Shown piece by piece: positions 1 to 64,000 of a DNA stretch of 64,000 nucleotides. Source of the stretch: Trichoplax adhaerens (taxonomy: Eukaryota > Animalia > Placozoa); the NCBI RefSeq assembly GCF_000150275.1, contig NW_002060962.1:372001-436000 (forward strand). The letters run 5' to 3'. A program made the position numbers and the translations under genes. The notes under the pieces were generated by a model. The model saw only the letters and a list, made by a program, of their open reading frames with translations, made no database searches and was not told where the DNA came from. Position 1 is the first letter of the stretch, and each line of letters begins with the position of its first letter.

Positions 1-165
1 CTTTGAAAATGGAAGGAAACCGTAATGATAACCCTAACTTTTTATTTACATATTATTTTCACTAAAAATTGTAGTACTGTACCAGTTTACAAATAGCTGG
101 ACTTTTATCCTAGATTTGCTATAGTAGGTATGTAATCTAAGGCGATAATATACTATCAAACAAGA

Positions 166-3100
166 CTAAGGTTCCGGAGGAGGTGGCGGAGGTGGTGGTG
201 GTGCCTGTTGCTATAGAGTAAGTACAGTAAATTCACACATCAGAAGTTTCAACATGTCAGTTTAATGACAAATAATAGTTGTAATAATCTTTTACCCATG
301 GAGCGGTACCAGGAGGTGGAGGAGCAGTGACATTTTTTGAGTCAAATCCAGGCGCTGCAGCACCAGGTTGAAGCCAAGGCGCACCACCTGGATTAGGAAC
401 ATTGGCTAGAATTAAATTAAAAGAGTAACTTCTAAGTATTTAATTAAAGTTATAATTGTCCAATAACTACGATTTATAGAGGTATGGTATTATTAAATTT
501 AGAAACAGTGATGATAAAATTCAATGCGGTTGTAGCAAAAACTTAAAAAGATTTCATCTAATCTTCATAAATCAGCATCTGAACCTTGTTGCCAAGGAGC
601 TGATGGTACAGCCGATGGATTTGTGTCCGAAGCAGCTAAACCAGGAGGAGGGGGGTTACCGCTTGGTACTGAAGAGAATAATGTACCGTATATTATTTTC
701 ATTTGATAAAGACAATAAATAAGTAAACGATTATGTAGCAAATGTTGATCTACCTGATGGACCATGTGGTAGAGGTTGTTGCATTGGTGGATATCCCCAA
801 GGTTGATAACCACCCCACGTAGGTTGAGGCATCATCGGATATCCATACGGAGGGAAAGCACCAAAACCGGGAGGACCAGGGGCCTAAGAAAAAGGTTGTA
901 GTTATGATTATATTAGAGAAAATATTCTTAAAATGGATAATATCGTGTCATATTAATATGTCTATATTATGAGAAAGAATTGTACCATAGGCATATTTGT
1001 CATAGGCATCCCTGAAGCTGGAGGCATTGGATGAGGACCACCACTAATAGGTACAGATGTCGGAGCAGGAGCAGGAGCAGGAACAGGAGCAGGAGCAGGA
1101 GCAGGAGCTGGAGGTGCAGGAACTGCTGTGGTAGAAGTAGTAGTTGCAATAGTAGCAGTTGTGATTACGGTATTAAGATTAGTAGCAGGAGTAGATGTCG
1201 CTGCACTAGTAGTATCTGGTTTCTTAGTAATTTCTTCAGGGGCAGAGCCTTCACCCAGTTCGGCCATCAATGATAGGTACTGTGATAATCAATTACCATC
1301 AAGTTACGCCTTTCTTTAGTGGTTAAGTTGGATATCATTGCAAGTAAACTAATAACTACCAAATCGAGAGTATCACTACTTCAACAGATGGCCAATGTAA
1401 CTATAATAATCGAGTACGTTACTAAACTTAAAGGTACCCATACCTCATTATCCATTTTTTCTCTATCGATAACAGGTTCTACTGGCTCGTTACCACCTTC
1501 TTCGTTACTTCTAATTAAACCAGTAAGGAAGTGTAACATATCTAGAATATCGTGTAATATATTCTTTATAGAATAATAAAACATATTTATTTCTTACTTT
1601 TGTTTACAATCAGTTGCTACATGGCCAATACCACCGCATATGGTACATGCGATAGTACTTGTAAGATTTCGCTGCTCTGGGCATTCCCAGTAACGATGCC
1701 CAGTGGCTCCACAATTTCGACATCTATGTTGAATCATAAATAGAGTCAGGGATAATCAAACAATAAGTTTAGCTTGTAAGAAGTTATGCATACCTATTCA
1801 AATCTTCTTCTCTCAGTGTGCCATTTAATTGAGCTAGTTCACGAAGTTGCATACGTTTTAGATCATTTTGTCCTTCCGGAGAATCGATACCGCACTGAAT
1901 TATTTCATGTATCTGTAGTTAGATAATAAAATTTAGTTACAATGATAGTAGTGATTCTAGTAGTATATCTCCCAATCAGAAGTATGGTCAAAAATTTCGC
2001 AGACATATTGACGTAAAATATGTATCACTACTGGTTCATGACTACCTTGTTAACGGCAATCTTAACACCGTCAGCGGTTGAGCCAGTAATCAGTGCATGT
2101 AAAGCTTCATCTTCACCAGAATTCGGCTACAACAATAAATAAGTAGCATAAGTACATAATATCTAATTTATTCTCTAACGATTACTGAATCATAATAAAG
2201 CCTCTAAAACTTGTTTGTCTTAACCAAGTGCATGTTAAGTCATTGCATCATACTGTAACAGTCTTGATTGCCTTACATATAATTGTGCTTTTCCTTCCTT
2301 TGTTGAGCCTTTTCCTCGTATCATTATCTTAGAGTTGCTCTAAAACAAATAAAGAAAATAGAAAACATTAAGCAGAAAGTAAGTCGTATAATTAGGCATA
2401 TGTGGTGGTAATATTACTTCTTTTTCTATTCTCTTCAAGGTGTTTCCACTATGAAAAAGTAATATTGAATACATGATTAGTCCAAACAATAAAAGATTGA
2501 CAACCTCAGCAAAGTCATTAATTTAATAGTCTTATTAAAGTTACCGAGGTCCAATAAGTAGTCCGATAAAGTTAATAGTAGGATAGTCATCCTGTGGGAT
2601 CATCACCTTATCTTGGACCTTAATAGCCGGCGGCCTGAATGAATGATGTGAATCAGTTAATAAAATGAGGTCAAAATTTTGTACTTGAATCATATTGTAT
2701 TGAAATCAATAAAATGTGTCATTACTAAAATAGATTTATACCGATAATCTACAGGAGGTTTATAATTTGAATTCAAGGCCGATAATTCTTGTATGGCACT
2801 ATGCCTTTCTTCTTCGAGTTTCTTCCTTACACGAAATTCTCTGGTATTTAATCTTTTACCATCATTACTATAAAGTGGTTCCGGCGACGGGGAACTGTTT
2901 ATTCAATGAAGATTTTTCAATTGATTATAACAATTGATGCATTTCGTATTTCATAATAAAAAGGGATAAATAAGCGTTTAATTCTATTACCGATCTTCTG
3001 GGTTTTCCGGAATACCTAAATCGCCAGTTCTTAACATTTTCGTAACTTCTTCTATCCTATATTGTACTATAAGCATGTCGTAATAAGATAAGTATTTACG

Positions 3101-4484
3101 TCGTGGGTAAATATCCATGTCTAATCTGAATAAACTGAAGGTATATCCAGCAAGCCATATTCTGATGTGTACTACCTTGTATTGTAGTATTACTTTTCAC
3201 ATTAATACTCGATTACGAAAGCAAAAACTAGCATGCCCTTTATGGAGTAACATTATGTATGCATCTATATGCTACATTCATTGACGTAGAGGAGCAGTAA
3301 AACACTTCTAAAGTTCTAGACGTCCTCGATAATATGTATCAAGGCACAATTAAACGAGATATGGGAGTAGGGTAGACATAATGTAGTAAGAATCATTATT
3401 ACAGATGTCCATTAATACCGTCACCAAAATTTATGAATGAACTTAGAGATCATTCATACGCAAGCTGTATGCGTAAATGTAGGTTAACTTAGATAATGAT
3501 GACTTTAGAATTAACAATGGTGTCAGACATTCGCAGACATTACACCAGCTGCAAATTCCCTTCAAATAATTTTAATGATAGCCATTATGTAGAAGTCTAC
3601 CAACATGATCCTAAGTTATAGATGAGTACTAACTAAATAGAATGGTAAAGTTTTCAATCTGGAAATTCATCCATTACAATTTCACTTAGAATGTATTGGA
3701 AAGAGTAGTAAAAGAGCGTATGCAATTTCATTTGAACAACTCGAGCACTCTATTCTATCTACTCTTTTAATTTCAACGCTTTATTATGCAGCACGGTATG
3801 GCATATCATGGCAGTGAAGTGAATTATTACTAGGATATTTGCTAGAACAACAACTAATCCGTAACTGGTCTTTCTACTTTGAGAGGGCATGAATAGAATG
3901 ATATCATAACAAAGTAGTTGCACTTGTAGAATGAGGTAGATAGGCCTATCGTATTGTACGGGTTGGAGTAAGTTGTAGAGAAATTTGGACAGATACTCAC
4001 ACAAGTATTGCTTTTTCTGATCCTCTGTAGCATTTGTCGGGATGACTGTGGGCATGCCTGGTAGAATACTTTTCGATTCTTCGGAAGCCCAACGACTTCT
4101 ACGTTTTCTTTTTCTTTGAGCGTCTCCAGTTCCTAATATTATAATAATAGAAAAGAGATGATTTCAAGATGGGGCCCACTCGTTATAGTACAGTATAGTG
4201 TGATCCATCTGAAGCTATAGCATTGTCAATGATCTCAATCAAGTTACTGTACAATTTGGCAAACATTACAACTATTTGTGCCTGCAATGGATTGGAGCAT
4301 AGATCAACAATTTCAATGAAAGAATCATTTCTTGACTGTGTATCAAGTATCGCCTAGAGTCGATAGCTATACAAGGGACTACAAGACTGGTGTCGTCTCC
4401 ACTGTACATACCATCATCTGCTGAACGCTTGTATTGGATATCGTCGTTATTATTACCGTTGCTACCTTGGATAACAGCGCTCAT
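166..4484 (-). CDS. SF1: Splicing factor 1 / branchpoint-binding protein, 16 exons, ~557 aa. Exons: 4484-4412, 4132-4001, 3066-2991, 2894-2742, 2634-2545, 2448-2418, 2339-2277, 2126-2046, 1912-1794, 1723-1598, 1510-1444, 1279-986, 883-754, 668-585, 405-296, 210-166
   Basis: Manual splicing at GT-AG with consistent phases gives [25 protein letters not shown]2 ([27 protein letters not shown]...KIMIRGKGS...[19 protein letters not shown]), two CCHC knuckles ([28 protein letters not shown]), [13 protein letters not shown] and a Pro-rich tail. The first exon and the last three exons are less certain. Confidence 0.95.
1062..1110. repeat. Coding hexamer repeat (GCAGGA)n encoding a (Pro-Ala)n linker in SF1 exon 12
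   Basis: ggagcaggagcaggagcaggaacaggagcaggagcaggagcaggagc; the minus strand reads [17 protein letters not shown]. Confidence 0.85.
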
Positions 4485-5949
4485 TTTCTTAACTTCTTCA
4501 ATGTGTGTAAGGCGTCTCAATAGAACTCTAGTTCTGCTACTTGCAGGACGATAAATAGAGACAGGAATCGATGTCGATTCTGTCAAGAAATTAAACTACT
4601 TGACCAGTGAGAAAGAGAAGGAAACCTTTCTTTCACTTTGCACTTCACTCTTTTGAACACATGAAGTTGGAAGTAGAGTCGCGCGTGCAGTCAGGCGCGC
4701 AGTCCGTCACACAGGCCTTTTTCCACTGACGTCCAACTAGACTCACCACGGCCAGTCTGTCATTATACAGTACTATATAGTTGCTACCATGTTGCAGCAG
4801 CACCATGGTCGCCACCAGACCTACAGTACTGTACTGTAGGGACCAAAAAGAAAGAACGCAGAGTGCACAGTACGTACTGTACAGTAAAGTGTACAGAATT
4901 TCACCTTAAAATGACGAAAACTTGTACTGTACAGTCCAGTACAGTACTGTACACTGACTTCTTGCTACCAGCTGAAACGCTTAACAGTGTATGACATACA
5001 GACTGACAGAGGGGACTCTACTTCGACTGACTTCCAAGTAGACTTACCACGGTCACATTGTATTATACTATATAGTTGCGTCAGGTCTAGTTGCTACCAT
5101 GGTTAGCACCAGCACCATGGTCGCCACCAGACCTAGGGACCAAAAAAGAAAGAACGCACAGTGTACAGTACGTACATGTACTGTAATATACAGTATGACA
5201 TACTGTACTGTATACAGACTGACGTCGAAGTAGTGTCACCACTGTCAGTCTGTAATTTTATTGTACTATACAGTACAGTATTGTTGCTACCATTTGTGTG
5301 CCATGGTAGCTCACCAGGCCTAGGGACCAAAAAGAGAAGAACGCACAGTGCACAGTACGTACAGTACACTGTAGTGTACAGTACTGTACTGTACTGTACA
5401 GTACAGAGAAAATTTCACCCCCAAATAATTAAAACGTGTACTGTACTGTACTGTTTACACGGACTTCTTGCTACCACTTGAAACGCATTACAGTGTACTG
5501 TTCTGAGTGTATTCGTTCTTTTCTCGAGTTGGAAATCGGAGGGGGAAGGGAGGGAATTTTCTCTTCGAGTACTGTAGTCTCTGGTAATAGGAGGGTTAGG
5601 GTTAGGGTCAGTAGAACTTAGTACACAGTAGTCATTAAGCCTACAGTGTACAGTTCGAAACTGAAGTACTGTACGTACTGTACAGTGATATCATTGGCTA
5701 TGGAGATGACTACAGTGCAAAGTCTTTCTTTACAGTGTACAGTACGCATAGTACTGTAAAATTGGCAGTAACTGGACTGTGTCCACTACTACAGTACAGT
5801 ACTGTACGGTATGGTCCCTACTGTACACTGTACACTGTACAGTATACCCGTACAGTACTGGACTGCACTGTCACCAACTTGTCACCCAGTTGAGCACAGA
5901 TTCGTGATACGGTAGTGGAAGTGGGAGAGCAGCGGAAAGAGATTGCAAA
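4485..5949. promoter_or_regulatory. Divergent (bidirectional) SF1/CMC1 promoter region, dense in TACAGT/ACTGTA/CAGTACTG motifs
   Basis: Head-to-head ATGs at 4484(-) and 5950(+); dozens of tacagt/actgta hexamers; a CpG-rich gcgcg patch near 4680-4700. Confidence 0.6.
4735..5500. repeat. Degenerate triplicated module (~250-300 bp) upstream of SF1
   Basis: Blocks gttgctaccat...ccatggt...agggaccaaaaa(a)ga(g)aagaacgca.agtg.acagtacgtac recur at ~4780, ~5090 and ~5285. aatttcacc...gacttcttgctacca..tgaaacgc recurs at ~4897 and ~5411. Confidence 0.8.
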
Positions 5950-7005
5950 ATGCCTTTAAAACCGACTGATGATAGTGAAGATCGAAGTTTAAGACATGTT
6001 GAAGAAAATGTACTAATTCCTCAGATAATAAGAAAGCGTGCTGCTAAGCTATGCAACGTCCAAGCTCAAAGTACGTAAGTTAGGACGAGCATGATGAAGT
6101 CAATGGATGCAAGGGTTGGTTGCACGTCTTTTACTCAGCTTGCAAGATCATGCTTAGTCGTATTCGTTATTATCATATCGCCACTGCCTTGTTATAAACT
6201 CTATTTTACAGTTATGATCAACGGATTAATAAGCAAGCGAGACTAAAGGACGTTGCAATACACGCGTATTCGTTATTTCTTATAATAAACAGTTTCGCAG
6301 ACTTGTATACGAGTAAGCTAGGTAGTCTTCACAACATTGATTGTAATATCCTACATCAAACATTCACTCAGCAATAGACCAATATGTGTCATAGCTACAG
6401 ATGGGCCCTTATTCTAGCCATCAACTCATATGCTTCTATTATGTTCATGGATATTTTGTAGAATTTTTCGATTGCTGTAAGGGCAGAACTGTTTCAGCAG
6501 CATGGGCTTGCCGAGCTGAAGTGAAGATGATGAACGACTGTTTAGCCAAGTAGTAAGTACATTATATTCCACTATCTCCTATTGATGCTACTACTTCTAG
6601 GAGATAAAGTTGCTGTTCATTTTCACCTTCCGTCCTAGGAAATCAACATATTACTCTTAGTAATTCATAATCTGATACATTGTACTAAAAAATAGGTCAT
6701 GGTAATTCTTGGTGTATAAATGATTATTAAGTCATTATTTCACAAACATCTCAAAATGTAGAGATCTTCTTGCTAACATATAAACTGCCACTGTTGTGTA
6801 AGCTAATTTAGCTGGTATTTGATCAATTTATGATAGCTACACAGATCCAGCTTTCTTCGAGGAGTGTAAAGAAAGTTATCTAGCAGAAAGAGCGCACTTT
6901 CGAAAGACAGGAGTTAATCCAAACAGAGTTAACAGGAGACGTGGTCGGACAAGTAGCTTTGAATCTCCCGAACAAGAAAATACAGAACAGCTTAGTTCTC
7001 AATAA
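5950..7005 (+). CDS. CMC1: COX assembly mitochondrial protein (twin CX9C), 3 exons 5950-6070, 6462-6552, 6837-7005, ~126 aa
   Basis: Spliced translation MPLKPTDDSEDRSLRHVEENVLIPQIIRKRAAKLCNVQAQKFFDCCKGRTVSAAWACRAEVKMMNDCLAKYYTDPAFFEECKESYLAERAHFRKTG matches the CMC1 pattern (LRHVE..VLIP, two CX9C, Y.DPAF.EECK..YL.ER..FRKTG). Not in the ORF track because the exons are short. Confidence 0.92.
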
Positions 7006-8570
7006 TATACCTACCAATGCGCAATTTTAGCCTTTGGAACAACGCGTAGTTAATGTATCATATCAGTGTTTGTGCTTCATATGTAATATCAGTTTAACCG
7101 TAATGCCTAGCATATCTTAGGAAATTATAAGAATAATTAATGACAGACACCGCTATTTCACATAGCAATACGCGATGTACTAAAATTAAAAAATCATTGG
7201 CTAATTTATGGATCGAATACATTTTTCTGACGTACAGCATCAAAGCTTCAGTTTACTTATCAATGAAAATTTCCACCACAAATGACTTCATATTCATGTT
7301 GCGTTATGCGCTATCAATTGTGTTATTTCAGGTAATCCTCACTGAATTTATAACTATCAATAGAACATAAAATTGCTTTGACGTATCTGTGTGAGATAAA
7401 TAATGCTATCGTCTGCAACACTATCGGTATATCTAAAGTATGCGTAATTATAGAAAATTATTCCAACTCCTACAAATCCTGTACTCGCCAGTTGCGAGTA
7501 CCATGATATTTCAATAAACCACAAATTTCCACAATGTTGAATCTATTGTGTTAGTTTTGAGGCGATGCACCGGTAGCATAGGAAGTTATAACCTATCAAT
7601 TAGAATTACATTTTGGACTATGTTAGCACTCATAGCAGTTGTATAATTATTTTATTTATAAATCTGTTCCATACGTATCCCAATAAATTTTGCTACCATC
7701 GTAATTGCAGAAGAATTGCATATCATAATCACAAGCAGTGATTACGATCATATCAGAATGGATCTAAAATAAGAACATTTGCTGGATAGAATGCCATTTG
7801 CAATCTACCTTTTTGAAATGCGATCCGTATTCACAGTGATCAAAAATACTGTAATAATGTGTATGCAAGACATGACAAATATGCCAACTTACTGTGAAAG
7901 CCTGATCTGTGATAATAAGTTTTTACTACTACAATATGAAATGCGTGCAACGATCGCTCCTATTTGAGAGGATAGCATTTTACCAACTTATGTTTATTTA
8001 GAAAAGTCTTTAGTACTTATACTGAATAATAAAAGTACACTGAGCTTAAAATTAAAATTATAAAGGAATTTTTAGTTCTTTATAATACTAAAATCATAAC
8101 TAATTATCTTATAAAAATTAATGAAACAAATATTAATTTCATTATATCTATCTGTCTACCGTAATATAGATTTACTATTGGCTTAGTTACGACCCAACTT
8201 ACGAGCGTTGAATACTACTTGAAATGCTATTTCTTCATATTTTCATAACATAATGTGCTAGAAACATTAATATATGCAGTAACTTAAATGATTAAGATAG
8301 TTTACTTCAGCTTTTAATATTTTTAGTTAGCCAAGCTTTCATATTAAGCAGCAATGGCAGTTCATCTACTCAAACCGTTAAGTTTCTTGTAAATTGTAAT
8401 ATACTAAAATTGACGTAATACGTCTGATAGTTAAGAAACTGAAAAATATTACTTAGACAGATATGGACATTATGACCGAACAATAATTATGTCAAATAAT
8501 TCTTATCGCAAATTAATACTTGACAATATTAAAAGCGTCTGGATATTGAATGTACTTATAAAATTTGCAT

Positions 8571-10569
8571 TTAAAATTTAGTTATGGTCTGACTTTTACG
8601 ACGAGATAACATAACAGCAAGTATAACTGTTGTCAACATGAAGACACCACACAATACGCTCAATGCAACAGTAGCGATAAATAAACGTTGTGAGATAACT
8701 TGAGATAAGGCAGTCTCAGATGAGATCGTATTCTGCTCAGTCGAAATAAATGAAGCAGTAATCGGCCTGTTTGTGGAGTCATTTGTAGGGTAATTTGTAG
8801 GTTTACTTGTAGAGCATGGGCGTGAATTTGCTGCAAGAGTAGGCAGGTATTTGTTCCAAAATTCCAATGCAGCTGGTTTGTAATCATTGCCAGCAGTCGT
8901 GGAATTGGAAATCATGATGTATCCTTTCTTGATCAAGTCATACTGTGGCCATTGTGGCGAAGTTAATAGATCATTAGGGTTTCTAAATATTTAAAAGAAA
9001 AATAAGAAAAAATTTAATAAATCGTACTTAATGAATTCAATTGCTATATCAAACCTAAGGGATTATCGATATAGCTCACCCTGTCTTGATGAAATTTGCC
9101 CACATACGCATGACTTTCTTGCTAACAGTTTGATCAATCCCAACAAATTTTTCCGGATACGAACTAGGTGGATTAATAGGATATCCAAACACATAAGAAA
9201 TTTCTGAAGCGTGAGTAGCACCGTAATATTCTGGAAAGTAGATGGAATTAGCTGGACGTCGATTAAAAACATAAAAATAAGTCGGCAATCCTTGCTTAAC
9301 ATATTGATTTGCGCATCGTATAGTTGGCGCTAAAAATACAGCATCAGTATTAGCTATACCCATCTGTTCTCGGTTAGCTATTGGTGAGGTAATATTATGC
9401 CAATCGCTGTATTTATATATAATAGCATTAACTGCATTTTGACCAAAGCTTCCATAAGATGCTTGGGCTAGTTGTTTAAAAGTATTTCGGTCTATGCCAT
9501 GTGGTAATCCGTTAAAACTATTGAAGGAAAGCGTTCCATCATCTTTAGTTATACCTGTTAAAACTTTTATCTTCTTATTAAACGAGTTATTATTCAATAA
9601 GGTAACCGGATTATCTGGCAGTAATACCATATCGACAACTGGTTTAAAGGCAAAAAAGCTCGCTTTTAAGAGTATTAATTGAGCATTGAGTAACTGTTCA
9701 GTTGATAATTCCTTAATACATGTAGAACTAAGCTGGGTGGAACTTCGACTACAATTCGTTACTTGCGCTAACAGATTAAACTGTGCTTGAACTTGCAATA
9801 GCGTATAGCTTCCAATATCTAATAGTAATGGACCACTTTGTATGATTACTGCACGATAATATGGAAAGCTACTGGGCATGATAGTATGGTAAGCCACAGA
9901 GAATGCGCCAGCAGAATTACCAGCAATCGTTACTCTTTTTGGATCGCCACCAAATCGTTGAATATTTTTAGCTACCCATTTTAGAGCTAATTGCTGATCC
10001 AAGAGACCATTATTAGCCGCAAATTCTCGTTGCGTTCCACTTTCACCACTTGACATAAATCCAAAAATGCCTAACCTGTAATTTAATGTTACAACAACAA
10101 TATTCTCCGAAGCGGCTAGAGTTTGGCCTTGCCACCATGCCCCAGAACCTACAATTAATCGACCACCATGAATCCAGACCAGGACAGAGAGATTGCCATC
10201 AACACTAGGCTCTGGCGTAAACACATTTAAATATAGGCAGTCTTCATTAATTTGAGATGATGAATCTTGTTGATCTAGCCAAGATATAGGTGTCTTTTGC
10301 GGGCAAGATGCTGAATATTGGCTAGCATTTTTAACACCAGTCCAATTCATACGCAATTCGTTTGGTGGTTGAAATCGCCTTTCATTAATAGGGGGCATAG
10401 CATAAGGTATGCCCCGATATATATAAATATCTTGTCCATATAAATTTACCATTGTTCCAATAACTTGTCCACGATCGGTGTTAACAACGATATTACTTAA
10501 AGTAAAATTCGGCCAAAATAATACCAAAAAGAATGAAAAAATAAAATAATGGATAGCAAAAAGTCTCAT
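8571..10569 (-). CDS. Membrane-anchored type-B carboxylesterase 1 (exons 10569-9080, 8982-8571; ~633 aa)
   Basis: Signal peptide, GIPYA, SCPQ..EDCLYLN, WIHGGR, NYRLG, GNSAG, TKDDG, GATHASE. Phase-2 intron at KTG|NP. Exon 2 gives WPQY, FWNKYLP, S/T stalk, TM and tail RRKSQTITKF. Confidence 0.9.
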
Positions 10570-13500
10570 ATTGGAATCTCTAATAGTAAGAAAGTTAAAG
10601 TTTAAAACTCAAATGATATTTATAGACACTTAAAAGATTTTATTAATTAGCTAATAAACTTTATCGAATTGTTTACCAATAAGATTCTTATTTCTACAAA
10701 GAAATCCTTATAGATGATGGCGACAAGAGAGCCCTAGATTAGCTAAATGCCTAACATGATATTAAAGGTTGATGCGTTAAGCTACATGAAATGTTACAGT
10801 AGTGAGCTACATAGACGTATTGGTAGTTGTATAGTGTCATTAAAGTTCTCAATTTTAGCTTACTTAATTTCAGACTGGTTGATTATTTAAAACAATGACG
10901 CAATTAATTTATGATAATTTTTGTTCATTTACGTATTTATACGTTCTAGTGCTTAAAATTAAAACGGATGAAACGTGACATATTGGTAACTTATTGAATC
11001 ATAAAACAACTTATGTATAATGTCTACAAAACTTAACCATAGTCTAGTGTAGGAAGCTTAGCTTAGGAAAACTATCTTATTGCATGAAACATAAAATTTA
11101 TTTATGCAGAAGTAACAATGTAATATTGATATGTTGTAAGTCTAAATCTTATTGTTTTTGTCATTTTCTACGCCGGATTTCATTCTCAAGGCTAAATGTT
11201 CATAGTCAGTAGAAATATACAGTTTTGTCTGAAACAAATTCGCCAGAACGATGAAGCGCTTTAGCTAGAACCTACTCTGGTCTATTTTTACTTGTCTACT
11301 TCCTTAGCTGTTTGAGGCATTCTCAGCAAGCGATCGATTATGAATCATTGATCTCACTTATCTTCATTCCTTTAATCTGAGTTTTATTTGGCATTATTAT
11401 ATTAAAATTTGATCGTATAATTGCAAGCATCAATTATATGATTATTGCTACCAACGATTGATAGAATATGAGAAAATGACTTACAAGCAATCAAATCCTA
11501 TGGAAATCTTAATTTTCAATTAGAAATGAAAACGATAAGGCTATACATGTCATTTTTTTTTTAAATCTATCTGCATTCGTATACGCATAACTTTGGTATG
11601 TCGAGAATAATATTTCTGGGTAACTCAACCAGTTAAATTATATTTACTAGTTTGAATCACGGAAACATATACATTACCACTATTGGCTCTATCGTTATTG
11701 CAACTACATTAATCTCTTCCAGCTATACTAATTAATTATTAAGGTAGGTATCTTTAAACAAAAATAATATGGTATCAATTTAGCAAACTCGAAAATTTTA
11801 TAGTAGCAACATTAATGATTAATTAAAAACACTTCCCGATTATTATGAATTGTTCATCCTGAAAAGTTAATATGGCTATTTAAAATGTACTCTCAATAAT
11901 ATACTTACAATTTTGGAAAATTAGAAAACAACTGATTGCAATAGTAAGAGCGATATACTGTGGCTGGATGATACTATTGTACTATTTTCTAATAGATCGG
12001 TAAAAGTTCAAAAATCACGAGATCGCTTTACTAATAATCTCAATCGTCAAATCGTTTCACGCGATTTGTTGATTCTAGCTTCATTAATTGTATAACTACT
12101 ATTATTGTCTATTATCCAGCTCAATGTAAAATCAATTAAAATTTACGCAGAATTTAATGAATAAAAACAATGAAGGTAGGGGTATTTTTAATTACCGGTA
12201 ATTTAATACTTATGGGATGACATCGTTAAAGATAGAATAATTATGATAAGAGACAATTAGGTTAGATGTCTAAGACTTATCGAAATAATGTAACTAACGA
12301 TGATAAATTAAAATACTAAAGGGATACTTGGCGAAGTCGGCAACATGATCAGCTATTGTTCGATCGATTTATGCAAATCAAGGTGAGTAATGGAATGTAA
12401 AGTTGAAACATAAAGGTTAGATTAATTAATAGCTCGGTCCTAAAGATAGAAGGTTCACATAAATGATAAGTAAACATGTTATCATTGATATTAGCACCTA
12501 CCCATACTTGACTGCATCAGACCATAGAGCAAAATTTAATAATTTGTATGTACATCTTACTATATATGTTATATATAATTACACCGTTTGATCCATAATT
12601 ACAATGTTAAGTTTATGAAAATATTAATTTCGAATGTAACCCATCCTAGTTGGATAGATAACATTATTTAAAACAATATACCGGTAGAAGCAGAGAAGTA
12701 GATTTTAGCATTATTACATTTTATCGCGTAGATTAAAATAAATTTTCTAGTTACATATAATTAATTATTTGGATAATTAATATTAATATTAACTTCATAA
12801 TTAGTGATACATAAAACGTCAAATATTTTGCTTTTCTTAAAAGATCAGCAGAATAATATAAAGCAAAATGAGTTACAAAACTAGAATTTAGAAAATTTTC
12901 TAAGCATTCTAACATACTGTACCGGCGGATTAAGTGATCTATAAGGATTATATCATCCTGTTGATAAATTGTTGTATTGCGAATTAGGAATATTATTACA
13001 CGAGAATGCAATGATATTTGAAGATTCCACATCCTTAATTAACCATATATGCCCTAACTTTTCTCGCCAACTATCAGTTACCTGCACATAAGCTTATCAA
13101 GTGTTACATGTAATGACAAATACTAAAATAATAATAGGAAACTTTTAGCGATGTCCCGCTATTTATGCTGTTTGGGTCATCCAGTCCTTAATGTAGACTG
13201 CAACTAAAGAGGATATCAATATCAAATTTATTTAGACTACTGATAGAGATAGTGCAATTAAATTAATCAGTTCGAGTTAACTAATCAGCCTAGATTAAGG
13301 CATTAATCATAAATATTATTGTGCTATATTAATCTTCTTAAGTTATATAAACTTTACTCATTAATTCTTTCTTCATTCTGTGCTATCATCATTTTTTAAT
13401 ATTTTTGAGTAGGCAATATTATAATAATTGCTATAATTCTAGTACTATAGCAAGAAATTAATAGAATAAATTTCATTACTTAAGATTATTTTCGTTAAGA

Positions 13501-15368
13501 CTTAAATTACTGAGAATATATCGACTGCGAGATTACTGTTATATTTTTACGCTAGTAAATGTAGAGTTTACTAATTTTTTGCGTCAATTACTTGAAATAA
13601 ATAAGCAAAACTGAGATTTGCATTAAAACTATTATCTCTAATAAAAAGTTTTAGTGTTTATCTGACAAGGATATATTCTGTAATGAATTAAAAGCTGGCT
13701 AACAGTAAATTATCATGGTAGCTATTATTTAGTTTACCAATAAAGTATTGATATGCAGGATAAATACAAATATTAAGTATAATTATGACCGGATCTTCCG
13801 TGGAGTTTTAATTTGCGTAATGTCAATTGGTAATAATAAATCAAACATCAATTATTGCACACTCAATGGTAAATTAATTCGTTTCTGTTATTAGTCGCTA
13901 TAAAGCTAATCATCTCAATCATTGCTTTGAATTTAAACCACAAAATATTTCTGATTTCTCTTGAATCAACTGTCCTGCTGGCCCTGAATTGATGGATGCA
14001 TATAATTCTGATGAAAAGGCCAGAGAATAAGCTGCTTTCATTTTTAACATCAAATTTTAAAGGAAACAATTAAGTTACAGCGATAAAACGTATTAAACTA
14101 TCTATTTATCTCCTGTTATTCAATAATATCATAATTTTATGTATCGCAGATTTGGCTAGTAGGACATTAAAAGCTGATTAATTCTTAATTAAACAGGATG
14201 AGGGTGACTCCTCTTGGAATTATTTATTAGTTATATAACGAGAAGTCAATAGATTGCGCAGGTAGTTTATATGATTCTCTTTTAGCTAATTGATCATGCA
14301 CGCATTACATATTCCGAGATTATAAATTTGTCATAAATATCAATTTTGGCCTTTAATTAAGTTTAATGTCATGGTAGTTGGAAATACACGTTGATGAAAT
14401 ATCTTAATTAGCTGCAGCACAAATGAAAATATCACATTTGAGTGGCATGGATCTGCGCTACCATTCAGTAATGCTTCTAGTAGAGAAAAGAATTCAAGAA
14501 ATAGTACATAGATCGGATTATTGCCAATGATATGTTAACGACTGTTGATACCGTATAGAGCTTATAGCTATAAGTACGCGCTGAGTTCTATTATAGAATA
14601 ATCAAAATTATTAAAATGCAGTTTCCTCGTATCATAATATTGAAGCACTATAGCAGTCATTACGGAAGGATTTAAACTAGTAACGAGATCATTAATAAAT
14701 CACTCATTCAATTTGCACCACAACATCATAGGACTTCAATGCCCAGATAATTTTCGGTATATAGGTTTATCGATGTCATTAACCTAGCATTGTCCATTCT
14801 ATAATTGCACTTTTTTTCATACCTACAGATCTACTTTTAGCCGCCTAAACTACTGTTATACTGTAGAATTGGTCTAAGGTATATTTATTGTTAAAAAAAT
14901 ACAATGTTTTGTATCATATCGAATATCATGGAATATAGATCTCCGTTCATCTCTGTGAAACTGCTTTATAAACGGTGCGGTTTCAATTTCATTGCACAAT
15001 ATATAAATCTAAATTTGTAATGAGAAAAAAATTGAACTATTCCAAATACTAACACTACTTCAGGTTTGTTCTTCCCGACATTTACCAACCTACACTACGA
15101 CAACACCAACAGTCTCTCTTTTAGACAAAGCTGAACCCAAACTTTATTAAAAGTCAGTCAGTTTATAGTAAATCGATATAAACATAAATTATCAGTATTA
15201 AAACTTGTAAAACGTGATAGATAAAAAATTAATATTAATAATTATAATTACTAATGCATTGCTAGATAAGACTAGATATTTTATCTTATGGAAACTTCTG
15301 GTATGATTCGATAGCTATGTAAAAGTTACTCCTTAATACCATTATTTATGAGAGTTATATAAAATTTT

Positions 15369-16340
15369 TCATTTTAGACCTGTTAACTCTTCACTGATAT
15401 CCCAGAGTTTGTTCCCTGCTTCCTCATCGAGAGCGTGATCTTGTAATTTTTTAATCTGACAGTCCACAAAGTACTGTCCAGTAATTCTTTCAACTTCCTC
15501 TGAAACAGCAAGGTGTATCGTCGTTTGGGCACCTTCATAACTTGATTTGAAAAATATAAATGCAATGGGGTAAATGACCAGCCTGGCCCAAAAATACTTT
15601 AAAATATTTACACCTCGCCATATTTCAGTTCTAACAGCTCCAGGATGTAAAGCGTTTACCGTAACATGGGTGTCCTTTAATTTTTTGGCCAGTGAACGTG
15701 TAAATAATATGTTAGCTAATTTGCTTTGAGAATAGACATTAAAATTGTTAAAATTTTTCTCGTTTTGGATATCATCAAAATTGATTGATTTTACAAAAGC
15801 ATAGACCGAAGAGGCAACATTAACAATCCTACTTGAAGCGCTTTCCTTAATTTTAGGGAGTAAAAGGTTGGTGAGTAGGAAATGACCAAAATGGTTGACA
15901 CCCATGATCATTTCCAGCCCATCCTCAGTCAATTTTCTATCGCAAGCTAGTCCAGCGTTATTAACCAATATATCAACGCTTTTTTCATTGGTTATAATCT
16001 CCTGAGTAAACTTGCGAATGGATTTAAATGAGGCTAGATTAAGATGCATATAGATAACGTTGTTGTTACCAGTAGCGCGGCGAATATCTTCCATGGCAGC
16101 TTCACCTCGGGATTGATCTCTGCAGGCTAAAATAACGCGACCACCACGTCGAGCAAAATCTTGAGCAGCTTCTCTCCCAATACCACAATTGGCACCAGTG
16201 ACAATGACAACTTTGCCTTCCAGGCTGGCTCGGCTACGACATACTCCACCAGCGTAATACCTTTTAACGACATATAAACCCGTAGCAAGTGATACTGCAA
16301 CAGCAGTCCAAATTTGATGGCCAGACAACGATATCTCCAT
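15369..16340 (-). CDS. Retinol dehydrogenase 11/12/13/14-like short-chain dehydrogenase/reductase, intronless, 323 aa
   Basis: N-terminal hydrophobic anchor, TGANCGIG cofactor motif, DILVNNAG, NHFGHFLLTNLLL, YSQSK catalytic motif, ALHPGAVRT, GAQT, LWDISEEL. Confidence 0.92.
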   Translation of the reverse strand: MEISLSGHQIWTAVAVSLATGLYVVKRYYAGGVCRSRASLEGKVVIVTGANCGIGREAAQDFARRGGRVILACRDQSRGEAAMEDIRRATGNNNVIYMHLNLASFKSIRKFTQEIITNEKSVDILVNNAGLACDRKLTEDGLEMIMGVNHFGHFLLTNLLLPKIKESASSRIVNVASSVYAFVKSINFDDIQNEKNFNNFNVYSQSKLANILFTRSLAKKLKDTHVTVNALHPGAVRTEIWRGVNILKYFWARLVIYPIAFIFFKSSYEGAQTTIHLAVSEEVERITGQYFVDCQIKKLQDHALDEEAGNKLWDISEELTGLK

Positions 16341-17244
16341 GATGACTACGTTAACAATTATGATACACAGTTTCTGCTGACGTTCAGTGATTATATAATT
16401 AATTGCTTATTGAAAGCCAGTAAGTTGTGTGCAAGCCAGGACGATGTCAACTCAATAAAATGATGATTGTTCCACAATGACTGCAGATACATATAGACAA
16501 GACTACACCTGAGTAATAGTTAGTTCATTACCGAATGGATTGTGTTCTAATTTAATAAGTATTGAGAATAAACCTTGAATAAAATGTGATGTAAAAGTTG
16601 AGGATGGAAAGCAAGACGTCGATTTCGTTGCCAAAGGCTTTTGCTTTACCAGACACCTTCGCCAATTGAAGATAGGAAAAGGTGTCGAGGATAGCTACTA
16701 ATACCGAGTTTCCAGTAGTCTCGATAGAAGCGTGATTGTCACTTTCTGCCTAGTAGCTATAGCTGGTATCATAGGGACAGCAGAATGAAAGATGACCATT
16801 ATACTGTACACTGTAAACTACAATACATACTACTGTACTCTACAACTGGTTGATAGCTGTCGACAGTTGTTTCGCTCAAGCGTAGTGTAGCCGTTACAGT
16901 ACTGTATACTGTACACGACTATAGTGTAGCCATTATAAGGGCTATACAGTACGATGACTTCACTGAACAACTACACTATGACGATTATACTGTATGCGGT
17001 GTGTACAACTACGTTGAAAGCTTTTGACAATTATTCAGCTCAGTCATAGTGCAGCCATTACAAGGGCTTCACCATGACTATAGTGAACAACTATAATTTA
17101 GGTCTTTGAATTTAATGCTAAAATTTCACCAATGCAGATTACTACAACTTTAAGTCATTGGCACTTGATATTTTTAAACATTTTACTGCATTATTGAGTT
17201 ACTTTATTTCTTTTAAGCCCTTGTAATCATAACGGCTACACCAT

Positions 17245-18330
17245 GGCTGAACTGAACAACTAGAATTAGGTCTATGAATTGGAAGGCATTGACTTTGAAT
17301 GGAGCTAAAATTTCACAAATACAGATTACTACAACTTTGAGTCATTGGCTCTTTTAAGCCCTTATAAGGGCTTAAATATGACTGAACTGATCAACTAGAA
17401 TTAGGTCTATGAATTGGAAGGCATTGACTTTGAATGGAGCTAAAATTTCACAAATACAGATTACTACAACTTTGAGTCATTGGCTCTTTTAAGCCCTTAT
17501 AAGGGCTTAAATATGACTGAACTGATCAACTAGAATTAGGTCTATGAATTGGAAGGCATTGACTTTGAATGGAGCTAAAATTTCACAAATACAGATTACT
17601 ACAACTTTGAGTCATTGGCTCTTTTAAGCCCTTATAATGATAAGGGCTTAAATATATGAAATAATGATGATAAGGGCTTAAATATGACTGAACTGATCAA
17701 CTAGAATTAGGTCTATGAATTGGAAGGCATTGACTTTGAATGGAGCTAAAATTTCACAAATACAGATTACTACAACTTTGAGTCATTGGCTCTTTTAAGC
17801 CCTTATAAGGGCTTAAATATGACTGAACTAATCAACTAGAATTAGGTCTATGAATTGGAAGGCATTGACTTTGAATGGAGCTAAAATTTCACAAATACAG
17901 ATTACTACAACTTTGAGTCATTGGCTCTTTTAAGCCCTTATAAGGGCTTAAATATGACTGAACTAATCAACTAGAATTAGGTCTATGAATTGGAAGGCAT
18001 TGACTTTGAATGGAGCTAAAATTTCACAAATACAGATTACTACAACTTTGAGTCATTGGCTCTTTTAAGCCCTTATAAGGGCTTAAATATGACTGAACTA
18101 ATCAACTAGAATTAGGTCTATGAATTGGAAGGCATTGACTTTGAATGGAGCTAAAATTTCACAAATACAGATTACTACAACTTTGAGTCATTGGCTCTTT
18201 TAAGCCCTTATAAGGGCTTAAATATGACTGAACTAATCAACTAGAATTAGGTCTATGAATTGGAAGGCATTGACTTTGAATGGAGCTAAAATTTCACAAA
18301 TACAGATTACTACAACTTTAAGTCGTTGGC
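17245..18330. repeat. Tandem satellite, 135-bp unit, ~8 near-identical copies (last one partial), with a 24-bp perfect palindrome in the full units
   Basis: tagaattaggtctatgaattggaagg starts at 17261, 17396, 17531, 17702, 17837, 17972, 18107 and 18242 (period 135; one unit +36). Palindrome tttaagcccttataagggcttaaa, disrupted in the +36 unit. Confidence 0.97.
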
Positions 18331-19955
18331 ACTTGATACTTTTAAACATTTTTACTGCATTATTGAGTTATTTTATTTCTTTGAGATTTCTAATACAAAC
18401 CATCAGTCACTGATAGGTGTGCGATCGGTTCTACCAGTATACAAGTCACGCTGAAATACTGTTGTGGCAGGAAATAACGAAATACTGGTGGTAAACAATC
18501 CTACACAGGAAAACATCGATAATCATGATTATTTTATATGAAACTCTGTGTCTATTTTCTACGCGACCACTAGCTCTTTCCTGTTGTCAGTCAAAAATTC
18601 CATAGCCTACATATAGAGATAGATACACTTTTTCTTATACGTATAATAAATAGAAATGTGGTGGATCTTGAGGTTGACTAGTGATGCTTTTCATAAAATG
18701 CAGCTCGCGCTTTGCTACTAGTTGATTAACTTTAATGAAGGTTATACTGTACAGTACATACATTAGCAGAGTCATGGAATGATCGTGTGAAGCAATGCCG
18801 AAGAGATCTTAAGACTTTCCTTTTTATAAGATTCTAGCTGTAATAGTAAAGGATCGATTTGTAACTCAGTAGCGGCATACTATACAGATATTGAAGTTGA
18901 CTCAATTCCTAGACACGACACAGACAAGCATTTGGATAACATACCATGTTGATAATTTGTAATCTATGATTATAATTATTAGAACTTAGCACTTCTCTAT
19001 CATAATTATAATTATCAGACATGACATTACGCTACGGTTCGGACTTAGTGCTCTAGTGTAACGCTACACATATTTTAATGATTGTTCGCGACAAGAAAAG
19101 CACATCACCATGGCTAGACAAGGCATAATTTTATTCCAGCAATTCGTTCCATATCAGTGACGACAGTGCCAGTCTGTCCATTTAATTTAAAAGATAGCAT
19201 TTCTTCTGAAATTAATCAACAAGACCAGATAGAAAACGCCTATACATTTATTCTGTCACTTATAACGAATCCTTATTTAAGTTTATGCCTTATCATAAGT
19301 AAGTAAGATAATGCAGAGATTTTATTGAGATACTGCATGACCGGCATACGAATATGAAGATACGTTAAAAGATAGCCTCATACTACTGCACAATGTACAT
19401 GCATTCTCTCGCTTATATCAAATCGCTATGGAAGCCTATGCCTTACCGTAAGTAGGTAATGCGCGATACGCATTCGAATACAAAGATGTGAAATACGTTA
19501 AAAGCCTAGCATAGTACACGTGAATACAAACGAAAATTGTGAAATGCCAACATTATCTTTAGGTATTGAGCTATGGAGGACTAGTTGTCATATATCTGAA
19601 TCTTAGCCTTGACTAATGTTAGTACACGAAAATACACAACACTAGTTATTCAATTAGCAATGCAATTCATACAGTTTACTACCGAAATAACGCTTGACAA
19701 GGATACGGTATCGTATCTGTTGCAAATCTTATTTCTAGGTAGTATTCCAATTCATTGCAAGTGTACACATTGTTCTGGCAAATTACCATAATAACTAACT
19801 AAAATCCTGCAATCTTACTTACTTAGGACTACATTAACATTAAAAATACTCGCATATACTATAAGTTAAGTTATAAACTTAAATTACTGTCCTCAGTCTT
19901 TTCCCTAGATAGAGTTACAGAGTTGGCTAAAATTGAAATATCTATAATATATCGA

Positions 19956-22268
19956 TTAATTTTTATGGCTACCACCACCCCGACAATACGTAAAACACAA
20001 AATAAAGATAAGGAGAAGCAGAGCAGCACTAACACCAATCATAACAAATGCTACAACTCTAAAGGTAGATTCTTGATTTACAGTTCCATTTGTAGTGAAC
20101 ATCATCGTTGGCTGAAATGTAACTGAAGTGGTGATGTCGAAAGGGGGTCCAAATTGAGGTGTCATATATTGATTGAAAAAGGCGATCTTATTACGTTTAT
20201 AATTCGTAACAGCTTTCATTGATTGAAGACTAATATTTAAGCAATTGGGATTGCTAGAATTATACTGAGGCCAAGTCACTTTCGATGTGGAAGGATCTCT
20301 GACAATAGAGTAATTGTAAGAATATGTTATAGAAACAGTTTATTGTACATCTTTTAAATTCAGTACTCTACACGTAATTTATTCGACAGATTCTAAGTAG
20401 GCTATATTGTAAGAGGGCAGTATTATAAGGAAAGAGGGAAGCAGTAATTCTGTATTATGGTGTAAATAAAATGCTAGCAACATATCCTTTTTTCAAATAT
20501 TCTATTTATGTATACAAGATAGTGGTGGACTACCTTTGGAGACTGCCTTTTATTAAACTGACCGTTGTAGATTTAGGCTGTATCTACGGCATGATCTTGT
20601 TTTGGTAGTGTATTTTATTTTGTCGCTGACATTTACTATTATTACTTTAAACCTTAAATTATAATTTACTTTTATTTATTTTATGTCTACCTTATTGTAT
20701 ACTCTTTTAACGCATAAATACAGCTTGATCTTGTTGCATACTGTAGCATTATTCGCATCTAGTCATAATTAGAGTGGGAGTGTTGAAAGTTTCAGACCAT
20801 TAAAGAAAACTTACCCTGTATGAATAAAATTTCCCCACATCTTCATGGAATCTCTACTTAGTTGCGCTTCAGCAGTAGTAAAATTAGTTAGATAATAAGC
20901 AGGTTTTTGGACTGGGTAGCCGTAAAAATATGGTACATCCATACTATGAGTTACACCCATATAAGCTGGCAAATATATATCTTGCTGTGTATGATAAGTC
21001 CAAACATAATTATATGTTGGGGCATGTTTAGAATATTTTTGGGCCATGAAATCAGAAGTTGAAAGAAATAGAGCATCATTGGATAGTTCGCCTAACTTCA
21101 TTCTATTAACGGTTGGCGAGTCGATATTAGTATAATCAGTATATCTATTAATAACGGAAGCTCTAGCCGATGGAGGATATTCCCTAAACCAATTACTGAC
21201 ATAACCCAAGAATACTTGTCTAGTGACTAATGGAGGAATAAAAGAGTAACCGTCTTGTAAAGTTGTTCCGATCAAAAGTCGGCCTTTAAAAAAGCGACCA
21301 TCCTGGAGTAATTTCCTAGGATTTTCATTAAGAAATCGACCATCGATGACAAGACCAAAATTTGCAGGATTTTCTCTTAACAACGCAAATTGAATTTGTA
21401 ACAGTATTGTAGAATTGTACTTATTGATGCATTGATAAATTGCACGGAGGTTGGAAGTATTACATTGACCTACTTGGCCAATTCTTAGAAAAGTAGCTCG
21501 TGCTTCTGCAACGGATCTACCGTCAAGGATAGTTCCGCTTTCCATGATTGCGTAGCGATATAATCCACTACTACTAGGCGCTACTAGATGTATTCCAACA
21601 GCGAATGAACCAGCAGAGAAACCAGCTAAAGTTACAGCATCCTTCTTACCGCCAAATTGCTCGATATTATTTTGTACCCATGCCATTGCTAGTTGCTGAT
21701 CTAAAAAGCCAAGGTTGGCTTGGATAGAACGGCTATTTGCATTGGCTTCTCCTGAAGTCGTGAAACCGAATATACCCAATCTGTAATTCATGGTAACTAC
21801 AACAATATCTTCCGTTACTGCTAATGTTTGCGGCTGCCAATTAGCACCACTTCCACCTATGTAGCCACCACCATGAATCCAAACCATGACGGATTTATTG
21901 CCAGCTATACTTGGCGCAGTAGTAAAGACATTCAAGTATAAGCAGTTTTCATTAATGATACTTTCTGGAGCTGTAAGTGGCGATCTGAAAACTGGAACAA
22001 ATTGAATACATGAACTGCTATACTTTGTGGCATTTAATACACCGGGCCATGAGGAATTTAACGGCCGAGATGGCTTAAAACGATTCACGCCGATGGGAGG
22101 TTCAGCAAAAGGAATTCCCAAATATTTATGTAAAGTCGTTTGACCAACCAGTTCCGTTGTGCCCCTAACAAGTCCTTTATCGGTGTTAACGATTATTTGA
22201 CCGATTGAATTCGATGTTAAAATTCCCAAAATAATAAAAATGGAGGCATGAAAACAGTAGTAAGCCAT
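19956..22268 (-). CDS. Membrane-anchored carboxylesterase 2 (exons 22268-20815, 20298-19956; ~598 aa)
   Basis: Signal peptide, WIHGGG, GFSAG, TLQDG, GVTHSMD; intron HTG|DP; TM VVAFVMIGVSAALLLLIFILCF. Confidence 0.9.
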
Positions 22269-25038
22269 TTTCCTTTTTACTGAGTTAATTACTGGTATAG
22301 GGAATAAAACAAGTACTTAAAATTGTAATAAAATTAACAACTTCTTGTCTTAATTAGCTAATAGTTCATCAATAAACAGCCAAAAACAACCTGTTGAAAA
22401 TTCACTACCACACACCGTAGACGTTTCTTTTATCTTTTTGTTTGTGGTAACTAAAGCTTTGGAAGTTCTATGTATTGACTACTGAATAGCACTTATTATA
22501 ATTACCATATCTTTTCCAGGCGGTCTACCAATGAGATGTAACGCTGATGTAGTTGCTTTTGTGATACCTTCCTTTCATGGGATATCTAAATTATTCTTAC
22601 TCTAAGAATAGTTATAGGACATACTATTATATACTTTCCGTTATGATCATCACAGTAAATTACCATCAGCATAAATTCAGTAAACTGGCTGATTAATTAG
22701 CAAACTTCACGTGACACCATCATTTTATTGCTTGTAGAAAAATTTTAAGCTATGATATGAATATTCCAAGAGCACAGTATACTATGACACTTATATTATT
22801 AATTTTACAATTACTATATATATAGAGATAGTAGTCTTGATTCGAGTCGAGTTGAGAAGACGAGGATTATGTCGGTATTAGGATCGCCAACCTTAATAAC
22901 ATAAGGCTTAGGTTAGGTTATATTATCGAATAGATTTGTGACAGGAATTGGCCTTTGATATACTGTAAAGCTGATAAAGATAATTTCGGGACAATACAGG
23001 GTGTGGAAAGGCAGGATATAACAAAATAAGTTTCAGCAAATACAAGCAAGCAACGTACTTATAACCAATCATTAATTTGTTAATTGTTGCTATCTGAAAT
23101 CGAATTTTTTTGATTATCATATATAATGACTCCGTTATACAGTTTAGAACGTAGAACTTCGTTAAACAAATGAATAACGAGCTCAAATGCTCAATATATA
23201 CTATACTACGACATGTGTATATTGAATTTTAAATGCTTATTGTCGAGCAAAAATAGAGTTATATAATTTAAAGTTTTTAATACAAAAATTAATTTGATTT
23301 ATTCGAAGTAGAAATAGCCATATCACGTTATTCGGACTTTCCTACAGTAAAGTACAGGTTACTACTCTTGTTTAATAGCTTATATATACGATAGAATTAT
23401 ATGCGTATCTAGTATTCATTCTTACATCTATGATTTTTTGAGATTATGATTCTACTTATAGACTGATTTAATTTTATAGTTATTTTAATGAGGCTAAAAG
23501 TCAGTAAGAACTACAGAAGTTTTTTTCCTAATATCGTATGACTAGATCAGTAAACTACTCTACTAGAGAAACAGCATCAATTTAATTTTCAGGAGTATTT
23601 AATACAGGTTGCTGGGAGGTAGATAAAAGCGAGGTATTATTATATTTCGGGAGGATTTTTTAAAGAAACATAAGCTGCCGGAAGTAATTGCCCTACTATC
23701 AAAACAATTAACAGCCAATAGTTATATAATTACTAGCATTTTAATGGATGCTAAAATGAATTTATATCATTTTAGTGACTCATATTTCGTTAAGTACCGC
23801 CCTTGTATTCTTTTTACAACAGCTATTAGCAATAAAGATTATCTCATATCTTTCACTCTGATGTATAGTATTAATATCCTACTTCCAAACCGATATGAAA
23901 GCAACATTAATCTTAGTAGGTTGAGATTGAAATCAATTTACTAATCCTTGCTGGCCTATTTCACAATTTTAATTGCGCTGTTATACCTGCTGTACGCCTT
24001 TAAAACTATATTTTATTACTAATGTACAGCGATACTATTCTTTTGTTAATGATTCAAGTAATTAATAGTTTCTTTCCACTCATCTTAGCGATAACGCCAT
24101 GATATAACATATACTAGCAGTTAAAAAATTTCCTATCGCTGAAACACTATAATCATTTATCATATCAATAATAAAGCATAGTAAGATACCCTAATTTAGA
24201 ACAATTTATTTGTTCCAGATCTTAGGTTACTAATCCGCTTAATATGCAACAAAGCTGGTAAGAAGTTGCATAAATGAGATTAAGCGCATGTTTCCACCAA
24301 AAGTGAAATATTTAATTGAACTGCTACTAATCAAGATTACTTATAAATCAAAAAAGTATTTTCTAATATCAACTAATTTAATAGCCCCAGGACGAACTAT
24401 ACTTTCTTAGTAACTTAGCTTAATTAATATAAGATATTTATTAATTAATAGGTATTCAATATCCGTACAAATTGATCCACAAATTCATTTTACTGTTATA
24501 AAGTATACTGTATGATTGTAAAACTTTCTTATTATTAAAAGTCAACTTTTATAAAGCATGATATGGGTATACCGAGAAATTAGGTAAATAACCATACCAA
24601 AACATGCATGCAAGATTTTAATGTCATTTATTAGGTCATCTGCGACTAAATCGCATTTTTAAGTGTAGGAAACCTTTACGCAATCTTTCAAGCTAACCAC
24701 TTTTATTAATGCTACACGATAAATTATAAATTATCTAGAAGTGAAATCTTTACACACAACGTCATGTAGTCTTAATCTTTTCAGTGATTGTAACTTATTT
24801 GAGATTGGACCAGAGCTTTAGAACAATCTTATGAAAACTTTAAAAGCAGTTTTTTAATTTCTGCATCATCTTATTATACTTATTAACAGACAATTATGTT
24901 AAAAACCCTACAATACCACGCTAAAGCTAATACTCAGCATTTTCCCATTTAACGGTATAATGAATAGTGCATTATGACAATAGTAAAATAGTATCTTAAC
25001 GAGGTCGATTATATAATTATGAATTCAACTTTAAATTT

Positions 25039-27145
25039 CTACGCAGCATATTGCTCTTTGCCTTTGTTTAATTTGCAAAGTAGGATAATTACAATAAGCA
25101 ATAATAATCCAGTAACACCTGCTAAAACATACGTTGAAATCATATAGGTTGATTCCAATGAATTCGATACTGTAGAAGCCATTGTTGATTTGGAAGTTGG
25201 AAGTGGAGGTGTATTTGTATTTGTGAGTGTAGCAAGTTGGGGAAGATATTGATTCCAAAAGGCGAATGGCTTACTATAGTAATTCTTTGCAATTGCCAAT
25301 TTAGGTGCAATCCACATGTAGTCTTTGCTGGTTTCTCTATATCTTGGCCAAGCTGGTGAAGAGCTTAAATCTGACGGATTTCTAAATTATCGTAGTAAAG
25401 GGAGTTAACTATTTCGTGGTTGACCTTGTATCATTATATATATCATTATACATTGTATAACAGTCTAGCTAGCTCTAGATATTAATTAATAAACAAAATT
25501 TAATTCATGCTTAATAATTTTGTCTGCCTTAGTTATTACCAAGTTGTAATGTAAGACTTATAAATTATTAATTGTCGCAATTCTTAATCTAGTTTACAAC
25601 CGTATGCGGGTATTTACACATATATAGCAATTGCTGAAAGACTACTTACCCTTGACGAATAAAGTTACCCCAGTATGCCATAACCTGTCGGCATACTTGT
25701 CGATCGGTATCATCAAATTTGTCTGGAAAATTTGCAGGTGGATCTAATGGATAGCCAAAAACATATGGGATCTCTATAGTATGCACTGCTTTAGCAAATG
25801 AAGGCATCGCGGTTCCTGCAGTGCGATGAGCAAATATGTAGGTATAGGTTGGTACATATCGAGAAAGCGCATCTGCATAATTTTCGTTAGGTACACTAAA
25901 GCGATAATCATTGAGCATATCGCCATACTGATCCCTATTAATGCTTGGTGAGCTAACATTGGCCCAGTTAGTATACTGATATTGGATAGAAAGTTTTACA
26001 CGTTGATTTGCTGCTGGAAAATTACCATTGACATAATTTTTAAACTGATTTTGTGAAAGTCCTTGAGATATATTTGGCATAAGTAATAAGAAAAAATAGC
26101 CATCATTCAACATCGTGCCTATCATGATGTCGGCTTTATTAAACTTTCCTGAAATTATAGCTTTGTAAGATGATTCTGGTAGTATATCGCCATCAACAAT
26201 GGGTGAATATGGATTAGTTCCAAGGAATCTCAATTGAAGTTGTACCAATTGCTGGGCTGGTAGGGTTCTTAGACAATTTACAGTCTCTGTTGTGATGTTT
26301 TTGTAACATCTAGCTACCGTGCTATACTGTACAAAGAAATTTTTAGCATCAGATAGTGTGAACTCGGTCGTCAATTTAGCTTTCTGATAAGATGGGAAAT
26401 CTCCAAAAATACCACTTTGTATGATAGCGCGGCTAAATAATCCTTTGCTAGATGGCATAACCAGGTGATTGGAAACAGCAACCGCTCCAGCTGAGTTACC
26501 TGCTATTGTAATTTGATCTTTATTACCTCCGAAATTTTCGATATTCTCTCTAACCCATTTCAAGGCCAAATTTTGATCTTGTAAAGCTAGATTTGCTGGA
26601 ATAGTCCTTTGATTGGCATCCTTTTCACCTGACGTCATGAAACCAAAGATTCCAAGTCGATAATTTATTGTAACAACAACGATATTTTCGTTAGCAGATA
26701 AGATTTGTCCTTGCCACCATGCGCCAGTTCCATAAAGGAATCCACCACCATGTATCCATACGAGTACTGACATATTCCCGGCTTTGCTAGGGTTAGGCGT
26801 AAAAATATTAAGGTAAAGGCAATCTTCACTGACTTGTATTTTATGCGAATTTTGACTTAAAGGGCCTACGAGATTCGGTTGAGAACAATCTTTTTGATAT
26901 TCAGTAGCATTTAGAACACTAGACCATTGCTCTTTGGGTACTGGCGGCTTAAATCGTAGCTGACCTACGGGAGGCTGAGCGTAAGGAATGCCGAGATAGG
27001 CAAACTGATCAGTACCATTAGTATTTACTATCTTACCACTAACTGAACCAGCTGTAGTAGAAACGATTAGTTGAGCTTTAGAATAAGGTAATAATGCAAT
27101 AGTTAATATTACAATACAGCTTGCGGTAAATCTTTCCAAAGTCAT
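25039..27145 (-). CDS. Membrane-anchored carboxylesterase 3 (exons 27145-25650, 25381-25039; ~612 aa)
   Basis: SEDCLYLN, WIHGGG, GNSAG, MLNDG, KAVHTIE; intron RQG|NP; TM YVLAGVTGLLLLIVIILLC. Confidence 0.9.
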
Positions 27146-28079
27146 AGTATTGCTTTAGATTAATCTTCCTTAATAAGTTCGGTATTCTTCTTAATAGTGA
27201 AAGAAGTTGAAAGAAACGTTGAAAAGGATTTAGCTTAAATGTACAGAATTAAAGGTTTTCCACCAACGATACGAGTACAACCTAAACTTCTTGAGGTGTT
27301 ACAGCGCTAGCGTTTATATATATAATCTGGATCGAATAAAGCTGTCCTAAAGAGCTCTAGTAAAAAATATTTTAAATAACTTAATTTCATAAAATTATGA
27401 AAAGGTCACCCATCCTATGTAAATAAGAATATTAGTATTATTTAGGTGTGACTTACATGACCAGTAACCGTACGGTCTATTGAAGGGACTACTGCACTAA
27501 AAAAGAAAAAGAGGGACCTTATAAGCATGCAGCTAAGTTGGTTTTGCTCAGTATGATATACGATTTTATTGGTATCGTATAATAGAATGACCGGGAAAAT
27601 GGTAGGCCTCCACATTATTTTGCATATCACCTCCCTTTTTCTTTTCTACGACGAGAACAATAATTACTGTCTTATTTCCATGACATAAGGTGTTATTAAT
27701 ATATCACCATGGTATCCATGTATTATATTTACCGTTAGTAATTGAACACTTGTTTGATGTTAACAATTACAATTTATACCGGTTCAAACTTTAAGAAAGT
27801 TATGTGCATTATAGTTGTTGACAATGGCATCTTTTGAAGAGATTTGCATGCTTAATAATACCCTAATATGGCTAAAAACCTGATTACAGTACTGTAATGA
27901 ATCTTATTTTCTCCGCATTTAGTCTGAATGGACCATGAATGGACGGACCATCTTTATTATTGATCCAGCGAAAGCTCTTAAAATCGGTGTAAATCAGAGT
28001 CCTGCAAAGCTACAATTACGCTTGACTGTCTTAAGTAATCGAAGTGAACACTGCGCATTACTATTACTGTACTACAGTA

Positions 28080-28510
28080 TCCTTAAATGGAGTAAAAACG
28101 CAACCTGAACCCGATCAAATTGTAAGCCGAAAATGAGTGCAATCGCTATGCTAACTCTGTATTGCCACAGAAATTCTTAACCGGAATCCCGTCCTCGAGT
28201 CGGGTTTCGGGGTTAACTTTTAAAGGACACTGCTTGAGCCTTTCCATATTGGTGAATGATTAATGTAATAAATCTCATGTTATCCATATATGGTCAAAGG
28301 AACAATTTGCATCATTAACTGATTGATAAATACAGTACACTTGATTATCTTGAGGCATCGTCAATTGTCATAGAAGTAACAGAAAAAATAAAAATAAAAA
28401 TTTGGTGTACGGTCAGTAAACACTAAGTAATAATAATCTATACGGCGAAGCGTGCTGAGCAAAAGCTGGATTCGACAGTACCCGTTTTACAACGGGTATT
28501 ACCAAACTAG
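28080..28510 (+). mobile_element. Putative non-autonomous Helitron-like element
   Basis: Begins A|TC (28079/28080), has a subterminal hairpin tacccgtt-ttac-aacgggta (28479-28498) and ends CTAG|T (28507-28511). Its 5' part is homologous to an inverted copy at 43.0-43.15 kb. Confidence 0.6.
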
Positions 28511-30390
28511 TATATTATAAATCTTCTTATTGTGCAGCCGCTTATCGATTTTGCAATTAGCACGGTTGCAATCCTTGATCCAGACCAAGAAAATTGACTA
28601 TTAAATGACTTCAACTCGAACAAATGCATATTACAAGCAAAAATAAAATATGATTGCTCTATAGCTTGTTTTCTGTATCCTATTATATCGTCAAATTTCG
28701 AAAATAAATTAGCATCACACAAACCTACGAGTATATTATGATACACTAAATTCTTACACGTTTAAACTAATCTAGACGTCGTTCTTCTCAGTCTCTCTGT
28801 TCACGTAAAGAAATTAATTATCACTGGGGTTAGAACTACTTTCTTCTCATAATTATCAATGAATAAGCATAGAGGTCAGTCATTAAATAAATAAATTATA
28901 ATTATTACCACACATCACATGTCAATGCTGTACGCAGGGCATAATAGCTAGCAGTCGATGTTTAATAGTGTAGCATTAGCTACAGGTGTTGGATAGCTAA
29001 CAGGTCAAAATGGTGATCAATATTTTCCCAACCAATTGCTCTAATAATTAATCGTCTAAAAGTAGATTGAGTTCTGCTTTAAAGCTATACAAGATATATA
29101 ATTTCAACCTGATTGATCAGGGTAATTATTTGTCCATACATCTGCATGATGAAATCAAATTCTTACGGTAAAGTGGTAGAAAGGTTATACATATTTATTT
29201 TAATTTTGCAAATACAATCGAGATTTAAATCGTTCGTTTGAAATTTTCAACGATTAATTAAACTGTAGTAATTAGTCTTAGAATTCATCTGAGGTAAGAT
29301 AAGGGTGGTTAGTGCCAGCGTTGATTGCAACAGTTATAGAATAAGTTACACAGCATATAGTAGCAATGTAGAAATGTGCTAAAGCTTGATTTTAGGCTTT
29401 TCTTGCATATGTCCATTAGTTCAGGTTATATATCTACTATACAAGATCTCATTTAAATCTTTTTTACTATACAACATGTTTTAGTATCTATTAACTACCG
29501 TCTAACTGTCCAAGCTAATCATCACCTAGATAGACGAAAATATATCGAAATGTAGAAAAGAAATGGTCTACTTAAGACCAAAAACATCTCACGTTTGGAT
29601 GTGAATATCTCACTTGAGTATAATACGTAACTGAATATTTTAGTCTCCAAATTCTGATTCAACGTAGCCTGCAATGGAATACGCGTAGGCGCACAATTGC
29701 ACAGCAAATTGAAATTTGGAGACCCTACGCGTGCTTTATCTTCCTGCGGCAAAACAAGAATTAAAAGATATCTGCAATAAAATAAATCTTTACAAGTATG
29801 CAATATGTTCGCAATGAACTTTTATTTTATACTTATTACTATTTAAAATTTTAGTTTGGATACTATAATGTTGTTGACCATCGGGCTTATGAACTCTAGT
29901 AGGTGCCTTCGTGGATGGAAGCTTTGGTTAAGGATCCGTTATAGATGTTTAGGTACGGACGATCAAATAACAATATGGGAGGGGAATAGAAGTACTTTGT
30001 TAAGAAGGGAAAGAGTAATAACAGATTCCTATGAACTTCGCACGTCTCGGGTTATAACTTATAATCATCTGCGAGAGCTAGCAACAATTGAGACTTAATA
30101 GAAAGATAGGAAGTGAAGTAAAGTATGCAGCGCAAAGTAACAAATCCGGAAGCTGGATTCTACTAGGATAAAGAATAGCCATGTAATAGTATACCGTAAT
30201 ATATGCTCTACAGTGTACAGCTAAAGAAGTAGCGAGAATAAATATTTTATTTAATACTACGAAGAGGGCTTAAGTAAGGCAAGTAACCTGCAAGTATACT
30301 TTCAGCAGTACAAATCTCAAAATGATACGATATTGTTATAATTATATTAATTAACAATTAACTTCAAATTCCGTATACTTGCTGATGAAG

Positions 30391-32452
30391 TTAGACCAAC
30401 ACTTCTTTACCTCGTCGACAGCGCATAGCAAGTAAGATAACCACAATGATAAATAAAGCTGCACTCACTCCAATCAAGGCGTAAGTAGCAACCTTGAAAG
30501 TCGAACTCTGTGTAACAGAGCCAGAGGGAGTAGTTACGGATTGAGTCGGAGGTTGAGTGCTAGCGGTAGGATTATTAGCTAACGTAAATTTTACATTTAA
30601 CAAATTATTAAAGAAAGCAATTTGATTACGCTTGTAATTGGTTACAGGATTATAGCCTTTGGCTGTAATAGTCAAGTAGTAAGTATTGGTATTTGTGTAT
30701 TCTGGCCAAGAAATCCTTGTAGTGGATGGATCCCTTAAGATTTAAGTAAAACAGTCGAAGTAACTCTTAGTTAGATATCTCAAGGTTCTAATACTGATGT
30801 AACTCTACTTGGACGATTTAATTTCTATTCATCGAGTTTTAAATAATCTGAACTGTATACTAGTATAGTTATATTTTATGTACAGCATCACTGAAGTCGA
30901 TCAACTACTGAGTTTTTCTTTTAAACACTACAAGATATTAATCATTCTAGCTGTAAGGTAGCAGGATTACATTGTCTAGTTCTTACCCAGTGCGTATAAA
31001 ACTTCCCCACATAGCCATCATATCTTTACTCAAATCAATTTCTGCTGAAGTAAAATTTGATAAAAAGCCGGAAGGTTTATTAACTGGATAGCCAAAGACG
31101 TAGGGTAATTCTGCACCATGACTCACACCAGTGTTAGGCATTAAATAAGCTGATTGATTTGTTCGATGAGAGAAAACATAGGTATAGGTAGGAGAATAAA
31201 TAGAATGATATCCAGCAACGAAATCCGCTGGTGCAACGAAGAGTGAATCGGTAGATAATTCTCTTAGCATATGCAAATTACTTGTTAGAGAGTTGATGTC
31301 ATTATAGTTTGTATATCTGCTAATAATAACATCTTGACCTAAATCATTATATATTCTATTAAACCAGTATTTTATAAAGCCTAAATAAGCTGGCCTAGTT
31401 ACTTGAGGAGGTACGTTTACGTAGCCATCTTGAGCTGCAATTCCCATTAGTAGGTTGCCTTTCTTAAATCGACCTGCTGCCCAAGCTTTTCTAGGATTCT
31501 CTACAATTAATTTACCGTCTACCGTAACACTAAAGAATCCGAAATCTTGAAGCAACATTGAAGAGGATGCTTTTAAAATTATTGCCACACTTAAACTACG
31601 TACACACTGAGTCACAGTAGCAACAGTAGTGCCATTACATCCTGCTTGTTTACCAAACTTCAGGAAAGCTTGACGAGCTTCTGCCATGGATTTGTAGGTA
31701 TGACTATCGAATACGGCTCCACTATGCATAATAGCATAACGAAATAATCCGTAACTGCTAGGTGCTAATACGTGAATACCTACAGAGTACGCACCAGCTG
31801 AGAATCCAGCAATAGTAACTGCTTCTTTATTACCACCAAAGTTTTCAATATTATCTTGTACCCACTTTAAAGCCATTTGTTGATCGAGTATTCCTAAGTT
31901 AGGTTGAATAGCATTATTACCGGGATTATCTTCACCAGAAGTTAGGAAACCAAACGCACCCAATCTGTAGTTCATGGAAACGACAACGATACCTTCTTTA
32001 GCTGCTAGTGTTTGCATCTTCCAACCAGCTCCAGTACCAACAATAAAACCGCCACCATGAATCCATACTAGAACGGACATGTTAGCAACAGCGACTGGTT
32101 TTGTAGTAAAAACGTTAATATATAAGCAATCTTCATTGATTTGATGTTCTGGTGTATTAGGTTGTGTTCCACCAACAGGTGTAAATTGAGGGCAAGAATT
32201 TTTATATTGGCTTCCGTTTAAAACGCCAGACCAGGCCGATGTTAACGCTTTCGGTGGCATAAAGCGTAGTGAACCGATTGGAGGTTGAACGTAAGGAATG
32301 CCCAAATAAGAATGCACTGTTGTTCCATCAATAATATCTGACTTTCCACTGATGAGGCCATTATCTGTTCTAACAGTGATTTGGCCGGAATTATTAGGCA
32401 CGAATAATGTTAAAACTAATGCTAAAAGAATCCATGAAAGATGTACTGCCAT
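30391..32452 (-). CDS. Membrane-anchored carboxylesterase 4 (exons 32452-30987, 30733-30391; ~602 aa)
   Basis: WIHGGG, GFSAG, AAQDG, GVSHGAE; intron RTG|DP (AAG acceptor); TM and tail RCRRGKEVLV. Confidence 0.9.
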
Positions 32453-32905
32453 CCTCGTTCTATCTCAAGCTTTATCTACTAAGAATCATCTGCGACTATT
32501 TTAGATATTTATTTGAGGAATAAAATTGATGTCAGTTTATTTATTTTATTTGATTGAAATTTGTTGTTGATGCCAACGCCTAATTTGGATGTCTCTATTA
32601 TAGTCTCATCTCGACTCTTTCGAAAACCACACAAGTATTCATGTTATCGTTGATGCCAGTATGGCTTATGCTACTATACTGTACTGTACTGAAAAGGAAG
32701 CAGTGGCTAAGATAGAGGAGTTTCTTGATCCTTTAGGTCCTTATAGGAAATGAGACTATCTCTCTAGTATTCTCATGAGAAATAGTATGCTAAAAGGATA
32801 AGGCAATTAGGGCATTGATAGTATTACGTGTAAGAATAGGAAAGGAAATGTATTTATGGCCCGAACCGCGAACCCAGACAGTGATATTAACAAGTCGGGA
32901 TTAGC

Positions 32906-33210
32906 GGTCAGCAAACTAGTAGAGAAGCTCGAGTGGAATATATAGTACTAATATTCATTTTTAGGTGATAAAGTTGTTTTTAAACGTTCTTTCAAGTCCC
33001 TTTCACTGTAAGTCAGAATGAGCTAGTACATTTGATTACTTCTATGCTGGTGATTGGGTAAAAAGGTGGTATGACAAGAGTACAAGGTCAGCTAACTAGT
33101 AGAGAAGCTCGAGAGTAACATATAGTACTACTATTCTTTTTAAATAATAAAGTTGCTTTTAAACGTTCTTTCAAGTCCCTTTCACTGTAAATCAGAATAA
33201 GCTAGTACGC
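32906..33210. repeat. Direct repeat, two ~125-bp copies, period ~180
   Basis: ggtcagc.aactagtagagaagctcgag...tttaaacgttctttcaagtccctttcactgtaa.tcagaat.agctagtac at ~32906 and ~33086. Confidence 0.85.
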
Positions 33211-33759
33211 TTAATCACTGTATTTATTACAGTCCTGTTCATACTATTTTTGTTTATATTTTACTTCATTTGCTTCTATGCAAGGGTAGTAACTTTCAGT
33301 ACGGTCGGTGCCAGGTATGGGTCAAGAAGTCCTGCTGACTAGAGGTAAAGGAAAAAGAGTTCCGTTGATCGATGATGTCATCGACGCCACTTGAACATGA
33401 CGTAATTCCCTCTGCATTTTGCAAATCACCAGCGGGCTGCGGTGAACCCGCGTGCTATTCTGGTATACTCTACAGTACTGTATAACGCAATATCGGTGAG
33501 AATATCCCGGGGCATAGACCACTAGAAGTATACCTGGACTGGAACTCTCCTCGGGTGGATGGACTTTTCATACTACAGGCCGCCGAAAATGTCGAAAAAT
33601 AGTTACTGAGTATGGATCTTCCCGCGTCTGTTTTCTAAATCACTCGTATCAATTGGAAATAACATTCATGATCTAAATTGACTGCTTCCAAGCAGAGCTT
33701 CTCAGATATTTCAATAAAAGTATTAATGAAATTGATTGCTATCTATAGAACCATTTTTA

Positions 33760-34050
33760 TCATACAGTTAACTATACATACAGTATACTGTCCATACAGT
33801 TAACTGAAAGATTACTTCAAAAATCTGCTTATATGCTAGATATCGGTAAAGTATCAATAAATTGATATCTTACCTATACAAGCATTTTAATACATACAGT
33901 TAACTGAAAGATTACTCCAAAAATCTGCTCATATGCTAGATATCGGTAAAGTATCAATAAATTGATATAAGTTGATACTTTACCTATCCATTTTTATACA
34001 TACAGTTAACTGAAAGATTATTCAAAAAATCTGCTCATACAGCATGCTAG
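33760..34050. repeat. Tandem repeat, ~100-bp unit, ~3 copies
   Basis: catacagttaactgaaagatta...aaaatctgct.ata at ~33792, ~33893 and ~33998. Confidence 0.85.
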
Positions 34051-34496
34051 GGGTCGGTATAAAATACAGTACAGTATTTGCTTGTTAGTTTTAGTTACAT
34101 TTTCTCCCTTTTAAAGCGTCTAAAACGAAATAAAAGACGCGGTATACCAGATCACAGGTTCTATCTTCAGAGACCATGACAGACTTTATAATGCAATTTA
34201 CAACAGTATTTTCGTATTGAGTAAAGTGTTACTCCCAGCCAGGCAACAATATTCCGCGAGCATCAGTAAAGACATTTAGTAGTAATAAAAATATTATTAA
34301 AACAGGTCATCCATGAGACGTTTTTGATACTACCATATGCTATTGAAGTAAGCAAAACGATTCCTCTTTATGAGTAGCAAATATACAAATTATCTAGTGT
34401 ATCACCAGTGAGAGTACTCCGTGTAGTGTATTCGGCAATGAGCCAGCCGAGGATCCAAGAGGTTGAAGTACGCAATGAAGAACTCAGTGCGAGAGA

Positions 34497-34792
34497 AATA
34501 GTCTTACTTATTTTAAGGAGTACTCGCGAGCATAAGAGTAGTGCAAAAACTGTTTGATTAATTAGATATAACTACGGGATACCTTTAGCTTACTGTATAC
34601 AGTAAGAAGTATGTGGTAGCGTTACAACACAGAGCGATTACCTTGGTAATAGTCTTACTTATTTTAAGGAGTACTCGCGATCATAAGAGCAGTGCAAAAA
34701 CTGATGGATTAATTATATATAACCACGGGGTAATTTTAGCTTACTTAGTAACAAGTATGTGGTAACGGTCAATACAGAGCGATTACCATGGT
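34497..34792. repeat. Tandem duplication, ~150-bp unit
   Basis: aatagtctt(t)acttattttaaggagtactcgcga.cataagag.agtgcaaaaactg...acagagcgattacc occurs twice. Confidence 0.85.
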
Positions 34793-35139
34793 GTTCGTCT
34801 ATTCAAACACAACACTAGGGTTATTTTCAAGGGAAGACAGTGGTACTATCGCTCGTTATCCTTCGTGTACTTAGTTATTGGCGTACATTACATTACTTGT
34901 ATTTTTTTTATACTTTACTGTACAACATTATAAGTACTGTTGGTTATTGACAAGATAACCAAAAATAGAAGGTATTTTTATAGTGTGAACTATTGCATCT
35001 TTAGATAAGATGATCGGCTTGTGCCACTAGTACGATGAGCAAATATATAGTTACATGTCGGCACATGTCAATAGAGAGGAGGTCACGATTACGGTTTAAT
35101 ATTGATATTGAAAAAATTTATTTATTTTGTAAACCTTAT

Positions 35140-35450
35140 AGAAGGTATCAAAAATAATTTTCTAACGCTAAAATAAGGAAAAAGACAAGTTCCTTCATGC
35201 ATATTTAACTATGCAATATATATTGTCTTTTTGTAAACGGTTAAAAAAGGTATCATTAATATATTTCTAACGCTACAAAAAGGAAAAAAGGCAAATTCCC
35301 TTTAGGACATTTAACTATACAACTCTTAAAATAGCATTATCTTTGCAAATGTTTAAAAAAAGGTATCAAAAATAAATTTCTAACACTACAAAAAGGAAAA
35401 AGACAAGTTTCTTCAGTGACGTTTAATTATGTAGCTCTTAAAATTAAAAT
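35140..35450. repeat. Degenerate tandem repeat, ~105-bp unit, 3 copies
   Basis: aaggtatca...tttctaac.cta.aa.aaggaaaaa at ~35143, ~35247 and ~35360. Confidence 0.75.
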
Positions 35451-35965
35451 AGCACCATCTCTTATTAAACATTCGATCTTGCTCCGAATGAGTGATTTGG
35501 TATTTAGGATAGTCTATGTACCCGCTAAGGTTGATCTATGTGTTGATAGTTAGCACAGACGTGTATGCATCGTATAATGGTTCTATGTCGTTACTGACTA
35601 AGAATGCGATCCATGGAGTAAAACTTAACAAAATGATTTTTCTGGCTATAATTGTTAGTCCTATAATGATAATAAAATCGCAACTATGACTACAGTATTA
35701 TTATATGTTTATTCGGTGCATTTTTCTACTTATCTGTGAAATCAGCTGAGCAAGAAATTCACCCTCTAGACCAATACTTCTTTACTACGCCGACAACGCA
35801 TTGCAAGTAAGATAACCACAATGATAAATAAACCTGCACTCACTCCAATCAAGGCGTAAGTAGCAACCTTGAAAGTCGAACTCTGTATAACAGAGCCGGA
35901 GGGAGTAGTTACGGATTGAGTCGGAGATTGAGTTGGAGATTGAGTGCTAGCGGTAGGATTATTAA

Positions 35966-37814
35966 CTAACGTAAATTTTTGTTTAACAAATTATTAAAGA
36001 AAGCAATTTGATTACGCTTGTAATTGGTTACAGGATTATAGCCTTTGGCTGTAATAGTCAAGTAGTAAGTACTGGTACTTGTGTATTCTGGCCAAGAAAT
36101 CCTTGTAGTGGATGGATCCCTTAAGATTTAAGTAAAACAGTCGAAGTAACTATTAGTTATATAACATATAAGTTGTAAAATTGATATAACTGCATTTTGG
36201 ACGATTTAATTTCTATTCATCGAGTTTTAAATAATCTGAATTGTATACTAATGTACTGCAGTAATTTCTTTACAGTATAACTGAAGTCGATCAACTACTG
36301 AGTTTTTCTTTTAAACACTACAAGATATTAATCATTCTAGTTATAAGATGGAAAATTACATGATCCAGTACTTACCCAGTGCGTATAAAATTTCCCCACA
36401 TAGCCATCATATCTTTACTCAAATCAATTTCTGCAGAACTAAAATTTGATAAAAAGCCGAAAGGCTTATTGACTGGATAGCCAAAGATGTAGGGTAGTTC
36501 TACGCCATGAGTCGCACCATTCTTAGGTTTAAAATAGGCTGATTGATTTGTTCGATGAGAGAAAACATAGGTATAAGTAGGTGAATAAGCAGAATGATGT
36601 CCGGCAACGAAATCAGCGGGTGCAAGGAAGAGTGAATCAGTAGTTAATTCCGCTAACATGAGCCAATTACTTGTTAGAGAATTGATGTTTTCTTTGTAAT
36701 TTGTGTATCGGTTGATAGTAACATCTTGTCCTAAATCATTATATACTCCAGTAAGCGAGGCTTTTATAAGGCCTACAAACACTGGTCTATTTACATAAGA
36801 AGGTATGAGTGAGTAGCCATCTTGAGCTGAAGTTCCTATTAGTAGATTGGCTTTCTTAAATCGACCTGCTGCCCAAGCTTTTCTAGGATTCTCTGCAATT
36901 AATTTACCGTCTACGGTAATACCAAAAAATCCGCCATTCGTTAACAATAATGAAGCGGATGCTTTTAAAATTGCTGCCACACTTAAACTACGTACACACT
37001 GAGTCACAGCAGCAATAGTAGTGCCATTACATCCTGCTTGTTTGCCAAACTTCAGGAAAGCTTGACGAGCTTCTGCCATGGAATTATAGATAAAGCCATC
37101 GAGCATGGCTCCACTTTGCATAATAGTATAACGATATAGATCGTAGCTACTAGGCATTATTGAGTGAATTCCTACGGAGAATGAACCAGCTGAGAACCCA
37201 GCAACAGTAACCGCTTCTTTATTACCGCCAAAGTTTTCAATATTGTCTTGTACCCACCTTAAAGCCATTTGTTGGTCGAGTATTCCTAAATTAGGTTGAA
37301 TAGCATCATTACCGGGATTATCTTCACCAGATGTCAGGAAACCCAAGGCACCCAATCTGTAGTTCATGGAGACAATAACGATACCTTCTTTAGCTGCTAG
37401 TGTTTGCATCTTCCAAAAAGATCCACTACCACTAATGAAACCGCCTCCATGAATCCATACCAGAACGGACATATTAGCAGTAACGACTGGTCTTGTAGTG
37501 AAAACGTTAACATGTAAGCAATCTTCATTCAAATTAACACTTAGGCGTTGAGGGCAAGAACTTTTATATCGGCTTGCGTTTAAAACGCCAGACCAAGCGG
37601 ATGTTAAAGCTTTCGGTGGCATAAAGCGTAATGGGCCGATTGGAGGTTGAACGTAAGGAATGCCCAAATAGGAATGAACTGTTGTTCCATCAATTATCTC
37701 TGAGTTTCCTCTAATGAGACCTTTATCTGTTCTAACAATGATTTGGCCGGAACTATTAGGCACAAATAATATTAAAACTAGTGCTGAAAGAATCCATGAA
37801 AGGTGTACTGCCAT
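35966..37814 (-). CDS. Carboxylesterase 5, recent paralog of copy 4; as assembled it is truncated before the TM (exons 37814-36376, 36119-35966; ~530 aa). An out-of-frame TM/tail remnant continues to 35766
   Basis: Intact GFSAG, SAQDG and GATHGVE. Exon 2 reads ...FFNNLLNKNLR* because it is 1 nt shorter than copy 4 (AACAAAAATTTACG vs AATGTAAAATTTACG). Confidence 0.8.
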
Positions 37815-39231
37815 CCTCGTTTTTATTTGAAATGTCGAACAATCGTTTCCAACTATTCTAAATGCTTATATAAGGGTAAGGGAGGACCTGGTGTTAATTT
37901 ACTCGATCAACAATGAAAAATACACTTAGTTAGTGAGCACTTTGGAGCAATAAGCCTAGGAAAGTAGCGGTACTAATGGCATACCATAAATAGGGCTACT
38001 AAAAATGACTATCAGAAATACCTCCAGTACACAGCCAACAGTCAGTTTAATTAACTAACAACAAACGACAAGCAAGGGATTGCAAAGTTGGTTTTGTGCA
38101 GTATGGTATACCGCTTCATTAGTACCGTATAGTAGAATGAACAAGAAAATGACAAGCCTCCACTTTAATTAAGGCAGAAAGTAAGTTTCCCGTTCCTCCC
38201 TTAAATTTCTAATAGCCACTGCTATAGTAATGATGATGACGTAAAGACTATTTAGCTCTACAATATATGATGTCAGGTGATCAAGAACAACAATTTCTAA
38301 TAATGGAGGAACAGCAAGTCATCCTGACCTCGGTAGAAACTTAGTTTGACCTCTATTATGCCTCCATATTGGAAGGACTGGCTATATACCATGAGCGAGG
38401 TATAAAAGGATGTTGCGATATAGATCGAAAATAGAAACGGCATAATGTCATCTACTGTATATTATGACAAAAGTAAACAAATTATGCAATCGAATTGGGT
38501 GATAGTATAGAACATTCCTATGATAGCTCTACCATACCTCTACATTGGATGGACTGACTGCATGTCACGAAGAGCTATAAGAAAAAAAAGCGTTGGGATT
38601 TACATTAAAAATCAAAAGGGGTGCAAAGCAATCAATATTATGACAACATAAACAAATTTATGTAATTGAATTCAATGATATTATAGAATATTTCTATGAT
38701 AGCAATTTGGCACGGAAGTGTATTCCATTAAATTGATGAAAATTTAGGAGACGAGATAGTGAACTCGATGAGCTGTTTACGACCAGTTTTGCGATCACAT
38801 GGTCACAATGCAATTCTATTCACACCTACCATTCAAGGAAATCTGATGATGTCATTTTAGGATATAAATCAATTCATGGCTTTTCTTTTTACTTTACTCC
38901 ATCTCTATCGCATGGAACATCTATGGACTGCCTGTCAGGAATGATACACTACCATAGTTAATTACATCTACAGGTTATTATGCTAATAACGTTGCTGCTG
39001 CATGTTTACAAAGTCAGCAAGATGGTACGTTTCTTTGCGTTGCGCTCAATGGATTTTGAATTAACATGAAATAGTTTGACTTAGTTATAGATCATCGTGG
39101 ATACCGACAATTGGCTATTTTAAGCTTGGTAAAATCTTGATATCGATTATAACAGGCCTCATTCGTGCAATGGACAACAAAATTTTTATTAACGGAAGTT
39201 TTATTTCTAGGCCTTAATGTTCAGCAAGCAT

Positions 39232-39551
39232 CAGTTACTAGAACAAAGAAGCAATATAATATGAACACAGATCATAGAATGAGGTTTTACTGATGTTGCA
39301 ATGTTATCATTGCCAACGCACAAGAAGAAGAGCCAAGTTCTAGTTGTATCTAATTAAATTAAAAATCATTTCTTCACACCCAATAATAATACAGTTACTA
39401 GAATAAAGAAGGAATATAATATGAACACAGATCATAGAATGAGGTTTTACTGATGTTGCAATGTTATCATTACCAACGCACAAGAAGAAGAGCCAAGTTC
39501 TAGTTGTATCTAATTAAATTAAAAATCATTTCTTCACACCCAATAATAATA
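39232..39551. repeat. Near-perfect 160-bp tandem duplication
   Basis: cagttactagaa.aaagaag.aatataatatgaacacag...cttcacacccaataataata at 39232 and 39392, with ~3 mismatches. Confidence 0.95.
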
Positions 39552-39766
39552 CGTATGTTACGTATTATTGATAGGCTCAAATTTTCATCTCCAGTAAACA
39601 ATGTCAAAGTAAAGGTAGATTGTCAACCCACTTTTAATATATTAATTTACTCTTAGCACTTTTGACAGAAGCTACTTTATCATCTGTAATACTGTATTAG
39701 CACTAATAATTGTCAATAGTTAAAAGATTCCACTTCAAATTAAACTTCTAACTTGCACTAATAAAC

Positions 39767-41879
39767 TTATACTAGTTTAGCTCTATGCATTTTGCAAAAC
39801 AAAACGGCAACTATTATTAATAATACTCCAGATATTCCAGCCAGAACAAATGTGGCAATCATGTATGTAGATTCCGAGGAATGGGATTCTTGCAGAGTAG
39901 TGATATTAGTTGGAGTCATTGTAGAATGAGTAGCTTGAATAGAAAGTTGAGGAAGGTACTGATTCCAAAAGGCTGCTTGTGTTGCAAAAAAATTATTTTT
40001 AACTTGGAAATTAGGAGCAATCCATAAGTACTTTTTTGTGTCTTGTGTATACTCCGGCCATGTGATGGGAGAACTTAAATCTGTTGGATTTCTATGGAAA
40101 AGAATAATAAACCAGAGAAATAAGTTAAACATTAATAAGAATAGAGTGTTAAAACTGACTTTCGCCAATTTATATTCCTTGTTGGCCATACTAGCAAACT
40201 GAACATTTCCCATATATAAATGCTTAATATATTTGCAGCTAATACACATTCTGTAAATGACAAAATTACGCTATAAATAACTATAATTTATCTATTACTG
40301 ATATTGCCTTTGTTAGTGATAGTATAATTACAGTAGTTTAAACTATCTTTACTTACCCATTCCGGACAAAATTACCCCAATACGACATCATATGTCTGCT
40401 TAATTCTTGTTCTTCGGCGTTAAATGTTGTCGGAAATCCGGCTGGATTATCGACAGGATAACCGAAAACATAAGGTACTTCCATAGTATGAGTTATCTTT
40501 AGATAAGCTGGTCGGTACGTCCCACTAGTACGATGAGCAAATATATAGTTAAAAGTCGGTACATATCGAGAAAATTGATCTGCATAATACTCGTTAGGTA
40601 TAGCAAAGACGAAATCGTTAAATAATTCTCCATATTGATCTCGATTCGATATCGGCGAATTAAAATTAGACCAATTTGTATACTGATATTGTATCGATAA
40701 TTTTACACGTTGACTTGCAAACGGAAAGGCGTTGTTAGTAATAGCTATGAAACCTTGACGTGGTATTCCTTGTGCAATACTTCCGGGATTAGGTAAACCA
40801 AGAAGACCGAAATAGCCATCATTTAATGTAGTACCCATCATAATACTAACTTTATGAAATCTTCCCGCTGGTATAGCTGTATGTAAGGCTTCTCGTATAG
40901 TACTGGCATCAGCAACGGGAAAGCTAAGAGCAATATTATTTGATCGTTGAACAATTTGGAGACTTATTAACTGCTGTACAGTTAATGCTTGTAGACATTT
41001 GACGATTAGTGATGTTGTATTTCTTGTACAGTTAGCTGACGAAACAAATCGTTGATAAGATGTCTTGGCTACAGCAAGTGAAATTGGAAACGCGATACGT
41101 GATTGAATGAATGGTAGTGTAGCTCCGTAAGGTGCACTTTGAGATATTACACCTCTAAATAATCCCTTACTAGAAGGCATAACTACGTGGTATATAGCAG
41201 ATCCGCCGCCTGCTGAATTTCCAGCTAACGTAATAAAATCTGGGTTACCTCCAAAATTTTCAATATTATCTTTAACCCATTGTAATGCTAAACTTTGATC
41301 TTTTAAACCATTATTAGCTAGTATAGCTCTTTTAGCAATGTCTTCTTCGCCGGATGTCATAAAACCTAGAATACCTATTCGATAGTTAATAGTAACTACG
41401 ACGATACCTTCATTGGCAGCTAAGATTTGACCAGACCATCGCGCCCCTGAACCGCTATCGTATCCACCGCCATGGATATACACCAATACAGACATATTGC
41501 CAGCACTAGAAGGATTGGAAGTAAATATATTTAGGTATAAACAGTCTTCGCTAGTTTTACTGGCTAGTGAGTTGGGTTCAATATAAAAGTTTATCGGAAG
41601 TCTTTGCGGACAACTGTATTGATATTGAGTAGTATTTAAGACGCCATTCCAAGATTTGACTGGTACAGGCGGTTTAAATCGTAATTCATTAATAGGTGGT
41701 TGAGCGTATGGAATACCGCGATAGGTGAATTGAGTTCGACCGTTCGTTATAATCGTTTTCCCACTAACTAAACCGTTTTTCGTAGGAATAATAAGTTGTG
41801 CATTCGAAAATGGCATTACAATTGCCAACACTATAATAAAGCATGCTAAGATTTGAAATATATGATGTTTTAGAGCCAT
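39767..41879 (-). CDS. Membrane-anchored carboxylesterase 6 (exons 41879-40357, 40091-39767; ~615 aa)
   Basis: YIHGGG, GNSAG, TLNDG, KITHTME; intron RNG|NP; TM FVLAGISGVLLIIVAVLFC. Confidence 0.9.
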
Positions 41880-42876
41880 GACGAAAGCGTCGTTACTCGG
41901 ACGATTTGATTACGCTTGTGTAGTTCAATTTGACTGAACTCTAGCTAGAATCCTTCTACTTATAATATTAATTAATTTAATTCGATTTATTACGACAGGT
42001 AGTACCTTATATCAATAATTTGTGAACTTTGCTACTTCAACAAATAGTAGTTGTTATAGTGGGTGTGGTCAGCAATATGGTTTCCCTTTAAACAATAAGC
42101 ATTTAAATCGCGCAGCCGCTATCGCAGTTGTTCTTGGACTTATTGTTGCCGTATGGAAACAATAGAGTTTATACCAGAAGCATTTAAGTCAAGAATTATA
42201 TACTAGTACGCAGAATCGCCTAGATGGGGCGTTGTCAATCGATTGTAGTTACTTCCTGTTATATGAGTACAGTATATTCGAGAATAGCGTTTATGATAAT
42301 GATTGACAAGCTAAATTATTTTCCTGATCGCTAAAATTGATATATACAGATTCATAGTAGCCAATAAATACAGTAAACGATACTGTATCTGTGTCTGTAA
42401 AGTTAACGAATATAAGGAACACTATAATTTCGAGTGTTAGCTACAAATAGGATATTACGAGTATGACCTAAAATCTTGAAATGCCGTACATTAAAATTGA
42501 TACATACGACATTTGCAATCGTAATAATCAAGACATATAACAAGAAATATCTTAAGCGCATAAAAATTATGAAACACAAGCAGCCGTATGAATTCTAAAC
42601 AGAAGCTAAAACCTGAGATATGAAGGCCTATCAGTAACTCTTAAAATATGTAGACCGAGATACCAGTAATATCAGCTGCAATTAAGATACAGCATAATAT
42701 TATAAAACAAATAGCACTGTTTAAAAATATTCCAGTGCTTATTGATACCTTGAGATTAATAATGAAGGACAATATGGTAGTGAATGTAGCAAGTTAACGA
42801 CAAGTTACTACATATCTCAGTTAGCCATTTGCAAATTTAAATATCAAAACAGATCCCCTTTCTAGCATTATCACTG

Positions 42877-43150
42877 CTAGTCGAGTACCCGTTCAAATGA
42901 ACGGGAACGTATACTGCACAACACGTTATACCGAACAAAATTCAGAGCTAGGTTATTAGACCATGTATGAATCCTTCTTAGTGCGAGATAGCTAGCTTAC
43001 AAATAAACCTGAGTCGAGGGCGGGATGCGGGTTAAGAATTCTTATAATGATACAGTGTTTGTATATCAATTACACTCATTCCGGGTTAGAAAATCAACAA
43101 TTTGATCAAGTTTTATCCGGTTCGCGTTGCATTTTCACTCCATTTAAGGA
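42877..43150 (-). mobile_element. Second, shorter copy of the Helitron-like element, inverted
   Basis: The minus strand starts tccttaaatggagtgaaaatgcaac, shares aattcttaacc.g.atcccg.cctcga.tc.ggttt with 28172-28207, and ends with hairpin cccgttca-tt-tgaacggg followed by tactcgaCTAG. Confidence 0.55.
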
Positions 43151-46100
43151 CTCTACTGTTAATAAAGGTATCCAATTTTTGTTCTTTATTCTAAGTTATT
43201 AGAAGGAACTTAAACATCATACGATTCTTTGTATCAGCCTAATACACGAAAAACTTCGCTATCGATTTACTACCCTCATACTAAAATGTATTAGTAAGAG
43301 AAAAGCCCATAAAATGATATACGATCGTATATTTAGCGTTTATTGGATGGACAAAATGAGATACGTAACAGGAGTAACATTTCTTTTCATAATTTAAAAA
43401 AACAGAATGTTCGTATATGTTGTATCGATAACCTATAGCACGTTTAATCTGAATCTTTCGTGTTATTGCAAGAATAAATTAACGGTAGACTATGAATTTT
43501 AGTTCAAGATTAGTCTTTGCAAACTCAACATTGAATACTTAAGCATAGTTATAGTAATTTAATTTCAGTCTAACCAGATGCAGTATAAAATTCGCAATAC
43601 CTGAGTATAATATGTACTTTGTCCTTGATTCATGTAAAAGTTTACTTATAACATATCGCATACAATTAAACTGAGATAAGTTAATAAGTTGTATCGATAA
43701 CACCTTTAATTGTTATCTCGTAGTAATTAATTGTACGTATACGCGATGAATTAAAATTTAGGTCAAGCTTCTCAGTATAAATATTGTTTAAGTCCATTAT
43801 ACTACGCTAACACTAGCTAATATAACATTAATTTACTTGATTTGATTTCACTATTTTATTTATAGATTCATTATTATACTTGATGTTACTTAACTAAACT
43901 TGCCTAATCTAAATTAATTTAGATTACCCTAGATAAGTAACAATGACTGAGAAATGCACTTTCAGAATCTTCTAACTATATCTTTATTCTCGAAAATGCA
44001 AGTCTAATTTAATATTCAAAATCAATCATTTAAATAGTTATTCTAGCCATAAAACCGGTTTACGATGTGTGATATATTTCGACCAATAAGACTTCGAGAA
44101 TACATTAAATTATTCCTAGTCTAAAGAGTATTGCTCGTTATCGCAGATAGATGCGTGTGTTTTTCCTTAACACGGTAAAATTTATAACTATTTCCAACGT
44201 TTAGATCGGAAATAAAGTAGCTATTAATGTCGTATTGCTCTCAATACATATGTATGCGTATTCCTTAGCAATTCCATACATGTATTATAAGATCATAGAT
44301 TCCTAAAATTCCTAAAATTACTGTCTGCAAAAGTTTAGGTGTCTATCATATGGCACATTATTGTAGTATAGTAATTCATACCCCTGCTCTACCTCTACGA
44401 TCATAAATACGAATGTCAATGACTACGCTGGCAGATATACGTAATACCTCGCAGTACCTGGCACAAAGCAAATAATGATCCAATAAGATTTTAATGTACG
44501 TGTAGTGATGTACTCATATTTGATTATACGGATAGCTATGTTTGATATAGTTAGGTTACTTTGAATAGATATTATCGTGAAGCTAATATTAAATGATTGC
44601 TAACTACTATACTAGAAATTGCTGATGACTAATAGTAGCCACTTGACTAATTATGGTACAAGATTTATGTAGCTAGAAATACTGTAGCTGTTAAGATGCC
44701 CTTCGGAGAAAGGGGCTAGACGTTAATAGAAGAGTAGTGACATCTTAAGTAGAATGATTTAGATTTTAGAAAATAATGATGTACTATTTGAGAAAAGGAT
44801 TTAGTTTGATGACTCATATCTGATTGTAGATTTATCAAATTGTCATAAATGGATTTAACTAAATGTATATAAGAACTGCAGAGATGAACTCACGAGGCAA
44901 AGAGATTTCACTTCGCTTTGAGCTCGGAATACCTTAGATTTTAGACTAGATTCTTGTAGTAATTAATTATCTCTCTACTATTCCTAAAATATTGTAATAA
45001 AAGCCTTTTAGAAAATACCATTTGACTAAGATAGTTATTGTGAGACGCATTTATTATGTTGCGCTATATAAGATCTCTGTAATTCAATATTCTGCGGAGT
45101 TAAGATCGCAATACTGGTAGCGTGAGCTAAGAAAAACAATAAGGTTATCTAATATGCAATACGCGTATACCGATAATTAATATTCAAGATACTATAAGTT
45201 AAGCATTCGTTACGGCTAGGACATAATTTGGATTAAATTTATCGACAAAATTGAATTTTTAGTTCATATAAAAACATCATACTAAATACCGGCTACGACA
45301 CTATCAATAGAACAAATGGTTGTAAGTAGTAGCAAAGAGCTGTTAATACTAAAATTGTTAAATGTGACAATCTATATTGTGTGTAGCATGAAAGATTATA
45401 ACTAGTGCATATTTATTTAAAAACAAACTAAATCATAATCTTAATACACTGCAATATCTCTAACTTCCTAACTTAAAATGAAGCTAAAGATTATTGTAAT
45501 ATCTCTTATAAATCCATATACCGCAAATATCGAATCGTCGTCAATTATTTTCATAGCCTTTAGTAGTGTAATTATCATAAGTATTGTTTTCATTTTATGA
45601 AACAGTATTTACCATAAATTTTTTGGTAAGGGATCACTTTTGTTTAATCTACTGTTCAAGAAGTAATATTAAAGAATTACATGAGGCAAATGATTGATAA
45701 AGTTTTTGCTACTAAGATTAGCTGGAGAACTTATTTATTTTATATAGTAACGTGATAGATAATTATATTTAAACGATTTCATTATTTCGTATAGGACCAC
45801 CATCCTCCATATCAACTATAGGATATGCAAGTGTTTACTTGCGATATGCCAATCTAAACAGTATTTTCATATTCTATTTACGATCAAGAAAGCCGACATG
45901 TTTAACTATTTAAATTAAGAATGTATCATTATTTACTTATAGATCTATTTTACTTACAAATTTCGCTTCATCGAACTATAAATTTTGGATACGTAATTTA
46001 AATTTTATTATTAATCTCGCGAATTTATTACGAACGTTATATCGTGTTCATTAACACTATCGATGATATGAATTAATTATAATAACGTAAAAATCAACAT

Positions 46101-46230
46101 GAATGATACATCCATCTTGCTAAAAGTTACTAGGTATGAGTGTGTAAGCAAGGATAGGCATCAATTTTGGCTCATGTTAGTAATAACAAACGAAATACCT
46201 TTAATCGATACAATTAGTCGAGAAGTTCTA

Positions 46231-47130
46231 TTAAATATTGTATAAATAGAATTCGTAAACATTAAATAATCTGTGACGTTGCATTTTGGTGCAATCAGCT
46301 ACCGAACTAAATCGTTGAAAAACAATCTTAGCTCTAGCTAATGTCTGTGATAAATACGTTCTCGATTTAATGTATGGTAGAAGTATTCCATAAGGTCCAC
46401 TTTGAGAGATTACGCTTCTAAATAATCCTTTACTGGAAGGCATCACTAGATAACAGATAGCAGATGAACCTCCTGCGGAATTTCCAGCTATCGTAATAAA
46501 GTTTGGGTTACCTCCAAAACTTTCGATATTTTCCTTTACCCATTGTTATGCTAAACTATGATTTTGTAGACTAAGATTCGCTGGAATATTTCTTTGATTA
46601 CTACCTTCTTCGCCGGATGACATAAAACTTAAAACATTTATTCGATAATTAATAGTAACTACGACGATACCTTAATTAGCAGCTAATATTTGACCAGGCC
46701 ATTATGCTCCTGAACGATTGCATATCCGCCACCGAGGATGAAGACTAACACGGACATATTCCTAGCTATAGAAGGATTCGAGATAAAGATATTTAGAGAT
46801 AGACAATCTTCATTAATTCGACTCCTAAGTGATTTTGGATCAGTAAAAAGGACTGGAAGTTACTAGAGGCAACTGTATTGATATTCTGTAGCGTTTAAGA
46901 CGCCTCTCCAAGATTCTACTGGCACTGGTGGTTTAAATCGTAATTGATTAATGGGTAGTTGGGCGCAAGGAATACCAAGATAAGTGAATTGAGTTAAATC
47001 ACTAGTTAGAACTGTTTCCTCGCAATATAGCCGTTCTTTGTAGGAATGATAAGATGAGCATTAGAAATAGGGCATACTAAACCCACAATTGCAATAAAAG
47101 ATGCCAGCAATGGAGATATTTTAGGGCCAT
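46231..47130 (-). pseudogene. Carboxylesterase pseudogene of the copy 6/7 subfamily; 5' half only
   Basis: Recognisable fragments LGIPCAQLPINQLRFKPPVPV, QYSCL**LPV, NEDCL, SLA*QWVK and GNSAGG...MPSSKGLF, with frameshifts and in-frame stops. No 3' half or exon 2 was found. Confidence 0.88.
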
Positions 47131-48035
47131 AACGAAAATCAATACTAAATACGACACGAATTTAGTAAGCGTATGCTACTGCAGATGTGGTAGAGATATT
47201 GACTACGTGGAATTCTCTTAGCACTATCATTAGTGAACTTAATTTAGAATCATTACGTAAATACATCAACAAATTTTGAGCTACATGCTACTTCAGTGAA
47301 CGATAAGGAACGTTGCTTATGACACAGTTAGCAGAATAGCTTTGTCTAGAAGTATGTTTGTTGCTACCAAGATTATCGGTTAAGGAGGACGTTGGACTCA
47401 TTATATTTATTTAGTTTTCAGATGAAAGTAATGTCAATTTTCAACGTACTTGTCCATCAATTGAATGACTACAGTCTCATTATTTAATTATTAAATCTTG
47501 CAAATATGCAATCACAATAATAGACAATAGAGTATAAGCTTGAATGATAATTGTGTAATCAATTTTCATTATTATTAAGTAAATTATCGTTGAGAAATCA
47601 ATAATAGATATTTATATGAAAGAGCATGAAGCCAAACAGATTTATCTTAAAAGATAAATGCAGGTGGCTACGATGTAATCTAAGCAACAGAAGTTATAAG
47701 ATTTTAATATGTATGCGTATCATAAATTTTCATTAATGCTAAAAAATTTATTAGAGATCAAGGGGAAAATTTAGTAGGCTATATAACTGATAATACATCT
47801 ATTGTATCTATTACGTATGTGGATTTAGTAATAGGTTTAAATCTTAGCTCAAGTTAGTAATATCACACCGAACTAAAAATAACAATCTCTATTAAATGTG
47901 AAGATATAATTTATTACGATCTGGTACTTAACTTTAGTAATTTGGAGTGTATAAATAAATCTTAATGAATAGCATAGCGCAATAAAACTGTCATTACTGT
48001 TGAAGGTTGATTATAAATAGAATTTTTATATTGTA

Positions 48036-50153
48036 TTACTTAACATATATACATTTTGCTCTATTAACTTTACAAAATAAAATCATAGCTATTATTAATA
48101 GAATTCCAGATATTCCTGATAGAGCAAATGTAGCAATCATGTATGCAGATTCCGAAGAATGCGGCTTCTCTACTGTGGAAGCATTTGTCGGAGCTATTGT
48201 AGAATAAATAGTTTGTGAAGCGAGTTGAGGAAGATACTGATTCCAAAAGGCTGAATTTGCGGCAAGATAATTACTTTTAATTTGGAAATTGGGAGCAATC
48301 CACAAGTACTGCCTTGTATCTTGTGTATATTTAGGCCACATGATAGGAGAACGTAGGTCTGTCGGATTTCTGTAGAAAATAATGTAAGAAGTTAATAGAA
48401 TTTCTCTAATGTAATTTTAGTTAACGGTGCTGTATTGGAAGATGATAATTTGCATAAATTTATAGGCTATGCTGGTTATACTCAAAGAATAAATGTTTTA
48501 GGAATAGAACGTTATATAAACTAACAATTTCTTTCAATTTTAAAAGCAATGCCTAAAGGCTTAGCTGAATTATTTATATTTTATTACACAGAAGCAAGCA
48601 ACTAACTCCATAACAACGCAGCTCCAGCTGTAAGTTACTCACCCTTCTCGGATAAAACTACCCCAATACGAAAGAACATGTCTGCATAAGGTTACTTCTT
48701 CAGCATTAAATGTTGATGGATATTCGGATGGCTTATCAAGAGGATAACCTAACATATATGGTATTTCCATGGTATGTGCTACTTTTACGTAAGATGGCTG
48801 CCATGTACCACTAGTACGATGAGCAAATATATATTTATATGTAGGTACAAATCGAGACAACTGATCGGCATAATATATATTAGGAATAGCAAAGACGAAG
48901 TCGTTGAATAATTCTCCATATTGATCTCGATTTGATATCGGTGAATTGGCATTACTCCAATTAGTATATCGATACTGTATAGATAATTTTACGCGTTGGC
49001 TTGCAAAGGGAAAAGAATTATTAGTAGTAGATATAAAATTTTGGCGCGGTATTCCAGTTACAGCATTAGGCATAGAAGGAAGCCTGAAATAGCCATCATT
49101 TAACGTTGTACCCAACATAATATTAACTTTATGAAATCTTCCTGCTGGTATAGCTGTATGTAAAGCTTCTTGTACATTGTTACCATCAGCAACAGGAGAT
49201 GTTAAAATACGATTTCTTGGTCGTAAAGTACTTTGAATATTTAATAACTGTTGTACAGATAAAGTCTTTAAGCACTCGACGATCTTTGATGTTGTATTTT
49301 TCGTACAGTTCGCTAATGAACTAAATTGCTGAAAAGATATCTTAGCTCTGGCCAAAGTATCCGGCATTGATGTACCCGATTTAATGTATGATGGTATGGT
49401 TCCATAAGGTCCACTTTGAAGGATTGCACCTCTGAATAATCCTTTACTAGAAGGCATCACTAGATGATACATAGCGGATAAGCCACCTGCTGAATTTCCA
49501 GCTATGGTAATAAAATCTGGGTTACCTCCGAAATTTTCAATATTATCTTTTACCCACTGCAATGCTAAACTTTGATCTAGCAGGCCAAGATTAGCTTGAA
49601 TAGCTCTTCGAGCACTATCTTCTTCACCTGATGTCATGAAACCTAGTACACCTACTCGATAATTAATAGTAACTACAACGATATTTTCATGAGCAGCTAA
49701 AATTTGACCTTGCCATTGTGATCCTGAACCAAGCACATATCCACCGCCATGGATGTAAACTAACACTGACATATTTGCAACATTAGAAGGATTAGAGGTA
49801 AATATATTTAGATATAGACAGTCTTCATTAATTTGACTACTTGGTGATTTGGAATCAGTAAAACGTATTGGGAGTCGTTGAGGGCAACTAGACTGATATT
49901 GTGTAACATTTAAGACGCCTTTCCAAGACTTTACCGGTACAGGTGGTTCAAATCGTAATTGATTAATAGGAGGTTGAGCATAAGGAATACCAAGGTAGGC
50001 GAATTGAGTTAAGCTATTCGTTTTAATGGTTGTTCCCGTAACAAAACCGTAATTAGTAGGAATAATAAGTTGAGCATTAGAAATGGGAGACACTATGGCT
50101 ATTATTATGGCGAAGGATATCAAAATATTAGATACAAAAAATTGTACAGCCAT
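48036..50153 (-). CDS. Membrane-anchored carboxylesterase 7 (exons 50153-48643, 48369-48036; ~614 aa)
   Basis: YIHGGG, GNSAG, TLNDG, KVAHTME; intron REG|NP; TM FALSGISGILLIIAMILFC. Confidence 0.9.
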
Positions 50154-50519
50154 GATGAAAAAATAATATCATATACGAATTTGATACAGCACACGTACGC
50201 TGCTAAATACTGCGTGACCAAACTGGTTTATATGCGCAGTAGAATTTTACTAATAATAGCAATTGGAAAGTGTCATTGAATGTTATGTTTAAAAGTATGT
50301 ATATCCATAAACCATGCGCGTTATGCTGGCTTGGTAAATGATAATTATTAATGTTGTCGTGGGTGTACTTGGCAATACGGTTAAGTACGAGAGCGTGGTT
50401 AATATAATCAATATTTCCATTTTAGCAATGACATTGACAATTCGTTGCATTTTTTTAGCATGATTACAATAAAAAATAATGGTGGCTTTTCATAATGGCG
50501 GCAAATTAAATGATTATTG

Positions 50520-51030
50520 CCGTTTTTTAATAAATAAGGAAATCTATTTTATGATCAATCTTTATAATTAGAAATTGTGCAAAGAATGTATAAATTAGCT
50601 ATGTCGGAAATACTCCATGAAGTCATGACCTCGCGAAATATGTTGGTAAAAATGATAGCTAACGTCATTTATGCGATTTACAGGGCATAAAACTTATAAT
50701 TCTAAACTGAACTCCCGAGTAGAATATATGAATATTACAATCTTTGCCTATTAATAGTTAGTATGATATCGGAGCTACTGTACATTAATTATTGTGGCCT
50801 TGTTAATAAATAAGGAAATCTAACTTATGATCAATCTTAAGAATTAAAAATTCCCCCAAAATGCATAAACTAGGAATGCCGGAAATATTTCCTTGCAGCC
50901 ATATCTTCGCGAAATTTGTTGTTTAAGTGATTTACAGGCATAAAGCTTACAGTTTTAAACTGAGCTACTAACTAGAATATTATAATCGTTATTGTTAATG
51001 GTTAGAATTTTGTCGGAGCCACTGTTCATA
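50520..51030. repeat. Degenerate tandem duplication, ~280-bp unit
   Basis: ttaataaataaggaaatcta...tatgatcaatctt...tcgcgaaat.tgttg...gatttacagg(g)cataaa.ctta...taaactga at ~50527 and ~50803. Confidence 0.8.
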
Positions 51031-52909
51031 AAAATGTTGTAATTTATGCTGGCTTTATTCTACTGATAAAGGTAGTATCATGGAAAGATAATTGCCGTAG
51101 GCATTTTTATTTCATTGATTTGTCTCGCCATTCCTGCTCAAATATTCTACTTTCTAATTTAAGAGCATTAAATTGAATAGATACCGATTTTAAAGTGATA
51201 TAGGATTTAATCATAATATTAATTTTAGCCAGTGATGGCAACAGCGTTTATGGGCCGGTATAGAATTAATAAAAATATTTTATGTTTTACTTATTCATCG
51301 GTAATTTTCCACGTTGCCCGCACGATGTGTTAGAGTATTTACTACGATTGATGTGCTTTATTATTTCGAATACATTACTTTAAAATGGAACTAATGTAGA
51401 TCTACCATTTAGCTTCTAAATAAAACTAGCCTTGCTTGATTTCTCCTGCCAGTAGCTAAATAGTTGCAATCACTTGTACTCATATATGATACAAAAGTAT
51501 AGACCCTTAAATTTAGCAGTCTGCTAGAGAACTGAGGATACCGGGCAAGGATATATTTACTAATTCAATTTATAACTATTACCAATTCCTATGCAAGCTA
51601 ACGAGCGGATGAAAATTGAACGATCCTAGATCATAAAAACCTAAACTATCGACATCTTTTTGTTGTTAACTTCTTTAGTCATCTTATTTATTCGCTATGA
51701 AACTAATAATTGTAGCTTAGCTTAAAGCAAATTTCCCAAAAAAAGTCTTACTTTTGCTTTTCTGTAGGTTACATACTGCATAAATGGGAATTCTCTCATT
51801 AAATAATGTAATTCGCCAAGAGCTGTAATGAAACGATTACAGTGTCTTTGATCTTCTAATGTATTTTAGTTAGTGACACAAAGCAAATCCATGAAATGTT
51901 CTATTGCAAACCATATTTTTAAACTTGAGATAAAGATTTTATTTCCTTATTATCAATAAGCGCTAACTTCAATGCTACACTTTACAGTAGTTATCCAAAA
52001 TGATATGCAAAAAAACCATAAAACGCTCCATCGTGCTATAACAATCTATACAATAATTATAATATAGACGAATAGATTAATACATTTGTAGAAAATTGAT
52101 TGCATAGGTAATGCAAACGAATAATATCTTGCACTGATTGCTATCATTTTAGCGGATTTTAATTGTACGATATTGTGCAGTGCATCAAGACCTAGTCAGA
52201 TTTAGCCACAAGTCTTGTATGATCAATATGATACATTATAGATTGCATGATTTCCAATGTTCCTGGCAAATTTTGCCAGCCTTAACTCTAAATTTTAAAA
52301 TTACCGATACTCAATATATGAAAGAGAAAGTTTAAATCATGTTCATTTTTGATTGTGTAATAATCCATTTGTGCAGCATTCTCAGAATTAAAATGAATTC
52401 AATGTTGAACTAGATACTTCATAGACTTTATAAGATAAAATTTGGAGCAATAATATTTAGTAAATATATCCAAAACTTTCAACATCCAAAATGGAACAAT
52501 TTTAAAAATAACTGAAGTAAAATAAAATAAACTGGCTTGACTGTGTTATCGTCTGTTGCCTTCAAGTAAAATTTAACTTCATTGCTTGCGTATTACCAGA
52601 TTTACAAGATACGAATGATTTTAAGGTATTAATTTTAGATAGAGATTTGTAAAGTTAAGCTAAGGACAATTCTAGGCTTGATAGATAGTATTGTTTCAAT
52701 ATTAAAATTGAAAGATTTGAAATTTTCAAATTAAGACGATCTTTAACTCTAGAGAATATCTTATTCACAGGATCCATATGGCTATTATATATTTCAGAAA
52801 ATGTGATGATTTAATATATCGTATATTACTATAGAATCTGTACGATCTTTGTAAGCGCCTTTTATAGGACAAGTAATTATAGTTATGAAGTAATTAAAGA
52901 ATAGTGCGA

Positions 52910-55900
52910 TCAATTAAAGATAACTGTAGTTGTTCTTCGCCTGATCTTTCGAGCAAAGATAAGCAATCCAACCGTTGTTATAACTGCAACACAGCTTAAG
53001 GCAATAATGATGATACTGTAGAAGGACAGTTGGCCTTGATTATTCTGATCCATATCATCAGTTTTTATTGGTACTTGACTCGGAACTGAAGCTCGTGAAT
53101 GTTCATAATCAATTTGTTTCTCCAAATAGCCGTTCCAAAAATTGTTACCATTAGCATTATGTAATGTGATTATTCTCGATGGGGAATTGACACAATAATA
53201 TTGCTTGGTTGATTTTTTATATCGTGGCCAAATGAGATGGTTGCCCATTTCAGCGTTAGGCGATCTAGTTCAAGAATAAATGCAAACTTTTAAAACGATA
53301 CATGATACTGTAATTTAATAGCTAAAAACTGTTTCATAGCATTTTATAACTATAGCTATTAATTGATGATTAGAATACTGCAACAATCTTATCTTATCTC
53401 ACTGTAGTAACTTGTGATCAAGTAGATTTATAGTTATCGTATTTAATACCTTAGATCTTTCAAATGCTATTTAAATTTAAAGCTAATACCGCCAAATTTG
53501 ATTTATTAACAACATAATTCGTAACAGTTTAAATTTTAAATAATGACTGTCTTATGACAAATCTATTATTTCTACCGCAATGATTCTAACTCGAAGTTGG
53601 TTTGTAATCTTTATATTTTTTTATAGTTTTTACTTTATATAGTAGATTTACATTCGAGTGATTCTCCCGGAATTTAATGTAGATCGATTTACTTTATAGG
53701 CGTATGGGTTTTAAGTGGTCATTTTACATTCATTGCTTCATTAAGTATTCGTAACCGTCTGTTTTAAATGTTCTCTATGTACTACTAGTATAAATTTTGT
53801 AAATAGTTTTCCTTTTAAACTATTTTATTGTACTATTGAAGAGCAACGCCTAGTTTCTACTCGTAAATCTTAAATTACAGTATTTGTTTTATAAATTGTT
53901 TATAAATGTGAAGAGTAGAATTTTTAGCAGATTTTCCATTTCAAATCTTTCTTTTCGTCATTTGAGAGCAAAATTAAACTTGCTAAAGTATAATAACTGA
54001 CTGAGGATGGATGTTGCAACTGGTTGTAGAGATCGATGAGACTTTAGACTTAAAAAATTAGAGGTAGACGCTTGATAATGTAAATTATATTTAACTCACT
54101 CATCAGCGAATCTATAGGCTACTATATCTTTTAGCTGTTTAACTATCGAGCATATATATATCGAATATGAATGCGTACAAAATTTTGCGCTCGTTACTCT
54201 CACGTGATTAATCCTTTATTAATTTTCAATAGAAAATGTGAACCTTCATCGTCTATAAATCCTAATTACTACCGAAGAATATTAAGATCGCGTATACATG
54301 TCATCCAAAAAAATATGCTCGATAGACTTGTTGGTTGATTTCTAGAATTGTTTCAGAATAGATCTTGCGTGCATCAATTCGTTATGTAGCTGAAAGAGGA
54401 TCATCCATCTCCTTTATTTACAGCCCTTAAGCTAATTATTCGTTTATAAAAGAGCATCTAGCTGCGAAATGATATCATTGTACTCAATATTCTAGTATCC
54501 TAAGAACTCCTCTTTGATATTGATGATGAACGTTAAAACGAAATATAAGATCAATTTACTTTGGATAGATTGAAAAGCACCTAAGAGAAGTTCATTCAGC
54601 AATTAAGGTTACATTACCATTGCACTACTCTATGAAAAATCAATATACTACCTACCCATGATGGATAAAATTGCCCCATAATGACATTACTTCAAGGCTA
54701 ACTTGACGATCAGTCATAGTATAGGCGGTAGCATAGTAATTGGGTTTGGCGACGGGATAACCGAAAACATATGGTATCTCCATTGTATTACTAACGCCTA
54801 ACTGTGAAGGATAATATGGATCGGGATTGCTGCCACGATAGGAATATAAGTAGACGAAAGTACTGGTAGATGAATCTCTAGAATAAATGTTGGCGATATA
54901 CTCTGTTGGTGCGGCGTATAAGCTATCGGTTATTAATTTGTCAGCTTGTCGTAAATTGAATATTGGCGATGAAACATTTTGCCAGTTAGTATATTCATGA
55001 ATGATTGCTCGTCGTATTGCGTGATTGAATTCATCAAATAAAGTATCGATTAAGAGTAGGAAGATATCACGATGTATGCCTTGATTTTGATGTGGTAATT
55101 GTTGTATCAATTTAGCGCTATCATTTAAGTTATAACCAACGATTAAATTGACTTTCTTAAAATTGCCTTGATCAAGTAGAATTCTTGGGTGATCTCGTAT
55201 CAGTACACCATCGACTACATATTTAAAAAATCGCCAATATTGTTGGGTTAAAACTTTTTGACCTTGGAAAAGTTTCCGAGTGCTTAAGCGTTGTAAGCAA
55301 TTTACTTGTTGAGTAACGGTATGATTTTGACCCAGACATCCAACTTCTGCAACAAATAGACGAAAGATAGATCGAGCTTTATGGATATTAGACTCAATAG
55401 TATGTACCATACGTACATTGCCACTCTGTAGAATTAAATTATGGATATAATTATAACTTGATGGGATAAGGGTATGCAATTGAGCAGCAGTAGCACCTAA
55501 GCCATCGCCACCGACTGTTACTGCTCTAGGATTGCCACCAAAGTGATCAATATTGTCTTGTACCCAGCGTAGAGCAACTTGTTGATCAAGTAGAGCAATA
55601 TTAGCTGGAATTTGACGACCATGACTTTTTAATTCAGCTGTTGTTAGAAAACCGAAAACTCCTAAACGATAATTGAAGGTAACAACGACTACATTAGCTT
55701 GACTTGCTAACGTTGTGGCCATCCATCGACTACCACTTCCTTCTGTCGACGATGTTCCGTCAATCCAAACAAAAACAGGCAATTTATCTGTCTTATTTAA
55801 TGATGGTGTAAAAACATTTAAATACAGGCAGTCTTCATGGATATTAGCTTGAGCTGTAGTTGGATTAGTCCACGGAATTGGTGTTGGTTGAATACAGGAT

Positions 55901-56160
55901 GGCTTATATAAACGGGCATCGTAGCGTCGAATTCTTCCACTACTTTGAGGAATAGGTTGTGGTGCTTGAAAGCGGTATTTCCCTAATGGAGGTATAGCAT
56001 AAGGTAAACCAAGAAAGAATGATACCTGCTTACCATTGATTATTCCACTTCTACCGATAACATCGCCATAATTTGTCGTGACTATAACGCTAGAAAATGA
56101 TTGTGTTATTAACGAGTTAATAACGATGGAGAAGAGGATAAAAAAACTCGTTAGTTTCAT
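52910..56160 (-). CDS. Catalytically inactive carboxylesterase-fold membrane protein, neuroligin/CLAM-like (exons 56160-54656, 53264-52910; ~619 aa)
   Basis: Fold motifs are intact (GLPYA, EDCLYLNVF, NYRLG, DQQVALRWVQDNI..FGGNP), but the elbow is GDGLG, the oxyanion loop is WIDGTSS and the His motif is GVSNTME. TM followed by RKIRRRTTTVIFN. Confidence 0.88.
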
Positions 56161-58086
56161 AATTTGTCCACTTTTTAACGATGCCTACATGTTATAATAA
56201 TTTCATTTGTTATCATTATTTTATCTCGTAAGTAGCTAGTTATCGATGAATATGGTGGCCATTACAGTATAAAAAAAATATGGAATGCTTCTGGCCCTAA
56301 CAGAATGCGGTAATCTGTTTTATACTGAATTATTGATGATCCTCATAATGTAAATAGAGGTGATATATTTGTATGACATAGAAATTGCTGATATTTATGA
56401 TTCACAATCTCCATTTATAATTAAATAAGAATAATAGCTTCAGACAATTGAATAATATCAAACATATTGGTTCAATTTTAGCCAATCAATTTATTTTACA
56501 ATCTAAATTGAATCAATAATATTAAATTTTTATTACAATAAAGTAAGATTATTGTTTAACTTTCATACGTTTACATCAGTTATAGTCATGCTAAAAACAG
56601 ATTCAGATAAAGTGATATACAGATAGAAAAGGATGTACCTCTATTATCATACTTGTTAGCTAAACGAGATACTTATAATAACTGATTACATTATCAACAG
56701 ATTGCATTCGCTTTATTGTTTTTACCTCAGATACATGGTGCGACCTTGAGCGTTTACGTATAAGCTGAGTCTCGGTTAATAGTTTCATATGTGATGAAAT
56801 ATTCTGTTGTGTTACCATTATTTACTAAAATCTCTATTCTGTATGTATCTGTAAATGACACCAGAGCATTTCATACATTGTCATACTAGATTATTCGCCA
56901 TTAATAATAATTTCTGTTGGAAAGGACATCGTCCATGGATAATTAAGACCAAGATACTTTTCAAGGTAATCGCAACTTCCGTTATGATTGAATTCAATGA
57001 TATATTTCATAAATTAATTATTCGTTTAATTAGTTATAATTGCATCTATTCAACTCTATCTTGAATTTAAATAACACTGATATACTTGTATAAATAAGGT
57101 TGGCTATGGATCAATCAACACAACTGACAACAAGTTTGAAAAGGGTTATAGTCATCGCAATTGTGCAGCTTTAATCCTTGGTTAAATTGTCATCTAATAC
57201 CCTTGAAGTCTAATAATTCTTTTAAGTTATTATTCTGACTATAAATTGTCCTTACATGGAGTTCTTGGCCTATGAATTGCAATAAGACTTATTAATAATA
57301 CTACAACTATCTCAGAAAGAGACCATAGCTCTAATCATAGATCACCATGGGTCCGCCTCTGTACACAATCTGATATTTTTATTATAAATAACTATCCAAT
57401 ATCATGTTCAATGCACTGGCTTATCATAAGATAGGAAATAATAAAATGGTAGCTCATAAGGGATTTTATGAAAAATGATATTCATGATTTATTTAGATGA
57501 GTTGTTTCTAAATAATAAAAAACTCTTGTGGTTAAAGCTTAATAGGATAGTCGATTTTATGCATGATTTAAAAAGATTATGTATAGAGATAGCAGATGGT
57601 AAAGTGATAAGTAAAATTTAACGTAGCATACTTGTCAATGTATTAAATCTTACTGATCATGCTTACCTTGTTCTATTTGAGTTGACTTTTAATACAGTTT
57701 CTATCTGTGTATTTCGTATATTTGTAAAGCAAAGTAGTGAAATTATGATATAGTATAAGATTTAGGGCCGTAACTTGTGTAAATGAAAGATTTGTGTAGC
57801 AGCTAAAATAGGCTTATTAATATTTTTCAATTTTGCAGACCTTGTTAATCTTGTATTTCTTATTTATATATACTGACTTTGCTACGCCTTAGATTAATAA
57901 CAATATAATGAAATGATGAAATTGATATAAAATAAGATTTAAAATCGATGAAACGATGACGTGTAAACAATACGTGATGAAGTAGTAAAAATAGCTAATC
58001 CGAGCAGTACCTATTCAATAAAGTGAGTCTTGTTAATCAACTACGTTATATTTATGCTGATTTTTGTGCTACATATGACTAAAGCC

Positions 58087-58112
58087 ATATATATATATAT
58101 ATATATATATAT
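58087..58112. repeat. (AT)13 microsatellite
   Basis: Direct read of the sequence. Confidence 0.95.
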
Positions 58113-61107
58113 GTGCATCTTGCAAAATAAAGCGGAAAGTAGGAAATGAGAAATTTGAGGTATTTCATAAATTTAAAGAGCAATAACACCAGTAAGTGGT
58201 GAATGATTAAATAATAAAGTTAAAAACTCCCATACCTTTAATGAATATTATAGACCATGCCAACTATACACACTATCATCTATTTATGCCAATTTAAGGC
58301 GTATGTAAATTATGCGATATTCTATATTGTAAAATAACATTTGACATTACATAAAGAAATAAGGACGATAATAATTGTAAATAGATGATAAAGCTGATAA
58401 TAAAGTTAAGCATTCTTCCAATCCTGTGTAACAGATTTCAATAAGCAGGTACCGTATGTCTTATGTTATGGTGTTTTTGCCAACTAAAATGTAGTTTACA
58501 CTGTACAATATACATACTGCATGTATATTCTAGGTTATAACGTAAATTATAGTACTGTGCAGGATCTAAGAATGATAATATGTGTGAATAGTAAATGATA
58601 AAGTAGTGCATAAATCCAAACGCGGTTCTTGAATGCTTTAAATCTTTTTATGATATTCATATACGTACATGTATTTCATTTACGTGAATTTTTAAAGTTT
58701 ATAGATTCTATGTTTACGAGTATAAGGCCTCATTACGACATTAATCGTATTATATATGTCAAGTTAAACTAATGAATACTAAGGTAAGGTGGATTGACTA
58801 GTATTTATTACCCTATGAGATACCAGTATATTCCTATATACTGAATTCTGCAAGAGTAATCGAAGATAGATTTTATTTATATTTATATTGTACATTAGCA
58901 TAAAATCATGTTATGTTATATTTAATACGGATTAATACACCTTTGCTATATTCATTTCAAGTATTAACCCACTATTTCGAAATGAGAGGAATAAACTATG
59001 GACATAGTATCAATTACAGTTCGGTGCTTTTTATTATAAGGCATGACATATTTTTAGATCTTTATAGAGTAACTATCATTATATTATCATAGACATGAAG
59101 TTCACCCACATTATCGATTCGAAAAAGGAATGGAAACATTGCTGATTAGCGCAATTCATGAATAAAGGAGGTGATGAATACACTAATGGTATAATAATTA
59201 CTTGCACTGTGATGTAATGAGCAAGGAGCTATATTATAGCCATCAACTAAAAATAGAGGAGAAACTAGAGATTGTTTATTTATATGACGTCAGTTGAATA
59301 AAATATTCCTAACGCAGCCTTCTTAAACGATTACTGCATACCATGAGTAAATATCAAGCTCCAATTTTTTGTCCAAGCACTACATGATACGATTGTAATG
59401 AACATATTAGGAATGTAGCAAAAAGCTCCAAGACTAATTCTGTTCTCGCTTCAGATACTTTCTATATAACTTAATGAAATATATTGCTTCCCAAAGGCAT
59501 TTAAGTCATTCTATTATTGGTACTACACTGCTAAAAATTCAAAATCGTTTAATTGGACATGTTTTGATCCCGCAACAAAGCTCATGTGACATTTCCAAGA
59601 TAATGGCAGATATAAATAGATTTGAGAATCGCAAATAATGTAGCATATAGTAGTTAATCAACATAATTATGATGCTTATTTGATACGTAGCTGCTAAAGC
59701 TATGAAGATGTTATCATAAAAAAGTTCTTGCTAAGAAAATGTCTAAGTTAGAAAAGGTTCAGCATAAGATATCCTAGTTATGATATTCCTATAATTTTTG
59801 ACTTTAAAATTGAGTAGATATGGTCGTGAAAGTATCTTTATAAAACTCGTAAATACTAGACATGGAGATGATCCAGCATGCAATAATTAATTAAACATAA
59901 TCTAGTAATTATAAAATATTCAGCACCCGAAAACTAGCTGGTATAACTGCAGTTATACAGAAGCTGTTATTTAGTGGATCCTAAAATCGCAGAGAATCTG
60001 ATATATAGTAATTAATTAAACCATAGTTATGACACTTACTAAAGATTTGGTATTAAAACTGTACAACCATAGCTACAGCTAGCTCAATATTAGCTAGCTG
60101 TAATCATAGAGAACTCTTGACATTATTAATAAATTTGTATGATAGCTGATTTAATCTGGTTTTAAACCCTTTAGGCTCAAGGCTATATAACTGTACTACG
60201 CAAAAGCTCTTGTTGATGTTTATGATGGTTGATTGGATGCAATTTTCATACGCCTTAAGTATGCCAGTATACTAATGTATTGAAACTACACTTGAACTAT
60301 CATTTGATCATTTGCAGATATAAAAACAAAGAGAAGCTCCTACTAAGGGAAACTACTATATGTTATTATATTCGATCATTGTGAATTAATTGATAGTAAG
60401 CTAATTTAATTTAATTTTAAAGTATGGAATATAACCCAAAAGTAAAAGTATATCCTATCTTTACTCATTTTGTGTATGTTGGAAAATGATAGAACAGAAT
60501 CGAATAATTAACAGGTAGATCTAGATTTTATTCAAGTTCAGTCCATTGTTACGGTTCAATCCATTAGAACAACTAGATCTTTCATACTTTAATTGTTAAT
60601 TGAGAATGTATCATTGCAGTGTTTAATAATTTTGTCAAGTCGATTAATTTAGAACCTATTTATTCCTTGTTGTAGCTTGATCAATTTGATGATAAGAAAT
60701 CATTATATTTGACTGATTTCTTTACAGGCATAGTCATAGCATAATGATTAATAAATGCGTGATGAATTATTTCTACTGGTGATATCAGCCTACTATCAAT
60801 TGCACGTATAAAAAGTATTCGCATGATGAAAACTCTGTCGTGATAGTGCATAATTTATATGAAATAATAGACTCTATCTTGTTTACTTAAGTATTACTGA
60901 AAGCTTGTTATTGCTTAAAAGATTCACACGTATCCATAAATTCATACATATTGCTTGAATGATTATTATGTACAAACACAATTCATCCTTTTTGGTGTAT
61001 GGTATCATTGCACTCTCTGCATTTGCATTCAATTTATCGGAGATGCTAGATAATTGATAACGTATAATATCTTAGATATGCTACAATACATATAATTTGA
61101 CTGTCTT

Positions 61108-64000
61108 TCAAGCAACAGCTGTTTTAGATTTTTTTAATTTGATGATTAGAATAATGATAATTATAATTAACACTCCAATTATGCCAGCTAGTGCAAATGT
61201 ACAAATCATAAAGATTGTTTTCATCATTTGAATATCACTACATGACTGTGCTTGAGTGGGATAGCTTGTATCGTGAGTGGTAGTTTGAGTTCGAGTTGGT
61301 ATATCAGAAGTAGAAAGTGATGATTCGCTAAAATCTATTGGAAAAGGTGACATACTTCCGCTCCCAGTCACATCATCGTCGAAAGTAGAAGTGCTGTTTT
61401 CTATGAGGATTATAGGGGAAGAAAGATTACTTGATTGCGTTGTGGTAAAATTAGGGCTGTTCGTTGACAGATTACTTGGCTGAGTTACAGTGGAACAAGG
61501 ACTAGATGTTCCGATCTGAAGTGGAATGTTAATTTGCGGAATCAATGTATTCCAAAATTCCACTCTATCAGCAATGTAGAAACTGCGTATTTCAGAGTTC
61601 ACAGTATTAATATAGCAATATAAACGGGTATCTGCTACATAGGGCCGCCAGTTGATAGTTGAAACTCTTGATATTGGAGATCTGTAATTACAATCATTGG
61701 TCTTAGATATTTATCGAGCATTGCCAAATGGTAAAAATTAATATTAACACAGTGATTATTTAGGTAAAAATTTTCTGTGCTAGCTCAGACATCTAAAATC
61801 CACTATTAATTCTAAAGAAACATTAAATTGTCGTTATGGTAATTAGCCATCAGAATTTCTGATGACCTAGGTGAGACTACGAAGCTGTAACTTAAACTTA
61901 TAGCGATAAAAACTATCAGTCAAGTAATACAATCATCCGACAAGATTCTACTAAATATACCGTTCGTCTATGTTATGAAATTTTAAATCAGAATTACTTT
62001 TTCCATCTACGAGACTGTTTTGTGTTCCTTGAGAAAAAATAGACAGAACTACTGGAGTGTTACATCAAGTTTGATCTATTTTTAGTAATTATATTTATAC
62101 AAAAAATGTATCCGAATAAGGACTACCGTGGAAAAATATTAAATCAAGTCAGATCGGACAAATATGGTAGACTAGAGAAAAAACCTATGTCCTAATAGTA
62201 TTTCAGAAGCTAGGCGCAGACTTTCTTGTTAAGTATACCTAACTAATGGAACTTTGATTTTTAGCATGCTAATCTATGATTTGGGCCGTTTTTCCTATTT
62301 AAACGTTGTCCTCGATAGTTTGATACGATTAAAATAATCATTGATAAGTATTACTAAATGGAACTAGATTACTTGATATATGAAGTAGATTGCAATTCAG
62401 TAACTGATTTGAGTAAAAAGTCATAGCAAATCATGATGTGCTTAATATTAATTCGAGAACTCTTTTTTGCTGCAATCATAGCATGTCAAAAATTTTGTAT
62501 ATATTCAGGTCGGTACATGAAGTATTGTACAGCTATACTGCTAATATCCTTAAAATTAACTTCAGGATAGGCTTTGTGGAATAAATGCCATTATAGAATT
62601 AAAGTTATGTCAGCTCTAGTTGTCGAACAGTATTCCATTACCTTCTTTTCTTCTGGAGTTTATGTAGCTATAAGAAATAGGTAGGGAAATTATGACGTGG
62701 TCTTTTCGACTATACAGCAAAGGTATGCCTAATTTTAATAGGGCGGGACGCATATTAACGAAATATAACAAAACTGGCTGATTTGGAAGTTACGTTACTG
62801 TATATGTTCTATGATTTTAGCTGCCTGATTACACGTACGATTGGCATGAATTGTATGTACTTATACCTATAAATTTAAATAGTTGTAAAGTACACTATTA
62901 TAAAACTCGAATTAATTTTTTCGAATATAGCAGCAGCAAAAATATTCAAAATTGTTTTTATATCATGGACTTTAAGTCACATTTACGTTCGTTACGAGGT
63001 CGCTATATTTGTATCTGATGTCATCATTAAGTGATATACGATAGCTACAAACATAATTTTAAACTGGTCATGATTGTACCGTAAATTTTGCATGCTGCAT
63101 GGATAGTTTAAAGAAATGTAATGATATATTTCTAGTATCTGATCTGTAAAAGGATATTTAAGGATGATTTTGGCAGTCATTTAAACTAGTAGTTAGAGAA
63201 GTTGTGCCCTTAAAGAAGGTCTGTGGTATGAATGCAGCAAAGCGCCATAATTTAATTTGGATATTTGCTTACTGAAGTTTATTTGCAGTATTTATCGTAA
63301 CCAACATCATCAATTCATCAGATTATGTTTAAAGTTATTGTTATGGTGACTTGTAACTTTTCAACACATAAATTTAATCGGATAAACTAAAATGATCAAT
63401 AAGAAGCTTTAAAACTTTAAATACAAATGGAATTTACGATACCAAATCTGCCTGTAAAGACCACTTTATAGTTTAAACTGTACATTGAATCCGGTAATGT
63501 TATAGCAAATAGGCAGTATGCGTTTCTTTATTAGAAATTATGACTAGCCCAATTGCATACAAATGAAGTTATTGAATAGCCTTATTACATTAATGACTTA
63601 CCTATCATAGATAAAACTTCCCCAAAGTGACATTAAATGCTTACTAATTCTTTCTTCATGTTCAGTATAATTTAATTTTAAGTTATTGGGTTTAAGTAAT
63701 GGATAACCGAATACATAGGGAATTTCCATAGAATGAGCCACGCCATAATAGCTTGGAAAATAAGTATCACTTTCAGTTCGGTAAGCAAAAACGTACATAT
63801 AAGTAGTAACATAACTAGAATAAAGATTCGCTGTTTCAACAATGGGTTCAGCATAGTAATAATCATTGTATAATTTCTCATATTCAGCACGATTACTAAA
63901 TAATGACGTTTTATTTGTCCAGTCTGTGTATTTATAGATCATGGCTGATAAAGTGACGTTATTGAAATTGGAAAATTGTGCGACTATATTAGTTTTAAAA
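61108..64000 (-). CDS. Carboxylesterase-family copy 9, 5'-partial (exon >64000-63602, exon 61681-61108) with a long S/T stalk
   Basis: YKYTDW, GVAHSMEIPYVFGYP, LWGSFIYDR|SP, FWNTLIP, a stalk of ~100 aa, TM FALAGIIGVLIIIIIILII and tail KLKKSKTAVA. Confidence 0.85.

Follow-up and report, generated by a model that had tools for sequence, protein, structure and literature searches.

The 64,000-nucleotide stretch of the Trichoplax adhaerens genome analysed here (the window) holds nine PF00135 carboxylesterase genes, all on the minus strand, together with one pseudogene fragment and one small remnant (Table 1). In profile searches, the eight full exon 1 reading frames (480-508 aa, minus strand) matched PF00135 with E values of 1e-110 to 1e-126 and scores of 369-421 bits over profile positions 2-472, all matches ending at 472 of 515. 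The ninth gene, I, is truncated by the window edge, and its exon 1 runs on to position 65100 in window numbering (C1395:437100). The array itself continues beyond the window, with 16 full-length genes in approximately 95 kb of scaffold and 21 genome-wide. The interspersed short-chain dehydrogenase gene was identified by profile search (PF00106, E 1.5e-39), and its PDB sequence matches were short-chain dehydrogenases/reductases, including protochlorophyllide reductases and FabG-type reductases.

Table 1. Genes and gene remnants of the window, in window coordinates
Feature	Position	Strand	Structure	Sequence features
Gene A (TRIADDRAFT_61104)	8571-10569	-	exon 1 9080-10569, intron 8983-9079 (97 nt), exon 2 8571-8982	Ser-Asp-His present; oxyanion motif HGGR; S/T linker 50 residues; TM; tail RRKSQTITKF
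Short-chain dehydrogenase/reductase gene	15369-16340	-	single exon, 323 aa	between A and B, outside the esterase family
Gene B	19956-22268	-	exon 1 20815-22268, intron 20299-20814 (516 nt), exon 2 19956-20298	GFSAG, Asp, His; TM; tail RGGGSHKN
Gene C (TRIADDRAFT_1836)	25039-27145	-	exon 1 25650-27145, intron 25382-25649 (268 nt), exon 2 25039-25381	GNSAG, Asp, His; TM; tail KLNKGKEQYAA
Gene D	30391-32452	-	exon 1 30987-32452, intron 30734-30986 (253 nt), exon 2 30391-30733	GFSAG, Asp, His; TM; tail RCRRGKEVLV
Esterase relic	34955-35067	-	3′ end of exon 1, two frames (tblastn)	residues ~430-465
Gene E	35766-37814	-	exon 1 36376-37814, intron 36120-36375, exon 2 start 36119	
Gene F (TRIADDRAFT_32073)	39767-41879	-	exon 1 40357-41879, intron 40092-40356 (265 nt), exon 2 39767-40091	GNSAG, Asp, His; TM; tail KMHRAKLV; in lipophil co-expression module
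Pseudogene fragment	46285-47018	-	two frames, several stops, 3′ half missing	F/G-like esterase residues ~38-282
Gene G (TRIADDRAFT_2392)	48036-50153	-	exon 1 48643-50153, intron 48370-48642 (273 nt), exon 2 48036-48369	GNSAG, Asp, His; TM; tail KVNRAKCIYVK; in lipophil co-expression module
Gene H	52910-56160	-	exon 1 54656-56160, intron 53265-54655 (1391 nt), exon 2 52910-53264	non-catalytic: Ser to Gly (GDGLG), His to Asn, oxyanion GGG lost; TM; tail RKIRRRTTTVIFN
Gene I	61108-64000	-	exon 1 63602-64000 in window, intron 61682-63601 (1920 nt), exon 2 61108-61681	GSSAG, Asp, His; oxyanion motif HNGD; S/T linker 104 residues; TM; tail KLKKSKTAVA

The two-exon plan and its splicing

The genes share a common plan, wherein a large exon 1 is followed by a phase-2 GT-AG intron and an exon 2 that completes the esterase fold and then encodes a Ser/Thr/Pro-rich linker, one transmembrane (TM) helix and a basic tail. 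The exon 1 donor reads GG^GT(A/G)AGT (^, splice point), with AG^GTAAGT in gene I and GG^GTAGGT in H, and the in-frame stop of the exon 1 reading frame sits within the donor in every copy. A polypyrimidine-AG acceptor lies 97-1920 nt 3′ of the donor, and joining in phase 2 restores the conserved motif G-[ND/S]-P...W-P-x-Y...F-W-N. For gene A, the public spliced model (P0010) covers PF00135 positions 3-515 of 515 with 446.6 bits, compared with 418.1 bits for exon 1 alone (+28). Moreover, the intronless paralog L reads through the same junction directly into linker, TM helix and tail, and both Trichoplax sp. H2 models (P0008) and two environmental placozoan-like contigs show an exon 2 built to the same plan. 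The arrangement proposed in an earlier note on this DNA, nine co-oriented genes plus a pseudogene on a shared two-exon plan, is thus borne out by profile matches, splice sites and exon 2 content; the short-chain dehydrogenase gene between A and B goes unmentioned in that note.

It is extremely improbable that exon 2 goes unused and that the genes encode soluble secreted esterases ending at the donor stop, the downstream TM-coding frames being relics. Because each copy has a stop directly at the donor, a transcript that kept the intron would encode a product with a definite end; however, exon 1 lacks the final 43 positions of the PF00135 domain, and the exon 2 reading frames are intact in 8 of the 9 copies, conserved in other placozoans and present in paralog L. 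Furthermore, exon 2 is spliced on in public gene models of two species. The intron position is common to the array and to annotated genes of the sea anemone Actinia and the chiton Liolophura, and is therefore ancestral; the two-exon plan is not a local invention, and the intron is conserved across animals.

Predicted products, active sites and anchors

The typical product comprises a predicted cleavable signal peptide, a complete alpha/beta-hydrolase domain with Ser-Asp-His, a disordered Ser/Thr/Pro linker, a TM helix and a basic tail. At the N-termini, a 12-residue hydrophobic core (2.3-3.6) precedes small residues and then Q/I/V, and the part of the typical product encoded by exon 1 carries 4-6 N-glycosylation sequons. 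In copies with a locatable domain end, the linker spans 24-104 residues and is 44-56% Ser+Thr+Pro; the TM helix reaches a mean Kyte-Doolittle hydropathy of 2.5-3.2 in a 21-residue window, and the tails of 8-13 residues bear a net charge of +2 to +5. The tail of gene D recurs almost identically (RCRRGKTVLV) in a placozoan-like relative of the D/E subclade from environmental sequence. Given a signal peptide and a single C-terminal TM helix, the products are therefore predicted type I membrane proteins whose catalytic domain is luminal (secretory or endolysosomal) or extracellular. This predicted topology fixes only the luminal-or-extracellular side of the domain, and a plasma-membrane site is putative.

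Profile, fold, disulfides and, in all copies but H, the active-site motif place the window genes in the type-B carboxylesterase/lipase family (PF00135). The AF2 model of gene A (pLDDT 89.3, pTM 0.83; residues 554-585 disordered, helix 574-632) had acetylcholinesterase (AChE), butyrylcholinesterase (BChE) and neuroligin 4 as its best Foldseek matches, with a TM-score of approximately 0.89 on target (E 6e-52 and 0.89 for Torpedo AChE). The four cysteines of two conserved disulfide pairs, in the Cys-loop and a second loop (C89, C111, C273 and C284 in gene A), are invariant or nearly so in a 31-sequence alignment. G-x-S-x-G, Asp and His are all kept in A-G and I, in agreement with the earlier claim of a full triad in most copies, and the triad acid is Asp in all nine. 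The oxyanion motif is HGGG in B-G and absent in H; the variants in A and I may reduce or alter activity.

Copy E has a Cys-loop deletion in exon 1, its triad intact, and a 1-nt deletion in exon 2 relative to D that creates a stop at 35966-35968, before the linker and TM helix; the sequence for linker, TM helix and tail (to 35766) no longer lies in frame. E is a recent duplicate of D, and represents a truncated soluble form or else a young pseudogene. The D/E pair shows a dN/dS of 0.47, compared with 0.13-0.28 for other paralog pairs, a range that indicates purifying selection. The proposal that active, dead and soluble states coexist in one locus accordingly stands for copies predicted to be active, for dead H and for truncated E, with the reservation that E may be a young pseudogene.

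We recognised no plasma-membrane or lysosomal sorting motif in the tails, and neither KKxx nor KxKxx fits any of the nine from the window. Beyond the window, paralogs J and Q end in SDEL and KQEL, respectively, and the TM tails of K, R and S fit KxKxx; the destination of the family is therefore not uniform. We consider it unlikely that the array serves intracellular (ER/endomembrane) detoxification of xenobiotics and lipid esters, as a membrane-tethered counterpart of the vertebrate ER-retained carboxylesterases that never reaches the surface. These outside-window ends agree with such a role, as do the cytochrome P450s and epoxide hydrolase 2 in the lipophil modules described below, but the window tails do not, and mucin-like Ser/Thr/Pro linkers with N-x-S/T sites typify post-ER, O-glycosylated surface or granule proteins. 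With the anchor in a separate last exon, family members elsewhere in the genome illustrate how swapping that exon would yield different fates: a TM helix, a TM helix plus KxKxx, xDEL, or no anchor.

Relationship to cholinesterases, neuroligins and the non-catalytic copy H

In a tree that took in cholinesterases (ChE), vertebrate carboxylesterases (CES) and neuroligins (NLGN), all 21 copies from T. adhaerens grouped with 8 placozoan-like sequences of environmental origin in a single clade (SH-aLRT 99), apart from those of ChE, CES and NLGN. Neuroligins, the adhesion-type members sampled, formed a clade of their own (SH-aLRT 100), and H fell inside the placozoan clade; forcing H together with the neuroligins cost 59.6 lnL and was rejected (AU p 0.0005). 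The single placozoan-only clade supports the suggestion of a lineage-specific family.

AChE and BChE are the best sequence and structure matches (approximately 35% identity), and they share with the Trichoplax copies both conserved disulfide pairs, an intron at F-x-x-x-G^N-P and a last exon that sets the anchoring mode. The anchor there is a GPI signal or a tryptophan-amphiphilic tail peptide, whereas in Trichoplax it is an integral TM helix. The Trichoplax copies further differ in having Asp rather than Glu as triad acid, in lacking the third disulfide in most copies, and in a shortened Cys-loop with no Trp at the aligned choline-binding position, where the loop alignment is uncertain; A and H have a Trp 4-5 residues upstream of that position. 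The separate clade, the Asp acid and the absence of the aligned choline-binding Trp argue against a true cholinesterase identity.

The neuroligin topology that had been proposed holds as a predicted layout: neuroligins, gliotactin and other cholinesterase-like adhesion molecules (CLAMs) share the type I order of esterase domain, O-glycosylated stalk, TM helix and tail. It does not extend to common ancestry with the neuroligins or to the long tail with a PDZ-binding motif. The fish and skate neuroligin models sampled have 55-157 residues after the TM helix, the full-length ones ending in TTRV, whereas the Trichoplax tails have 8-13; the catalytic Ser is lost in neuroligins, whereas eight of the nine Trichoplax copies keep the triad. 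These differences bear on the idea that the whole array encodes neuroligin- or gliotactin-like adhesion or recognition molecules, their esterase domains acting mainly as binding modules with vestigial triads. Type I topology, neuroligin 4 among the Foldseek matches and a non-catalytic H under purifying selection are in its favour, but triad residues in eight copies and a GGG oxyanion motif in B-G, maintained under purifying selection, short tails with no neuroligin-type cytoplasmic domain, and the nesting of H among placozoan copies make it improbable. For H alone, an adhesion role may still hold.

An ortholog of H in another placozoan (P0122) has the same Ser to Gly and His to Asn replacements and the same loss of the oxyanion motif, with dN 0.227, dS 1.30 and dN/dS 0.17 between the two. 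H is thus predicted to be catalytically dead yet is under purifying selection in another placozoan; with catalysis lost but selection retained, it is therefore now a putative non-enzymatic binding protein. CLAMs and H are alike in that the catalytic Ser is lost and selection maintains the protein. More tentatively, and with some doubt, H and its ortholog could be an independently evolved cholinesterase-like adhesion or recognition molecule, dead, membrane-anchored and kept by selection, that arose among active digestive enzymes, the family being a living series of steps toward neuroligin-type surface receptors. If so, H, in an animal that has no synapses, would recognise a ligand, for instance a lipid, a molecule on the surface of prey or bacteria, or a partner on adjacent cells, and the active, ER-signal and anchorless paralogs together with H would illustrate the stepwise change of an enzyme fold into neuroligin-type receptors.

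Lipophil co-expression and proposed role

Among the rows listed in a published single-cell co-expression table (PMC10580291 Table S3), module membership is given for at least two of the nine window genes and at least six family members. Gene G (TriadG2392) has a membership of 0.841 in module Tadh.brown and F (TriadG32073) one of 0.673 in Tadh.palevioletred3, both modules being curated as 'lipophil'; the COesterase genes TriadG32115, 52793, 1914 and 31975 belong to the same modules, which also hold FABP, FIT2, CYP4, HMG-CoA reductase and epoxide hydrolase 2 (PMC10580291 Table S3). Lipophil granules lyse algae (PMC4558020), and lipophils express fatty-acid and cholesterol metabolism modules (PMC10580291). 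With F, G and at least four other family genes in lipophil modules, the digestive or lipid side of the role previously suggested (digestion or signal-lipid turnover) is plausible.

We regard the locus, with a probability of roughly 0.6 for the reading as a whole, as the major portion of a tandem expansion, specific to placozoans, of type-B carboxylesterase (cholinesterase-fold) genes encoding membrane-tethered lipid-ester hydrolases of lipophils. The enzymes would split carboxylic esters, most likely the lipid esters of lysed prey, while tethered to the membrane of these ventral cells, which release lytic granules onto algae and carry a fatty-acid and sterol metabolism programme. The tether would keep the enzyme from being lost to sea water, holding it where feeding takes place, either inside granules or, after exocytosis, at the surface, and divergent paralogs would widen the substrate range; H would act as a non-enzymatic binding protein, and E would have just lost its anchor.

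Two known digestive enzymes offer partial parallels. Bile-salt-activated carboxyl ester lipase (CEL), a digestive lipid-ester hydrolase of the same family, also relies on a Ser-Asp-His triad, and its Pro/Ser/Thr-rich C-terminal region is O-glycosylated; it differs in being secreted and soluble, and a closer kinship with the Trichoplax copies is putative. Lactase-phlorizin hydrolase, one of the stalked brush-border enzymes of the vertebrate gut, is anchored in the membrane of the absorbing cell by a glycosylated stalk and a single TM helix and releases its products beside transporters; its fold is unrelated, so that the analogy is functional, and the membrane site in Trichoplax is predicted.

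The closest layout is that of nematode CEST proteins, catalytically competent enzymes with a signal peptide, esterase domain, unstructured linker and C-terminal TM helix (PMC12931606). They contradict the earlier note's premise that active family members are mostly without a TM anchor, as does chiton gene P0111, which combines Ser-Glu-His with a TM helix and a basic tail. C. elegans CEST-1.1, -2.2, -4 and -9.2 and P. pacificus UAR-1 share with the Trichoplax copies PF00135 with an intact triad, a single C-terminal TM helix, a luminal catalytic domain and a large lineage-specific expansion (PMC12931606, PMC7641594). They differ in being assigned to modular ascaroside/glucoside biosynthesis in gut lysosome-related organelles, whereas the Trichoplax copies form their own placozoan clade, carry Asp in place of Glu in the triad and have lipophils as their associated cell type. 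That these nematode relatives are biosynthetic acyltransferases in lysosome-related organelles rather than digestive hydrolases counts against a digestive reading.

By analogy, the Trichoplax enzymes could be anchored in the membrane of acidic granules related to lysosomes and use the serine triad to acylate small molecules, yielding secreted signalling or defensive metabolites, with the expansion reflecting chemical diversity and not diet. The identical layout and predicted lysosome-related site of C. elegans CEST (PMC12931606, PMC7641594), the large secretory granules of lipophils (PMC4558020) and the tandem, lineage-specific growth of both families are consistent with this. Modular metabolites, however, are not known from placozoans, and the co-expressed genes point to lipid catabolism and transport rather than a biosynthetic pathway; we consider such a role unlikely. 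Collectively, the esterase array is a real, placozoan-specific family, and nematodes already provide known examples of active membrane-anchored esterases with its layout.

Placozoans have very few cell types with which to digest their prey outside the body, and their lipid-ester hydrolases have not been established; the hydrolase reading of this family provides a concrete candidate set of about 20 paralogs, mostly membrane-tethered by prediction, of which at least six are co-expressed with the lipophil programme. Integral-membrane anchoring of triad-keeping enzymes appears not to be restricted to nematodes, and the anchoring module is encoded by a last exon that follows an intron common to placozoans, cnidarians and molluscs. 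Copy H indicates that, outside the neuroligin lineage too, a membrane protein of this fold has lost catalysis and been retained. These findings do not overturn current views; they widen the known range of an established theme and provide testable reagents.

Extent of the array and its surroundings

Profile searching of the window identified eight minus-strand open reading frames of 480-508 aa that match PF00135 (COesterase) at E values of 1e-110 to 1e-126, and tblastn with one copy recovered a ninth gene (I), truncated by the window end, together with a frameshifted fragment and a small relic. The nine co-oriented genes and a pseudogene counted in the earlier note agree with both searches, and the array, confirmed, reaches past the window. 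Across the whole assembly, the profile search returned 31 PF00135 matches; 16 full-length genes (A-P) lie on this scaffold, while C1414 carries another four and C1385 a single one, or 21 T. adhaerens copies altogether. The best protein matches are T. adhaerens models (TRIADDRAFT_1836 at 100% identity; TRIADDRAFT_2392, 32073 and 61104), the scaffold measures 1,206,161 bp, and the GC content of the window is 28-43%.

Esterase genes A and B are separated by a short-chain dehydrogenase/reductase (SDR) gene that lies on the strand of the array; its matches among PDB sequences include an uncharacterised Mycobacterium SDR, protochlorophyllide reductases and FabG-type reductases. The region upstream of the array is probably a multi-exon gene beyond the resolution of ORF listing. 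Outside the window, paralog U is best read as a dispersed recent duplicate on a scaffold other than that of the array, and the weak match on C1382 represents a decayed copy or else a divergent family member with several exons.

Positions of the features discussed. Coordinates without a prefix are window positions; C1395 is the scaffold that holds the window, at its positions 372001-436000, and L001-L010 and L012 are locus handles outside it.
Feature	Position	Strand	Description
Upstream region	1-8570	both	short ORFs, no Pfam match
GC peak upstream of array	4001-6000		GC up to 0.43
ORF	12751-13032		no Pfam match
SDR gene	15369-16340	-	single exon, 323 aa; adh_short E 1.5e-39
D and E, exon 2 plus acceptor region	30394-30760 vs 35769-36146	-	compared at DNA level
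Small esterase relic	34955-35067	-	tblastn
Frameshifted esterase fragment (pseudogene)	46285-47018	-	tblastn
A-P	C1395:380574-475540	one strand	16 full-length genes, flanks included
J-P (L001-L005)	C1395:436001-475540	as array	seven more COesterase genes, past window end
J	C1395, past window		C-terminus SDEL, no TM; His to Lys
K	C1395, past window		TM; tail KPKRH, fits KxKxx
Paralog L	C1395:452713-454569		intronless, 619 aa, with TM
M	C1395, past window		no TM
Q, R, S (second cluster) and T	C1414:12806400-12819877 (L006, L007), C1414:12590755-12592272 (L008)		Q: C-terminus KQEL, no TM; R and S: TM, tails fit KxKxx; T: highly divergent, Ser and His replaced
U (L009)	C1385:38603-40685		77% identity to C; two-exon plan as C; tail near-identical; dN/dS 0.23
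L010	C1382:234940-236176		weak PF00135 match, three pieces, many stops
Chiton P0111 (L012), "acetylcholinesterase-like"	Liolophura sinensis GCA_032854445.2 CM072726.1		648 aa; 38 kb, at least 8 exons

Probable use of the second exon and the predicted anchor

In all eight window ORFs the PF00135 match stops at profile position 472 of 515. At its 3' end, each exon 1 reads GG^GT(A/G)AGT (^ marks the junction; AG^GTAAGT in I and GG^GTAGGT in H), and the donor therefore includes the in-frame stop. A polypyrimidine-AG acceptor follows 97-516 nt downstream (1391 nt in H, 1920 nt in I), and phase-2 joining yields G-[N/D/S]-P...W-P-x-Y...F-W-N, then the linker, a hydrophobic stretch and a basic end. 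The exons were searched separately, and only the public spliced models P0005 and P0010 were used whole in searches or folding. Exon 2 alone gave insignificant Pfam matches only, to stalk or TM regions of other type I proteins, because the 43-position domain tail is too short to score by itself.

Four independent lines of evidence favour the use of exon 2. P0010, the spliced model of gene A, matches all 515 PF00135 positions, scoring 28 bits more than exon 1 does by itself; in paralog L, which has no intron, a single frame of 619 codons continues across the same junction to encode linker, TM and tail; and the TM is present in public models of gene F and a Trichoplax sp. H2 homolog. Moreover, two environmental contigs with matching GC content, whose homologs are 54% and 41% identical to gene C, share the donor and exon 2 plan, and their tails are very similar too (RCRRGKTVLV, where gene D has RCRRGKEVLV). 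Given this evidence, we strongly infer that exon 2 is spliced on in these genes, and it is highly improbable that it goes unused. Mapping of the Actinia and chiton P0111 proteins to their genomic loci placed an intron exactly at the ...F-x-K-Y-G^(N/I)-P... junction, where exon 2 of vertebrate BCHE also ends. This common position rules out the two-exon plan as a local novelty; Trichoplax has therefore kept the ancestral last intron, the others being absent.

The N-termini have hydrophobic cores of 12 residues, whose mean hydropathy is 2.3-3.6, and then a site of small residues ahead of Q/I/V; the exon 1 ectodomains contain 4-6 N-x-S/T sequons. In the copies whose domain end could be placed, the linker spans 24-104 residues with 44-56% Ser+Thr+Pro; the TM window has a hydropathy of 2.5-3.2, and the tails of 8-13 residues have a net charge of +2 to +5. 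P0010 was modelled with AlphaFold2 from an alignment of 31 sequences; the model reached a mean pLDDT of 89.3 and a pTM of 0.83, with a confident esterase domain, low confidence at 554-585 and a helix at 574-632. Foldseek matched it to Torpedo AChE, BChE and neuroligin 4, at E about 1e-50 and a TM-score on the target of about 0.89. Hydropathy and the model thus bear out, by prediction, the proposed layout of esterase domain, stalk, TM and short basic tail. Because of the positive-inside rule and the glycosylation sequons, the catalytic domain is predicted to lie on the luminal or extracellular side. Exon 2 includes a TM in most family members. Given that J, Q and M lack one and that K, R and S carry KxKxx tails, the family has several anchoring and retention modes, all encoded past the same intron.

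Active sites, phylogenetic placement and the divergent copies H and E

Residue states were read from an alignment to BChE, AChE, vertebrate carboxylesterase and neuroligin. Ser-Asp-His is complete in eight of the nine window genes, as expected from the earlier reading that most copies keep a full triad. The elbow is GNSAG in A, C, F and G, GFSAG in B, D and E, and GSSAG in I; the oxyanion motif of these eight is HGGG except in A (HGGR) and I (HNGD). Copy H retains the acid Asp and has lost the nucleophile (elbow GDGLG), the histidine (now Asn) and the oxyanion motif (DGTSS). Whereas the triad acid of cholinesterases is Glu, that of the Trichoplax copies is Asp, and their Cys-loop is shorter and lacks Trp at the aligned choline-binding position; they are therefore not cholinesterases in the strict sense, a reading that clade placement, Cys-loop and triad acid together rule out.

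In a tree inferred by maximum likelihood from 70 sequences and 549 columns (LG+C20+F+G4, quick search), all 21 T. adhaerens copies grouped with 8 environmental sequences in a single clade (SH-aLRT 99). This clade lies outside the vertebrate carboxylesterase (99), neuroligin (100) and cnidarian (99) clades and the cholinesterases, in agreement with the lineage-specific family proposed earlier. The backbone was not resolved, and the sister of the placozoan clade, with weak support (88), was the long-branched chiton protein P0111. P0111 combines GHSAG, Glu and His with a TM and a basic tail of 16 residues, so molluscs, too, have TM-anchored members that look active. In nematodes, the CEST proteins are likewise built from a signal peptide, an esterase domain with homology to carboxylesterases and AChE, an unstructured linker and a TM at the C-terminus; they are enzymes needed for modular ascaroside assembly in lysosome-related organelles (PMC12931606; PMC7641594). 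The layout is thus not reserved for non-catalytic adhesion molecules, and the premise of the earlier note that it marks them fails on the CEST enzymes (PMC12931606). A CEST-like acyl-transfer role in lysosome-related organelles is an unlikely but appreciable alternative for the Trichoplax family; an intracellular detoxification role is rather unlikely, and an adhesion role for the whole family is improbable. A review of wiring receptors lists neuroligin-like proteins for Cnidaria and as absent from Placozoa (PMC10084454), which fits our tree.

The catalytically dead state is old. A protein search with H found P0122, a 67% identical protein on a 3-kb contig of another sequencing run, which shares Ser to Gly, His to Asn and the loss of the oxyanion motif; catalysis was therefore lost before the split of the two placozoan lineages. 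The pair's divergence (dN 0.227, dS 1.30, dN/dS 0.17) indicates that the H protein has been under purifying selection since that split. Forcing H with the neuroligins, a group defined with the tree already in view and following from the hypothesis under study, costs 59.6 log-likelihood units (AU p 0.0005), and tree and test together rule out neuroligin orthology of H. Of the suggested enzyme-to-non-enzyme transition, an old and maintained dead copy is the best supported part.

D and E are recent duplicates, and exon 2 of E has lost 1 nt relative to D, such that translation stops directly past the last helix of the fold and the downstream linker/TM sequence is out of frame; E also bears a Cys-loop deletion. 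Together with a dN/dS of 0.47 for D/E, compared with 0.13-0.28 for five other pairs, these lesions point to a soluble form of recent origin or else to a gene on its way to becoming a pseudogene. The stalk sequence of E has gained a 12-nt in-frame repeat. At the DNA level D and E share 96% identity across exon 2 and the acceptor region, as against just 79% between the proteins encoded by their first exons (dS 0.25). This contrast points to a recent gene conversion event in the 3' part, or to rates that are very uneven.

Lipophil expression and a possible role in lipid ester hydrolysis

Among the rows listed for Table S3 of the placozoan single-cell atlas (PMC10580291), F and G are the window genes that map with certainty: gene G (Tadh_TriadG2392) belongs to module Tadh.brown (membership 0.841) and gene F (Tadh_TriadG32073) to Tadh.palevioletred3 (0.673), both curated there as "lipophil". 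The same rows place at least four more COesterase genes (TriadG32115, 52793, 1914 and 31975) in these two modules, with table neighbours that include a fatty-acid-binding protein, FIT2, CYP4, HMG-CoA reductase and epoxide hydrolase 2. Lipophil modules represent fatty-acid, cholesterol and amino-acid catabolism programmes (PMC10580291), and lipophil granules, released in feeding, lyse algae (PMC4558020). Searching the literature for Trichoplax with cholinesterase, carboxylesterase or neuroligin, and main texts for TRIADDRAFT/TriadG identifiers, we found no paper analysing these genes; esterases go unmentioned in a 2025 study of placozoan secretory cells.

The phylum-specific clade and the lipophil co-expression of F and G agree with the lineage-specific and the digestive or lipid-related sides of the earlier picture of a putative cell-surface esterase/lipase battery, which stands in part, its layout premise excepted. 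In the model we propose, these enzymes would act as lipid-ester hydrolases at the luminal face of lipophil granules, on the ventral surface after granule fusion, or both; the tether would keep them from being lost to sea water, divergence among paralogs would broaden the substrate range, and H may serve as a binding protein. The array is a phylum-specific addition to the membrane-anchored cholinesterase-fold proteins, a known class with both active and inactive members, and not a new category.

What the first reader, a model, noticed from the sequence alone, without database searches (positions are those of the whole stretch)
52910..56160. Intact pseudoenzyme: nucleophile, catalytic His and oxyanion loop all lost
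Seen: GxSAG->GDGLG (55495-55509), His->Asn (GVSNTME, ~54788), HGGG->DGTS and acid motif NDG->NDS. The ~619-codon frame, both disulfide pairs, signal peptide and TM are nonetheless preserved, unlike the decayed pseudogene at 46-47 kb. Established: neuroligins carry Gly at the nucleophile position. Inference: a selected non-enzymatic adhesion, ligand-binding or regulatory subunit, either related to neuroligins or convergent on them.
Basis: partly seen in the sequence, partly recalled or inferred. Interest (0 to 1): 0.8.

Follow-up and report, generated by a model that had tools for sequence, protein, structure and literature searches.

The report
Conserved dead esterase on placozoan membrane
One gene in a long row of membrane-bound esterase genes of the simple animal Trichoplax has lost its catalytic residues yet has been kept intact by selection; it resembles the synaptic protein neuroligin only by independent (convergent) change, which is a common fate in this enzyme family.

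Summary
The minus-strand gene 56160..52910 (two exons, 619 codons; 626 with an optional 21-nt micro-exon) encodes signal peptide, type-B carboxylesterase domain (Pfam E 1e-112), short stalk, one TM helix and a 14-residue tail. Ser->Gly (GDGLG), His->Asn, HGG->DGT and NDG->NDS are real; the acid Asp itself is kept. All eight sibling genes in the window keep the triad.

It is not decaying. A 67%-identical ortholog from another placozoan carries the same losses. dN/dS is about 0.17, the same as catalytically intact siblings in the same species pair. Between Trichoplax H1 and H2, exon 1 has 2 synonymous changes where about 13 are expected.

It is not a neuroligin. All placozoan copies form one clade (100/100), the target is nested among its neighbours, and the AU test rejects a clade with neuroligins (p 0.0003). 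The tail is 14 residues with no PDZ ligand, and the SP-esterase-TM layout is shared by the active siblings.

It is also not unique: three other paralogs in the genome have damaged triads.

Verdict: a selected, lineage-specific, non-catalytic cholinesterase-like membrane protein that converged on neuroligins. Its partner or ligand is unknown. It is a new member of a known kind, of moderate-low interest.

The parts
54656..56160 (-). Exon 1 (codons 1-501 plus 2 bases of codon 502): signal peptide and most of the carboxylesterase type-B domain
   Evidence: ORF; PF00135 E 9e-112; GT donor at 54655-54654 read; the ortholog L001 has a GT donor at the same codon position
56092..56160 (-). Predicted signal peptide (residues 1-23, MKLTSFFILFSIVINSLITQSFS)
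   Evidence: Hydrophobic N-terminal helix 2-18 in the model; the COesterase profile match starts at residue 24; no dedicated signal-peptide predictor was run
55750..55761 (-). Oxyanion-hole loop DGTS in place of HGG(G/S) (residues 134-137)
   Evidence: the ortholog has DAAS
55495..55509 (-). Nucleophile elbow GDGLG (residues 218-222): Ser220->Gly, Ala221->Leu
   Evidence: identical in ortholog P0002
55117..55125 (-). Acid turn N346-D347-S348: acid Asp retained, following Gly->Ser, creating an N-glycosylation sequon
   Evidence: the same NDS is in the ortholog
54787..54789 (-). Catalytic His replaced by Asn458 (GVSNTMEI)
   Evidence: the ortholog has GVTNTIEI
55828..55896 (-). First disulfide loop (Omega/Cys-loop), Cys89 to Cys111
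   Evidence: Cys columns conserved in 21 of 22 family rows; low pLDDT at residues 100-103, so the loop is probably flexible
55297..55338 (-). Second disulfide pair, Cys275 to Cys288
55189..55242 (-). Residues 307-324 (QYWRFFKYVVDGVLIRD plus one residue), equivalent of the AChE acyl-pocket loop; 17 of 17 residues of the motif are identical in the ortholog although the loop varies among siblings
   Evidence: window identity 0.93 against 0.62 in sibling pairs; positional equivalence from the AChE alignment
53265..54655 (-). Intron (1391 nt, GT..AG, phase 2); shows no detectable similarity to the ortholog's intron
54560..54580 (-). Optional 21-nt micro-exon (adds CFSIYPK) used in the public Trichoplax sp. 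H2 model RDD37464.1; flanked by AG and GT
   Evidence: pLDDT 62-70 around it; no counterpart found in the L001 intron
52910..53264 (-). Exon 2: end of the esterase domain (helix alpha-10), short stalk, TM, 14-residue basic tail, stop TGA at 52910-52912
   Evidence: PF00135 covers residues 24-552 of the full-length H2 model; homologous second exons lie behind the sibling genes
52952..53017 (-). Transmembrane helix SIIIIALSCVAVITTVGLLIFA
   Evidence: Hydropathy 2.88; helix 585-625 in the model

Best explanation
Shown: this is an intact two-exon (optionally three-exon) gene of Trichoplax adhaerens. It encodes a type-I membrane protein whose ectodomain is a well-folded type-B carboxylesterase/cholinesterase-like domain. 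The domain lacks the nucleophile Ser, the catalytic His and two of the three oxyanion-hole positions. It arose by duplication inside a placozoan-specific tandem expansion of membrane-anchored esterases. It lost its catalytic residues before two deep placozoan lineages split, and since then it has been under purifying selection as strong as that on its active siblings. Its likeness to neuroligin (Gly at the nucleophile, TM anchor) is convergent.

Inferred: it acts on the cell surface by binding rather than by hydrolysis. The old substrate gorge and its rim are the likeliest binding site, because the segments that build the former active centre stay as conserved as in active siblings, and the acyl-pocket loop more so. 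What it binds is unknown; it could be a small ester or lipid-like ligand or a protein partner. With only a 14-residue tail it cannot signal like a neuroligin. Any output would have to come through ligand capture or presentation, or through partners in the same or an opposing membrane.
For: Gene model and domain. AlphaFold model of the H2 ortholog: pLDDT 91, pTM 0.87. It matches BChE, AChE and neuroligin structures equally well, TM 0.84-0.89.

Catalytic losses: PDB alignments and the family table. Six of the 8 catalytic-apparatus positions are changed, against 5 of the 70 other conserved positions.

Conservation: ortholog P0002 on L001 is 67% identical, has the same four losses and a donor site at the same position. 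NG86 dN is 0.227, dS 1.32, omega 0.17 (bootstrap 0.12-0.24). The active sibling pair L011/P0136 from the same sample gives 0.15, and L003/P0152 gives 0.16. The introns cannot be aligned. Between H1 and H2, exon 1 has 2 substitutions in 1505 sites, both synonymous, against 0.86% in introns and flanks (P 2e-4).

Origin: in the careful IQ-TREE the placozoan clade has 100/100 support and the neuroligin clade (fish, amphioxus, acorn worm) has 100/100. The AU test against target plus neuroligins gives p 0.00032.

Architecture shared with siblings. Pocket segments conserved.
Against: No expression data could be read here. The only hint is that the evidence-based (Maker plus transcriptome) H2 annotation includes the gene with a micro-exon (PMC6057997).

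dS is close to saturation, so omega is rough. Only one distant ortholog is known, and its contig ends inside the intron, so conservation of the stalk, TM and tail is untested beyond H1 versus H2.

The binding-pocket inference rests on a two-sequence conservation profile and on positional equivalence to AChE. No coordinates were available to inspect the gorge. No partner or ligand is identified.
Confidence: 0.65

Rival explanations
1. It is a non-catalytic partner subunit. It pairs through the family's four-helix bundle (helices alpha3(7,8) and alpha10) with one or more active sibling esterases from the same array, and modulates their folding, trafficking, surface retention or activity.
For: It sits inside a co-oriented tandem array of about 19 esterase genes and has the same SP-domain-TM-short-tail layout as they do. 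Type-B esterases, neuroligins and the thyroglobulin ChEL domain all dimerise through that bundle (PMC5943944). Helices 380-389 and 546-567 are present in the model. Pseudoenzymes often regulate their active paralogs (general knowledge).
Against: It is only 30-39% identical to any sibling. Helix 380-389 is not unusually conserved, 6 of 10 residues against the ortholog. None of the known dead members of this family works this way. No co-expression or complex data exist. A dimer could not be modelled because two ectodomains exceed the 1000-residue limit.
Confidence: 0.2
2. It is a functional analogue or relative of neuroligin: a trans-cellular adhesion molecule that binds the placozoan neurexin LNS domain.
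For: Gly at the nucleophile position, as in neuroligins. It has a membrane anchor. Neurexin-like proteins are reported in Placozoa (PMC11294457, PMC10084454), and many LamG-domain loci exist in this genome. Vertebrate neuroligins score about as well as cholinesterases against it.
Against: It is nested in the placozoan clade (100/100), and the AU test rejects a clade with neuroligins. The tail is 14 residues ending in VIFN, with no PDZ ligand, and the stalk is short. The TM and layout are shared with the active siblings. Reviews list neuroligins as absent from Placozoa (PMC2824662, PMC10084454). Neuroligins keep the His that is lost here.
Confidence: 0.05
3. It is still an enzyme, with a different nucleophile or chemistry (for example using Asp219 or Asp347), or a very weak esterase.
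For: The acid Asp347 and an acidic residue before the nucleophile position (Asp219) are retained, and the former active-centre segments are conserved.
Against: The nucleophile, the general base His and the backbone-amide oxyanion motif are all changed at once, and stably so in the ortholog. I know of no precedent in PF00135 for catalysis without Ser and His.
Confidence: 0.04
4. It is a young or slowly decaying pseudogene whose open frame survives by chance.
For: Catalytic residues are lost. A clearly decayed copy lies 8 kb away, at window 46342-46985.
Against: The 499-codon frame is open in two lineages whose synonymous sites are nearly saturated and whose introns cannot be aligned. Omega is 0.17. 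There are no non-synonymous changes in exon 1 between H1 and H2. Sixty-seven of 78 family-conserved positions are kept.
Confidence: 0.02

Closest known systems
Neuroligins (NLGN1-4; amphioxus and hemichordate neuroligin-4-like)
   Same: Type-I membrane protein with a cholinesterase-like ectodomain. Gly replaces the nucleophile Ser. The first two disulfides are kept. Fold match TM about 0.85.
   Different: It lies in a separate clade. Neuroligins keep His and the acid Glu and most of HGG (FIHGGSY), whereas the target loses His and HGG. Vertebrate neuroligins have a long stalk and a tail of about 124-130 residues ending in the PDZ ligand TTRV; the target tail is 14 residues ending in VIFN. Neurexin binding is untested.
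Insect/nematode cholinesterase-like adhesion molecules (gliotactin, neurotactin, glutactin) and the thyroglobulin ChEL domain
   Same: Independent cases of a type-B esterase fold that lost its triad and is used for protein binding, adhesion or chaperoning (PMC5943944, PMC10084454).
   Different: They come from different lineages and were not in the tree here. They carry long cytoplasmic or extra domains (or are secreted or fused), whereas this protein has almost no cytoplasmic part. No function has been shown for it.
Its own active siblings: placozoan membrane-anchored type-B carboxylesterases (e.g. P0007 = RDD37473.1, named 'Cholinesterase [Trichoplax sp. H2]')
   Same: Same clade, same tandem array, same intron position, and same layout of signal peptide, esterase domain, short stalk, TM and 9-15-residue tail.
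   Different: The siblings keep HGG, GxSxG, the acid followed by Gly, and His. The target has lost them. Identity is only 30-39%.

Membership tests
Carboxylesterase type B / cholinesterase-like fold (Pfam PF00135) | Significant full-length match to the family profile and an alpha/beta-hydrolase fold | tested here: met
   E 9e-112 for exon 1. E 1.5e-115 over profile positions 2-515 for the full-length H2 model. pLDDT 91, and TM 0.84-0.89 to BChE, AChE and NLGN structures.
Carboxylesterase type B / cholinesterase-like fold (Pfam PF00135) | Two conserved N-terminal disulfide loops | tested here: met
   Cys89/Cys111 and Cys275/Cys288 lie in the conserved Cys columns.
Catalytically competent carboxyl/cholinesterase | Ser nucleophile in GxSxG | tested here: not met
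   GDGLG; Ser220->Gly.
Catalytically competent carboxyl/cholinesterase | Catalytic His | tested here: not met
   Asn458.
Catalytically competent carboxyl/cholinesterase | Oxyanion-hole motif HGG plus Ala after Ser | tested here: not met
   D134-G135-T136 and Leu221.
Catalytically competent carboxyl/cholinesterase | Acidic triad member | tested here: met
   Asp347 is retained, as in the siblings.
Catalytically competent carboxyl/cholinesterase | Measured hydrolytic activity | not testable with these tools
   Needs recombinant protein and an assay.
Neuroligin | Non-catalytic ChE-like ectodomain with Gly at the nucleophile position | tested here: met
   GDGLG, against FGSGAGA in neuroligins.
Neuroligin | Membership of the neuroligin clade (orthology) | tested here: not met
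   The target lies inside the placozoan clade (100/100). Forcing it with 4 neuroligins costs 88.7 lnL, p-AU 0.00032. Caveat: no cnidarian or protostome neuroligins were in the set.
Neuroligin | [quoted passage not shown] | tested here: not met
   The tail is about 14 residues and ends in VIFN. The fish neuroligins in the set have 124-130 residues ending in TTRV.
Neuroligin | Ca2+-dependent binding of the neurexin LNS domain | not tested
   LamG loci exist in the genome, but no contiguous, referable neurexin LNS sequence could be obtained, so no complex job was sent.
Cholinesterase-like adhesion molecules (CLAMs; a functional class, not a clade) | Catalytically dead ChE-like extracellular domain on a membrane-anchored or matrix protein | tested here: met
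Cholinesterase-like adhesion molecules (CLAMs; a functional class, not a clade) | Demonstrated heterophilic adhesion or partner binding | not testable with these tools
   Needs binding or aggregation assays.

The most novel reading that the evidence does not exclude
In an animal without neurons or synapses, a dead esterase that arose independently of neuroligins has taken on the same job. It would be a membrane-tethered cholinesterase-like ectodomain that binds a neurexin-like LNS protein, or another surface partner, to mediate cell-cell recognition. That would be a full functional convergence on the neurexin-neuroligin adhesion pair.
Probability: 0.05. Interest if true: 0.8.

Novelty: new member of a known kind. 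Interest (0 to 1): 0.35.

Why it matters
Non-catalytic cholinesterase-like proteins are classic cases of enzymes turned into binding modules. Examples are neuroligins, gliotactin, neurotactin, glutactin and the thyroglobulin ChEL domain. All well-studied cases are bilaterian, and reviews list neuroligins as absent from Placozoa.

This gene shows the same transition, down to Gly at the nucleophile, happening independently inside a placozoan-specific expansion of membrane-bound esterases. It has then been maintained over a deep placozoan split. It is a clean natural example of convergent pseudoenzyme evolution.

It also gives two cautions. Public names such as 'Cholinesterase' and BLAST-level 'neuroligin homolog' calls in early-branching animals should not be read as orthology. 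And such losses are frequent in this family: at least three more paralogs in this genome have damaged triads, and no function is known. So the finding is a useful annotation and a modest evolutionary note, not a surprise.

Tried and rejected
(1) A search with the C-terminal part (residues 470-626 of the H2 model) for spliced orthologs or transcripts found only the gene's own cluster. This gives no independent expression or tail-conservation evidence.

(2) The careful 77-row tree did not finish in two 300-s runs. The quick tree is reported, and a 45-row careful tree plus AU test replaced it. Rows left out of the 45-row set: L014 (long branch), P0151, P0185, P0163 and redundant orthologs and esterases.

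(3) Complex prediction was not used. Two ectodomains (2 x about 547 residues) exceed the 1000-residue limit, so neither a homodimer nor a sibling heterodimer could be modelled. For neurexin, the LamG loci are split over exons and no contiguous referable LNS sequence was at hand. The report does not claim binding.

(4) Fold search does not discriminate: BChE, AChE and neuroligins score alike.

(5) Literature: no paper in the library deals with this gene. The supplements of PMC11294457 are not held. Lenfant et al. 2014 on cholinesterase and neuroligin origins is cited by others but is not in the library.

(6) The search of earlier findings returned nothing, by place or by words.

(7) Joined-exon step: exons were searched separately by reference. 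No search, fold or look-up was made with a joined model of the window. The public H2 protein P0121, which differs at one residue, stood in for the full-length product. In one search a script concatenated the exon coordinates in memory only, to count codons and compare with P0121; nothing was printed, saved or sent.

(8) The idea that the TM and signal peptide mark a neuroligin-like innovation was rejected, because the active siblings have them too.
Full report
**What is there**

The window is eukaryotic, with GC about 0.28-0.43. It is G000:C1395:372001-436000 of a 105.6-Mb assembly with 1414 contigs, whose largest contig is 13.26 Mb. These figures match those given for the Trichoplax adhaerens reference in PMC6057997. 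The best named relatives are Trichoplax sp. H2 proteins. I take it for T. adhaerens, not human.

On the minus strand a 502-codon ORF (54652-56160) matches Pfam COesterase at E 9e-112. It ends at a GT donor (..CAT CAT GG|GTAGGT, 54655). An AG acceptor at 53265 opens a second exon (53264-52910) in phase, with junction codon GG|A = Gly. This gives ..NFIHHG|SPNAEMGNHLIWPRY.., which aligns with the family's ..TG(D/N)PN..WP(R/K)Y... The product is 619 aa.

The public H2 model RDD37464.1 (P0121, 626 aa, auto-named 'Cholinesterase') is the same gene. It adds a 21-nt AG/GT-flanked micro-exon at 54560-54580 (CFSIYPK) and otherwise differs by one residue, V601I.

Exons were searched separately by reference, and no search used a joined window model. 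P0121 stood in for the full-length protein. A script joined the exon coordinates in memory only, to count codons.

**Observation**

Alignments to solved AChE, BChE and neuroligin-4 and to 20 paralogs of the same genome confirm the following:
- Nucleophile elbow GDGLG, against GESAG or GxSxG.
- Asn458 in place of His.
- D134-G-T136-S, against HGG(G/S).
- N346-D347-S348, against (N/D/Q)DG.

The acid Asp is kept. The G348S change creates an N-D-S sequon, and the ortholog has it too. Cys89-Cys111 and Cys275-Cys288 are kept.

The AlphaFold model of P0121 is confident (pLDDT 91.1, pTM 0.87). It shows an N-terminal hydrophobic helix, the full alpha/beta fold, the alpha-10 helix (546-567), a low-confidence stalk and a TM helix. 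Hydropathy puts the TM at 593-611 of P0121, leaving about 14 cytoplasmic residues (RKIRRRTTTVIFN).

Of 78 positions that are at least 85% conserved in 23 active placozoan paralogs, the target keeps 67. Six of the 11 changes hit the 8 catalytic-apparatus positions (p 4e-5). All eight other esterase genes in the window keep the full apparatus.

**Is it selected?**

Among 1.8 billion cluster representatives there is a single close relative. This is P0002, 500 aa and 67% identical, on a 3-kb genomic Logan contig (SRR30660616; L001). It has a donor site at the same codon position. It carries WIDAASS / GGDGLGG / NLNDSS / GVTNTIEI, that is, the same losses.

Two other paralogs have orthologs in the same sample at the same distance: L011/P0136 at 67.5% and L003/P0152 at 66.9%. 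P0002 is therefore the ortholog from another, deeply diverged placozoan, whose species I could not identify.

Nei-Gojobori estimates over 499 codons give dN 0.227, dS 1.32 and omega 0.17 (bootstrap 0.12-0.24). The catalytically intact L011 pair gives 0.15, L003 gives 0.16 and L009/P0148 gives 0.10. dS is near saturation, so the absolute values are rough, but the comparison within one species pair is fair. The introns share no detectable similarity.

On a short time scale, H1 and H2 differ at 2 of 1505 exon-1 sites, both synonymous. Introns and 3-kb flanks differ at 62 of 7191 sites (0.86%, in line with the genome-wide 99.1% identity in PMC6057997). The Poisson probability is 2e-4.

A truly decayed copy lies at 46342-46985. 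It is truncated and holds five stops, and it shows what relaxation looks like in this array.

**Relation to neuroligins**

By score, neuroligins, cholinesterases and liver carboxylesterases are all about 28-34% identical to the target, and its own siblings 30-39%. The fold search does not discriminate either.

The phylogeny does. In a 77-row quick tree all 29 placozoan sequences form one clade (SH-aLRT 100), with the target and P0002 nested among the window neighbours. In a 45-row careful tree (LG+C20+F+G4) the placozoan clade has 100/100 support. The neuroligin clade, made of fish NLGN2a and NLGN4, Branchiostoma and Ptychodera 'neuroligin-4-like' (names), also has 100/100. Forcing the target and P0002 together with these neuroligins costs 88.7 log-likelihood units, p-AU 0.00032.

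Architecture agrees with this. The SP-esterase-stalk-TM-short-tail layout and the intron position are shared with the active siblings. Placozoan tails are 9-15 residues, whereas the vertebrate neuroligins in the set have 124-130 residues ending in TTRV. Neuroligins also keep the His that is lost here.

Reviews list neuroligins as a eumetazoan/cnidarian-bilaterian gain, not recorded in Placozoa (PMC2824662, PMC10084454). The Ser->Gly change is therefore convergent. One caveat is that no cnidarian or protostome neuroligins were in my set.

**How it most likely works**

Shown: it is a folded, membrane-tethered, extracellular esterase-like domain that cannot run the Ser-His-acid mechanism, and it has been under steady purifying selection since before a deep placozoan split.

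Inferred: it works by binding. The segments that build the former active centre are conserved between the target and its ortholog as well as, or nearly as well as, in active sibling pairs. These are the stretch after the oxyanion loop (131-165), the elbow region (211-245) and the His loop (456-470). The equivalent of the AChE acyl-pocket loop (QYWRFFKYVVDGVLIRD, 307-323) is 17/17 identical, although it varies across the family. This suggests that the pocket or its rim is still used.

The tail is too short for neuroligin-type scaffolding. Output would therefore have to come from ligand capture or presentation, or from partners in cis or trans.

My odds for the function:
- Non-hydrolytic surface binder: about 0.45.
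- Partner subunit of sibling esterases through the four-helix bundle: about 0.2.
- Neurexin-type adhesion: about 0.05.
- Residual or alternative catalysis: about 0.04.
- Decay: about 0.02.
- The remainder is open.

**Context and novelty**

The gene is one of about 19 co-oriented esterase genes at C1395:381-475 kb, with more on C1414 and C1385. It is the only dead copy in the window but not in the genome:
- L014 (C1414:12.59 Mb) has Asp at the nucleophile, no His and no second disulfide.
- L008 lacks the acid and His regions.
- L003 has His->Lys, conserved in its ortholog.

Loss of catalysis is thus recurrent in this family, as it is in bilaterians (CLAMs and the thyroglobulin ChEL domain; PMC5943944).

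The protein is already in public databases, truncated in H1 and named 'Cholinesterase' in H2. I found no paper that treats it.

It is a new member of a known kind: an independent placozoan cholinesterase-like pseudoenzyme. Interest is moderate-low. It would rise sharply only if it proved to bind a neurexin-like partner.

Noticed in passing
window 46342-46985 (-): Decayed esterase fragment. It matches only profile positions 27-234 and holds five in-frame stops, and it lies between intact array members.
   Followed up: partly
window 15369-16340 (-): A 323-aa ORF inside the esterase array is a short-chain dehydrogenase (PF00106, E 1.5e-39), not an esterase.
   Followed up: partly
L014 = G000:C1414:12590755-12592197 (-): A solitary, very divergent paralog (25% identity, long branch). 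It has Asp at the nucleophile position (GYDHG), no His and no second disulfide pair. It is a second, more extreme candidate pseudoenzyme in an open 506-codon frame.
   Followed up: partly
L008 = G000:C1395:469924-471318 (-); L003 = G000:C1395:445246-446688 (-): Two more array members have damaged triads. L008 lacks the acid and His regions. L003 has His->Lys (GVAKTMEL), and the same Lys is in its ortholog P0152 from two Logan samples, with omega 0.16.
   Followed up: partly
L005 = G000:C1395:450201-454900, ORF 2513-4369 (-): One family member (619 aa, near-identical to the H2 protein P0007) is encoded without the otherwise universal phase-2 intron. This points to intron loss or a retrocopy.
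   Followed up: no
window 54560-54580 (-): A 21-nt micro-exon (CFSIYPK), flanked by AG and GT, is used in the evidence-based H2 gene model. It adds a Cys, falls in a lower-confidence loop (pLDDT 62-70), and has no counterpart in the ortholog's intron. Whether it is constitutive, alternative or an annotation artefact is open.
   Followed up: partly
window 55117-55125 (-): The Gly->Ser change after the retained acid Asp347 creates the N-glycosylation sequon N346-D347-S348, which is conserved in the ortholog. A glycan next to the old acid turn is possible but untested.
   Followed up: no
whole family (window and L002-L014): The public name 'Cholinesterase' for these placozoan proteins looks unfounded. 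In the AChE alignment the Omega-loop segment holding the choline-binding Trp (..EMW..) is an insertion that is absent from the target, and the siblings' Cys-loops are similarly short.
   Followed up: partly
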